A DNA stretch of 64,000 bases from Callorhinchus milii (Eukaryota), in assembly GCF_018977255.1 (NCBI RefSeq), contig NW_024704746.1, forward strand, positions 496,001-560,000, written 5' to 3'. Made by a program: the position numbers and the translations under genes. Below are positions 1 through 64,000 of this stretch, piece by piece. Position 1 is the first letter of the stretch. Each line of letters starts with the position of its first letter. The notes below the pieces were generated by a model, which made no database searches, had not been told where the DNA came from, and saw only the letters and a list, made by a program, of their open reading frames with translations.

Positions 1-1059
1 GTGAAAACTTAATGACTACCGACTTATTGAACCTCAGAACCAGCAGAGCTTGAAATACACTCTGAAAAACTAATTTGGAATGAAATGATGAGAAATATAT
101 TTAGCCATGATAAACATCTTTACCTGCCCAATGTATAACCCAGGGTTTGTCTATTTTAACCATTTCAGTGCATTATTTGTATTATGAGAACATTTCTTTG
201 TTTTGATAATACAATAACTTCATGCAGTTTTTTTATTTTTAATGCAAGATTGATTAATGATAAACTGCTCCTCTGAGGATGGAGTTGCCACATTCCATAA
301 ATGATCTCTGGTCCGAGTCTAAAAATAAAAGTAAGGTAACTCAACAAATTATGTTAACAGCATAGTCATTTTCACATTGCTAACAGCCCAGTTAAAACCT
401 TTGATATTAACACTTGAAACCAACTGCTAGGGAAAACCGTTGCTGTGTTTTTCAGGTCCTTATGATGTCTGTAATTTTATTTCCATCCTGGAACATTTTG
501 TATTCATGGTGTTAAATTCTTTTACTAATGTCCTGGAGTAAAGTGAGCAAATTACCCTAGGAAGCTGGTAATTTATTTTTAATGTGAGTGGAGATTAGGT
601 AAATTTCCCTGTTTAGGTACTGTTGCTACAAACGGGGTGCACCAAACTGACAAACTAAGCAGTATAGGCTCTGAAGATACCACCTAACAGATACCGATTA
701 ATGTCAGTCAGTGACTAAATATGTTTTGCTAAATCAGATGTGTTTAAACATGACTTATTTGGGACTTAACAATGATGATATTTTATTGCAGTTCTTACTT
801 TATTTCAGTTCTCCTATTGAAACAACTGGAGATTTGTAATTAAAGCCCATGTCATTTACCACTGTTACGATGAATTGAAAACCTTAGACTTTAGTCTTAT
901 AGTGTTTTTAATTAATTATGCTTTAGTCTTGCTGGATTGACCAATAAACACATACCGTTTTAACACAATTGTTTTAAATATTTAAATAAGGCGTGCAATG
1001 ACTTGCAGTATTGGGCTTGATAGATTTTTATAAATAAGGCTTCTTTTGTCCATAGCAGT

Positions 1060-1185
1060 AGAATACAATATCACATTTAACGTTAGGAGGACGTCCCAAG
1101 GAGGTTAACAATACTGGCTTGGCATCCGAGTGGGGGGGGGGTAAAGGAAAGATAACCAAAAATCCAGTCAAAGAGTTGGGTCTTA
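1060..1185 (-). mobile_element. Decayed L2 LINE 3' end fragment
   Basis: ggaggacgtcccaagg is the reverse complement of the L2 tail stem-loop seen in the younger copy near 26000. Confidence 0.55.
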
Positions 1186-2679
1186 ATAATTGTACATCAT
1201 TATGATTGAAATATATATTAGATATACTTCAGTGTACATGACCAAAGGCGTTATCACAGCCAAACCTAAACTTATTCTTACTGAACATTCCTGGCTGATT
1301 TAGAACTTTCCTCTTCCCTACACCAGTTCTGGTACAGTGCTCTTTGAGATGAACTCCCAACATAAAAACGCTGTATCCCATGCGAGGATTGTTATATAAT
1401 GAAGCCACTTAAACAACCCCACTATTACCCCATCAATAATAAGTTAATCACAGATGGAACTCAGGACCTTTTTCACTTAAATACATAGATAATACTTTTT
1501 TTTATCAACTGAGAAATTGGAGAAGAAAGCTAAATATTATTTGTGCTTACAAAGTACTGTATCATTGTAAAAAAAACATTTTACCCATGAGAAATATTAG
1601 TTCTGTGGGCAGTGAAATTACCAATCATGTCCATGAAATAAAATGAGGTAAGTTATAAGTTCCTAATGACATTCATTGAAAAATCATTTAAAATAAGGCA
1701 GGGTAATTCCATTACATGGTGACATTTCATTCCCTGTTTACTCACATCTGTAAATGTTTATTGCTTTTCATGATTTAATTCTATATGGATGCATTTTTTT
1801 CTGGCTAGCTATTTGCAAATTTAAGTCTTCTCATTTTTTTAATAAAAAAATGTAGGAGCACATTAACTTTAACATCTCAGGAACTTACTTTCCCTTAGAA
1901 ACTAGTCTCAGGATGACATTTGCAGGTGATGCATCAATTTAAAAGATTATTTATACTTCTGCGTCACAGGAAACGAGAAGATTGTGCTATTTGATTATAT
2001 TAAAACACTAGTAGGAATATAAATAATAACTATGTGAAGATTAAATAAAAAGAATGAGCTCCTTTGTGAAAATGAATGCAGAGCATATGCCAAGCCCTTG
2101 GGCACTCACTGGTACATAGGCGTTGTCAGTACACGCTCAAGTGAAGGAACTAACTAAAGATACTTTAATGGGATTCTGACTCTGAAATGAGTTTTGTGAC
2201 CAGGCAACCCTCTCCGGATGTATGGGGGATGAACATGAATTACAGCACAGAAAGCCAGCACGGCTCTCCATCATCCCACAGACCAAACTCATCGGCCAGG
2301 ATTTATGCTACTTTAACTCAATATGCGAGTCAATGGAGTGGTATTTTTGGATGTCATTTATAATTTTTAAGATTAAGTGATTTGTATTATTGGTTGGTTA
2401 ATCACCATTTGGAATTAACACAGATTTTCATTTATTTACAATACATTCTATGGTGAAAATATTCTTCTGCAGATCTCCTTTTACATTCCTAGCTGTTATG
2501 TTCAGTATTCCACAAGGGTGGCAGTAACTTTCTTTTGTCGCTGTCAGTGGTGCTGAAGCAAAATGATGTTTGATGCTACAGAATTTAATTCTGAATTGAT
2601 AGGATTTGTGGATCCTTGCTACATGATTCTCAAGAGCTAAGTCCTGGACAACACTTGTCCTCTTTGACTGTGCTTTCGA

Positions 2680-2803
2680 TCACCCTGCTTCCCCCCCCTG
2701 TCCTCCACCCTCCCCAACCCCCAGCTCAGGTCCAAAACACTGATTGTCCAGTGCCTTGGGACGTCCTCCCATCGTGTACAAATCTAATTTTGTTTTTGTT
2801 GTT
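2680..2803 (+). mobile_element. L2 LINE 3' end fragment
   Basis: C-rich UTR, then gtccagtgccttgggacgtcctccc and a (TTG)n-like tail. Confidence 0.75.
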
Positions 2804-5800
2804 TTATAAAGCAGGCATTGAAATGATTTGCAAAACAGCTTTCACTTCACCGTACACACTAACACTGATCACTTGTCTTTCTAATATGATTTGTCCTGGT
2901 TATTGATACTGAGGACATTTTGCCTGATTCTTCAACTAATGCAATTTGCATCTAGTCACTAACATTCAGCATTTCATTTTAGTGCTTTAATTAACAAATT
3001 CAATTTGTTCAAACTGCTGTGAAAACAAATTAAAGCATGGAAAATTAAAGCCCCAAGCTTTAAAGATGCTGCTAAGGTGATTACTATTGCCTTCATGACT
3101 ATTTATTTATTCAGTGAAAAACAACTAGAAATGAGTGGTTATCCAAACAATTAGAATGAATGGCTTTTTTTTNAAAACACAAATTCCAGACATTATTCAA
3201 AATGATGATGGACTCACTGGGCACAGCTGACCTCTTCCATTGCAAGTATCATATGTATCGCCTTCCAGCTTGTATGTTTAGCATATGGATAGCACCTGTT
3301 CAAGCTGGTGATAATCAAGTGCTTCAGAGCTCTTCCACTGAGTAAGAACATCTTTGTATAGTTTACATTTAAACTGAAACATGTTGGGATATTCAACTTA
3401 TCCCACGTGGATTTTATTGACTCCAGTTTGTCTCCAGCTCTCAGTTTTCCATGAAACATCTCATAGGAGAAAGCTTTTTGTTTTGAAAAAGGAAGTTCAT
3501 CTGGAGGTGCAATTCTTCGTACCTTGTGAAACTGCCAACGTTTAATTGATCTTCTGTGTGCTTATCTTCCAATGAGATGCACCATTATAAGGCATTAATC
3601 AGTGTCTCTAGACATTATCTGTAAAGTAACTAAGAGCCAATCAAGCACAGAATGGATTTGGCATCTGCGTGCTTGTCACAAATGCCTTGCTGTGTTAAAA
3701 TCTGTCAAAAGTTTCTGCTCTAATGGTACACTTTTTCCCAAGTGCAGCTATCGAGTGAGTAGCCTTTGTATAAGCAGTGGGGCTTGGGGAGATAATTTTA
3801 ATCTCTAGCCGCCTGTTTCTTTGCTATATCTGAACACTGAATGTTTCAGTCTTTGAATGGCCATCTTGCTAGAGAACAACATTTTATGCTTTAACAATGT
3901 AGAAAAGATGGATTTCAAAGACTTAGTGAATTGTTGCAGTATTTTGTGAAACATTCTGACAGCCTGAGGAAATAATGTTTGTGATCAAATGGGTAGGTGA
4001 GAGAAACAGTAACAATAACAGTCTGCAATGTAGTCTACTAAAATGGGTATTAAACAAATTGTTAACATTTGATTCCTGCATTGCAAAATTAACAAAGTAC
4101 AGTGAAGGTTAAAGGTTTGATCAACTAACTAGATATGATTAATAGGTCTTTAAGACTAGTTTAAATATTATATTGACTATGATATATGTATATCTCTGGC
4201 GCACACATTAATTCAGGGGCATTGGGTAGGGGGAGGGGACTTCTTGCAGTACACAACTTGTTTCCTAAGTAGTAGCGTAGCTGGCATAAAGAGGATTATG
4301 GATGTGTAAATATCCCTCTTTAAGTCAATCCTGTTGTAAAGTATTTGTTGCTAAAGTACGTTGGTGAAAGTGGCAGCAGCTGGCAGGGGTGGTTACTACG
4401 CCAGAAACCTTGTGTTGCTCCGTCTCCCATTATTTGTTACCACCCTCAACCTTCCTTTATGCATTTGCCTTGAACAATTCTTTCTGTAATTTTCCTCTAA
4501 ATTGAAAAATACTGCCCTTCATTGAGATGCACCACATGGCTAATATATCAGTTAAATGACCAGCAAGCACCACCTGGTCCTTCAGGCAAATATCCCTCTG
4601 CTAGATGGAATGTGTAATCAATAGAATTAGAGGTTTAGCTAGGCTTGACAGAAAACAATGAAGTACAAAAACACCTATTCGCTCTCCTTTTTATGCACAT
4701 AATATTTTAATGGCTCTGTACTGTGTCTGTTGTTGGGGAAATACTATCATTCAAACGTGGCAAAGAACATCAGGGTGAATTGTTCAAATGAAGGGGGGAA
4801 TCCATCTAACCTGCATCTTCCAATTCATGGCAGATCTCAAGCCACTCTATTTGTGGGATAATAATTGCATCCTTGTAGGCAGACTTTGGAGGTAGGTTGC
4901 CAGGGCCAAGTGTTTCTGTAACCAATAAAGGCAATAAAGGCAGTGATCAGCAGTCAAACAGGGCAGGCTGAATGAGACAATCTGGCAGAGACTTGGTGGG
5001 ATGTGGGGGGTATGAGTGGTGTAAACAGATGGGGAGCAGGAACAGATGATATAATTGACAGGAAAGGGTAATCAGAGGAAAGAAAAGAACCACAGTAACC
5101 AAGTGAGAGGAATGTCTTTTCCACCTAATAAAAAGTGCAAAGAACATTAAGGCATAATTAAAGGAATGCATTCAAGCATTTTGCCTGTATAGATGAGCGT
5201 TTCTTACTGTGTTACAGTATCTTACATCAGTAAATATGCAAGTGAGAATTTATCTCAGCACAATACTCACTGGAAAATTGTTGGTTGTATTCAGCAAATC
5301 TAAAATGTTTCAGCGCCTCATTTATATGGTATATTGTATTCCCTATCACACATGCACAGTGTCACTCCTATGGTTTTGTGTACTCATTATATTTAGCTAA
5401 CATTGTATAAATGATTAGATTGCGACATTCTTTATGCAGGCAGTGAATTATAAGCAGATATGTGATAGAACTAAAAATAATAATATTGGAGAGAAACACC
5501 GAATACAATAAATAGTTAAAAGGGAAAATGAAGTAAAGAAAAACATTGAGATAATTAATGTCGTACAAGTTCTATAATTGTAACTTATACATTCCACAGA
5601 GAAGTGTTACATTTATAATAATTAATCATATCTTCATCAGGAACAATACATAATTTGTTTTTGCATTATACTGTACAATTAATTTTACACAAAGCAAAAG
5701 TGCATTCCATTTTTATTTTCAAAATCAAATTAATTTGTAAAAAGCAAAGATAAATTATACATGAATTGAAAAAGGTACAGTAGTTTATTTTCAATGGCTA

Positions 5801-7155
5801 AAGTAAGCCTGTCAGATTGATTCTGAATTTAAAGCAGGTTTCTTCTGTGTAATCATCACTCAGCCAATGTCACTGCTCATTATAGAAAAGATTTTCATTC
5901 CAGCGTTTGATTGAGGATGTTTTCCTCATTTGCATTTTTTCTTTCCACACAGTAAGCATCTTGTGCAGAGAATTATTTGATTTTTTTCTGCTTGTCCACA
6001 AAAAAAAGCATATGCAAGGGGGGAACAGTAATTTAGAAGGAAACTACATCAAGACTGAAAGCAGTTATTGAGTAGCTGGTCTTAATGCAAACTGGGCTCT
6101 CTGATGGACTGCCTTTGACAGAATGATTGAAGGCGGCCCTGTGGCCTACTTAGCTGCCCTTCTAATTGGCCTTTATGAATATTTAATGAAATCAAGATGA
6201 AATTCAATCAGGGCTTTCAACTGCTGAATCTTTAAAAAAAGGAAGGTATTATTAGATTTGCCTGTCTTGTATACAATAATGCTACGGCACAATTTCTGCA
6301 TGTCAGTCAGGTGTCTAGGTCAGGCTTCCTGCCCAGGGACACAGTTTCCTCTAAAGGAATTAACCTTCTTCCGGAACAGAGCTGTGCATCTTCTGTCCAC
6401 TGCTTCACGAACATTTTATTAAATGAATGCTGTAATTTCCTGATGAGTAACCAGCAAACAGTCGGAATCCATTTGGAAACAAAAAGTCTTTTTGGGTCCA
6501 TTTCAGACTTGAGACAAGCTTTGTTACTTTGCTGAAACCTATCAGAAGAACCTCAACCACAAGGTCACTTAGCAGGAGATGAAGAATGCATCTTCTAAGT
6601 GATTCTGGTATAAATTTTGAAGTAGTTTGCAATGCTCCTTCAAAAAAAGGAGAGACATTTAGAAAGTAAAGGCTTGGGCAATTATTTTGTTGCCAGAGTC
6701 TAAATATATTCCCGGATCTTATTTTAAATTTCACAGTATATCGATAAAATGCAATTGATGCTCTGTGTGTTATTACAAATGTTGAATTTGAAAAAAATAT
6801 TTTGTGTGTTGGACCATAACAAACATGATGCTTTTCAGGAAGCAGAATTTATCATGAGCATTTCAATAACAAATAAAGTCCAGGTACATTGCTAATCATT
6901 TGTAACTCCGCTTAATTTATCTTGGTCACAAATTAACATTAGTTAACTTGCTGACGTGTGTTCTGTCTGGAGTTCATTTTTGCAGCCAGCTGTCTTGAAT
7001 TTTAATCACCACAAGGTTTTGCTCATTTTTACTAATGTTTTTCAAGTAAGATAACGTGTTTATAGTCCTGCAATTTCTGTCAATTTTTCACAAAAATTAT
7101 GCATATTTTGGCTGACTGCAACCAGATTTGATTTTATTCAATTATAAAAGCTTTA

Positions 7156-7170
7156 CCAGCAGAGGGTGCA
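7156..7170 (+). promoter_or_regulatory. Candidate CTCF core motif
   Basis: CCAGCAGAGGGTGCA versus consensus CCASYAGRKGGCRS, with one C>T at a CpG-type position; motif match only. Confidence 0.35.
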
Positions 7171-7249
7171 ATAACTGCCCTCTACATATGCCCTCTACAT
7201 AGGTACTGTGTATGTTCAGAAATGAAGGGTAAAATCTGTGTATATAATT

Positions 7250-7300
7250 TACCCAGACACCATCCGGCATGAAGGGCGGTATATAAATGCAAGTTGTTGT
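7250..7300 (+). mobile_element. L2 tail fragment
   Basis: catgaagggcggtatataaatgcaagttgttgt matches the other L2 tails in this window. Confidence 0.6.
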
Positions 7301-7787
7301 ACTTTATACTAAGTTTTGTGTTTTGCACAAGGGAGAGAACATTTCAAAATATCTGCCTCTGTCTAAATATGCACTTGCAATATTATTAATATTATGGCAG
7401 GTTGTTTCATGATCAACATGTTCTTGCTATTTAAGGGAATCTTCAACCTTGTGACATTATATATTTAATGTCAATTTTAGTGAATGGAAATTGTGTCTCT
7501 CAGGAGGATAAATAAGAACTAAAAATCAATAGATATAAGGTTGTGTCCTACTACTTAATGTTTCACATTACAGTATAGAAATTATTTAAATGACCAGCCT
7601 GGAAAAATACCAATGATCATCTTTTCCTTTGTACTTAAATGTTTAGTGTACAATTAAAATGGTGTTGCAGAGATCATAGAGATCAAATTGCTTGTGGAAT
7701 CTGGTGTGTGGTTGTGACCAATCAAGTGAGACAAGGAAGAGACAGTCTCCTGCAATAAAATCATTAGGTTCGGCATCACTATGGTCA

Positions 7788-8176
7788 TAATAATAATAAT
7801 AATAATCCTTAGTATAGCACCTTATCATGTCGTGGAGACGACTCAAAAGCGCGTAACAGAACATACTGTAAAGTGAATTGATTGTATATTTTGTGATCGA
7901 AACACAGCAGCCAATTGCGCACAGTAGTGTCCCACAAACAGTCATGGATTGAGTGACCAAATTATAATTTTATTTTGCAAATTATTTTGAAGAGGTTATT
8001 ACTCCTGGAAAAGCGATCCGCCAATTGACTAACGACCAGGATCCTACTTATTGCTTGGTAAACAGAGGCATGTGGAGTAAGAAAACTTGCCTAACATTTC
8101 GCCCTGCCCAGGAATCGAACCCAGGTCCTCTCGCTTCCCAGGCGAGTGCTGTAACCACTGAATTACAGGACTCCAC
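7788..8176 (-). mobile_element. tRNA-derived SINE, long subfamily, full length
   Basis: On the minus strand: GTGGAGTCCTGTA head with box A/B (GGTTCGATTCC), shared central body and (TTA)n tail. Confidence 0.92.
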
Positions 8177-8397
8177 TGTTCCCTGCGTCCTTTCCCTAGC
8201 CTCAGTATGTTTGATGAAGACTAATCTTGCCTGTCGAGTTTCATTTGTCTGGGCTTCATTTACATGTTTACCAAACACAGCCAGGGCTTTTCCTCCTCCT
8301 CACGATTGTAACATATTCTAATCTGCAACAAGATCAATATATTTGTTGTATCATCAGGTTATATGTGAATTTAATGTAAAATTTAATGTACCTTATA
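8177..8397. repeat. 221-bp non-SINE segment duplicated in inverted orientation at 56661-56881
   Basis: About 4 mismatches by eye; ORFs 8025..8321(+) and 56737..56967(-) give the same spurious peptide. Confidence 0.92.
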
Positions 8398-8535
8398 TGT
8401 TATTGCTGTGCACAATTGGCTGCCAGGTTTCGCCGACACCATACACAGTCAATCCACTTTACAATATATTCTGTAAAATGCTTTAAGACAACGTGATAAG
8501 ACGCTATATCAAACGCAAGGATTATTATTATTATT
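8398..8535 (+). mobile_element. SINE 3' half
   Basis: gctgtgcacaattggctgcc ... atatcaaacgcaaggattattatt. Confidence 0.85.
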
Positions 8536-8731
8536 CATACTGATTGGGAGGGTGTTACACGTTCATGGAAACCTGGAAAAAAATAGGGCCTAAATAACTT
8601 CTGTGCAACTTGAGAAATAAGGAGTAAAAATAACAGTTCATTTTGGATTCAGAATTAATAGTAGTTAAGATTGTTACAAACAGCAATTGCAGCCAGTCAT
8701 GACTTTCTGGAACAATAGGTTTCACATTTGT

Positions 8732-9411
8732 ATTTTTTTATTCACCCCTGCTTTGTATACAGTATTATTGTCTTCTGCCTTGTCTCATCCCATCACATGC
8801 ACCATTTCCAGTACATTCAAGGATCCATAGGGTTTGTGGGAGCTAATTATCACAGAGCTATTTTAACAGTTGTGCTTAATCAACAAGAGATGGCTTTCAA
8901 TTTGTAATGTCAAACATGGATTATTGCACTGGGTCACATCCTCAGCAATAAAAATCTGAAACCAGCAATATAAATGTAGTGTTACAGTTCAGTAACTTAT
9001 CCTTTCCAAAGAGAAGTACATCAATATTTAAGAACCCCTTGAATAGCTCTCACATTGACTAGTGGGGTACTACATTACCTGAACAAAACACTGGAGACTT
9101 GAATCCCTTAATCTGTACTAAGTTAGTTGATATCACCCAGGACAGCATTTGGTGTGTTTACAATTGGCTTCAGTGAATCTGGGATAGAAAGGCTAACATC
9201 AGCCAGTTGATGAGCCCATTTTGTAAGAGCCAAGTCAAGCTATTGGGTGAGTTTGTTATTGGAGCTCGGCTCTGATCCCTAAATAGTTGGTCTGGAATGC
9301 ATTGACCGAAAGAGTTAAGGTTAGGTAGAAACAAAGTCAATAACAATGTATGATTCTATGAACAACTTTCAAAACGGAATTTTTTTATTCACCCCTGCTT
9401 TGTATACAGTA
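8732..9411 (+). repeat. Perfect 33-bp direct repeat (8732-8764 and 9379-9411)
   Basis: atttttttattcacccctgctttgtatacagta occurs twice, 647 bp apart. Confidence 0.9.
9110..9290 (+). repeat. Old dispersed SINE-like repeat (related copies at about 24665-24850 and 42325-42395)
   Basis: Shared motifs agttag(c/t)tgat.tca and atca(g/a)ccag(g)..ttcct...ccagt.a.tcctgct across three loci; family not named. Confidence 0.5.
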
Positions 9412-9419
9412 AGTAACCC

Positions 9420-9557
9420 GATAGGTACTTGAAAAGGAACACTACGCAAGGATATGAGGAAAGTGCGGGTTAGTGGGACTGATTGGGTAGTTCTTCCAAA
9501 GAGCCGGCAAAGGCCAAATGGCCTCCTTCTGTGCTGTAATATTCTATGATTGTATGA
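9420..9557 (+). mobile_element. CR1 LINE 3' end
   Basis: ggccaaatggcctccttctgtgctgtaatattctatgattgtatg, a CR1 tail with the ATTCTATG repeat. Confidence 0.85.
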
Positions 9558-9751
9558 AAATCTTTGGAAAAATGTGAGACCACCTGAAAGTAAAGTAAAC
9601 ATTTGAGAATGGTGGGCCATATGATAGAAGTATCTATCATGTGCTTGCTATCAACCTATAATACCATCTTGTTATATTAATAGAGATTAATCGATTTATA
9701 AGCCAAGAAAAAATGAACATTTTATCAAGACCACTGGTAAACTTCATTCAG

Positions 9752-10862
9752 TAACAACCACATCTATATACCGCCCTTCACGCCAGCCGGAGTCTCAGAG
9801 CACTTAACAGTAGGAGATCCCGATGTCGAGCCAGAGGAAGGGGGAATGAGACCTAAGCACATTCGAAGAGGTCTTCAGTGCAACCTGAAAGTAGGGAGAG
9901 AGGGGGCAAGGTGAGGGGATTGAGGGAGAGAGTTCCACAGTTCGGGGTTTAGTGACTGAAAGTGGGGTGGAGGGTCCAGGGGACAAGGAGGAGGCCGGAG
10001 CCAGTCGAGCGGAGGCAGCGGGTAGTGGTATAAGGAGAGAGCAGGTTGGAGAGATAGGGAGATGCCAAGGTGTGAAGGGATTTAAATACAAGAGTGAGGA
10101 TCTTGAAATCGATCCGCTCTGTGACAGGGAATCAATGGAGATATGGACTGGGGTAATGGAGGTACAGAGTTTAGCGCAGGTGAGAATGCGGGACGCAGAG
10201 TTTTGAATTAGTTGAATTTTATGAATAGTGGAGCTGGGGAGACCAGTGAGGAGGGCGTTTGAGTAGTCGAAGAGGGAGGTGAAGAGGGTTTTAGCAGCTT
10301 TTCGAGTGAGGTACAGATGAAAGCGAGCAATGTGGTGGTGGTGCAGGTCCTGGTCAGGGCCCGGATATGGGGTACGAAAGTTAGCTGAGGGTCGAAACTG
10401 GCACCTAAGTTGCGCTAAGGTTCGGTGAGTCTTAGGGAGAGATCGGGGAGGGCGAGGAGGTCTGTACCACAGGAGAGAAGATGTTGACAGGAGACAAAAA
10501 GTATGGTCTCCGTCTTGTCAACGTTCAGCTGCAGGAAGTTTGCACTCGTGCAGGCCTTGATGCCCGTCAGTTAAACTGGGAGTTGCAGCCGGAGGAGTAG
10601 ATTTGTGTGTTATCTGCAAACATGTGGAAATGTACCCCACGTCTGTGGATGACATCTTCAAGAGGGAGCATATAGATGAGGAGGAGGAGGGGCCCAAGGA
10701 TGGAGCCCTGGGGTACCCCGCAGGTTACCGGGCAGGAGCAAGAGGAAAAAAATTGGCCGAGATGTATTGTTGGCGGTTGGTTAAGTAGGACTTGAACCAT
10801 GCGAGTACGGTCCCACTAAGGTGGATGAGGGAGGAGAAGTGGTGAAGAAGGATGGCGTGGAC
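9752..10862 (-). mobile_element. L2 LINE, 5'-truncated (RT C-terminus plus 3' UTR), degraded
   Basis: Minus ORF 10567-10800 has GVPQGSILGPLL..IYMLPL...FHMFADNTQIY (RT motif, YADD-like); L2 tail at 9752-9805. Confidence 0.92.
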
Positions 10863-11777
10863 ACTGAGAGCATTTTGAGATTTTCAAACTTCAATGGAAT
10901 TGACTAACCTTATTATGGAGTAGTTGAGCTACTTTCCCAGATTTTTCTATTGTTTTGTTTCAGAAAAACCTGAAATGTCAAGCTATGAAAGTCTACGGAA
11001 CCGTGTTATAGATACTGGAGCTCGATAACGAACCCAGATTCTGGAACCTAGAGCAACAAAGCCAAAAAAATACACAATTCTGTTTTGCAGAAAAATATAT
11101 GAAATGGGCTTGAGAAATGATGTGCGACTCACATATCAAAAGGAAACCACTAAGGTGTCTTGTACTATTTTATTTACCTTGAAGTGAAAAAAAATGATGA
11201 CTTTGAATTCAGATACAAAACTGCCAAAGTAATATTGCAGTGAGAAATATGTTGCCTGCAAAGCTATGTATTTGCCTGAAGTCGCCAGGACTACTATAGA
11301 GAGTATAAAGCTGCAGTGACCCATAGCTGGATAATGTTATGACAGAAGGCCCCCAGTTAAGAAGCCAGTGTTCAAACAAATCCCATCTGAAAGGGAATTG
11401 TTTTTTTTAAAATTCACTGTGAATCAAGGTATAAATTTGGGCAGTTTCTGTACTTATAATGCTGACCTCTGCTGTTCATCTCCGGTTTATGCCAGTTGTA
11501 GAGGCAGCAATCGAAGGGAAAGATTAGATATCGACAGTGTAAGTACACAAACCATGCTCCTGATTATCAATATCACCGTGGGAAACAAAATGAAAATATC
11601 TTGAAAATAGATGCTTTTTAAACTTTCTTTCTGGCATCTTTTGTGACATCTTCAAACAACAAACCAAATGTAACTCCAGGACACTGCTGCTTTAATGAGG
11701 GAGTTATTTGGTTAATTAAAATGGCCAAAAGGTTTGGGTTAAAAATGTTACTCGTAGCCGTTCTACTTGAGATAAAA

Positions 11778-12062
11778 TAATGATTCTTGCACTTCATACA
11801 GCGCCATACCATGTCGTCAAAATGTCTCAAAGAGTTTCACAGAATTTACTATAAAGTCCTTATTTTTAGGTGAACATGACAGTCAATGTGCACACGGCAA
11901 TGACAACAAACAACTGTGAAACAAATGACCAATTTGATCTGGAGGAATAGTCAGGATAGAGGGAGAAATTCCTTTCTGTTTTCCAAATGGCATCATGGGA
12001 TCTTTTAACATCCTCCTGAACAGGCAGACGGTTTAATGTGTCATCTATCCGAAGGACGACAA
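11778..12062 (-). mobile_element. Old Deu-domain SINE (AmnSINE1/SacSINE1-like) fragment
   Basis: catgggatcttttaacatcctcctgaacaggcagacggtttaatgtgtcatc..ccgaaggacg matches the recalled antisense Deu core; a SINE tail lies at 11778-11850. Confidence 0.75.
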
Positions 12063-12774
12063 AATCATTTACTTGACCTAATCTTTCCCTAAATATTGCT
12101 GGGATCTCTATTCTGGAATCAATTCTAAGCATCTGTGCTAGCTCATTTAGGTGGCCGAGCCTTAGAGTAACCCTTTATGTTTAATTTAAAAATGATTTGT
12201 AAGTTGATGAAAAATAGATCCTCCTTGCTTTAAAACGCTTGCCAATTATAAGCAGTACAATAATTCTGTCAGTCACAACCGTCTAAGTTAGTCCACATTT
12301 GTGGAATGTATCTCTATCAAACGTTATTACTAAATGAAAGTGCTATAATTGCTGCAAATAAAACTATATGTGGTAACCAATCAATACCGGAACTCTTGCC
12401 TACGGACTGTTGCGAATGTTTGTAACATCTCAGTGTCAAGGAGTGCAACTTCTTCTATACACCAGGCTTTGTGAGTGCCATGTTGTGCACCAGCTAGTGA
12501 GGAAAGCTGAAGAGCAGCAAATATATTAACCTTATTGCATTTGAGGTTGCCAATATTACAGTGAGGTTAACAAAATAGCTATGGATGCTAAATGTGTAAA
12601 TGAAACCACATAGTCCGCAACACCTTCTGTTAATAGTGTTGACTTTATCACCTGAAAGTCGTTACCTTGGCCAGAGGGCTGGTGGAGATGGAATGAGGGA
12701 TTTGAATTTTCTGATACTCTTTTTTTCTACGAGTATTTTTAACTCGATGACAGTACATGTCTATTTGGGGATGC

Positions 12775-13111
12775 GTGGAGTCCTGTAGCTCAGTGGTTAG
12801 AGCACTCGCTTTGCAAGTGAGAGACCTAAGTTCAATTCCAGGCAGGTCAGGGCGAAACCTTGGGCAAGTTTCCTTACTCCACACAGAGCCTAATAATAAT
12901 CCCTCCAAAACCAAACACAATAATAAATTGGTCATTTTCAATCTACGACTGTTTGTGGGACATTGCTGTGCGCAATTGGCTGCCGCGTTCGCCCACAAAT
13001 ATACAGTCAATTCACTTTACAGTGTGTTCTGTGAAGCGCTTTGGGACGTCCTCCCGACGTGCAAAGCGCTATATCAAATGCAGGGATTATTATTATTATT
13101 ATTATTATTAT
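12775..13111 (+). mobile_element. tRNA-derived SINE, short (young) subfamily
   Basis: Head GTGGAGTCCTGTAGCTCAGTGGTTAGAGC, central deletion (ccacacagagcctaataataatccc), tail gggacgtcctcccgacgtg, long (TTA)n. Confidence 0.95.
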
Positions 13112-14848
13112 CTTGATCTTGTTATTTTGTTATTTCACTTCTTACAGGACATCCATAATGATGTGATGTAATCCATGCATGAAAAATAATCTTGAAAGGT
13201 ATTTTTAAGAAAGAAATTTCTCTGTTATAAAGTCTTCGTCAAAAGATTTCTATTTTTGTAGGCATGGTGAAATATGTCTCTTAGATATAATATCAAAAGC
13301 AACATGTTAAACATATAAAGGGAATGTCAGCCTTATTGGGAGTCTATTGTGACTGAAATAATTTTGAAACATTTTAGTTCAGTTTATGCTCCTAAAGAAA
13401 CAGTCATAAAATTTCAAAATTATTCCTTAATATTATTTTAAATAACAAGCGTAATCTACTCTCTGTAAACCAGTACTCTAACTCCCCAATGTACAGTTCA
13501 TCAGCACTATTGCAGTACTCAGATATAATATGTTCAGAGAGCTACAGAATAGCTACTGTAACCAGAAGTGACTTTGAAATACCCTGAGTCAGCTGAATGG
13601 TTGGCTGTGCTGCAGGCAATTAAAGCTATTCTGTCGTTTTTCTGCACTTACGTAGACTTTAGAACATTTTATTACTAATAACAACAATATGGTTATCCAG
13701 GGTCTTGTTAAAGAATTTGCAGCTGGAAATTTTAGCCTTGCAGTGATGAATGTGGTGACTGTGATTGCTTTTTTGGGAACTGTATTCCAAAGAAAGGATT
13801 TGTACATGTCCATTAAGTGGAGGACAAATAGCACAATAGAAGCATGAAATATGCAGAAGGCAACAGCAGGAGCTTGTCTAAAAGATGGCTTATCTAAAAT
13901 GAATGATCATGAAGGCAGATCCAAACAATAAACAGCAAGCAGCACAACATCTGACAAAGGATGTTGTGTGATTTTTATAAACAGTGGCATTCAATATTAT
14001 GTTAGAATACGGCTTTCTATTAGTAAGGTGGATGTCATTTTTGAATATTGTAATACCACAAATTATAACATAGACAAATGAGCTGTGGTTCTGGAACTTA
14101 AGAGGGCAAAAGATTTCCACCACGAGGGAAAGTAAGAGGATTCTATGACCATCGACTTTAGCCAGAAAAGTTTAAGTCCTTGATACGCACTGAGTTAATT
14201 GCTTATTTTGTAAACCAAACTCGGAGTTCCCTAATCTTACAGTGGCTGTTGGAATGGTTATAACAGGACCAGTAGCAAGTGCATGTCACACAAAAGTCTC
14301 AGCAAAATTCAAGAATGGTTTACCATCTGAAAATTTGTCTGTGAATGACACATTGTAGTGAAAGGAAAACATGAAGTACATTATGGAATAAAATTATGAT
14401 AAACAGAGAAACAATCAGGACTGATTTAATTGGTAGACCGGATGGTATTAACAGGAAATGGGCTATTTCATGTATTACGTAGTGACACATATGCATATAT
14501 TATATAATGGCAGTCATCATCTTAATATCACAAGGCTGAGAGTGAGGATATCAGATTGTTAGGGATTTTAAGTTAAGAGTGTAATGTAGGATCACAGTAG
14601 ATCAAATTCAAACATTTCACATTGTGAAATGTTCTAAATATGTCACAGCTGCCAAAGTAGACTTGTGGCTGGGAGACTAGCTTTGTGAGCTTCTGTGTAT
14701 AGCTTCATAAGTATAATTCCTGCTGAGGATCAAAGATGTGGCAATGTGTCCAGCAGTAACCCAATCCAAGGTTAAACCAGATATAAACAACAAAGAGTAA
14801 TTAAGAGAGACACTACATTTATACCATAGTAGAGTATTTTAGAGTGAT

Positions 14849-15029
14849 CAAAGGCAAAATACTGCAGGTCCTGGAAATCTGAAATAAAAACAGAACACTG
14901 GGAACACTCAGGTTAGGCAGCATCTATGGAGAGAGGAAAGTTAAACTTTTAGGTCAATAACCTTTCAACAGAACTCACTGACGAAGGTCATCGACATGAA
15001 ACATTAACTCACTTTCCTCCTCCATATAA
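14849..15029. mobile_element. Foldback (inverted-terminus) Penelope-like remnant with 11-bp TSD and decayed hammerhead cores
   Basis: TSD TTTAGAGTGAT at 14838-14848 and 15030-15040; partly self-complementary; CTGACGA-AGGTC-ATC-GACAT-GAAAC-ATT-AACTC at 14978-15010; same family as 53130-53352. The Penelope assignment is an inference. Confidence 0.7.
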
Positions 15030-16370
15030 TTTAGAGTGATGGCAGGTTTACACAATAGTGAAGCAATTCAGAATGACACCATATTTACACCAAAATTTCC
15101 AATTCACTCTCACCCGGGAATTGAGGAGAGCCCTGCACACGAGCAGAATTCTGCTAATTCTGTGAAACACCATTTCGTTTTTTAATGTTATTAAACCTAA
15201 GTCTAATAACATTAAAAACCTTATGCATCGCCCCCNAGTGAACCACAAAATTGTCAATTTCATTTGAGGTTTTGCGTTGTTTTTGAATGAATATAATGTA
15301 AAAGGCTTTTCTTTTTTTCTATATTCCAAGTATTTTCAAAAGCCCAAGTTTATGAATCCTTCACCTCATTAACCAGAGCCTGTTTCAGGCCTCCTACGGA
15401 AGGAGAGAGAGAGACATCTTAAATGTCTTGAACAGTGGTAGGAAAGACACTTGGGTGTGTTGCAAATGATGTGCCACTATTCTCTGCCCCCAACCCAGAC
15501 AGTTTTGGATACTACTAAGACATTTGACATTGTAATAATACTTGGAGACCAATTTGAATCCATCTGACAAAGGGAGAAACAGTGATGGCTGAAATTGAAT
15601 ACAATGGAACCAGATGGGCATGCAAGGAAATAACTAAACATATCTTTCATTTTCACTGTATTTTACTGTATTCTTTAAAATACTAATTAATCTGAATAAA
15701 GTGTTAATTGATCAGAACTGAGACAGTTTGCCATCTTTCTGACTGTTGCACCATGAGCAAATTACCAGCTGCTAAAACAGTCTGACTAAGCAGAGAGGTT
15801 CAGACTTTATATAAATTAGTCCTTAAATAAAGCCACAAATTGCTGATCGTAATTGGAACAGATTGCAGTATCTTGCAACATACTCTATCATGTTTAGCCC
15901 TGTCATCACACTACCATAACCTTCTCCAAAGTCACCACTTGTTTCATTGCCAATGTTGCTGCTGCTGTTCCGCAAAGTCAATGCTACCTACCGGCCACTG
16001 GCCTCACACAGACACACAGTCATGACCACGATGCAGCACGACTGCTGCAGTTTAATTCAGACACTTTCATTCTCCCTCATAATGTAACAGGATTTTTGAA
16101 TTTTCAACCTGAAGTTCAACTCTATCAAAAAACATCACTTTATTATCGTAAGCTATATGAATGTGCCAAATGGTGAATGTACAGGACATGTAATTGAGGC
16201 TTTGCCATAATGGGGAAAAATAGGACAGAAGAGACAAAAACCCAGAGTATCAGTTAAGTGATGCTAAGCTTAGGCTCTGAAGACCTGCACACTAACTGTA
16301 AAGAGCTTCACAGACTTGAGGTCCGAGGAAAGAATGTGATAGAATTGGCAAGAAAATGATCATATGTAAG

Positions 16371-16691
16371 GGAGTCCTGTAGCTCAGTGGTTAGACCACT
16401 CGCTTTACAAGTGAGAGACCTGAGTTCAATTCCAGGCAGAGCGAAACCTTGGGCAAGTTTCCTTACTCCACACAGAGCCTAATAATAATCCCTCCAAAAC
16501 CAAAAACAATAATAAATTGGTCATTTTCAATCTATGACTGGTTGTGGGACATTGCTGTGCGCAATTGGCTGCCGCGTTCGCCCACAAATATACAGTCAAT
16601 TCATTTTACAGGGTGTTCTGTGAAGCGCTTTTGGGACGTCCTCCCGACGTGAAAAGCGCTATATCAAATGCAAGGATTATTATTATTATTA
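16371..16691 (+). mobile_element. tRNA-derived SINE, short (young) subfamily
   Basis: Near-identical to the 12775 and 22243 copies. Confidence 0.95.
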
Positions 16692-16693
16692 AA

Positions 16694-17042
16694 AGGGAGT
16701 AAACTTAGTGGATGGAGCCCTCGCCTCGCAACCTGGGTTGATTCCTGGGCAGGCCGAAATGTTGGGCAAGTTTTCTTTCTTTCTCTACACGTCTGAAGTT
16801 GTTAGTCAATTAACAGATCACTTTTCTGGAGGTAATAATCCCTTCAAAAACAAATAATAATAATTATTATTTGGTCACTTCAATTTGCGACTGTTTGTGG
16901 GACGCTGCTGTGTGCAATTGGCTGCTGTGTATCACCCACAAAATATACAGTCAATTCACTTTACAGCATTTTCTGTGAAGCTCTTTTAGACCTCTCAAAG
17001 ACGTGATAAGGCGCAATATCAAATGCAAGGATTTATTATTAT
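16694..17042 (+). mobile_element. tRNA-derived SINE, older copy in tandem with the previous one
   Basis: Decayed head, recognisable body, tail atatcaaatgcaaggatttattatt. Confidence 0.88.
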
Positions 17043-17137
17043 AAACGGACGAACAAGAGAGAGTTTTTAAAAAATGCTTAGCAGTGATAGGAGACTGGGA
17101 CAATATATGTCTAACAGAATCTATGAAAGTGATACTA
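17041..17137 (+). repeat. About 100-bp SINE 3'-flank shared with 57198-57299
   Basis: aaacgga...gcttagcagtgatagga.actgggacaatat.tgtctaa.ag.atctatgaaag follows a SINE tail at both loci. Confidence 0.85.
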
Positions 17138-18139
17138 CCTCGGGCACCCAGGAGGATTTACATATTGGAATTCAGATTTTACATAATAATTTTGAAAATG
17201 GGATTTAAAAGCAAGAGATGCTATTTCTAATCTTTCTTGTTTTGTTGGACTTCATCTTCTGATGATTTCGCCTGCTACAAATTTGTTTGAATAGATACTT
17301 ACAATTTATTGTGTAGACACAGAAATCACAATTTATTGCATGCATAGACCAGAGAAAAACCCTGTAATTATATTTTGTATAACAACCATCTTTATGTTGG
17401 ATTTTAGTGATTCATTTATTTTTGCATATGTGTCAAAACTTTAGATTACATATGCATGAACAATACACAGTCACTGCACTTGTTGAGAAATACCTATGAA
17501 GTGTTTTGAGACATTTTGATTCATACAGATGCTTCATCAAATACAAGGATTCTTTATTTAAAAAAAAGATTGCATTTGATATTGCACCTTTCATATCAGG
17601 AGAATGTTACAGGAATAACTGTAAAGTGCAGTGAATATTTTGTAGGCAAACAGTGGAGATATCTTAAAGATAAAAGATCCAACTCACAAACTCTAAACAT
17701 ATGGCTTTGCAAATCTTCAAAGAACCAGCAAAGAAGAGGCACTGTAAGCACAATGTAGAGAATAATCATTTTTCTATAATCGTCAACAGTCTGAAGTTTG
17801 ATTGGATTAATAAATCTAATTAATTTGACAAATTATGAATAAAACGTATTTGGCAAATTGTATTTAGCTGCATGATATCCATTATAAAGGAGAAACAGTA
17901 GAGTGACACCAATCAGTTTTCTGCACTGATCCTATCCTACCTCCAATATTGTTGTACTTGCATTTTCTAAAGCATCATTTGTAATCTCATGGCCCTATAC
18001 CTGGCATTGATCTGGAAAACATTTATTCTTCATTTCAAACCTCCTCAACACCATGATTTGGATCCTTTTAAATGGCACATCCAAAGGGAAGCTTAGGCCT
18101 ACATTTCTAAAGTTTTGTTTTGCGGGAAATCTATCTGTA

Positions 18140-18640
18140 AAGGTCATAGAATTTACAACACGGAAGCAGACCATTTGGCCCAAAGTGACCGCATTGAATC
18201 CCTGAAAATACTACCCACATATAGTTCCATTTCACTGCTCTTTCACCACTTTATAATTCTCTTTTTCAAATATTTGTCTAATTTCCTTTTTAAAGCTGTA
18301 CTGGATTCTGTTTTGACTTTTTGGGGTTTGTTTTTTGGTAATCTTAAATCGATGCCCTCCAGCTAGCAACTCACTGGCCAGTATAAATGTTTCTCCTTAT
18401 TTACCCCATTAAAAACCTCTCATTATTCTGTTCAGCTTTACAGTATATTTTATATGTACTTGACAGTATACTTTATATGTACTTTGCAGTATATTTTGGG
18501 AAATGCTTTGGCATCTCAACAATGCGATAAGGTCACATGATATCAAATGCAAGGATTATTATTATTATCTATTTCATGTTTCCTGCCATCCTTCTTTAAC
18601 CCAGTGAAAACAGCCCCAATTTCTCTAGTTATCTGTACAT
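18140..18640 (-). mobile_element. Old CR1 3' fragment interrupted by a SINE 3' fragment (+, about 18430-18568)
   Basis: catagaatttacaacacggaagcagaccatttggccc is a reverse CR1 tail; SINE tail atatcaaatgcaaggattattattat at 18540-18568. Confidence 0.65.
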
Positions 18641-18949
18641 CCTATTGTTTTACCCTGCACAGCAAGCTGCTAAAATCAGTCCCAGATTTGATTTAATTCT
18701 ATATTAGAAAAGCCCGTGTATACAATAAACTTGCAGAATATACAGTGCTTCCCATGTGCCTAACTGAGCCTTCTGCATCTTTTTCTTACTTTTTTGAGTA
18801 TTGATGCATCTTAATACTTTTGAAGTGATTTGCTGCATCTGAGAGCAGGGATTTCTGCTGAAATCTTCTGTTGAAATCTATGTTCTCCTCACAAGATATT
18901 ACCAGTAAATAAAAGACAAGTTGGTGAGTTGGATACCAGCTTGATACAT

Positions 18950-19490
18950 ATCATAGATTCATAGATTCATAGAATGTTACGGCACAGAAGGAGGCCATTC
19001 GGTCCATCGAGTCTGTGCGGCTCTTTGACAGAGCGTCACTTTCACTAACCCCAATCACCAGCTTTCTCCCCATAACGCTGCAAACCCGTCTTCCCCCGAT
19101 ACCTGTCCAGTTCTCTCTTAAAAGCTGTTATCGAATCAGACTTCACTGCCCTATCGGGCAGATCATTCCAAATTCTAACAACTCGCTGAGTGAAAACATT
19201 TCTTCTAACCCTAACCTCCCCTCTACTTCTTTTGGTAGATATCTTAAGACTGTGACCACAGGTCACAGACACACCTACCTGCGGAAACAGCTTTTCCTTA
19301 TCTCGCCTGTCGAAACCTTTCATGATCTTGAAGACCTCTATCAGGTCCCCGCGTAACCTTCTCTGCTCTAATGGGAAAAGTCCTAACTTCTCCACTGTCC
19401 TCATAGCTAAGGTTCCCCATTCCTGGTATCATTCTCGTGAATCTCCTCTGTACCCTTTCCAGTGCCCTAAGTCCTTCCTGCAGTAAGGTG
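18950..19490 (-). mobile_element. CR1 LINE 3' fragment
   Basis: ORF LGLFPLEQRRLRGDLIEVFKIMKG...FTQRVVRIWNDLP...FKRELD (CR1 ORF2 C-terminus); (ATAGATTC)n tail at 18950-18975. Confidence 0.95.
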
Positions 19491-20982
19491 ATTTAAATTC
19501 TGTCTGCCAAAGTCCTTAATATACAAGATTTATTTTGGCTGAAGGTTATGGAGTATTTACACAAACCTCAATCATAGTTTCCAATGAAGACATACGATTC
19601 TTGGCCATTCAATGAACATACTGGAGACTCAACTCTCAATTCAATATGATTGATTGTGTCATTAGAGCATGAGGCTTTCTACCTTCTTCTAGCTATCGGA
19701 AGATATTTAAGTTTATGGAAAAACTGCAGCCATCAGAGCCAAGGATTCTTCAGACCATGTTGTGGAAAGACTAGGATACATTGAAAAAAGTCTCCAAATT
19801 GATTTTCCTTTTTACTCTAGCCACTAAACTTGTTGAGTATTGTAGAAATTGGATCTACACCACATTCACAGTAACAACTATTAAGTAGATAAGTATGCTC
19901 ACAGTGAAACACCAAACAAGAGATTATTGTTGGCTGGGGCTGTCACCATTGTACTCTTTAGTAACTATTGATGTTAATTCAAAGTGTAAAAAAAAACTTA
20001 CAAAAATTTAGTGTGTAAGAAAAGAATGTCAGCAATTAAATCAGTGTCTTTTTGTACAATTAAGAAAGTAAACAATAGAAATCCCCAATGTAAATTTTAA
20101 AAAAATCAATGCTAAATCAAAGCTTGCCTGAAAATGCCTAAAAGTTGCATGTAATAATTTACTCCTGTGATAATTACCATTATCAAGGACAACTGGATGA
20201 TGTGAACAAGAAAAGCACTAGAATAAGAAGGTATTGTATGTTTGTTATGCGACTGAGATCTAAAATTCATGTTTACTGAAATTGGCAAAATTGTAGACAG
20301 GGCAAAATATTGGGTATTTTTTAAAGAACAGAGTAATTTAGGCCCAGGTTCCAAAAAACTGTAACAAAACTGAGAATGAAGAAATGGACAACAGGTTTAA
20401 TATTTCAAATCCCATAAGATATGTATTTACTGAAATTATAAATGACTCGGCTGAGAAAGATACCCACCTGAACACTAAATAGCAATCACTGCCACTGCAT
20501 AACGTTAGGATAACATCTCAGAATGCTTTACATACACACAAAATAATAAGTGAGATTTATTTATTTGTTCGTCTAGAATGCCTCACTAACTGTGATCGGC
20601 AGGATACTACCTTATCAAGTGGAGAAAGAATAACCACAATCCTTTCTAATTCATACCTAATATTTTTTGGTTCAGTTTTTAGGGCAATGATAGAGTCATT
20701 ACCATGTTGAGTTTGCAATTTTATGTTACGGATGGAACTGCTATTATACATGAGACATCACACGACTAAATATTTTGACAAAATGTGAATACGTGATTCT
20801 GAATAATATTTTATCCCAACGGCTCGAGGGGTTAAACTGGTGATGAGAAATTCTCTAATGATAAGCACAGCAAAATACTATTAAAGATAATATGATTTTT
20901 CAGCAAATTGGGCAATTTTGCTGCACATTTTGCTGAAAAAAATGGTCAATCTGTTATAACACAGTGTTTGTTTGTCTTTTAG

Positions 20983-21022
20983 CAACATCGTCGCCTTGAC
21001 CTCCTGACCATAACAAACCCGG
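20983..21022 (+). CDS. AGBL4: Internal coding exon (40 nt, phase 0 to phase 1) of cytosolic carboxypeptidase 6 / AGBL4, probably exon 6
   Basis: Polypyrimidine tract tgtttgtttgtcttttAG (AG at 20981-20982) and donor GG|gtgagt (GT at 21023). It translates as QHRRLDLLTITNP+G, versus recalled human AGBL4 QQRKLDLLTITSP(D), whose exon I also recall as 40 nt. Identification is from memory, not from a search. Confidence 0.88.
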
Positions 21023-21949
21023 GTGAGTAAAAATGCTGCTTCATATCTTCTGCTTTAAACAGCGGTTGTCTACACATGGGTTTCCTCTGACACTAAATGA
21101 AATGCACTGTTCCCCAGACAAATTTTACATAGCAGCCGCAAATGACAGTTATATTGGAAGTGGCATGGCCCTAAGCAGTAATATGTCTTTAGAGATGCCT
21201 ATCTAGGCCTTTAGTCTCAGCACTGCAGGACTGATCATTCTGTGTCTGAAGATTTGCCCTTGAGGGGCAGGACATTTTTGTGAAAACTGAATGCTGTAGC
21301 AAGACCATATCTAATATCCTTATGAAAGAACATGATCTAAATGTATACTTATTGTTATTAATGGATCAGTGTTATCATTCTCAATATTGCAATAAATTCC
21401 AGTTTAATGAATACTTTGCAAGGTCAATATAACTGTTAAGTGATAGAAACAGAAATTCGGAAGTAATTTTTTTNCCCTGTGTTCTTTCAGTTATTTGTAT
21501 TGCAGTTTTTATATCCTATTCTAACAAATTCCTTTTTTAGTCAACAATGATTTATCTTGTTTACAGCGCAGGTTACATATGATCACTCACGATCAGAACC
21601 AAACTGAATTTTGATCTTGATGTAACATGAATTAGCTCAGTTCAGTTAACTTGCTGAATTCACTGATTTGCCTAGTTTGAATGCAGGACAATTCTTGAAA
21701 TGTTGAATATTGGAAATGTTTAATATTACTCACAATGAATCTTATTAACTATATTTTATGAATAAAGGGGCTTTGCACAATGAGACTGATTGATAGTGGG
21801 CTATAAATACATTTCCAAAGGAAATGCCATATGTTTGGGGGGCAATATTCCAATACCTAATATAAGTGCATTATTTATAAGGGCTTTCTTTAAGATAATA
21901 ACGTTATTTACACAAAGTTTCAAATAGTGGTAGGTGACATTACTTGCTG

Positions 21950-22020
21950 TACACTGTCCAAGGCCTTGGGACGTCTTCCCGACGTGAAAGGCGCCATACA
22001 AATGTAATCTTGTTGTTGTT
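21950..22020 (+). mobile_element. L2 tail fragment
   Basis: ccttgggacgtcttcccgacgtgaaaggcgccatacaaatgtaatcttgttgttgtt. Confidence 0.8.
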
Positions 22021-22099
22021 TACAGACTGCAACATTATAATGTCAAACTGTTTGGTGGATGCCTGGCATAACATAGCATAACATAACTTCTAGAGTGCT

Positions 22100-23310
22100 C
22101 TAACATACTGTTCGCCTACCTAATTGCTGCTGCACCTGCAGACTAACTTTCTGTGATTGGTGTACAAGGACACCCAAGTCCCTCTGGACACTAACACATT
22201 CCAGTCTCTCCCCTTCTAAAAAATAACCCGCTCTCCTGTTTTTAATAATAATAATAATCCTTGCATTTGATATAGCGCTTTTCACGTCAGGAGGACGTCC
22301 CAAAGTGCTTCACAGAACACACTGTAAAGTGAATTGACTGTATATTTGTGGGCGAACGTGGCAGCCAATTGCGCACAGCAATGTCCCACAAACAGTCGTA
22401 GATTGAAAATGACCAATTTATTATTGTTTTGTTTTTTGGAGGGATTATTATTAGGCTCTGTGTGGAGTAAGGAAACTTGCCCAAGGTTTCGCCCTGACTG
22501 GAATTGAACTCAGGTCGCTTGCAAAGCGAGTGCTCTAACCACTGAGCTACAGGACTCCATGACTCCATTATTGCATTATTTTGCTCCCGAGGTGGATGAC
22601 TTCGCATTTCCCTACATTATACTTCATCTGCCACCTACCTGCCCAATCACCTAACCTTTCTATGTCGTACTGCATTTTTTTAATGTCGTCCTCTGTGGTG
22701 ACACTTCCTCCTAGTTTTGTGTCATCCGCAATCTAGATATATTAACTTCAATGTCCTCATCTAGATCGTTGATGTAGATGGTAAATAGCTGAAGCCCAAG
22801 GACTGATCCTTGTGGCATCCACTAGTCACATCCCGCCAATCTGAAAAGGACCCGTTTATTCCTACTCTTTGTTTCCTACCCGTTAACCATTCCCCAATCC
22901 ATGGAAGTCTAAATAGACCACATCCACTGCTTCACCCTTATCTAGTTTACTCGAAATAACCTCAAAAAACTCTGAGATTTGTCAAACATAACTTCCCTTT
23001 TGTAAAGCCATGTTGACTTGGACTAATTATATTGTGCCCTGAATGCCGTACTACCACATCCTTAATCAACGATTCTAAAATGTTTCCTATCGCTGATGTG
23101 AGACTAACTGCCTATAATTCCCCATCTTTTCCTTTTCCACCTTTTTTAAATAGTGGTGTGACATTTGCGATGTTCCAATCCATGGGCACTGTTCCAGAAT
23201 CTGAGGAATTTTGGAAGATCAGACACAAGGCCTCCACTAACTCATAAGCTCCTCTTTTAAAACCCTGGGAAGCAAACCATCCAGACCAGGGGATTTGTCA
23301 CTTTTTAGCA
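22100..23310 (-). mobile_element. CR1 LINE internal RT fragment, degraded, with nested SINE
   Basis: Minus-strand remnants QRDLGVLVH, PQGSVLG, ADDTKL, QHGFTKG. Confidence 0.88.
22243..22559 (-). mobile_element. tRNA-derived SINE, short (young) subfamily, inserted in CR1
   Basis: Reverse complement of the 12775/16371 copies; (TAA)n at 22243-22258. Confidence 0.95.
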
Positions 23311-23389
23311 GTAGCAATGCACAGGAGGGAATGTAGGAAGATTGTTTAAACTAAGAAATCAATCTTGTACAGTGTTAGAAACATCATAG

Positions 23390-23442
23390 AGTGGAGTTAG
23401 TTAGTGGAGTTAGTTAAGTGGAGTTAGTTAGTGAAGTTAGTT
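23390..23442 (+). repeat. 13-bp minisatellite (AGTGGAGTTAGTT) x4
   Basis: Directly visible tandem array. Confidence 0.9.
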
Positions 23443-24319
23443 GCTCTATTTAGTCAGGCACTCTGTTTAGAATTGGTATGTAGCCATTATGTGTTTTGGA
23501 GCCATATCTATAAATGCTACTTCATCTGTTATAATCAATGCATAAAAATCTGTGAGTTGCAGAATTGTCTAGCATGCAGAGGTAGCAGGTCTGGGTGACA
23601 AATCTGGCTGTTTATAGAAAAGGGTTTGAATCCTCCAGTGAGATTTGATAATTTGACAATTAAAGCTGGAATGACTTGAGTGACTCCTAAGAATTTCCAA
23701 TTTGCTAACAGTAGAATTCGATCTTAAAGTTGTTTTTAATTGCAAAATTAAGTATGTAGTACTGCAGTTCATTTTATTGCACCTACTGATTGCAAAAGTT
23801 GCATGTGCTGAGTAAAATTGTGACCGTTTTATTGCACCTGCTGATTGCAAAACACGATGTAAATACATGACATCTTATATCAGTGTTTCTCTGGAGACCA
23901 AAAGGTGAAGCAAAACATGAAACAGTTTATTTTAGATGTACTTCTTTTCATATCCTGCATGTTTTGTATTCATGAAAATGTGTTTAGCATTATCAAAAAT
24001 AATGGAAATGGAAAATCCTCTAGCCTCAGAGCAGATTATTTATATACTAATAGATAGAGGACTGATTTTCCACATAAACTAAACATTGAAAAAAATAATT
24101 CATGAAAAAATCCAAATTAGAAAACAATGTACCACTTTTTACTGCCCTAAAAATAGTTATGATATGATGTTACGTTTACTAAAACAGTGGTTTGCCTAAT
24201 TGTGAAAAGGCTCTATATTAATAATCTACTATATATTTATATATAATATGAATTAATATATAATAATGTATTAATGTGACCATAGAGTATCACAGAAAAG
24301 CCTGATAATAATACACATC

Positions 24320-24430
24320 AGCACAAAATACGCAGTCACTTCACTTTACAGTATATCCTGTGAAGCGCTTTGAGACATCTCAACAATGTGATAAGGCGCC
24401 ATATCAAATGCAAGAGTTATTATTAATAAT
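24320..24430 (+). mobile_element. SINE 3' fragment
   Basis: cactttacagtatatcctgtgaagcgctttgagacatc...atatcaaatgcaag. Confidence 0.8.
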
Positions 24431-24887
24431 ATATATTATTAATATAGAGTATTATTTTTAATAATTTGGAGCCTTATATTGCCCAAACCTCTCAAAGCCC
24501 TTCACAGGATTTTATTTTAAAATGTAATGACTGCATTGGCAGTCAAATCTGCTCATGCAATATTCAGGAAAGTTGGAGGAGGAGAGGAAATGTCGGCCCC
24601 TCACCTTCCTGGCCTGAGGTACAGCAGCAGCAAGCCATACCAATCAACAATAAATTACAATTAGAGCTGGAGTTAGCTGATCTCAGCTCCGTCATTGGCC
24701 TGGGGAAGGAATCAACCAGGGTTCCTACTCCCAATACTTAACCAGTCATTCCTGCTAGAAAAGGCAGTGTTTGTTTGCCAGTTGACCAAAGTCCCTCAAG
24801 TCCAATAGTCCGTTGATACTCAATGCCGAGCTTCACATCTATAGACTGGCCATTCCTTTATGTGCAAAAGAAAGTCATCTTTCTTTC

Positions 24888-25088
24888 AAATTCCTTCAAA
24901 AAAAGATAATAAATTGGTCACTTCAACCCACGACTGTCTGTGGGACGCTGCTGTGTGCAATTGGCTGCCACGTTTCACCCACAAATTACACAGTCAATTC
25001 ACTTTACAGTATATTCTGTGAAGCACTTTTGAGACGGCTTGAAGACTTGATAAGGTGCTACATCAAATGGAAGGATTATTATTATTAT
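24888..25088 (+). mobile_element. SINE 3' half
   Basis: cgactgtctgtgggacgctgctgtgtgcaattggctgcc ... (TTA)n. Confidence 0.88.
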
Positions 25089-25227
25089 CTTGCGGTCCTG
25101 ATTTTATTGATAATTCAACAGTTTATGTTGGTCAAGGCGGCAATAGGAAGAAAACAGGAGAGTTAATGGAAGGAGAGAAAGAGACTGATAGATTAAGAGA
25201 GAATGAGGAAGGTGGATAATATTGTGA

Positions 25228-25667
25228 ATTAATAGAATTATACAGCACACAAAGAGGCCATTTGACCCATAGTGTCCGTGCCAGCGCTTTGACAGAGCAA
25301 CTCAAAAGAATCCCTCTCCCCTGCTCTCTCCCCATAACTTTGGAAATTTGTTCTCCCAAATATCTATCAAGTCCTCTCTTAAAAGTTGTTATTGAATCAG
25401 CTCCCATCACCCTTTCAGGCAATGCATTCCAGATCTGAACAACTCGCTGTGTGAAAACAATTCTTCTCACCTCCCCACTGGTTCTTTTGACAACTATCTT
25501 AAATCTGTGTCCTCTGGTTACCGACCTACCTGCAAGTGGAAACAGTTTCTCCTTAGTCACTCCATCAAATTCACTCATAATTTTCAACACCTTTATTAAG
25601 TCTCCTCTTAACCTTCTCTGCTCCAAGTAGAATAATCCTAGCTTCTCCAATCTCTCCACATTACTCA
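25228..25667 (-). mobile_element. CR1 LINE 3' fragment
   Basis: ERLEKLGLFYLEQRRLRGDLIKVLKIM...FTQRVVQIWNALP. Confidence 0.93.
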
Positions 25668-25960
25668 AGTCCTGTAGCTCAGTGGTTAGAGCACTCGCTT
25701 TGTAAGCGAGAGACCTGGGTTACATTCCTGACAGACTGAAACCTCGGGCAGGTTTCCTCACTCCACACGCTTGATAATAATCCCTCAAAAAAAATTGGTC
25801 ATTTCATCCATGACTGTGGGATACTGCTGTGCGCAATTGGCTGCCCAATTTTGCCCACAAGTATACAGTATATATGAACTTTACAGTCTATTCTGTGAAG
25901 CTTTAAGACCCTTAGAAGATTTGAAAAGCGCTATATCAAATGTAAGGATTATTATTATTA
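25668..25960 (+). mobile_element. tRNA-derived SINE, internally deleted
   Basis: agtcctgtagctcagtggttagagcactcgc head and (TTA)n tail. Confidence 0.9.
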
Positions 25961-25979
25961 AGTTCCTCATTCCTGATAC

Positions 25980-28167
25980 CAACAACAACAACAAGATTCC
26001 ATTTATAGAGCGCCTTTCACGTCGGGAGGACGTCCCAAGGCGCTGTACAGTAGGGTCAGGACCCGAGGAGGGGGGAAATGGTCAGGGTGAGGGGAGGGAA
26101 GGGAGGGAGCGAGGAGGGGGGAAATGGTCAGGGTGAGGGGTGGGAAGGGAGGGAGCGAGGAGGGGGTAGAGAGTCGAGAGGGGAGCTGAAGGCACTGTCA
26201 AAGAGAAAGGTCTTGAGACCGGCCTTGAAGGAGGAGAGGGAGGAAGCGGCGAAGGCACTGGGGGATAGAGTTCCAGAGCCTCGGGGCTGAGAGGCTGAAG
26301 GCCCGGCCACCGATGGTAGAGCGGTTGGGGCGGGGGATGTGGAGCAGACCGGAGCCAGAGGAACGGAGGGTACGGGCAGGTAGGTAGGGGGATAGTAGGT
26401 CGGAGAGATAGGAGGGAGCGAGGCCGTGAATGGCCTTGTAGGTGAGGATGAGGATCTTGAATTTGATCCTCTGAGGGATGGGGAGCCAGTGGAAGCGAGC
26501 GAGGGCGAGGGTGAGGGTGAGGGTGGGAGTGATGTGTTCCCGAAGCCTGGTGCGGGACAGTACACGAGCTGCAGAGTTCTGAATGACCTGCAGTGTGGAG
26601 GGAGGGCCGGGAAGGCCGACGAGGAAAGAGTTCCAATAGTCCAGCCTTGAGGTGATAAAGGCGTGGACCAGAGTTTCAGCCGTGTGAGGGGTGAGGTAGT
26701 GCCGTAGTCTGGCGATATTCCGGAGGTGATGGAAGGCGGTGCCAGTTGCGGCGCGGAAATGAGGGAGAAAGGACAGCTCAGGGTCGAACAGAACGCCGAG
26801 GTTCCTGATGGCTTTGAGAGGTGGAGAGTGCAGCCTTGGATGCTGATGCTGTCAGCGCCTGAGGTGCGGAGGCACTGACGTGAGTCAATCAGGAGGGCCT
26901 CAGTTTTACGCACGTTGAGCTGAAGAAAGTTGTCTCTCGTCCAGGACTCGATGTCGGACAGACAGCTGTCAGGACATCAGTGGTCGTGGAGTTGAGGGTA
27001 GAGGAGGAAAGTTAACCCCATGTCTGCGGATGATGTCACCACAGGGGGAGCATATAGAGGGTGAAGAGGAGAGGACCGAGGACAGAGCCCTGAGGGATAC
27101 CGCACGAGACAGTGCGGGGGGTGGAGGAAAGGCCGTTCGTGAAACAAAGTGAAGACGGTGGGAGAGGTACGACCTAAACCACTCAAGGACAGGGCCTTGA
27201 AGGTTGAGGTGGGAGGACAAGCGGTGGAGGAGGATAGCGTGGTCGACCGTATCGAATGCGGCCGATAGGTCGAGGAGGACGAGGAGGCAGAGGGAGCCCT
27301 GGTCACAGATGGTCAGGATGTCATTGGTGACCTTGACCAGGGCAGTTTCTGTGCTATGGGCAGCACGGAAACCCGACTGAAGGGGTTCGAATAATGAATG
27401 GGTGGAGAGGAAAGAGCGCAGCTGGGAGGCGACAACTCATTCCAGGACCTTGGACAGGAAGGGGAGGTTGGAGATGGGCCGGTAGCTTGATAGCTGCGAC
27501 GCATCAAGGGAGGGTTTTTTCAAGGTGGGAGTGATGGTGGCAGTTTTTAAGGGAATGGGAAGAGAGCCAGAGGAGAGGGACGTGTTGACGATGTCTGTGA
27601 TATGTGGGGCAAGGAGGTGGAGCTGGGAGATAAGGAGTGGGGTGTGGATGGGGTCAAGGGAGCAGGTGGTGGGTTTCAGGGATAGGATAAGTTTGGTGAC
27701 AGAGGGTGGGGAAACGGGCACGAAAGTGTGTAGGGGAGGATGGGTAGGAGTTGGAGTGTGGGAGGGAGGGTGGGGGGTGGGTGGATGTTGGAGGGGAAGT
27801 GACCGCGGACCAAATTCACTTGATTTGGGGTTCAAGGAAATCCAGCATCTCCTCGCAGTGAAGGTTGGAGGAGATGACCTGCACGGGGTGGCGGGGGGGA
27901 CGGAGGAGTCGGGATGTGGTAGAGAACAGAAGCCTGGGGTTGTTCTTCGCCTCCAGGATTATCCTGGAGTAGAAGGACGACTTGGCCGAGGCTAGAGTGG
28001 AGTGGTAGATTTTGAGGAGGTTCAACCAGATTTGTCGGTGGACCGTTAGGCCAGAGTTGACGCAGGTGCCTTCAGCGGCCCGCACCTGGCTCTTCAGTGA
28101 GCGGAGGTGGGTGGTGAACCAGGAGGAGGAGCGAGAGTAGGTGAACCAGGGGGAGGAGCGAGAGTAG
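25980..28167 (-). mobile_element. L2 LINE, about 2.2 kb, 5'-truncated, frameshifted ORF2 (linker plus RT) and 3' UTR
   Basis: Peptides LKPTTCSLDPI...LKTATITPTLKKPSLD...[42 protein letters not shown]; (AAC)n tail at 25980. GC/CpG-rich, consistent with a young copy. Confidence 0.95.
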
Positions 28168-28169
28168 AC

Positions 28170-29295
28170 AGTCAACATCCCGGTCAACATCCTTTGCACC
28201 CTCTCCAATGCCTTGACATCCTTCCTAAATTGTGGGGCCCAGAACTGAGCACAGTCTCTAACTGAGACCTAACCAGTGTTTTATATAAAGGTTCATCATA
28301 ACTTCCTGACTTGTGTATTCTATGCCCTTATTTATAAAACCCAGTATCCCGGATGCTTTTTTAATAGCTGTATCTACCTGTCCGGACCTTCAAAGATTTA
28401 CTTATATGAAGCCCCAGGTCTCTCTGCTCCTTCAACCCTTTTTAGATTGTACCATCAGCTTATATTGCCTCTCCTCATTTTCGTCTCAAAATGCATCACT
28501 TCACATTCCTCCGCATTAAATTTCAGCTGTCATGTGTCTTCCTGTTTCACCACTCTGTTTAAGGCATCCTGCAGTCTGCTGCCATCCTCCTCCTGGTTAC
28601 CACTTTTTCTAGCTTTGTATCATCTGCAAGCTTGTAAATTGTCCTCCTTATACCCAAGACCAGGTCATTTATATACATCAAAAAGAGCAGTAGTCCCAAT
28701 ACGGACTTTATCAAATGCCTTTTGAAAATCCATATAAACTACATCAACTGCACTACCTTCACCCACCCTCTCCGTTACGTCATCAAAAACATTTGCGAAT
28801 CTCCAGTCCTCTGGCACCACCCCGGTGTCCAAGAAGGATTGAAAGAATGTGGCCAGAGCCTCCGTTATTTCCCCCCTTACTTTCCTCAGTATCCTAGGAT
28901 GCATTTTCGTTCCTCATCATCAAGGTCCCTCATTCCTGGTACCATCCTCATAAATCTCCTCTACACCCTTTCCAATGCCTTAACATCCTTCCTATAGTGT
29001 GGTGCCCAGAACTGGGCGCAGTATTCCAACTGAGGCCTAAGCAGTGTTTTATATCGGTTAATCATAACCTCCTGACTCTTGTACTCTATGCCCCTATTTA
29101 TAAAGCCCAGTATCCCATATGCCCTTTTCACAGCTTTATCTCCCTGTCCTGACACCTTCAAGGATTCATTTACCTGAACCCCCAGGTCTCTCTGCTCTTT
29201 TACCCCCCTTAAGATTGTACCAGTCTATATTGCCTCCCCTCATTCTTTCTACCAAAATGCATTACCTCGCACTTCTCCATATTGAAATTCATCCC
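28170..29295 (-). mobile_element. Two overlapping or rearranged CR1 ORF2 fragments
   Basis: YKTLLRPQLEYCAQFWAPHYRKDVKALERV (28961-29161), a homologous stretch at 28190-28700, and VDVVYMDFQKAFDKV / GVVPEDWR.AN. Confidence 0.9.
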
Positions 29296-29304
29296 TCTCT
29301 TCCC

Positions 29305-29462
29305 ATTGTCAGGTCTCTGCTGAAGACCTTTCTTTTCGACCGTACCTTTGGTCACCTTCCCCCCCCCTCCCCCTGGCTCTGCCCCGGGATCCCGGGATCT
29401 GTGAAGCTCTGAGACGCCATCCAGCGTGGAGGGCACTATATAAATCCAAGTTGTTGTTGTTG
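29305..29462 (+). mobile_element. L2 3' end inserted in CR1
   Basis: SLLKTFLFDRTFG followed by the tail actatataaatccaagttgttgttgttg. Confidence 0.85.
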
Positions 29463-29810
29463 TCCGGACTGGGTGACTTATCTACCTTGAGCACCGTCAA
29501 CCTTTTTAGTCCCTCCTCTTGGTTTATTCTTATATTATCCAATTTCTCTCCCCTATCCTCTGATACTGTTGCATTGGCTGCATCCTCTTCTTTTGTGAAG
29601 ACAGATGCAAAGTCCTTATTTACATGCCCTCTGCCACCACAAGAAGATTTGGTCCCTAATTGGACCCACCCTACTTTTTACTCACCTTTTATTCTTAGGG
29701 TTCCCTTTTATGTTACCCGCTCATCTTTTCTCATACAATCTCTTTGCCCCTCTTATTTCCCTTTCAGTTCTCCTCTCTATTCTATATTCTGTTTAACTAT
29801 CTTCTGTATA
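29463..29810 (-). mobile_element. CR1 ORF2 linker fragment
   Basis: LKVDKSPSPD and FASVFTKEE motifs on the minus strand. Confidence 0.8.
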
Positions 29811-30948
29811 ATGAACAGTATGAAGATAGAGTAAGCTAATCTCAAGCACTGGAAAAATCAGGAATGGGTTAAGTCAGGCAACCGACCATACAGCTTGGGG
29901 GAAAAAAACAACTTTGTCATGTCAGCAGCTAGGATGGAGATGCAGCGAATATATTAACTTTTGGGTCTTGTGTTCCCTCATTACTACACAATTTGCATTA
30001 GCAGAAATCAACATCTAATCCACTTAGTTACACGTTTCCAAGACTCAAAAGCAGTGGTTAATTAGATTAAAAAGGAATGTGCTGATGTCATCTGCTGATG
30101 CTTGGTTTAACAGACATTAATGTCATTTTTTAAAAAAACACACACACTGCAATCTTGAAATACTGCAACAACTTTTGAAAAGCCTGCAGAAAAAATGTGT
30201 TTATTTTATGCAAATGTTTGCGTAACAAAAATACACCTACATTTTTCCCACAAAAATACATAATATTTTAATTATTATTATTTAACCAGTTGGAATCAAA
30301 ATTCAAACTATCGGGAGGACGGCATCTTGAATATTTTTTTATAAATGCAAAATAAATCCCCAATGGATTACAGTACCAATCCAGTGTAAAATACATTTAG
30401 AATTGTGTGAACAAAATTTACATGAGATGCTATGTTAATTAGGTAACGATACAGTATGAGTATGTTTGGAAAAACATTTTGTCATTTAATTTAGTATGAG
30501 TTCATGCCATTAATCCACACTGAGATTCCAGCAAAAATGGAAGCTTTAGGGATGGTTGATGCATTGAACTGTAATTTTTGCACCCTGTCAATCATGTGGA
30601 TAATGCCTGACATTCCATAAAAATATTGGAAGTCATGAGAGTTAACATTTTTCTGCATAGATTTAGCATACAGCAGTAACATGTTAACACCTCAGAATGA
30701 AAATATCATTCAAGACAATTGATTTGGGAGGAGGTCCAATTAGTTGTAGCCACACAGCAATTAACGAATTGTAAGGCCTTAATTTAACATTAGCTCGTGC
30801 AATGGGATGAATTATTATTCATGTGCCCAGTTATAGTAATGAAAAAGTCTAACCTTGCTGTGAAGGCATTGTGTATCAGTGCAGAACAATAGCAAACACA
30901 TTTAATTACTACAAACTCCTTTGTATGGACTTGTGCATTATTGTGCAT

Positions 30949-31327
30949 TGTGGAATCCTGTAGCTCAGTGGTTAAAGCACTCACCTCGCAAGCGAAAAGA
31001 CCTGGGTTCGATTCCCGGCAGGGCAAAACATTAGGCAAGTTTTCTTACCCCACACACCTCAGTTTACCGGCACTAAGTAGGAACCCGGTTGTTAGTCAAT
31101 TGGCGGATCACTTTTCTGCGGATAATAATCCTTGAAAAGAAACAATAATAATTTGGTCACTCAATCCATGACTGTTTGTGGGATGCTTCTGTGCATAATT
31201 GGCTGCTGCGTTTCACCCACAAATATACAGTCAATTCACTTTACAGTGTATTCTGTGAAGCGCTTTGAGATGGCTAGAAGATGTGATAATGCGCTGTATC
31301 AAATGCAAGGATTATTGTTATCATTAT
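30949..31327 (+). mobile_element. tRNA-derived SINE, long subfamily, full length
   Basis: Cloverleaf-like head with GGTTCGATTCC box B and CGC anticodon loop, body and tail. Confidence 0.93.
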
Positions 31328-31491
31328 GATGAATATGGTCAATACTGATAAGTGCAAGGCACTACAAACAGGAAGTAAGATGAGGTGATGCACATGCTCC
31401 ATGCATGGAATAGATCTCTAAGGGTATTAGTTTACTCATTGCTTACCATGTCAAAACAGTATCGGACTGCTTTAAGCATGTGATGTACAAT

Positions 31492-31700
31492 ACAACAACA
31501 ACAACCTGCACTTATATACAGCGCCCTCCACGTAGGGTAGCGTTCTCAGAGCGTTTACAATAGATTTGCTTATATTGCTTCTTTCATGTTGGGAGGATTC
31601 TCAATTCAAAATGCTTGTCAATTCTGGCTCAGCACCGAAGGTGGGAGCTGAGGGAGGGGAAAGATCACAAGTCAAAGAGGGACGTTTGAAGCTTACCTGG
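31492..31700 (-). mobile_element. L2 tail fragments
   Basis: (AAC)n ctgcacttatatacagcgccctccacg. Confidence 0.6.
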
Positions 31701-34503
31701 TGAGAGGTATTATTTCATTGAAAGATCATTACTCATGACTCCAGCAGAAAAAGAGGCTAATTTGGACAGAATATTCTAGAAACAGTTAGGATCAGCCAGG
31801 TGAGTAATTGGCAAGCTCCTGAAAAAACTAACCTTCATATGAACTGGGTTGAAGAGAAGATTTTAAAAGACATATTTAGACTATAACCACCTTCTACAGT
31901 GACAATCAGAAAATATTACAGGTAAATAACATATTGTTCTGGGAAATGTACATATTTAAAATTACTACATCTGAGCTGGTTTATTCATCTGAATAGATGG
32001 TGTGCACATTACACTCAAATATATCTCAAACAATTGCTATTACTTTGTACTTTTCCTTCAATAAATATGTGCAAATATCTTTCTATTGCTGTGCAAATGT
32101 GTTATGCAAAAAAAGTAAAAGATAAGCAGTGCTACTTTCAGAAGAGCTTATGTTTGTATAGGACCTTTCATATAAAAGAAATACCTTTAAGAGCTTCACA
32201 GAACAGGATTAATTAGGAATAAAGTGAATGTTTTATGGAGGCAAACAGAGCAGCTAATTGTACCAGTAATCCCATAAAAATGTGGCTGAGAAGCGATGAG
32301 TATTCAATTAATTAGAGTTTGTGGAATAATTTGGATGAGGAGGGGGTATAAAATCAGTTAACAAGGAGGAAAACTCCACTTTTCGTTTTCAGGGAGAGTG
32401 GCAGTGATGCCATATAATAATAGAAGTACAAGATAATAATAATAAGATATTGCACCTGAGGAAAAGGTCTCCTTTCTAATTTGTCGGATTTCAGAAAGTC
32501 TGACTGCCAGGCGTTGATAGAGGGTATTACCCCACAGGCTGGTCATAGGGGCAGAAGTCACAATAAACCATAATTTGTCACTTTCTGGATTATTTCAATA
32601 AGAATTGGTGGGCAAAATAAAATGCAATACACCAACATCACCTCATTACAATAATTGTGTATTGTGTCCTCACAGCATTTTTTCTCTAAGTAGATAAACA
32701 ACGCACCTTCCATCTCAGGTTTGCTTATTGCGCAAATATCAATCGATTCTACACTGAGATATTTATCTTTAGACTTAGAAAAAAGTTCCATTTTCCACAT
32801 CTGCTCCCAAACATTGACAACATATATAGTTTGAAATGGCATTTGGTATTCTTAATACCTATTGCATATTTAATATTGTAGTATTATGCAAACTCCATCA
32901 GTTCTATTCCAGTAAACAGAATGGCAAGTAAACATGAATTAATTTCTTTCCTGTTAAATTATCCTCCAATGTTGTACACAGTTGACTATGTAGGTAAAAA
33001 TAAAATCAAATTTCAGTAAATTAGAAACGGCCCACATTTATTTTTCCCCTCCGTTATTTATATTAAATCTTGAGTTGCTGGCGCCAACTAACTCAGTCTT
33101 CCCATCATCAGGGGATATGGGTTAGTGCCGTGGTTACTATATGTTAATGAGTGATGACATTTTAATGTTTACAGCAAATTCTGATTTGTCAGCTCAGCAT
33201 CCACTGGGAATTCTTGATGATTTGGGATAGCTTTCAGGCTATCAAATTAATTGGAGTAAGTCTAAGGCACTTCTAAGAGAAAGATGTTTCCCTTGTAATT
33301 TTGCTTAATTCCCTAAAGGAAGTGACCTTATTGCTATCCCCAAAGAGTTGGGTGAAATTCAGAATTTTAATTTGCCTGTGTTCTAAAAAGAATACCGAGT
33401 TAGATAGGGAATGATGGCAGTACTTACTTCTCTCCTTATGGGAGTTGGTGGATACTGTTAAAATACCAATTAAGTCCAGGTAATAGACGTCTCTGAACAT
33501 TTTAATATCTCTTCATGAGTGGAAAGGACATTGGTGGCAGTGCACAGTTGAGCCAAGAACTGACTAAGCTTCTGCCAACTGAGGCAAGAGAGTGTGAGAG
33601 AATGCTAAACATGCTCCAAGTGTCCTATTCAAAGTAAATATTGTTGCCTGTACTCCGTTAAACTGGGCAATGCCTAGATTAGCAGATGGGGAATGGGCTT
33701 CCAGGCCATACAGCTATTTGGTTGTTTAGAAAGATTAATACAATCTTCTATGATTTTATTAATGCTGGCAGCATTGAGGAGTTGCATTTTGCCTGCTCAC
33801 AGGTTACAACTGTTTGAGCTCTTGTTAAGTTGAATTCACAAGCTTATTACTTGAAATATCATTTGAGGTCCCCAATGCATTGTCATTGCTGCCCTACAGA
33901 AGCTCAGCCCAACTGGTTGGCCATTAAGTGGAGATTGCTAAATCACTGCAATTTGCTCTGTTTCTCTTTTTGAAGGCTGTAACCAGAACTACCCATGAAC
34001 CGGCTTTGGCAGTTGCTTATTGAGTTTTAATTAAATATTTGAGATAAATGATGTCTCTCAAATTCATTTTAAATATTAAAGCAGTAATTTCTATTAGAAT
34101 TTTAACCAATTTGTTGAACAAACTTGTTAAGTCCAGAATGAGGAAGGTGTGAAGACTATATAAGACAGGGATAATTTCTTCCCTTGGGCATCCTTCTCGC
34201 TCTCCACAAAGCCATTTAATACAGCATCGACTGAGTGATGGTGGAGCATGGGCTGTGGACAAAATATAGCCAATATTTGGCATAAACTGGAAAAAAAACA
34301 CAGCTAGCTTGTGATCAATCTTCGAAGACCAACTGGCGCCAGATGTACTGAACAGATGCACTGAAAGTTCAGTTGCACCAGCGCTTCTGCTCCAGCAAAT
34401 TGATCTATACAGGGAACCACACTCCCTCTGCACTGCAAGAAAGTCAAATGCATAGCCTTTAAACGACTGTCAGGGAACTCAGATAAATTCAAACTGACCT
34501 TAT

Positions 34504-34702
34504 TGTGGAGTCCTGTAGAGCACTCGTCTCGCAAGTGCGAGACCTGGGTTTGATTCCCGGCAGGGCAAAATGTTTCCTTATTGCACACGCCTCTGTTTAC
34601 CTAGTAGTAAGTAGGAACCCGGTTGTTAGTTTGCTTTTCTGGGGGTAATAATTCCTTCAAAAATAAATTGGCCACTTCAATCCACGACTGTTTGTGGGAC
34701 CC
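34504..34702 (+). mobile_element. SINE 5' two-thirds
   Basis: gtggagtcctgtagagcactcg...caatccacgactgtttgtgggac; tail missing. Confidence 0.85.
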
Positions 34703-35549
34703 TCATTCTCTAAAGAGACCATTTCTGGAGCTAATAATTAATGAGAAAAGTGATTGTATTGTGTGAATTTTTACAGTGTTACCTTTTGTATTTTTAGTCT
34801 TATTTATTTTTAGTCTTATTTTGCTCCAGAGTAAAGCAATGTTTGTGGCAATGCGTGCGATTTAGAAATCACTGATCATGAAGCTTAATGTTCCTGTGTT
34901 CCCAAACTTGAGATAAACAAATATCTTAATATGTAGTAAATATTTCATAGTTGTGTAGGTCCATAACACATCATTTTGCTGTATTGAATTCTCCTTCAGA
35001 ATACTATCTTATCATTATTTTATTCAAAATTAAATCCAAATGAATATAACTGTTGGCAGCAAAGCTGCTTAAAATTTGCTCAGGATTTATGTGCTTTTCC
35101 TTAGCTGTGGCAGTAATTCTGTATGGATTGCTACTGGTTCCTTTGAATGTTTACTGGGAAAATAAAGACGTTTTATTAATAGAATGATAGTATCTATGAT
35201 TTACTGTTGAGAATGCATTTGCTGCATCTTAAATTTATTATTGCAAAATAAAATATATTTTGCCATGAGGCAATCTTTTATCAATAGAGAAAAGTGCTTT
35301 GTTATTCCCAGATCTTTGACGAATACAGAAGTATCCTTAAGCGCTCTCAATCATGTTGGATGTTGGTGTTTGAGTAAATTAGATCCTCCAATATTATTCA
35401 ACACTTTGTCTAGCATGCATGTGTTAAAAGTTGTTCTGGAATGTGTCAACATATTTTGACATACGTTTAGATTTTCTATGAGTACATTTTCATTTGCTTT
35501 CATCTAGATGGTAAATCTGCCAATGTTAAAATCTAAGAGAGCACTTAGA

Positions 35550-36725
35550 GAACAATAATAAATGACATCAATATCACACCTTTCACATCTGGAGGACATC
35601 ACAGGCCCTGGATATGAAGGGTTTGCACCTGATTTGGGGGTTGGACTCAAGAGGGGTGAAGGGCAAGGGGTAGAGGTGGGAGAATGACCGAAGGAACGGA
35701 CAAAGATGAAGGTCTTGAGATGGGCCCTGGAGCCAAGTGAGAGGCCGAGGCGGAGAGGCTCCAGGATGGAATTCCAGAGGGTGGGATCGGAAAGGCTGAA
35801 GGCCTGACTACAGATGGTGGGAGGACATGGAACAGACCAATGCCCGTCAAATGGAGGGAACTAGCTGGTCAGTCATGTTTTAGTTGGTCGCAGAGGTGAG
35901 AAGCAAAACTGTGGAGAGCTTTAAAGGTGAGGACGAGGATCTTGAACTTGATCCTCTGGTGGATGGAAAGCCAGTGAGGCTGGGTGACGATGTGGTTGAT
36001 TGGCTCACAGAGTTTATTACAGAAGAGGACACGAGCTGAAGAGTTATGAATAATCTGCAGCTTGTGGAGGGGAGAGATGGGAAGTCTAGAGCAGGACAAA
36101 CCTGGATGTAATGAAAAGCGTGGATGAGGGTCTCTGAGGGTAGAGGTAGTGATATTGTTGCAGAGGTGGGTAAAGGCAGAATGGGTCATAGCATGGATTT
36201 GGGGTTTAAAAGTCAGTTGAGGGTTGAACAAGACAACAAAGTTCCATACTGGCTCAGTGAGGTGGAGAGTGCATCCATGAATAGTGATGCTGTCAGCGCC
36301 TGAGGTGAGGAGATGCTGACAGGAGCCAAGAGGAGGATCTCAGTCTTGTCAACATTCAACTGGAGAAAATTGGCTCTGATCCAGGACTTGATGTCTGACA
36401 GACAATCCGTCAGGGCAGCAGTCGTCGACCGTGGAGGCAGAGAGATAGAGTTGACTGTCATCCGCATACATGTGGAAGTTAACCCCATGCTTGTGGATGA
36501 TATCACCGAGTGGGAGCATGTAAATATTAAAGAGGAGAGGACCAAGGACAAATGGAGGAGAAGCAATTGATGGACACAAAATTGGTGATGATCGGAAAGG
36601 TAAGAACGAAACCAGGCAAGGACAGAACTATGAAGCTGAGAGGAGAGGTGGTGAAGAAGATTAGAGTGGCCAATAGTGTTAAAAGTGGTGGTGAAATCAA
36701 GGAGGAGATAGATGGACTGAACTCT
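35550..36725 (-). mobile_element. L2 LINE RT/3' fragment, older
   Basis: [36 protein letters not shown]; [23 protein letters not shown]; HWLSIHQRIKFKILVLTFKALH. Confidence 0.93.
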
Positions 36726-36776
36726 TTTGAAGCTTGTTGAAGACTTTCATCCTGACGTTGGGGTATAATATGGACA

Positions 36777-36896
36777 ATTTCACCCACAAATATACAGTCA
36801 ATTCACTTTACAGCATATTCTGTGAAGCGCTTTGAGACGTCGAGAAGACGTGAAAACCACTATATCAAATGCAAGGATTACATATATATATATATA
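36777..36896 (+). mobile_element. SINE 3' fragment followed by (AT)n
   Basis: tttcacccacaaatatacagtcaattcac...atatcaaatgcaaggatta. Confidence 0.88.
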
Positions 36897-36905
36897 ATTT
36901 CTAAC

Positions 36906-38480
36906 CTTCCTACTCTAATAATCTCTTAATATTAATGAGTTCTCTTATTAACTTCCGATACGAGCGGATACACTTAGAACAAAAACAGAGGAGAATATAG
37001 CATTTCTCAAGTTGGGAATTCAAATTTCCATAACAACAATCTTGTTCTAAAATATTGATTGAGATTCAATGATGATGACTCCTTCCTGTAACTGAAAGTA
37101 CTTCATGTCAATGAACGGTAGCTTTACTCCGAAAATAGTTTGTGTATGAGCATAGTTCTCATGAATCTTCCATTGACAGGTATGTCACCTTGAAGCCAAC
37201 TAAATCCCAAACAGACCCTGCTTATCTTAGTCATTAGATGGTCAATTTTAATAAGCAATGAGTGATTTTAGCTAGAGTAATTAAAAATATAGCTTGAAGA
37301 TATGTTGAAATAACCTAAATTCATCTTCAGGAAATATTTTCTACCATGTGCATGACACATGAACTCCGAGATCATGATTTGCAATGTAATAAATACAACA
37401 ACTTGCACTTATTTAGCCCCTTCCAGGCAGGGGAGCGTCGCAGAGCGCTTAATCCATTTTATCTATTTTAATTCTATTGGCAAAAGCAGACTCACCACCA
37501 CCAATGAGAATCTCAATTTACTTTGGACTCTGGCAGCTGTGAGTTATGTGGTCAGGCTTGTTCACGAGGATATTTCAACTTGAAAAGAATAACTATTTCA
37601 AGGTGGATCAGATTATGGTATCTTTCTCCACATTCGTTTCTTCCCCATTGATTGTTTGTCTTCTGTGCCATTTTTCACTCGTTTCCTCCTGCTAGTCATT
37701 TTCTGTCTGGTGATAGATCAATTATGGGTTGAGCGTACTTTCTACAGTCTAGAATATTGGCATCTAATTTATAATATTTCTTAACAGATTTCTTAATCAG
37801 AAATATATAATTGTCATATTTCTAAAATATTGCCTATCCTGAAGAATGCAATTTTCAACACATTTGACTTTTTAGAAATCTATTTCTTATTTCTTTCATA
37901 TCTGTAAAGAAATATCAGAAATGTAACCTTATGCCAATCTAAGTCCAAACCTCTGTAGCGATTCGGTAATTCACACAACCAATTCCAAATAAGTGGTTTA
38001 GGCTTACATAAGGAGTAATAAGAAACAAGTTAGTATATATATTTAATTTTCTTCAGAAAGTTGTCAGTCATGGGAAGGATGCGGTGCAGATTCACTAAGA
38101 TAACGCTTAAGTAAAACTCTATATTTCAACTCTGGATCACACCATTTTCCAATATGTGCAAGTTGCAGTTGATATCTGTCTTAGTTGTAGTATTCAGAAT
38201 CACTGATTTCTATCCATTTCTCTATCATTCCTCCCTCTGTGGTTTATTATTTAGCCCTTAATACCAGCCATTCTTAGCTATTGTCCTTGGTGAAATTGAA
38301 CTGCTCCACAAGGCATATGCATCTTGATCAATATTTCAGAACAAGATTGTTGTTATGGAAATTTGAGTTCCCAACTTGTGAAATGCTATATTCTCCTCTG
38401 TTTTTGTTCTTAGTGTATCCGCTCGTGTCGGAAGTTAATAAGAGAACTCATTAATATTAAGAGATTATTAGAGTAGGAAG
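36906..38480. repeat. About 160-bp inverted repeat (arms 36906-37065 and 38321-38480) around a 1.25-kb spacer
   Basis: The arms are reverse complements with about 7 mismatches by eye; no TSD or transposase seen. Confidence 0.93.
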
Positions 38481-41397
38481 AAATGTAAAATATGCTATTC
38501 AGCTCCACCACAATGGTGATGAGGTTAGTTGATTTCATCTTCATGTTTACATACCACAGAACATACACGCCACATTGTGGTAGGTATCTTTTGTAAAATA
38601 TCAGAATATATTTTGGAATATGTCAATTTGACTAACAGCCTATTTGTGCAATAACAGCCTATCAATACATTGCCATATCACTTTTGTTCCGCTTCACTGT
38701 AGTAATTGCATTCCAAAGCACAGGATGCTAGAAGCTAAATCAACAATGACTGTCACAGACTGGCTGAGTCCATGCAACGATTACACCAAAGCAGATGCAG
38801 TAGCTTTAGTGAAGATAAATGAGAAAGAAATAATCAACACTTTTTTGTTCCTGAACAGCCTCACTTGTTACAAAACAATGGATGTTACATGATGTATCAA
38901 AGGAATCGTACATGCATTATAATGATGGAACATTGTTCTTCTGTTTCACCTATTGCAGTAACTTAGCAAGATATATGATGCATTGTGTGAAATTGTTTTC
39001 TTATGAGTTGTGATTTAGATAATCATTGTAAATTTTGCAATTAACTCTATTCGGATCCTTTGGTGGTCAGTTTTACTGGCATTAGGAAATCAGTGAATGG
39101 GTGCAAGCTCAAAGATTTTGGTTAGGTATGGTTGCATGATAGTTTTCCAACTGAACTAAGTATATGAAGACACAGTTTAACTTTCAGATATAGCTTTCCA
39201 GTCTTTATTCATGGTGGTCCAATATGCTGAGTAAAAAATCACTGTTCTTTGGCCTGACAGTTAGATTAAAAAAAAGACCGTAACAGTGCTTGCTTGTCTT
39301 GAATCTGTTCCCAAATGCCATTTTCCTAATGACTCTTCATATCTTGTGAAAGGTGCTGTATAAGTGCAAGATGTTACTTTACGCTTAAAGCCAATTCAGG
39401 CAGAATTATGAAAAGGTTGTGCTGTGGATTCTGAATTAAGACTGCCCAACTGATTGTGCTTCAGACTCTTAACAATTGTTAGGTAGACACGAATATCATT
39501 ACATCAGTCTGAGATGGGAATTGAATCTATGTCTGAGGCATGGATTTTAAAGCTGAATTTCAAAAGCGGTAATGTTAAAAGTAAGCCAAAGCATTTATTT
39601 GTTACTTTACACTCTGTTCAGTTTTCTCCAGAGTAATAGCCTTTCTCAATTGCAACAGTATCTGTTGTCCGCCATATATAAACTAAAATATGTCTATTAT
39701 GCACCATGTGTAAAAGCATGCGTACAGAGAAAATCACTTATCAAAATATGCTACTGCCATTGAAAGTAAATAGTCTTATTTCGGGACTAGTTACACTTAC
39801 TAACCTTTACAGGCCTCTATTTTGCTGTATTAGTTTTTATTGTCAAAAGTGGTCAACAATTACATTCAAGCAGAACATAATCTGTGGTCTCTGAATTTTC
39901 ATGACTAACAAGAAAGACAAAAATGAAAACAAAAATTAAAACATAAAGATGAATTTGTTAGGTTTTGGTCCATGCCATTATTTTGATTCAGCATTTTAGA
40001 AATTCAATATTTGTAGACCTGGCAGGTCAAGAATCCAAATGTCACAATTGACTGGCTAATGTGTATCTTCTTTGGTAAGTAAAGAGGAAGATTTATCATA
40101 ATGACACAAAAGCCTGTTGAAAAATCAGAGACCCAGCGATTATGTGTATGGATTTGACTGAGGACTGGCTTCCCATAAGGGCCCAAGCGACGGATACACA
40201 TATTTGCCTTAATTACTTGTGGCAGCTTAAAACTTGGCCTTTAAGATGGACTAAGTTTATAACAAGGAGCTTGAATAGAGCTCCTCATTAGCCGGGTTGC
40301 AACCTCTGTTGTATGACTATCAAGCAGTTATGATTAGCGCAGCAATTTCTTCATTATACTGTGACAGGAGCCTGCAAACAATGGAGATAACTCTTTTATG
40401 AAAAGGTCAAGTCATTTTTGAGCACATCTGCCTTGAAACCTCAATGTTCATATTAATGAACATGCATAAACAGTTTCTTATTTACTTCAGTCTACTAGAT
40501 AGCAGGTGACAAATTAGACATATACAATTTGTGTAATCAATATGGTGAGATTACAGTTATGAACACTGTTTTGTTACAGTATTTAAAATAAAAGAATAGG
40601 GAATCAACACACTTCAAAGGATTCATTTTGCTGCACATTTCACTTCAGCTATGCGTTTTAAAAAATAATAAAACATTTAGTTAAAATGTCCCTTTACATG
40701 TTCCAAAAATATTAATAGTGACTTTTGTAACTACTTCTCTTGAATGTTTGGAGGTACAGTAATATTGTCCTGATTTAGGCATGCCTATTACAATCCCACA
40801 AAATCATTGAAGTAGTTTTTTGAGAGTGACACTATCAATAACACCATGGTACTTGTCCTGTGTGGCAAGCACTTACGTTTTTGATTTATAGAGGAAAACA
40901 TTATCTATAATCAACCCAAATTCCATGTACACATTAGATCTAATAGCATATTTCTGTTCTTCTGTTCTCCATATTAACAATAATGAATATGTTATCCAAG
41001 ATTTGTAAAGACTCCTGATTTTAAATTATTTTGGAAAGTCAGTTGAATTAACTAAACTTTCAGATTTTAATTGGGGTTAATTGGAGTAAATAAGTCATGA
41101 TATATTTTCTGTTTTATTGAACCAAGTCTGCCTGTGAGATACTCATCCAAGGGATTTGTGCCTTCTGAGTTATAGAGAAAAATATTGCATAATTTATTTA
41201 ATATATTCTTTTACAACATGGAATACATCCTCAATATTTCATAAAGAAGTATCTTTGGGAAAGGCAACCATGCTTTATGATAGCTTGTAACATGTGAATA
41301 ATTAACTTCTCACTCTCTCTGGTCAACAAGAAGGTATTAAACAGCTGGGAATGGGTTGCCAAGGAGGGTGCTTGAGGCCACGACAGTGCCCTCTTTT

Positions 41398-41773
41398 AAT
41401 AAGAATAATAAGAATCCTTGCATTTGATGTAGCACTTTTCACGTTTTCTAGACGTCTCAAAGCGCTTCACAGAATATACTGTAAAGTGGATTGACTATAT
41501 TTGTGGACAAAATTCGGTAGCTAATTGCACACAGCAGCGTCCCACAAACAGTCGTGGTTTGAGTGACCACATTATTATTATTTATTTTTGAGGGATTATT
41601 ATCCCCGGAAAAGCAATCCGTCAATCGACTAACAGCTGGGTTCTTACTTACTGTTAGGTAAACAGAAGCATGTGAAGTAAGAAAACTTGTCCAACGTTTC
41701 GCCCTGATGGGAATCAAACCCAGGTCTCTCGCTTGCGAGGCGAGTGGTTTAACCACTGAGGTACAGGACTCCA
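41398..41773 (-). mobile_element. tRNA-derived SINE, long subfamily, full length
   Basis: Reverse-complement head ...gtacaggactccac and tail. Confidence 0.92.
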
Positions 41774-41787
41774 CAAGACCTTTTAAT

Positions 41788-41962
41788 TCCTTCAAAAAAA
41801 ATTGGTCACTTCAATCCACGACTGTTTCTGGGACGCTGCTGTGCGTAATTGGCTGCCATGTTTCACCCATAAATATACAGTCAATTCATTTTACAGTATA
41901 TTCTGTGAAGGGCTTTCGATGTCTTGAAGACGTGATAAGGTGCTATATAAAAATGCAGGGAT
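41788..41962 (+). mobile_element. SINE 3' half, inverted relative to its neighbour
   Basis: caatccacgactgtttctgggacgctgctg...aaaatgcagggatta. Confidence 0.88.
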
Positions 41963-42399
41963 TAAGAAGCTGCTGTAATTGGAAGACATTAAATTGGATG
42001 GAAGGATGAGATTAAATGGATCAAAGGGTCTCTTCTTAATTTCTTGAATGTACTGTTTGCATTGTACTATTCTCATTCAGTTTAGTTTGAAAGAAAGCCC
42101 CAGTACAACTGAACCTCTTTGCCTCCTTTAGCTGAATTGTTAATTTAGCAAACAGAAGTTTTTAGATGTAATTCACTCTGTTGTTATGGCCCTTGGGGTT
42201 AACGAGCAGGATAGGGCATCTCCAACAGCCTGATGTGTAAAGCATTGCCTGGTACTTGCAAAGAAGTTTGAGGCCCAAATCCCCATTTGAATGTGGGTTG
42301 AGTTTGGAGACCCTGAATTCATTTGGAGGAAAATCAGCCAGGATTCCTCATCTTGATAATTACCCAGTGACTCCTGCTGCAAGGTTTGTATGTCTAGAT

Positions 42400-42505
42400 T
42401 TACATAGAGTATGGAAACAGGCCATTTGGCCTAACTGGTTTGTGCCAGTGTTTATACCCCCCATGAGTTTCCACCTACTGCCTCCCATACCCGCTGTTCC
42501 CTTCT
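42400..42505 (-). mobile_element. Old CR1 3' tail
   Basis: catagagtatggaaacaggccatttggcc. Confidence 0.5.
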
Positions 42506-43105
42506 ATTAGATGAGGAGAATTACATCTGGCCATGATCTCCCAGCATCAAGAACCTTGCCAATGTTCCCTGGCATGGCTTCTAAATGAATAACATTATTC
42601 TTGGATTCTGTTTTCTTATTTTGAAGAAAGAATAAATCATTAAATTTAAAGTGTTTTTAAGTGAGAATATAACTTTGGCAATGTGGCTATTTGTTTTATT
42701 TCCGTCATCTTTATTTTGTCTCACTCCCACTCTCCCCAAACAATAGCCAATATAACTGTAACAAGAGTGAGGATGGCAATTGTTGTGCAAGAATGGAATG
42801 GCAATAGCTAAAGAGAATTAAAGTCAAAATACATCAAACTATTGAAAATTAATCAATGCTGAGGATTTGTTTTTGCCATTTGTGATGAACTGAATGTAAA
42901 CACTAGCAGATCAAAATAAGCTACACAAAGAAACTAAGTAAAGCGCTGTTGTCGTACATGATAATGAACGTATTTAATGGCATCAAAATTTGCAATACTT
43001 CTTTAATGCTACCCAGTATGCATTGCCTTTTCTTGCTTCTGTTTGGCTGCAGTTTCATTAACGATCGTGAATTTAGACAATTTACATATCTAATATTTTA
43101 GAATT

Positions 43106-43418
43106 GTGGAGTCCTGTAGCTTAGTGGTTAGAGCACTCATCTTGAAAGTGAGATTCCCAGGCAGGGCAAATGTTTCTGTATACCTAGCAGTAAGGAGGTA
43201 CCATGTTAGTCGATTGGCAGATCGCTTTTCCAGGGGTAATAATCCCTTCAAAAAATAATAATAATTTGGTCACTCAATCCACGACCGTTTGTGGGACACT
43301 GCTGTGCACAATTGGCTGCGCCGTTTCCCCCACAAAATACACAGTATATCCTGTGAATCGCTTTGAGACATCTCAAAGACACGATAAGTTGCTATATCAA
43401 ATGCAAGAATTATTATTA
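43106..43418 (+). mobile_element. tRNA-derived SINE with deletions
   Basis: gtggagtcctgtagcttagtggttagagcactc head and tail atatcaaatgcaagaattattatta. Confidence 0.9.
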
Positions 43419-45129
43419 CGTAAAAGCATTTAAGGGGGCGTTTTTACAGCAGTGCAGATAATGGGAAATAAAATTTCGCAAGGTAGTTGTGGAATGGAAT
43501 AGATTTCTTTGTTAAAGATACATACTTAAACATAACAGCTAATAGCCTCTATGGTTTAATGGCATTAGCAATATTTCTGAATAATGAAACAATTATTCCA
43601 ATGCGTTTGCATTTATAAGAACAATTAGCATTATTGCCCTGTTCATTAACATATTCCTTTTATTTATTCATGCACATGTGTATAAAATTGCTGGCTTTTG
43701 CAGCGCAAAGTAGAAAATAGAGCACTACTTAATTGATCTGCAGGTTCCTTTGAAAGTATAACTAGAATAATTACAGAGCTGCTAATAATAAAGGGTAGCG
43801 ATAAAATATGCAAATTCCGTGAAAAGGATATAATTAGGATAATGATAGGAAGTGGTGTTTTAACAGCTGTTACTTTGCAGATCCTTGATGGTATTTTATC
43901 AATAGTGTTCCATTAACTGGCAGTTCAGATTGGAGTGACATTAAAGACAATTTACCTGGCCAGTTGTATGCAAAGGTCAAAGCTCAATCATTTTATAGTA
44001 TTACTGTTTGCATTGTGGGAACTGCATGTATGTGCAATACTTTTTTGTTTTACAAATTTCTTGAAGTGTAGTGCATACATTGGATGAATGCATTACATCC
44101 TGTGTCCAGCTCTGAGATGCAGGTCTAAAGCTACAGAGCACTATTGGTCCTCATTATTCTTTAAAAATTACTAAAACCATATTCAGTGAATCGCTTGGAG
44201 TATTTATGTGGCTGATAGTGATTTTCGGGAAGGAATAGTGATTTAAACCTTAAAGCTCTTGGCACAATAGTCAGTTACATTTTCTTTTGAAAAAAATTAG
44301 CAGATTAATTGCACGTTTACCTATGTAAAAAAAGTTAATTTCATTTCTATTCAATTATATTTTGTAAAGCACTTCAAGATGTTTAATTTTACATGGAAAG
44401 AACTAAATGCAAGCTATTATTATCAACAATTAAGTCAGCTTCATTGACAAAGCTTTTATCAAGTCTATTTTTATACTCTTTTGCAAGCATTGGATTTCCA
44501 TTTTGACATTATTTGCCAATCAATACTAACCATTCCCTCCCTTTAAAACTACTTTTAAACAAATCTTCTCAACTATGGAGGTTCTATCATCAAACATCGG
44601 TTTCCTTATTTGGAAAATGAGTCACCTCAAGCATTTCCATGGTCCGATCACACATCTGTATAAAACTTGGTCTTGTTTCAACTAAAAATGAACAAGCAGT
44701 ACTTGCTGTTCATCCTCCCCAGTAGAATTTTACTTACTAGCTATTTGGCAGGAACATTATTTGGCCCATTTTGCAGTCATTAGAAGCTGCATAATAGATT
44801 TGTGCCAAAATGACCCACAGTGTTGTTGAATCTGTATTGTGCATATAGTGTTTCCCACTTATTTTGACAACCCATTAGTTGTTTTGGTTTCAAATCCCAG
44901 TCCTTTTTCCATGCATATCCTTCCATTTTCACTCTGTACCTGTGACAAGACATAATCTAACGGAACAGGTGATGTCAGTCAGTTGTAAATTAACCCTACT
45001 TTCATTTTATTGGAATTTAGATGTTTTAAAGAAATGCATCTTCCCCCCCAAAAAATCTACAGATTAATTCAATTATGCAATGTATTTCCAAACAAGCCTC
45101 CCATAAACAAGCCATGTATTAGTTAAATT

Positions 45130-46150
45130 CAGTATCTTCTCAACCACTTCAAGATCCTCTCACTCATTTTCAAATCACTTCATTCCCTCGCACCTCCCTA
45201 CCTCTCTGACCCGCTTACCCCCCACTCCACCACTCGCTGCCTCCACTCGGCTAGCTCCAGCCTCGTAATTGTCCCTCGTGCCCTCCGCTCCACCATTGGT
45301 GGCCTTGTCACTACACCCCAAAACTCTGGAACTCTCTCCCTCAATCCCTCCACCTCACACCCTCCCTCCTCATCTTCAAGTCCCTAAAGATGTTGCTTTT
45401 TGATTGTGCTACGGTCACCTCCTCCCTTCCTCTCCCCCTAAACCAACTGTCTGCTCACTGGATTTCCCAACTCTTTCCTCTATAAGCTGCAAATTATTCA
45501 GAACTCTGCAGGTCATGTTTTCTTCAGCACCAGGCTCTGGGAACCTATCACCCCTGTTCTTGCCCGGCTTCACTGGCACCCCATTCCTCAGAGAATCGAG
45601 TACAAAACCCTCATTCTTACCTCCCCCAGCCCGCCCTCCCCTCCCCGATCCCAACCGCCAGCTCAGAACACTAATTGTCCAGCGCCTTGGGACGTTCTCC
45701 CGACGTGAAAGGCTATACACATGCAATTTTGTTGTTGTTCAAGGCCCTCCACGGTCTTGCTCCTCCCTAACAGCCCCATAACCTCATATCAGCTATCCGT
45801 TCCCTCCGCTCGGTGGACACTGGCCCCGCACTTCGCGCCCCATCATTGGCAGTTGGGTATTCAGCATCACTGCTCCCACCCTCTGGAATTCTCTCCCACA
45901 ATCCCTCCGCCTCACCCCCTCTCTTACCTCTTTCAAGTTCCGTCTGAAGACCTTCCTCTTCGATTGTGCCGTTCACCCCTCCTGACCCCAACTCCCAGCT
46001 CGGGTCCAAAACCCCTGATTGTCCAGCGCCCTGCAGCATCTTTCTGATGTGAAGGCCCTCGCTATACAACTGTAATTTGTTGTTGTGAATCGCTCCGGGA
46101 CACTACCCTGCGTAAAGTGCGTTATATAAATGCAAGTTGTTGTTGCTGTT
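45130..46150 (+). mobile_element. Cluster of nested or tandem L2 3' fragments (at least three tails, near 45735, 46085 and 46148)
   Basis: Repeated ORF2 C-terminal remnants (cttcaagatcctc, ctctggaactctctccc, ctgaagaccttcctcttcga) and (TTG)n tails. Confidence 0.88.
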
Positions 46151-46412
46151 GATGAGTCCAGAATGAGAGGTCATAAATATAAGGCAGTAAATCTAATAGG
46201 GAGTTTAGGAGAAACTTCTTCTCGGTGGTGATGAGAACATGGAACTCATTACCAGAGCTGTGGTTGAAGCAAAGAACATCAATATATTTAAGAGAAAACT
46301 TGATGCGTACAAGAAGAATAAGGGAATAGCAGTGGCGTGTGCAGTGTAAACACCAGCATGGACGTGTTGAGCCGAATGTCCTGTTTCTGTGCCCTATCAT
46401 TCCATATAATTC
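46150..46412 (+). mobile_element. CR1 3' fragment
   Basis: gagtttaggagaaacttcttc...catggaactcattacc...ttgagccgaatgtcctgtttctgtg..tataattctgtg. Confidence 0.8.
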
Positions 46413-48244
46413 TGTGCAAGTCGGTTGATCAACGAACCTCATTTGAAAACGTAAATTAGATCAATTCCAGAATGATGATGTTTACATCTGATTTTTTAAT
46501 ACCTTTTGATATTAAACTTGGAGAATACATTCACTATGGTAAGAGGAATAACGTATTTATCAAATAGACTAATTGGAGCTAATTTTTGCATGCAAATTGC
46601 ACTAATTACAAAATAAACGTTTCTATATGAATGTAAAATTTGTAAATGGTATGTTTATGACATTTTAGAACACATAATTGTTAGATTGATATTCTAATTA
46701 AATATGCTAATTCAATTTAGTTTACAAATTTAGATCATGTTGATTGCAAAATAAGATTTCCCTATTGGCTCATAAACACGCAATGTATTACACCAGTAAT
46801 GTGTGGTATTCCTGATTTGAACATAGATTTCCAAAGATAAATGAAACGTTTAACAGAAATCTATGTTGGTGGTTTTGGAGGGAAAGGGTTGATTGGAGGC
46901 TCCATATCAAAGCTGTCAAGGCTTGATTCCACGCCTGCTTTTGTGAGTGCCTCTTGCAGTCTCTGACCTTCTGTTCCATTTTGAAATTAGCTGAAATGAA
47001 GTAATTTTGGTAAGCTAAGAATGTAATTTTCAATAAGGTCAGGATATTACCATGAAGTTCTTGTTCTTCCCAGTTATTTTTGGTTGCCATGCCGAAAGTC
47101 AATAGAAATGCTTCATGTTGTGTGTAGTTTGGATAAGAGGTCAATAGTCTTTCAGCTGAGATCACACTGTGACTTCCTGGAAGTAGCTAAAGTCTCACCA
47201 ACAGCAATTTTCTGAAACTGTTAAAATATTCTGTTACTTTTCTAAGTAATGAGTGTTAAATTACATAATAATTGTTATGTACTTCTGAAGGAATAACATG
47301 CTAAGTTTCGATCTTAGAATGTGAAGCTGTTTGTAACTACATTATAAATGTGTGAGCTGTATTGTTTGCAGATGATTTGTAAACCATTTCATCTCAATAT
47401 TGGATAGTAGAAGTAAAACAAAGAGTGGAACGAATATTGGCAAAAAAATATTAATTTCATTTAATTTAGTGATAAATAGAGTAAAATCTCAGGTGTTTTT
47501 GGTGAATGACTGACATGGTATCCTTATACTTCATTGATGTTAAAGGTCTGTATTAATGGATATAACTTTACAACTGATGCTATGTGAGAGGGAACAGTGA
47601 GATTGTAATGTTACCAGAATTAGTTTACAATCCACACATGTGGAACTCTAGCCAAGGAAAAGGAGGCAAGTAGCTTCAGTCGAGGAGAAAAAATTGCATC
47701 TGATTTATTTTTGGATTCATTGCTTACTTAACATGTGATAGAATCAGAATATGTGATGAGGAGCAGTGGAATTTAATCCCTACCTAACTTGTGCTTATGA
47801 TAATCCTGATAATCCTTGCATATGGTTTAGTATGGCTCTTCTCTCATTGGGAAGATGTCTCAAGGCGCTTCACAGGATTTCATTATACAGTTTAGTGATG
47901 GCGATAACAGATCCCCACATAACATATCAATCACATCTCGTAATGCCTCCATATCATGCATTCCCATTTTTAGACCTTTATATTGTTGTAGTGTTGTACA
48001 TAGTGAGCATAGCTGTATGTGAGCAGTACATCCACCTCTTTGCATAAATCCATATTTGTATTGCAGATTGGCAAAGGATTCAGTAAAATCCATTTTTGAT
48101 TAGTTGGACAAACAGTCATTAATTCCTGCTTGAGATATTCAAATTTAAGAACAAATTGGTAATTAAGAAAGTAAAACCCTGAGTTAACACAATGTTTTCA
48201 AAATTCTGCCAGTCAATTGGGTCATTTTTGTGATCCAAAAACGG

Positions 48245-48602
48245 CAACTCCCTTCTTGTCGGCCATCACATCTCTTTCCCCCACAAACTGCAGATCATTT
48301 GGAACTCTGCAGCTCGTGTCCTCCCCTGCCCCAGGCTCCGTGACCCCATCACTCCCGCCCTCGCCACTGGCTCCTCATCCCCCAGAAGAAACAGTTCAAA
48401 ATCCTCATCCTTGCTTTCAAGGCCCTCCACAGCCTTAATCCTTCCTACCTCTGCTGACCCCACATCAACCTGTCCACTCCCTCCGATGAGCAGGCTGTGG
48501 CTTGCACCACGTCCCCCGCTCGGCCCACCTCACCATCGGCAGTCGGACCTTCAGCCTTTCGGCCCCCACCCTTTGGAACTCCATCGCACTCTCCCGCAAG
48601 AA
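48245..48602 (+). mobile_element. L2 ORF2 C-terminal fragment
   Basis: aaactgcagatcatttggaactctgcagctcgtgtcctc...gttcaaaatcctcatccttgctttcaaggccctccac. Confidence 0.85.
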
Positions 48603-50133
48603 GCATTTTAACTAAAAAACGCGTATAAGAGCAGAGTAACAATTTCTTTGCATGCAATTCTGGTATCATTCTTATGATTAGGTCAGTTTTGTTTAGGCTC
48701 AAAGATGACTAACTATATTCTTCTGTAAATTGTTTGGTAGGTGACTAACAATGCCAAGGAATTTTAGTTTGGAGTTAATCAAGGTCACCAGCTGTAATGT
48801 CAGCTTTTAACTGCTCCACACTGGACTCGTGTATCCAATCAAGTGGGTGTATTGAGTTCCAAAGAAAAGTTATAAATATCTATTGATGCACAATATAGCC
48901 TTTATCTTGCTTTATAGACGAGCCTTAAATATATTATCATCCCTAAAAGGTTTAGTCATTATGAGGTATTATGGACATTAAGGTAAAAGCTCTTGTGCAT
49001 TAATTATGCTTTATCTTTCAGTTACTATTATGGATTGACATGCGTTCTTATGCTGATTGATGCAATACAGTACTTGCTTCCTGTGGTAACAATGTGGACT
49101 TGACACATTCAAAGTTTACATTTTTTGCAGAGAAACATATTTGCAAACCCAGAATTTACCCAGCAGTAAGCTAGTCAGCCTCTTTCCAATGCTTTGGAAT
49201 AACTAAATAAAGGGCCAATAAATACAGTATGAGAAAATTGTATCAAAACGAAGAAGGTCATAACTGAGTACAGATGAAGACCCTTTGCTCTCGTCTTTCT
49301 AGAATATCCATGCTCTACGGCCTTCTCATTTTAGCAGAAAACTGTTTCTTAAGAGTCCAGCAAACTGGCTTATAACACTTAAGATTGTTGGCTAACCAAA
49401 CCATCACGATATATGACTACCATTACTATTTTGCACACACTAGGTACATCCTGAGTGTAATATAATTGATATGTTGCTAATGTTTCACAAGAACTGCATT
49501 TTATGTAATTTTGAACGCCATCACATCATTATAATCATGCTGTTTAACAGTTCTTGACCACACTTTTACAAATAGTTAAAGTAATAATAATAAAATAATA
49601 TAAAGTACCCTGAAATATACTCCGTTCCATTGGGAAAACACTATTTTTTCAATACATTTCCTGTAAAACTTATTATTCATTATTAAAGCATGAGAGAATT
49701 AACATAGGAACAATGGAGGCGTATCAAGTTCACCAATATACTGTTTTGGTCCATTTTATACAAATCAGACACCGACAATGGCCAAATAATCAGCTGCTGA
49801 TTGGGTAGATGGGCAGAAAGAAATTTCGCACAGTCTGTTAATCAAGAACTAATCTTTATGCTGTTGCCTTCAAATTGCCTTTTATAATAATTGCATGGGC
49901 ACACGTGAGTGCAGACACATATGTTACATATGAAAGTACATTTAGCCTTCATTGTATTTCTCTGATTCAATCCCCCCCCCACCCTTTAAAAGTGAATACT
50001 GTAGAACAAACTGATTTATTAACAATCATGCCAAGTAAATCCTGTGTATTGTATATCCGTGCATTTATACCAGATTTGATTGCTCTTCAATCTGTGAATT
50101 TTACCACTATTCTTTACTTATTTATCTATTTAA

Positions 50134-50945
50134 AAACATAGAAACAAGAGTAGGCTATTCAGCCTCTCGAGCCTGTTCCGCCATTCTATAAGATCATGGC
50201 TAATCTGTACCTCAAGTCCAGTTACCTTACCCTTACCCCATATCCCTTAATACCCTGTCCTAACAAATATCTATCCACCTCAGTCTTGCCAGCGTGAATG
50301 GATCCAACATCCACAGCCTTTAGGGGGAGAGAGTTCCAGATTTCCTCTACCTTTTGGGTGAAAAACTGCCTCTGATTTCACTCCTGAATGGCCCGGCTCT
50401 AATTTTAAGATGATGCCCCTTGTTCTGGATTCCCCACCAGGGGAAATAGTTTCTCTGTAGCTACCCTATCAAATCCCTTTATTACTTTAAACACCTCAAT
50501 CAGATCACCCCTAACCCCCTGAACTAAAGGGAATACAGACCAAGTTTACGCCACCTGTCCTCATAATTTAACCCTTTAAGCCCTGGTATTATTCTGTTGA
50601 GTCTGTGCTGCACCCCCTCCAGAGCCAATATATGCTCCCTGAGGTGCAGTACCCAAAACAGCACAGTCTCCAGGTGGGGTCTGACCAAGGCTCTATATAG
50701 TTGAAGCATCATTTCCTCTTTTTGATATTCCAGCCTCTTGAGATAAAGGCCAACATCCCATTAGCCTTTTTGATAACTTTTTGTACCTGTGAACTTGTTT
50801 TTAGTGATTTGTGTACGTGGAAATCCCAAATGCCTTTTCTCCTCCACAGTTCGTAGTTTCTCCTCATTTAGAAAACAATCTGTTTTGCTATTTTTGGATC
50901 TATAGTGGATGACCCCACACTTCCCCATATTGAATTCAATCTGCC
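50134..50945 (-). mobile_element. CR1 LINE 3' fragment
   Basis: MLQLYRALVRPHLE...LEGVQHR..RIIPGLKGLNYEDR.RKLGLYSL; acatagaaac tail at 50134. Confidence 0.9.
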
Positions 50946-51829
50946 AGAAGGAAATTTATTTTTAAAGAAAGAGTTCAGCATTACAGTAAACAATACTCTT
51001 CACAGCCGCACTGTAATAAAATATCTCCGCTCATTTAAACACACATTTATGTCTTGTGTTTGCCTTCTGCTAATATCACGTGTGACCATCTGGTTAAACA
51101 CATGCATCTGAATAATTGGTAAAACACTGCATTAAGAAGTTTCGGCAAGTGCGTCCTGCCTGCGTGTTTACTTCTATCCACTTTATTCAGCCTGGGGTAA
51201 CTGCTTGAGCAATGGTGAGGCTTCAACCAAATGGGATACCACATGGCATGCCACCTGGATGGTAGCACGTTCACATCTTAAAATGCACTGATTGTAAAAG
51301 GAGTGTATTATATCATATATTATCATTATCCAATTATCATATGCTTTGCACTTCATTAAGTAACAACGCTGCTGGCACATTGTTTTACTCCACGAATACC
51401 TCCACAGCAAATTGCATTTCTGTGAAGCACACCTTCAGCACAACTGCTGAACATCAAACCCCACACACAGCAAGTGAGATACCTGTCCCCAATCAAGCAA
51501 AACACACTTAGTATTGGATTTATAATTCCTATAACAATGTATTTTTCAATACACTTTCTGTTTGAACATATTTTTATAAGTGAAATGAATTCAAGTTAAA
51601 AATCAGCTCTAGTGACAAAGAATTGAAAAAAGATTCACTGTCTGTGCTAAAATCCAACAAGGCAGTGAATTAATTTTGAGTATCCTGGAGAGGAAATCCA
51701 TTCTCCAAGTCGAGTTTGATCCCAAACCAGTTGTTAAGCACAGGATATAAAACCATCATATTCTGTGTCCTGGTGATAATGATATCACTGGTGGTAATTA
51801 TTGTATTACATACTGCAGCTCGATTTGCA

Positions 51830-51990
51830 ATAATAGTAATCCTTGCATTTTATACAGAGCCTTAACATATTGTCGAAACATCTCAAAGCTATTCTCAGGA
51901 TGTACTGTGAAGCATAGTGACTGGCTATTTGCAGGCAAATGCAGCTGCCATATTGTGCACAACAATGTCCCTCAAACAGCCATGAGGTTT
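51830..51990 (-). mobile_element. Old SINE 3' half
   Basis: aatagtaatccttgcatttt...gcagctgccatattgtgcacaacaatgtccctcaaacagc. Confidence 0.7.
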
Positions 51991-53129
51991 CATAATTACT
52001 ATATATACCCATATATTCTGATCTAGACAACTGCTGGTACCAAAAACAAAATGTTTCACAGAAATGTGTGTACTCACTTGGAAAACAAATAACTTTGTGT
52101 CCATATTCGAACAGAATGTAAGTTGACACATCGACCAGCTTTAGCTCAGGATGCTCTCGCTAGCTTTCAGTATCGTAATATTTTACTGAATATGACACAC
52201 CATTTATCATCAAATACATAAATATGAAAAGAAAGAAATGAAAGTAGTAGAAGATTGATCTTTGCCTGGGGACAATACCTGGCAAAGGTTCAACTTCACT
52301 TAAGATATTCCTTATCCCGGATTTCCTCAAAAGCCCAGTAGAGATGTGTCTGAAGCCCCTCACAATCAATATTCATTCATGTGGCAGCTATTTCAGCATT
52401 CCATTCTTCATTTCAAGATATCCCAATAGAGACCAAACCCATGGTGCTCCATGAAGCTGCCTGGAACACACGATTCTCTCTGAGGTTCACAGCTCTGCAG
52501 TGTGAGGTCAGCTTTGTGTTCTATAAACTGTTATATTTCATACAAGAGCCACTTGTGCTAAACTGCCTCTGTCATAGAGAATGACAACCTGGATGGCTTC
52601 AGACTTGCCATGAATGATCAGTGAACAAGTTACAGTTATCCACCCTGTGTCACAGCATCAGACATGTTCGCCATTCCTCCGCCCGCCCCCCACCCCGAAA
52701 TTTGGTGTCATTTAAAATTCCAGACACATGATTTTCATACATTGGGTACTGTTTATCGTGCTCCAAATTCTACAGTATTTCAATCCAGAATAATCTAATG
52801 AAGAGAGCACAAACCACTATTTTTCCTATTCGTTTCGATGGGGGAATCACCAATTCAATTAAAACCCCACCATAGTGCAACTGCATTTATTGCAAGTGAA
52901 AATATTACATCTTCAATGTTAATCATCATATGAACTGCCTTTCCCTCCATGCACAAAAGAAAGCGGTACAGTTTGCTACAGAAAGAGCTTGCTCTTCTGT
53001 GGTACACGATTATGTGGGCAGACAGCAATAAGCAATAACTGGCTGTGACATAGAGGTGGCATCCATATTTTCATTACCTCTGGTAGTCACAGGGAAAGAG
53101 CTTTATGTAGCTTTCAATATATTTTACAC

Positions 53130-53352
53130 TAAACGCAAAAATACTGCAGATGCTAGAAATCTGAAACAAAAACAGGAGTCGCTTGGGAACGCTCAGCAGG
53201 TCAGCCAGCATCTATGGAGAAAGGAAAGTGAGTCAACGTTGTCCACGTTTCGAGTCCAAGAAAGGGTTGTGGACCTGAACCGTTGACTCACTTTCCTTTC
53301 TCCGTAGATGCTGCCTGACCTGCTGAGCGTTCCCAACGACTCCTGTTTTTGT
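53130..53352. mobile_element. Foldback Penelope-like remnant (about 70-bp arms)
   Basis: acaaaaacaggagtcg...gagtcaacg (53166-53238) pairs with cgttgactc...cgactcctgtttttgt (53281-53352); possible decayed TSD aatatattttacac / aatacattctatac; same family as 14849. Confidence 0.75.
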
Positions 53353-54269
53353 AATACATTCTATACATCAGAAAGTACATTTTGAGTTGTTCAACAAAAA
53401 ATGTTGTGGAGGTTACTTTAGAAAGGCTAAATAAATGTATCTTCCCATAATTACAGAACTGGTGAGTCCTATGGTCTGAATGCTAAGTTGTGGGCATGTG
53501 CTAATGATAAGTATTTAAGTTCTCAAGGCACTGACATTTCTCAAGGTCAGCAGAATGCGATTGACTCTGCTATCCAACTAGTTTCTCATTATATTGCTCA
53601 TGTTACACAAAAGCTCATTTGAATGCTGGAGGAATCCTGTTTGAAAACATTTAGCTGTTTTTGTAATATCCATCTGCTGAGATACAACTGAATAATTAAA
53701 ACGGTACAAAAATAATTATTTTATCCTGCACTTTTCAGCATACAAATAAACATTGTTTAATTTTTCACAGGAAAGAAAGGATTCCATAAAAACCGAAGCC
53801 CACTAACAGGTCTCAGCCTCTGGAATGATTGACAAGGCATGTGCATTAAGTGCTGGAAAATTGCACTCTGATATGGTTTGGGAGACATTAGACCAGTCTC
53901 TATGCAATCATTTCCTTTTAAATTGCTGGAAGTTCCCTTTTAAATTGCACTGGATTGTCAGAAAAGCTTCCTCCTGCTTCAGTGCACTTTAGAAACAAAT
54001 AGCTCATGAGCTGCTCAACCTTGTTTGATCCAGTTGCAGCTGTTAAATGTGTGCATGCCCAATCAAACTAAAAACCTCATTGAAATATCAGTATTCACAT
54101 GCATGAATTAACGATGAAGGTTCAGCCAAGGAAACAAACAAAAGTAAACAAAAACCGAGTGCACAAAGAACATTCTAACTGGATATTTCAGTAAAACATG
54201 CTTACTATAGGGCTGCTTCATAGCAATAGATACCATAGTTGAGTTAAGGATGATAACCTTATAACCTTC

Positions 54270-54825
54270 CAGGATTATAAGGATTGGCTTGAAAATTTGG
54301 GGCTGTTATTCATTGAAACAGAGAGGGTTAAGAGGAGATTTAATATCAGTCTTCAAAATCCTGAAAGGTTTCAAGAGGATAAATGGTGAAAGGTTATTCC
54401 TGCTGGTTGGTAAATAGGTAACTAGGAGGCATCAACTCAGGAACATCAGTATAAGAGTTAAAAGGAGGTTAGAAGAATTGTTTTCACACAATGCGCTGTT
54501 AAAATGTGGAATACTTTGCCTCAAGTAGCTGTTGAACCAAAACCGTAGTTACATTTGCAATAACAACAATCTTTGCATTTCATATTGTGCCTTTCATGTC
54601 GGGGGAATGTCCTAAAGCAATCCACAAGATTTTACTGTAAAGTGTAATCACTGTATTTTCTAGTTGAGTATATAAAAGGGAATTGGATAAGCATATGAAA
54701 ACAAACAATACAAGGTGTTGCAAGGGAGTAGGGTATTGGAAATAATGTAGTTACCTGCAGTAGGCAAGCTGGTACCAGCATTGGCTCTATCTAAATAGCA
54801 ACCTTCTGTGCTATCATTTCTATGG
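54270..54825 (+). mobile_element. Old CR1 3' fragment with a nested minus-strand SINE tail (about 54560-54660)
   Basis: agagagggttaagaggagatttaat...ttttcacacaatgcgctgttaaaatgtggaatactttgcc...cttctgtgctatcatttctatg. Confidence 0.8.
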
Positions 54826-54904
54826 TGATATTATTACAGTACCTATGGTATCATCTAGTAAACTGAGTTTCAGCAATGTAGTTAAAATAGAAATAGTAGT
54901 ACTT

Positions 54905-55245
54905 TATTAAAATAATAATAATCTGTGCATGTTATACAGCATCTAAATGTCTCAAAGCACTTTACAATAATTATTGTTTAGTATAGTGACAGTATTTGTA
55001 GGCAAACATGGTATCAATTTGTACATAACAGTGTCCCACAAATATTGATGAATGACCAATTTTATTTTTGACGACCGTTGGCTCGGCCACAGGGAGAAAC
55101 TCTCCTCTCTTTTGAATATCGTCATTGGTTATTTAACATCCTCCTAAACAGGCTGATGGGGCCTCAGTTTAATGTCTCATCTGAAGGACGGTTGTTCTGA
55201 CAATGCAGTACATACCAGCACTGCACTGGAGGTCGAACTGGACTG
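54905..55245 (-). mobile_element. Old Deu-domain SINE
   Basis: ggggcctcagtttaatgtctcatctgaaggacgg...gacaatgcagtac...cactgcactgga matches the recalled antisense Deu core; (TAA)n tail at 54910. Confidence 0.8.
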
Positions 55246-56596
55246 AAAAACAGCAGTTCAAAATCATAGTTATGAATTAGAGTGATTTATAATCTCTCAG
55301 AACTTCCTTACATTTCTGTACTATTTGGTAGATATATAGCAATATTTCTCCCTTTTCACCAGTATAAATATACAGGTAACACAGACATAAGAGATGCTGT
55401 GAAGATAATTGGCAATAACCCAACTTTTTCCCTATTGCCATCTGTTGATTTTTGGGCTGAATATTTCAATCAATTTGGCTTCAGGTTCCTTTTCTCGTTT
55501 GCAGTACCAAATAATCTGAATTTGCTTCTAAGCCCAAATTCAAATATTGGAAAGAAAGTCTTGACATTGGAATGTCCCAGGTAACACAGGAAAAACGTAG
55601 TCAGTTCAGATGCATAGACCTATTTGTTCCCCACTGAAGTACTAACTGCATGAATAGCAGTTATGAAAAAGAACAACTTGAATGCATAACCATTAGATCA
55701 CAGTTCAGACTAATTGGATGGTTGCTATAATGTGTGAAAAACAACTAACTTACAGTCATTCTTACACTTATTAAAATATATTCAAGAACATTTTAATACA
55801 GTTTTGGAAGTGGCATTGGTATTCCTCCAGAGAAGAATCAAAACACATGAATTATCTTGTCTGCCCGAAGAGACATTCACATTAAATCAACATCGAGTCA
55901 TCTGGACTGAGAGCAAGCTTTTTCAGAATAAATCCAAATTAGAGTTAATTAGGTTCACAAATTAATTTTAGCTAATTCCTAGGAGCTGTCAAGATAGAGA
56001 GCCAATAAATATATATATATATATGGTTTCCTTAATGCTTATTTTTGCTTGGCCAACAGGGATTTCATATTTTCATTGCTATTTTCTAGTTTCAAACTCG
56101 GAACAGCAAATATCACAAAACACAGCAAAGAGCAAAGTACAAACAGAAAGAATAAGCATTTATTTGAATTTCAATCTAGAGACAAATACATGTTGCAATG
56201 TATTATTTTCATCATGATACAGTGATACTAAAGGCCTTCAAGGATTATTTTCATCATCATTTTTATTCTTAATCTAAATTTCCTGTCTTGCTTGATTCCG
56301 CTTGTGTCAGAGCGCGGTGAATATTGTTTTCAGATTTGCAAAAGAGTCAGACAATATTCTCCTTCGTCTTGTGGCTCACAGCAGTCTTTCAAATCGAACA
56401 TCAATGATAGAATTCGTAGTAAGTTTAAAAAAACATAGGGTTAGTCACGAATATCAAGAAGCTGATCTTAGCAAGAAGTTCACAGTGGGGTACACAACAC
56501 TAGCCTTAGAATAAAAGCAGAAAGTCTGTGCAACTTCCAAAATGGACGTTCGGTCTAGGATGTTTACAGAGCTATTGTTATTCCTCAAAAGATTCA

Positions 56597-57199
56597 TGGA
56601 GTCTAGTAGCTTAGTGGTTAGAGCACTCGCTGCAGCAGCCAATTGTGCACAGCAATAAAGTATAAGGTACATTAAATTTTACATTAAATTCACATATAAC
56701 CTGATGATACAACAAATATATTGATCTTGTTGCAGATTAGAATATGTTACAATCGTGAGGAGGAGGAAAAGCCCTGGCTGTGTTTGGTAAACATTTAAAC
56801 AAAGCCCAGACAAATGAAACTCGATAGGCAAGATTAGTCTTCATCAAACATACTGAGGCTAGGGAAAGGACGCAGGGAACAGTGGAGTCCTGTAGCTCAG
56901 TGGTTACTGGGCAGGGCGAAATGTTAGGGAAGTTTTGTTGCTCCACATGCCTCTGTTTACCAAGCAATAATTAGGATCCTGGTTGTTAGTCGATTGGCGA
57001 ATCGCTTTTCCAGAGGTAATAATCCCTTAAAAAAAATAATAATACTTTGGTCACTCAATTCACGACTGTTTGTGGGACGCTGCTGTGTTTCGCCGAAAAA
57101 ATATACAGTCAATTCACTTTACATTGTATCCAGTGAAGCGCTTTAAGACGTCTCGAAGACGTGATAAGGTGCTATATCAAATGCAAGGATTATTATTAT
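56597..57199 (+). mobile_element. Composite: SINE head (56597-56630), inverted SINE piece, 221-bp duplicated spacer, SINE (56882-57199)
   Basis: Direct reading; the spacer matches 8177-8397 in reverse orientation. Confidence 0.88.
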
Positions 57200-57569
57200 A
57201 AACGGAAGAGAAAGAGACATTTAAAAAAAAGCTTAGCAGTGATAGGATACTGGGACAATATGTGTCTAAAAGTATCTATGAAAGATGGCAATGATACTAA
57301 TGTTTAGTGCTAATTTGCTGGCTCACATCATTCCCTTACAGGCACCCTATCAAATTGCTGTCCTCAGTACACTGAAGTTTCAGGCCCTCGGGTCTATTGT
57401 TATCTGAAAGAAATAAGGAGGTAATTTGAGCTATAAGCTGTTAGAATGTTATAGCTGTACAATCAAAACAATAAATAACCCCTGGCAACTTGATCCTTTC
57501 ACTGAGTTCTATTTGCTGGCAGACTAGCCAGCTTCCTCATGTCAATGGCCAAAGAATGGTCAAAGGATA

Positions 57570-58165
57570 ACACAACAACTTGTATTACATAGCACCGTTC
57601 ATGCCAGACGGTGTCTCGGAGTGCTTAACAGTGGGGGATCCCGATGTCAAGCCAGACGAAGGGAGATTGAGACCTAAGCACATTCGAAGAGGTCTTCAGT
57701 GCAACCTGAAAGTAGGGAGAGAGGGGGCAAGGTGAGGGGATTGAGGGAGAGAGTTCCACAGTTCGGGGTTTAGTGACTGAAAGTGGGGTGGAGGGTCCAG
57801 GGGACAAGGAGGAGGCCGGAGGCAGTCGAGCGGAGGCAGCGGGTAGTGGTATAAGGAGAGAGCAGGTTGGAGAGATAGGGAGATGCCAAGGTGTGAAGGG
57901 ATTTAAATGCAAGAGTGAGATTCTTGAAATCGATCCGCTGTGTGACAGGTAATTAATGGAGACATGGACTGGAGTAATGGAGGTACAGAGTTTAGCGCAG
58001 GTGAGAATGCGGGAGGCGGAGTTTTGAATTAGTAGAATTTTGTGTTTGAGTAGTCGAGATGGGAGGTGATGAAGGCGTGGACGAAGGTTTCGACAACTTT
58101 TGGAGTGAGATACGGACAGAGACCGGCAATGTGGCGGAAGTGGAAAGCGGTCCTGGCCATGATGT
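57570..58165 (-). mobile_element. L2 3' fragment, near-identical in its core to 9752-10300
   Basis: ORFs 57625..58197 and 9804..10091 share about 90 aa of nearly identical translation. Confidence 0.92.
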
Positions 58166-59387
58166 GATGTTTGAAAGCAACAGAAAAAAAAAGGCAACTA
58201 TAAACAACCTTTAAGATTGAGAGATGAATAGCAGGTTAGAACAGTCCTTGAGTAAGACAAGTAGACCAGGAAAAACAATTAAATATCCTTTCAAGGAGAC
58301 GGATAAATCTGAAAAGATAATTACAATAGTCTGAGGAAGGCAGGGAAAGGAGATAAACATTGACAATGATCTTTGAAAGGGACAGATATGACTGAGAAGA
58401 CAGGATAGTCTTTACGATAAGTAAAGGAGAAAATAGTTTCAAGAAGACTTGGAAAAATAGAATGATAAAGCAAAGGCTAACCATTTGTCTTTCTGAATGC
58501 ACAGAAATGGTTGCAGCAGGGATGAAGTTATCAGAAAATAATAGAAAGAATTAAATAACAATTGAATGAAAGGCCAAAAGAGGATTAAAGGCAGGCTAAA
58601 GCAATACTGAATTACTGAGCCAGTTGGATAGATGGGAATTTATGTTTGCTGAATTTGTATTTGCTCCTGAGAGGCCACAGAGTGAACAACATTTATTCAC
58701 TCTTCTGATCTGCGAGAGGAAGCCCTGAGCTACTATGTTGACTAGCCAGCATGAAGTCTTCAATCTCAACCACTAGCATAAGTGCTACATCCACACTAAT
58801 AGCTGATTATCGTATCGAACCAAAGCAAAAGCAAGCTGCATTTATGTATAATATATCTAACTCTAGTTTCAGGATGAGAAAAACGTGCTTTAGACAAGAG
58901 GTTCAAGATGATTGGGGGAGGTGATTTTTTGGGCATTGCAAGAACTGTAGGTTAACTGGCTTTTGATTAACATTAAAAAGGAAACGACATGCTGATTCAG
59001 TGCAGTTTGGTGCATATGCAAAGCTCTGCTTTCCTTGGCTCAGGGTGAGGCATGTAGAGATGGCACTGTTCCTCCCCTGGGCTGACATAAGTGTACAGAC
59101 ACCATGGTGAAGCAGTGCCTTGTAGTATAGCTGAACTACAAATATTGAAGGGACACCCTCAGATAAAAAATATGAAAGAAAATATATTGTTACTATCTGC
59201 TTTCCACTGCAACAAGAAAGTGCCCTTTGTCAAGTTTCGGCTATCTGTCCCTAGATGTCAACCTCCAGTTATTGCCTTACTTTGGCAAATAGTTACACTT
59301 CCTTTATATTTGAAGTTTGTAGGTTGTTTGGATTAGATGTTTATAACTATGGTTCACTGCACCAACACCAAGATTCTCCCACTCACT

Positions 59388-59561
59388 CTATGCTTGAGGT
59401 ACTTCTCTTGCAGCAAATGTTGTTGGGACATCAATCTCCCGAGCAGTAGCCTCAAGATCAAAGTCCTGTAGATATACCATCAATTGCCGTCTTCTCTCAG
59501 TTTCTGGATAACGAAAATGAAGATTTTGAGTCATATTCATTTCCTTTTGCGAGAGTGACAT
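59388..59561 (-). pseudogene. Possible decayed Borealin (CDCA8)-like N-terminal coding remnant
   Basis: RRRQLMVYLQDFDLE versus recalled human [15 protein letters not shown]; the upstream ATG reads MSPRKRK after removing 1 nt. The match is short and needs frameshifts. Confidence 0.28.
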
Positions 59562-60470
59562 GTGAGGGTGGGACCAATTTTGGAACTTGAGATTAGGAAC
59601 ACAAACAACACAACCTACAAACAACAACAATAAAATTACATTGATAGAGCCTTTCACGTCATGAACTATTATTATTAGGAACGGGGGACCACTTTTAGAT
59701 GAGAAAGGAAGAAACTCAGATATGTTTTTACCTTCGAAAGTTTTCCAAACAAATCACTAAATATTCATCATCTCAGTATTATAATAATAATTACCAGTAT
59801 TACCAGTTGATTAGGCCTGTAAGACCTCGCAAAAGATACTACATCAGTACATTCTAATTTTGGCAAGCAGAATGACTCTGCATTTTGTTTGGCAATCATC
59901 GTCATTCAAATTTTCTGCTATATTATCGTGCTCATTGGGTTAGGGTATAATAATAATAATCATATAATAATAATCCCTGCATTTGATATGTACCACTGTT
60001 TACAAAGCCACACATCAGTTATAAATTCTCAAATCTCATTATGAAACCGTCCTGTAAAACCTTTCAGCTTTATTTACTGTGCTTCAGAATGACTGTTCAT
60101 CCTTCTTTGCTCATTTTTCTCGGTTGCTTATTGCTTGTTGTGGTGTGTTTCCTTCTCTGCATGTCTCGCAGTTTGATGGCAGTTCATGATCTCCTGTCTC
60201 CTTATTAAAAATCAAGTGTAGTTTACTGAAATGACCCAAGGAAGTAAATTGTAAAGAAGTAAACCAATCCAATAAATTAATTAAATAAAAATTTAAAAAA
60301 TTAAATTAACTAAATTAAAAAAAACATATTTGCTCCATTAACAATTGTTTGGGGAGAAAAATGAATTCAGAAGAACACATCATTTGAAATATTTCATATT
60401 GAGAGTTTTGTAATGTGACTTAAGAACAATGATTTGTTATTCATCATCTCCTAGTAGGGCCACTCTAAAA

Positions 60471-60849
60471 GGATTTCTGTAGCTCAGTGGTTAGAGCACT
60501 CGCCTCACAAGCGAGAGACCTGGACTTGATTCCTGGCAGGGCGAAATGTTGGGCAAGTTTCCTTACTCCACACGCCTTTGTTTATCAGCATTAAATAGAG
60601 GAACCCTGTTGTTAGTCGATTGGCGATCGCTTTTCCAGGGTAATAATTCCTTCAAATTAAAAAAATAATAGTAAATTAGTCATTCAATCCACGACTGTTT
60701 GTGGGACTATGCTATACACAATTGGCTGCCGAGTTTCACCCCCAAAAATATACAGGCAATTCTCTTTACAGTATATTCTGTGAAGCGATTTGAGACGTCT
60801 CGAAGACTTGATAAGGCGCTGTATCAAATGCAAGGATTATTATTATTAT
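60471..60849 (+). mobile_element. tRNA-derived SINE, long subfamily, full length
   Basis: ctgtagctcagtggttagagcactcgcc head; gagacgtctcgaagacttg stem-loop; (TTA)n. Confidence 0.93.
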
Positions 60850-62549
60850 AGCCAACTTTTGCTATCGAACCTCAGAGTGTTTTGAAATTATTTGAATGAA
60901 AGACTGAAGGGATTAGCCAAGCTAGATATGGAAACTGAATGTTACTATAGTATTTTATATAGTTCCATAATATAATCAGACTTGTGGCTAAAATTCATTA
61001 TGGGGAGTAGTACGATCTAGAAGATGCACCTTTAACTCCATGCAAACATCTGATGCTAAACGGTTACAAATGCAAGATATTGATCTCATATTATTTATAC
61101 CGAGCGTTTGCCTGGAGCAAACCCTGATGTTTCAGTGGGTAAATGTATTGTGTTCATGTCCCAGCAGTTGCATGTCCTATATCTGGTTGATGCTGTGAGG
61201 GCTAGTGTCAGTTGGTGGTAGTCGGTATCAATGTCCGTGAATTTTGATTGATATTCCGTGATCTTGCGTTGTTACCTGCTGTTTGAGACTGAGTATAAGG
61301 CCAGGATTTTACTTTAGCATGCAGTCCTCTCTGGGTCATGGCCAATGTTCAAATGCCTTCCAAGAGGTTATTTTCCCTCTTTTTTCAACTCTCTATGTAG
61401 ATATGTGCTTAGCTTCTCAGCATCTTTCCAATATCCTGGAGTATTGACTAACTTTGATACCATATTGCCCGAAGCCTTGCTTTTTTAAAGGTTACAGTAG
61501 TTTATAGAGACTTAATCATTCTCCCACCTTTTCAACTACAGAGGCAGAAAACTGGAAACTGCAAATGGAAAAATATGAGAGAAAGTAGAGGTAAAAGGGT
61601 TACCGCAGGGTCAATATCCTGAAACCATTTGTGATTAAGACCAAAAAAGGAGTATTTTATTTGGAATTTGTTCTTTGATAGCAGGCTTGAATATCTGTTT
61701 ACGTGAACAAGAAGAGACTGCAAAGTAATCTGTTAGCTGCTGTGTAGTGTGAGGGCCGGCAGCTGTCACCTGGGGAAGGAGAATTTATCACCAAGCAGCA
61801 GATTGCAAATTTAGAATAATTAATAAAAAGTTTAACTTATTGAAAATTGCCTTGCTCCAAATGGATTTGTGATTTATCAACAGGGTAGCTGGAGATACTT
61901 ATCTTCACTTTGACAGTGCGGTCTCTTGACTCTCTCCTTCATTATCGAGCTGTGTGGGAGAGAGTCGTGAGAAGACACTGGGGTCTATTTTGCGCTCTTA
62001 TTGGAATCTGGAGTTAATAGAGGAAATGTGCAATCGTTAGACAGAAAACAACTTGTTGCTGAAGGCAGTGCGGTAAGTGGGCTTCTGATCATGTGAGGAG
62101 AAGCTTCACTGCATATATTCAGATGATTTTGATTAATAGTAATGCAGGCCTGATCAATGCTCATTAACAGGATACAAGATTAACAAGCTTCCATTGGGAA
62201 AAGTGATGCTGCGCTTGCAATGTGAGGAAAAGCAGCTGTCTTTGTTTCAGGATGGACCAATGTGTTGTTAGTTTCAGATTACACACGGAAACACTAGTAA
62301 TGAACAGCATTTGAAAAGTTGTATTTTAAGTATTCTTTGGGTTGTATAATTATTGCATTAATTGTATTTACAGATGTCAGATAAATGATTAATACAGAGA
62401 AATACAATGACATCGAATTGATGGCTCTATCAACGTTAGCTGCTAAATAAAAATACCCTGCACTTCCAATGAGACATTCATCTTGGATACACCGTCTCAA
62501 TATCAGGCTCTGGATCAATAGGCACTAAAACTGGATGGCCTCACACTTT

Positions 62550-62700
62550 ACAAAGAATGTACAGCATGGAAGCAGGCCACTCAGCCCAATCAGTCCGTGC
62601 TGATGTTTATACTCTACATGAGTGTCACATTCTTTACTCTTTCCCTAAAACGTTGTGCAACTATCTCTTTAATGATCAATTTTCATTTCTACAACAATTT
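62550..62700 (-). mobile_element. Old CR1 3' tail
   Basis: agaatgtacagcatggaagcaggccactcagcccaatcagtccgtgc. Confidence 0.6.
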
Positions 62701-63419
62701 TCCCATTTCCAAAACAATTTTACAGTTAAAAAATCCTACTTTGGTATGAGCAGTTTGGTACCATGATGTCCCCAATTTTACAAAGCCTAAAACAGATTCA
62801 ATTTTCAAAACAGAGGTAAATACCATCAACCGACATTCATATGAATTACACCAGACTTGTATATATTTATATGCAATATTTCTTTAAGAAGAATTAAACT
62901 AGTTGGAGACTGATGGTTTTTAGTTCTGTAACATTTAACAAACTGATTATAGATTGGAAGCAGGATTTCTAGTCAAACAGCTGTAGTTTTTTTGATCAGC
63001 ATGCGTGATGTCATCGTCATCAATCTATCAATTTGCCCATGTGAACGTCATCCTACATCAAGGACATCTGCCCTAACAGCTGCTGCCAGCACAAAAACTG
63101 GCTCGAAATGCAAGGAGCCTCTGACGTAAAATGAAAACAGTGCATATTATACTTAATAACAGAGAGCAGAGTCATTTCAAGGCTGTAATCATTGACGGTT
63201 ATAAATATTTCTATCATCTCTGATGGGACATATATGGTATTTTCTGAGCTTGTTATATACATTCTTGCCTTGTAATCTCTGCCTGCTATTTCTATAGAAA
63301 ACCAATCATGGCTTAGTAGATGAAATTCAGACTAGAATCCTTGCACCAATGTGAACACTTTGACTACCCGACTAAGCCTGTTGAGGGCTGTTATGCAGAT
63401 TTACACTAAATATCAATCT

Positions 63420-63555
63420 CCCAGATGAAATTTGTCACTCACGTCATGGCTCTTTATGGGATATTGCTGTGTGTAAATTGGCTGCCACGTGGGCCAACAA
63501 AATATGCAGTTATTTCACTTTACAATGAATCCTGCAAAGTACTTTGAGATGTCCA
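63420..63555 (+). mobile_element. Old SINE 3' half
   Basis: tgggatattgctgtgtgtaaattggctgccacg...cactttacaat...tactttgagatgtc. Confidence 0.7.
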
Positions 63556-63569
63556 CTTTATATGAAGAA

Positions 63570-64000
63570 TCAACATTTCCTGTTTCAACCATCTCCCTCG
63601 GGAGCCTGTTCCACAGGTTCACTATTCGCTCACTGAAATAGTGTTTGTGTAGATTCGTTCTGAGTTTACCCCCTGTTCAACGCAGGCCGTGGCCTCTGGT
63701 TTTACTATCCTGGACAAGTTGAAACAGCCTGTCATGATCTATATTGTTTTGCCCCTTTAGAATTTTAATGAAGACAGTAATCATGTCACCTCTCAATCTT
63801 CTCTTTTCCAGCGTCAATGCGCCCAATTTACTGGTCGCTCCTCACAGTACATTCCCTCCATTCCCTCCATCATTCTGATCGCCCTCCTCTGCATATCCTC
63901 GATTTCTCCAATACCCTTTTTGTACTGCAGCGACCAGAACTGTACACAGTCTAAGTGTGGTCTCACCCATGATTTATACAGTGGCAGGATTACCCCACTA
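63570..64000 (-). mobile_element. CR1 ORF2 C-terminal fragment running off the window
   Basis: Minus strand ...aaagagaagattgagaggtgacatgatt (KRRLRGDMI) and ...gtgaacctgtggaacaggctcc (VNLWNRL). Confidence 0.85.

What the first reader, a model, noticed from the sequence alone, without database searches (positions are those of the whole stretch)
8177..57299. Recurring pattern: second copies of nearby unique intronic DNA sit directly at retroelement junctions
Seen in the sequence: four apparently non-TE segments each occur twice, with one copy at or very near a SINE/LINE end. They are 33 bp at a CR1 5' end (9379), about 160 bp inverted just after a SINE tail plus (AT)n (36906), 221 bp inverted at a SINE 5' end (56661), and about 100 bp after a SINE tail (57198). 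Inference: integration or repair of L2/CR1/SINE elements here may often capture locally templated sequence, by RT template switching onto the nascent host pre-mRNA or local DNA, or by polymerase-theta-type templated insertion. This would be a route to intra-intronic shuffling. Templated filler at LINE junctions is known; the density and the 40-50 kb range are what stand out.
Basis: partly seen in the sequence, partly recalled or inferred. Interest (0 to 1): 0.7.

Follow-up and report, generated by a model that had tools for sequence, protein, structure and literature searches.

The report
Repair-copy scars guided by repeats
Four short pieces of intron DNA in a cartilaginous-fish gene each occur twice in the genome, likely because broken DNA was mended by copying from nearby DNA rather than because jumping genes captured RNA as they inserted; this is a known kind of scar, although dead LINE copies here also share near-identical patches over 50-480 kb, farther than the roughly 10 kb reported for human Alu repeats.

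Summary
The four duplicated segments are real: each has two matches in the 991-Mb genome, and independent sequencing contigs bridge the junctions of three of them (the fourth was not tested). The 33-bp copy lies inside a CR1, not at its 5' end, and is younger than it. The 221-bp and ~95-bp segments abut a SINE in both copies and meet at one chimeric SINE. Two copies are antisense to the host (AGBL4-like) pre-mRNA, so RT switching onto nascent RNA does not fit. In a 1.86-Mb sample, two-copy duplicates under 6 kb apart number 54 (1.9 expected per window, 2 seen), and their TE adjacency is mostly explained by landing in, or later splitting by, TEs. They match repair-mediated duplications (Pace 2009). 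The 40-48 kb pairs fit repeat-primed ectopic repair. New here: an L2 pair 48 kb apart links the same two regions by a conversion-like tract (1 difference in 241), and 3 of 3 LINEs checked genome-wide have their closest relatives 48-480 kb away. The scan noted similar single cases elsewhere in this genome.

The parts
7785..8176 (-). SINE A1, full-length tRNA-headed SINE of the older type; likely donor of the 5' half of SINE B
   Evidence: best match to B's 5' half, 11 differences in 125, rank 1 of 59
8177..8397 (.). U, 221-bp unique DNA between two SINEs; likely donor copy
   Evidence: two matches in G000; 4 differences in 221
8398..8535 (+). SINE A2, 5'-truncated 3' fragment; its first 24-26 bp are also copied to locus B
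8732..8764 (+). 33-bp donor in unique DNA
9289..9558 (+). CR1 3' fragment that holds the 33-bp copy, plus 8-nt and 19-nt insertions
   Evidence: profile hit, model 317-533 of 539; alignment
9379..9419 (+). 33-bp copy plus 8-nt filler inside the CR1; about 3-4 bp microhomology at the left joint
   Evidence: left junction on contigs of X1, X2, X4
9847..10253 (-). L2 3' fragment (9754-10862): conversion-like tract shared with the L2 at 57572; core 9847-10087 has 1 difference in 241
   Evidence: next best in genome 81-83% among 40 scored of 9351 candidates
16703..17042 (+). SINE C, directly behind a young SINE (16371-16691)
17043..17137 (+). 3' flank of SINE C, shared with locus B
20983..21022 (+). 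40-nt exon (AG...GT) of the host gene, an M14 cytosolic carboxypeptidase (AGBL4-like; name recalled)
   Evidence: other exons on + at C5:476.5 kb and 586-623 kb; one scores Peptidase_M14
36775..36881 (+). SINE D, 5'-truncated 105-bp 3' fragment, 94-96% to its nearest sampled relatives
36906..37068 (-). 163-bp inverted copy behind the tail of SINE D; homology may start at 36882, broken by an (AT)n run
38318..38480 (+). 163-bp partner in unique DNA, 1.25 kb away
50133..50946 (-). CR1 fragment sharing internal near-identical tracts with CR1s at C5:712.7, 933.7 and 1025.3 kb
56597..56633 (+). Locus B: orphan SINE head (model 2-38)
   Evidence: junction on contigs of X1, X2, X4
56635..56904 (-). 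Locus B: inverted copy of A2 start + U + first 23 bp of the A1 head
56905..57199 (+). Locus B: SINE body after a 40-bp deletion; 5' half A1-like, 3' half not (A1 rank 53 of 58, C rank 14 of 58)
57200..57299 (+). Locus B: copy of the 3' flank of SINE C
57668..58063 (-). L2 3' fragment (57572-58142): partner of the tract at 9847; core 57668-57908

Best explanation
The four segments are real two-copy duplicates that likely arose when broken germ-line DNA was repaired by copying from a nearby DNA template (SDSA or polymerase-theta-type synthesis), mostly after and independently of the insertion of the repeats they touch. Class 1 (33 bp, 163 bp): a broken end invades DNA 0.6-1.3 kb away through a few bases of microhomology, copies a short stretch and is joined back with filler; such a copy lands inside or beside a TE simply because TEs cover about a third of the DNA. 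Class 2 (221 bp, ~95 bp): a break inside SINE B invades a similar SINE 40-48 kb away through the repeat homology, synthesis runs off the end of the donor SINE into its unique flank, and end-joining closes the gap, leaving head fragment + captured flank + restarted SINE. When synthesis stays inside the repeat the same process leaves only a conversion tract, as in the L2 pair 9847/57668 and the CR1 at 50133. Shown: sequences, two matches each, internal position of the 33-bp copy, orientations, distance spectrum, local closest relatives. Inferred: which copy is donor, the repair pathway, the order of events.
For: Distance spectrum in 1.864 Mb of masked sample: 14-25 pairs per 1e9 base pairs of pair space at 0.1-1.5 kb against 0.3-0.8 beyond 5 kb (score 45 bits or more); 54 two-copy pairs, median gap 857, median length 69, 33 direct and 21 inverted. 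Pace et al. 2009 report a mean of 1.2 kb, rarely over 5 kb, mean length 162 bp, with microhomology, filler and deletion. The 33-bp insert shows microhomology plus filler inside a CR1. SINE pairs sharing an outward flank: 4 of 33,930 at 20-70 kb (2 from this window, 2 independent) vs 1 of 637,227 between blocks; P=0.007 without the window's two. One independent case (C7:1.129/1.171 Mb, two matches in G000) has the same head-flank-restart anatomy. B's 5' half is A1-like, its 3' half is not. The L2 tract has 1 difference in 241, flanked by 16-26% diverged homologous ends, similar in age to U (Fisher P=0.2). The CR1 tracts are internal, and one partner lacks the 3' tail.
Against: No empty orthologous site was seen, so donor and acceptor are inferred. 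B's A1-like half differs more from A1 (11/125) than U does (4/221; P=0.004), and in the C7 case the SINE part is also less alike than the flank, which a single clean copy would not give. B's 3' half ranks C only 14th of 58. The random-landing null predicts 10-16 TE-embedded copies and 5 were seen. Natural tails (7 vs 2.2) and heads (4 vs 0.5) are in raw excess. The 163-bp copy starts at the SINE tail and is as old as that SINE. The long-range counts are small.
Confidence: 0.8

Rival explanations
1. Capture during integration: L2/CR1/SINE insertion adds locally templated DNA at its junction (5' extra nucleotides by annealing, or RT switching onto nascent pre-mRNA).
For: 5' extras of ZfL2-2 come largely from flanking sequence (PMC4245944 passages; PMC4760211 part 2 of 4). 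SINE D (94-96% to relatives) and the 163-bp pair (95%) are of like age. Raw excess at natural tails and heads. About 3 of 54 sample pairs face a 5'-truncated end at a compatible age (judged by eye).
Against: The 33-bp copy is internal and younger than its CR1; the 163-bp and ~95-bp pieces are on the 3' side; the 163-bp and 221-bp copies are antisense to the pre-mRNA. Of 22 one-sided pairs, 5 are embedded in a TE, 3 are duplicates split by a later TE, 2 have a TE-filled spacer (TSD-like), 3 abut heads of discordant age; the other 9 lie within the chance level of 12.3 +/- 3.0 for all pairs (sorted by eye).
Confidence: 0.1
2. For the 163-bp pair only: a staggered-break inversion of the 1.25 kb between the arms, possibly started by the SINE's TPRT nick, left an inverted duplication.
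For: The arms are inverted, 1.25 kb apart, and the copy begins at the first ATT unit of the SINE tail with a short microhomology.
Against: No split marker shows that the spacer was flipped; 21 of 54 sample pairs are inverted and 33 direct, as expected of templated insertion in either sense.
Confidence: 0.15
3. Locus B was made in one multi-template event (donors A and C lie only 9 kb apart), and U and the L2 tract were later re-homogenised by gene conversion, instead of two separate captures.
For: Three links join 7.8-17.1 kb to 56.6-58.1 kb; about 0.1 mid-range pair is expected per window; chimeric acceptors with two donors are known (20 cases in Pace et al.); B's 5' half (8.8%) and the C flank (12%) are of like divergence.
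Against: U (4/221) and the flank (10/85) differ in divergence, P=0.0006; needs an extra, unseen conversion.
Confidence: 0.3
4. The local closest relatives among LINEs come from local retrotransposition or regional subfamilies and base composition, not conversion.
For: The excess of local best partners is strong in the two GC-rich blocks B6 and B7; only 40 candidates were scored in each genome-wide search.
Against: Near-identity is confined to internal tracts with diverged homologous ends, and one CR1 partner has no 3' tail.
Confidence: 0.12
5. Unannotated repeat families or misassembly.
For: The genome search skips very common words; the four runs are contigs of one study and collapse the two U copies into one path.
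Against: Two matches each; three pairs differ by 2-12%; junction-bridging contigs and about 1.4-fold depth over U.
Confidence: 0.02

Closest known systems
Repair-mediated duplications (Pace, Sen, Batzer, Feschotte 2009, PMC2671141; parts 1-5 of 8 of the text read)
   Same: Two-copy, 30-250 bp, donor mostly within 1.5 kb, microhomology plus filler, found interrupting TEs, chimeric two-donor acceptors.
   Different: The two long-range pairs (40, 48 kb) fall outside their <5 kb class and are primed in a SINE; the 33-bp case is below their 50-bp limit; no cartilaginous fish in their Table 3. Three embedded events of 50 bp or more in 0.6 Mb of TE here against 0.08-0.65 per Mb there (different pipeline, small count).
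TE-mediated rearrangements / Alu-Alu template switching (Balachandran et al. 2022, PMC9675761; passages)
   Same: Two related SINEs act as substrates of ectopic repair and leave a chimeric element.
   Different: Their events are deletions, duplications and inversions of 93 bp to 25 kb between the TEs; here only a 95-270 bp flank is copied 40-48 kb away and the DNA between seems untouched.
Non-allelic gene conversion between TE copies (Doronina et al. 2021, PMC8230782, and Fawcett and Innan 2019, PMC6598467; passages; Aleshin and Zhi 2010 known only through them)
   Same: Partial tracts that make mosaic elements; rate linked to distance.
   Different: The range quoted for Alu is about 10 kb; here L2 and CR1 tracts link copies 17-480 kb apart.
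5' extra nucleotides of L2-clade LINEs (ZfL2; PMC4245944 passages, PMC4760211 part 2 of 4)
   Same: Locally templated DNA at a retroelement junction.
   Different: Those sit at the 5' junction and form at integration; none of the four segments here is a clean 5' junction of equal age.

Membership tests
Repair-mediated duplication (Pace 2009) | Segment found at only one other place in the genome | tested here: met
   Two matches each for 4 of 4, within the limits of the search
Repair-mediated duplication (Pace 2009) | Donor within 5 kb (33-bp and 163-bp pairs) | tested here: met
   615 and 1250 bp
Repair-mediated duplication (Pace 2009) | Donor within 5 kb (221-bp and ~95-bp pairs) | tested here: not met
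   48 and 40 kb; they work like distant RDs but are outside the proximal class
Repair-mediated duplication (Pace 2009) | Microhomology, filler or deletion at the joints, no poly(A) tail | tested here: met
   33-bp case: 3-4 bp microhomology and 8-nt filler; 163-bp case: short microhomology, blurred by (AT)n; no poly(A) seen
Repair-mediated duplication (Pace 2009) | Empty site in a related species or individual | not testable with these tools
   No relative genome is held; no empty allele among the joints listed for four runs at locus B (15 shown, 80 not)
5' extra nucleotides / capture at integration | Position at the 5' junction of the element | tested here: not met
   33 bp internal, 163 bp and ~95 bp 3' of a tail, 221 bp between an orphan head and a second head
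5' extra nucleotides / capture at integration | Same age as the element | tested here: inconclusive
   Not met for 33 bp or for 221 bp vs SINE B (9.8% from the family majority); compatible for 163 bp and ~95 bp
RT template switch onto host pre-mRNA | Captured DNA in pre-mRNA sense when the element reads sense | tested here: not met
   Gene on +; 163-bp and 221-bp copies are - strand of their partners; met only if A, not B, were the acceptor of U
TE-primed ectopic repair / TEMR | Related TEs at matching positions and sense at donor and acceptor | tested here: met
   A1/B and C/B; two more pairs on C7
TE-primed ectopic repair / TEMR | Chimeric TE at the joint | tested here: inconclusive
   B's 5' half ranks A1 1 of 59, its 3' half 53 of 58, but the margin is small (8.8% vs 12.8% for the next)
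Non-allelic gene conversion between TEs | Internal near-identical tract with diverged homologous ends | tested here: met
   L2 9847-10087: 1/241, ends 16-26%; CR1 50133-50946 with two partners
Non-allelic gene conversion between TEs | Both elements present before the event (outgroup) | not testable with these tools
   No outgroup genome

The most novel reading that the evidence does not exclude
In this genome repeat-guided ectopic repair works across whole chromatin domains (about 20-500 kb, against about 10 kb quoted for Alu): dead L2 and CR1 copies homogenise each other regionally and SINEs copy their neighbours' flanks between introns, so the genome holds a fossil map of germ-line DNA contacts, and repeat ages read from pairwise divergence are regionally biased.
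Probability: 0.3. Interest if true: 0.62.

Novelty: new member of a known kind. Interest (0 to 1): 0.3.

Why it matters
As given, the finding is an ordinary scar of DNA repair, described in vertebrates in 2009, with no function shown; it is not a new route of RNA capture. The side result matters more: if long-range conversion among LINE copies is general here, it would give a countable record of how far a broken germ-line chromosome searches for a template in a vertebrate, testable against Hi-C, and it would caution against dating repeats by nearest-copy identity. Extrapolated from 54 pairs in 1.864 Mb, the genome would hold some 29,000 short local duplicates.

Tried and rejected
A rigid-shift null gave 23 of 57 vs 5.9 for TE adjacency; rejected as the sole test because it forbids a copy from landing in a TE. 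With a more sensitive mask it is 22 of 54 vs 12.3 (rigid) or 21.5-27.4 (random landing). Rows dropped: from 66 pairs, 7 with depth over 2 and two 191-bp identical pairs, then 3 pairs that were TE on both sides. Four other 'interrupted SINE' spacers, searched genome-wide, were single-copy (4 of the 10 without a local partner among 13 candidates): probably unrelated neighbours. A Pfam scan of the 150 longest of 309 non-TE frames of the window found no host exon; a PDB search with one exon frame found nothing; 5 of 6 exon frames gave no M14 hit. Unannotated repeat and misassembly: rejected. 3' transduction for the ~95-bp flank: C's flank has a T5 run 22 bp in and neither copy ends in an element tail; not favoured. 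A link of the head break to the anticodon loop: the C7 case breaks at model 56, not 38; dropped. A special 30-50 kb distance: post hoc, 3 unbiased cases; kept only as a lead. SINE local-partner excess was not significant (49 of 253 vs 39.3, P=0.058). No RNA holder listed. One stray row in the alignment was ignored. PMC1716264 is not held.
Full report
1. What is there. The window is G000:C5:496001-560000 of a 991.5-Mb genome, rich in a tRNA-headed SINE that shares its tail with an L2, and in CR1. Earlier notes of the scan call the species elephant shark (not checked here); a paper on that species describes such a SINE/LINE pair (PMC1845163, passages). The window lies in introns of a + strand M14 carboxypeptidase gene: a 40-nt exon at 20983-21022, exons at C5:476.5 kb and 586-623 kb, one with a Peptidase_M14 hit. 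The name AGBL4 is recalled.

2. The observation. All four pairs are real and each gave two matches in the genome. Contigs of four runs of one study bridge the left junction at 9379 (X1, X2, X4) and the left junction of locus B (X1, X2, X4), and run from B's tail into its flank (4 of 4, 24 letters on the tail side); U has depth 10-13 against about 7-9 beside it.

3. Anatomy. (a) The 33-bp copy is a 37-nt insertion inside a CR1 fragment (9289-9558), with 3-4 bp microhomology and 8 nt of filler. It is identical to its source, while the CR1 is 14% (3' part) to 21% (whole, nearest of 14) from relatives: P=0.007 or 0.0005. It postdates the CR1. (b) The 163-bp copy follows the tail of a 105-bp SINE fragment, inverted, 1.25 kb from its partner; ages are alike. 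(c) Locus B reads: SINE head 2-38, inverted copy of the start of SINE A2 + U + 23 bp of the A1 head, 40-bp deletion, SINE body, tail, ~95 bp of SINE C's flank. B's 5' half is closest to A1 (11/125, rank 1 of 59, median 20.7%); its 3' half is not (rank 53 of 58; C rank 14). U differs 4/221 and the flank 10/85 (P=0.0006). So the four segments make three acceptor sites, and both long-range ones touch a SINE in both copies.

4. RT capture of pre-mRNA. With the gene on +, the 163-bp and 221-bp copies are antisense when the abutting SINE reads sense; two segments lie 3' of a tail; one is internal. The long-range pairs cross an exon. Templated 5' extras are known for ZfL2 (PMC4245944 passages; PMC4760211 part 2 of 4), but no segment here is a clean 5' junction of equal age. 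U would be in sense if A were the acceptor; I think this less likely (about 1 in 4), because A is two ordinary SINEs while B is rearranged and its anatomy recurs on C7.

5. Sample test. I fetched 400 kb around the window and seven 200-kb blocks (1.864 Mb), masked repeats de novo and self-aligned. Low-copy matches are some 30-60 times denser within 1.5 kb than beyond 5 kb. 54 two-copy pairs at 0.1-6 kb remain after dropping 12 of 66; 1.85 are expected per window and 2 are seen. A TE lies within 20 bp of one copy only in 22 of 54, against 12.3 +/- 3.0 when pairs are shifted rigidly and 21.5-27.4 when the copy may land anywhere. Against my reading: natural tails 7 vs 2.2, heads 4 vs 0.5, and only 5 embedded vs 10-16 under random landing. 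Sorting the 22 by eye: 5 embedded (4 events), 3 split by a later TE, 2 TSD-like, 3 heads of discordant age, 9 left. Capture at integration is not needed, though a few cases may be such.

6. The long range. Strict two-copy pairs at 5-70 kb: 8 events (6 without the window's) in 101.7e9 of pair space, against 23 alignments (about 16 events by my grouping) in 1489.6e9 between blocks. SINE pairs sharing an outward flank: 4 of 33,930 at 20-70 kb, 0 of 12,392 at 5-20 kb, 0 of 43,275 at 70-200 kb, 1 of 637,227 between blocks; P=0.007 without the window's two. The C7 pair at 42 kb has two matches in the genome and the same head-flank-restart build.

7. The L2 at 9790-10230 is 95% identical to the L2 at 57613-58044; the next best of 40 scored (9351 candidates) is 81-83%. 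The core has 1 difference in 241 and the ends 16-26%: a conversion-like tract joining the same two regions as U. The CR1 at 50370-50700 has partners at C5:933.7 (99%), 1025.3 (100/99%) and 712.7 kb (95%), the rest at most 89%; tracts are internal and one partner lacks the tail. An L2 at C5:309.9 kb has a 97% partner 138 kb away, the rest at most 89%. These three were chosen as outliers in the sample. Outlier pairs: 10 of 29 within blocks (8 in the block around the window) vs 3 of 20 between blocks, in about 240e9 vs 1490e9 of pair space. One tile per LINE: best partner in the same block for 60 of 232 vs 37.1 expected (P=8e-5); 40 of 177 vs 22.9 without that block. Regional GC and subfamily structure were not controlled.

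8. Comparison. Pace et al. 2009 (PMC2671141, parts 1-5 of 8) describe this class: 824 of 1136 human cases within 5 kb, mean 1.2 kb, mean 162 bp, microhomology, filler, deletion, 20 two-donor chimeras, 58 intrachromosomal cases beyond 5 kb. TE-primed ectopic repair is described for Alu and L1 (PMC9675761, passages), conversion among neighbouring Alus within about 10 kb (PMC8230782 and PMC6598467, passages), and dependence of donor use on contact frequency in yeast (PMC5507452, abstract). Ten searches (listings only) showed no title on such duplicates or on LINE conversion in cartilaginous fish; most subscription journals are not held and no supplements were read. Earlier notes of this scan report single cases of each kind in this genome (unchecked).

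9. Verdict. Real, partly mis-described, and a new member of a known kind: repair-mediated duplication plus repeat-primed ectopic repair (0.8). The long reach of LINE conversion is the one lead worth a genome-wide test. Interest 0.3.

Noticed in passing
window 9847-10253 and 57668-58063: Conversion-like tract between two L2 fragments 47.8 kb apart, direct, 1 difference in 241 in the core; it links the same regions as the 221-bp duplicate.
   Followed up: yes
window 50133-50946; G000:C5:712.7, 933.7, 1025.3 kb (L044, L195, L196): Four CR1 fragments within 0.5 Mb share near-identical internal tracts; one was later split by a young SINE.
   Followed up: yes
G000:C5:471.5 kb and 651.2 kb; 559.6 kb (window 63565-64000) and 741.2 kb: Two more 98-99% tracts of 420-480 bp between old LINE pieces about 180 kb apart; not checked genome-wide.
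   Followed up: partly
L161:8760-9287 and G000:C7:1170565-1170820: Second case of SINE head + captured flank + restarted SINE, partner 42 kb away.
   Followed up: yes
L055:5634-5869: Textbook repair duplication: 236 bp, 97%, inverted, from 0.9 kb away, inside a SINE next to its palindromic core.
   Followed up: partly
window 8398-8423, 56635-56658, about 57090: The SINE's quasi-palindromic core recurs as a truncation point, a joint and a 17-bp deletion; possibly a fragile site.
   Followed up: no
window 9342-9360: A 19-nt insertion in the CR1 that looks like a CR1 tail stub with a 5-bp repeat.
   Followed up: no
window 20983-21022: 40-nt exon of the AGBL4-like host gene; neighbours are an RRM (ELAV-like, recalled) gene at about C5:323 kb and a sodium:solute symporter gene at about C5:728 kb.
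   Followed up: partly
L035:8291-8584 (-) and L047:3959-4144 (-): Frames with Tubulin_C and Mitoc_L55 hits; the tubulin piece lies near the 3' part of the host gene on the other strand.
   Followed up: no
window 53138-53350 and 14850-15026: Copies of a short repeat family (57 profile hits in the sample); the copy at 53.1-53.4 kb forms an inverted pair.
   Followed up: no
G000:C2:30133935-30134574, C3:15138881-15139593, C4:40140173-40140586: 100% identical direct repeats of 191-212 bp, possibly assembly overlaps; the two 191-bp rows were dropped from the counts.
   Followed up: no
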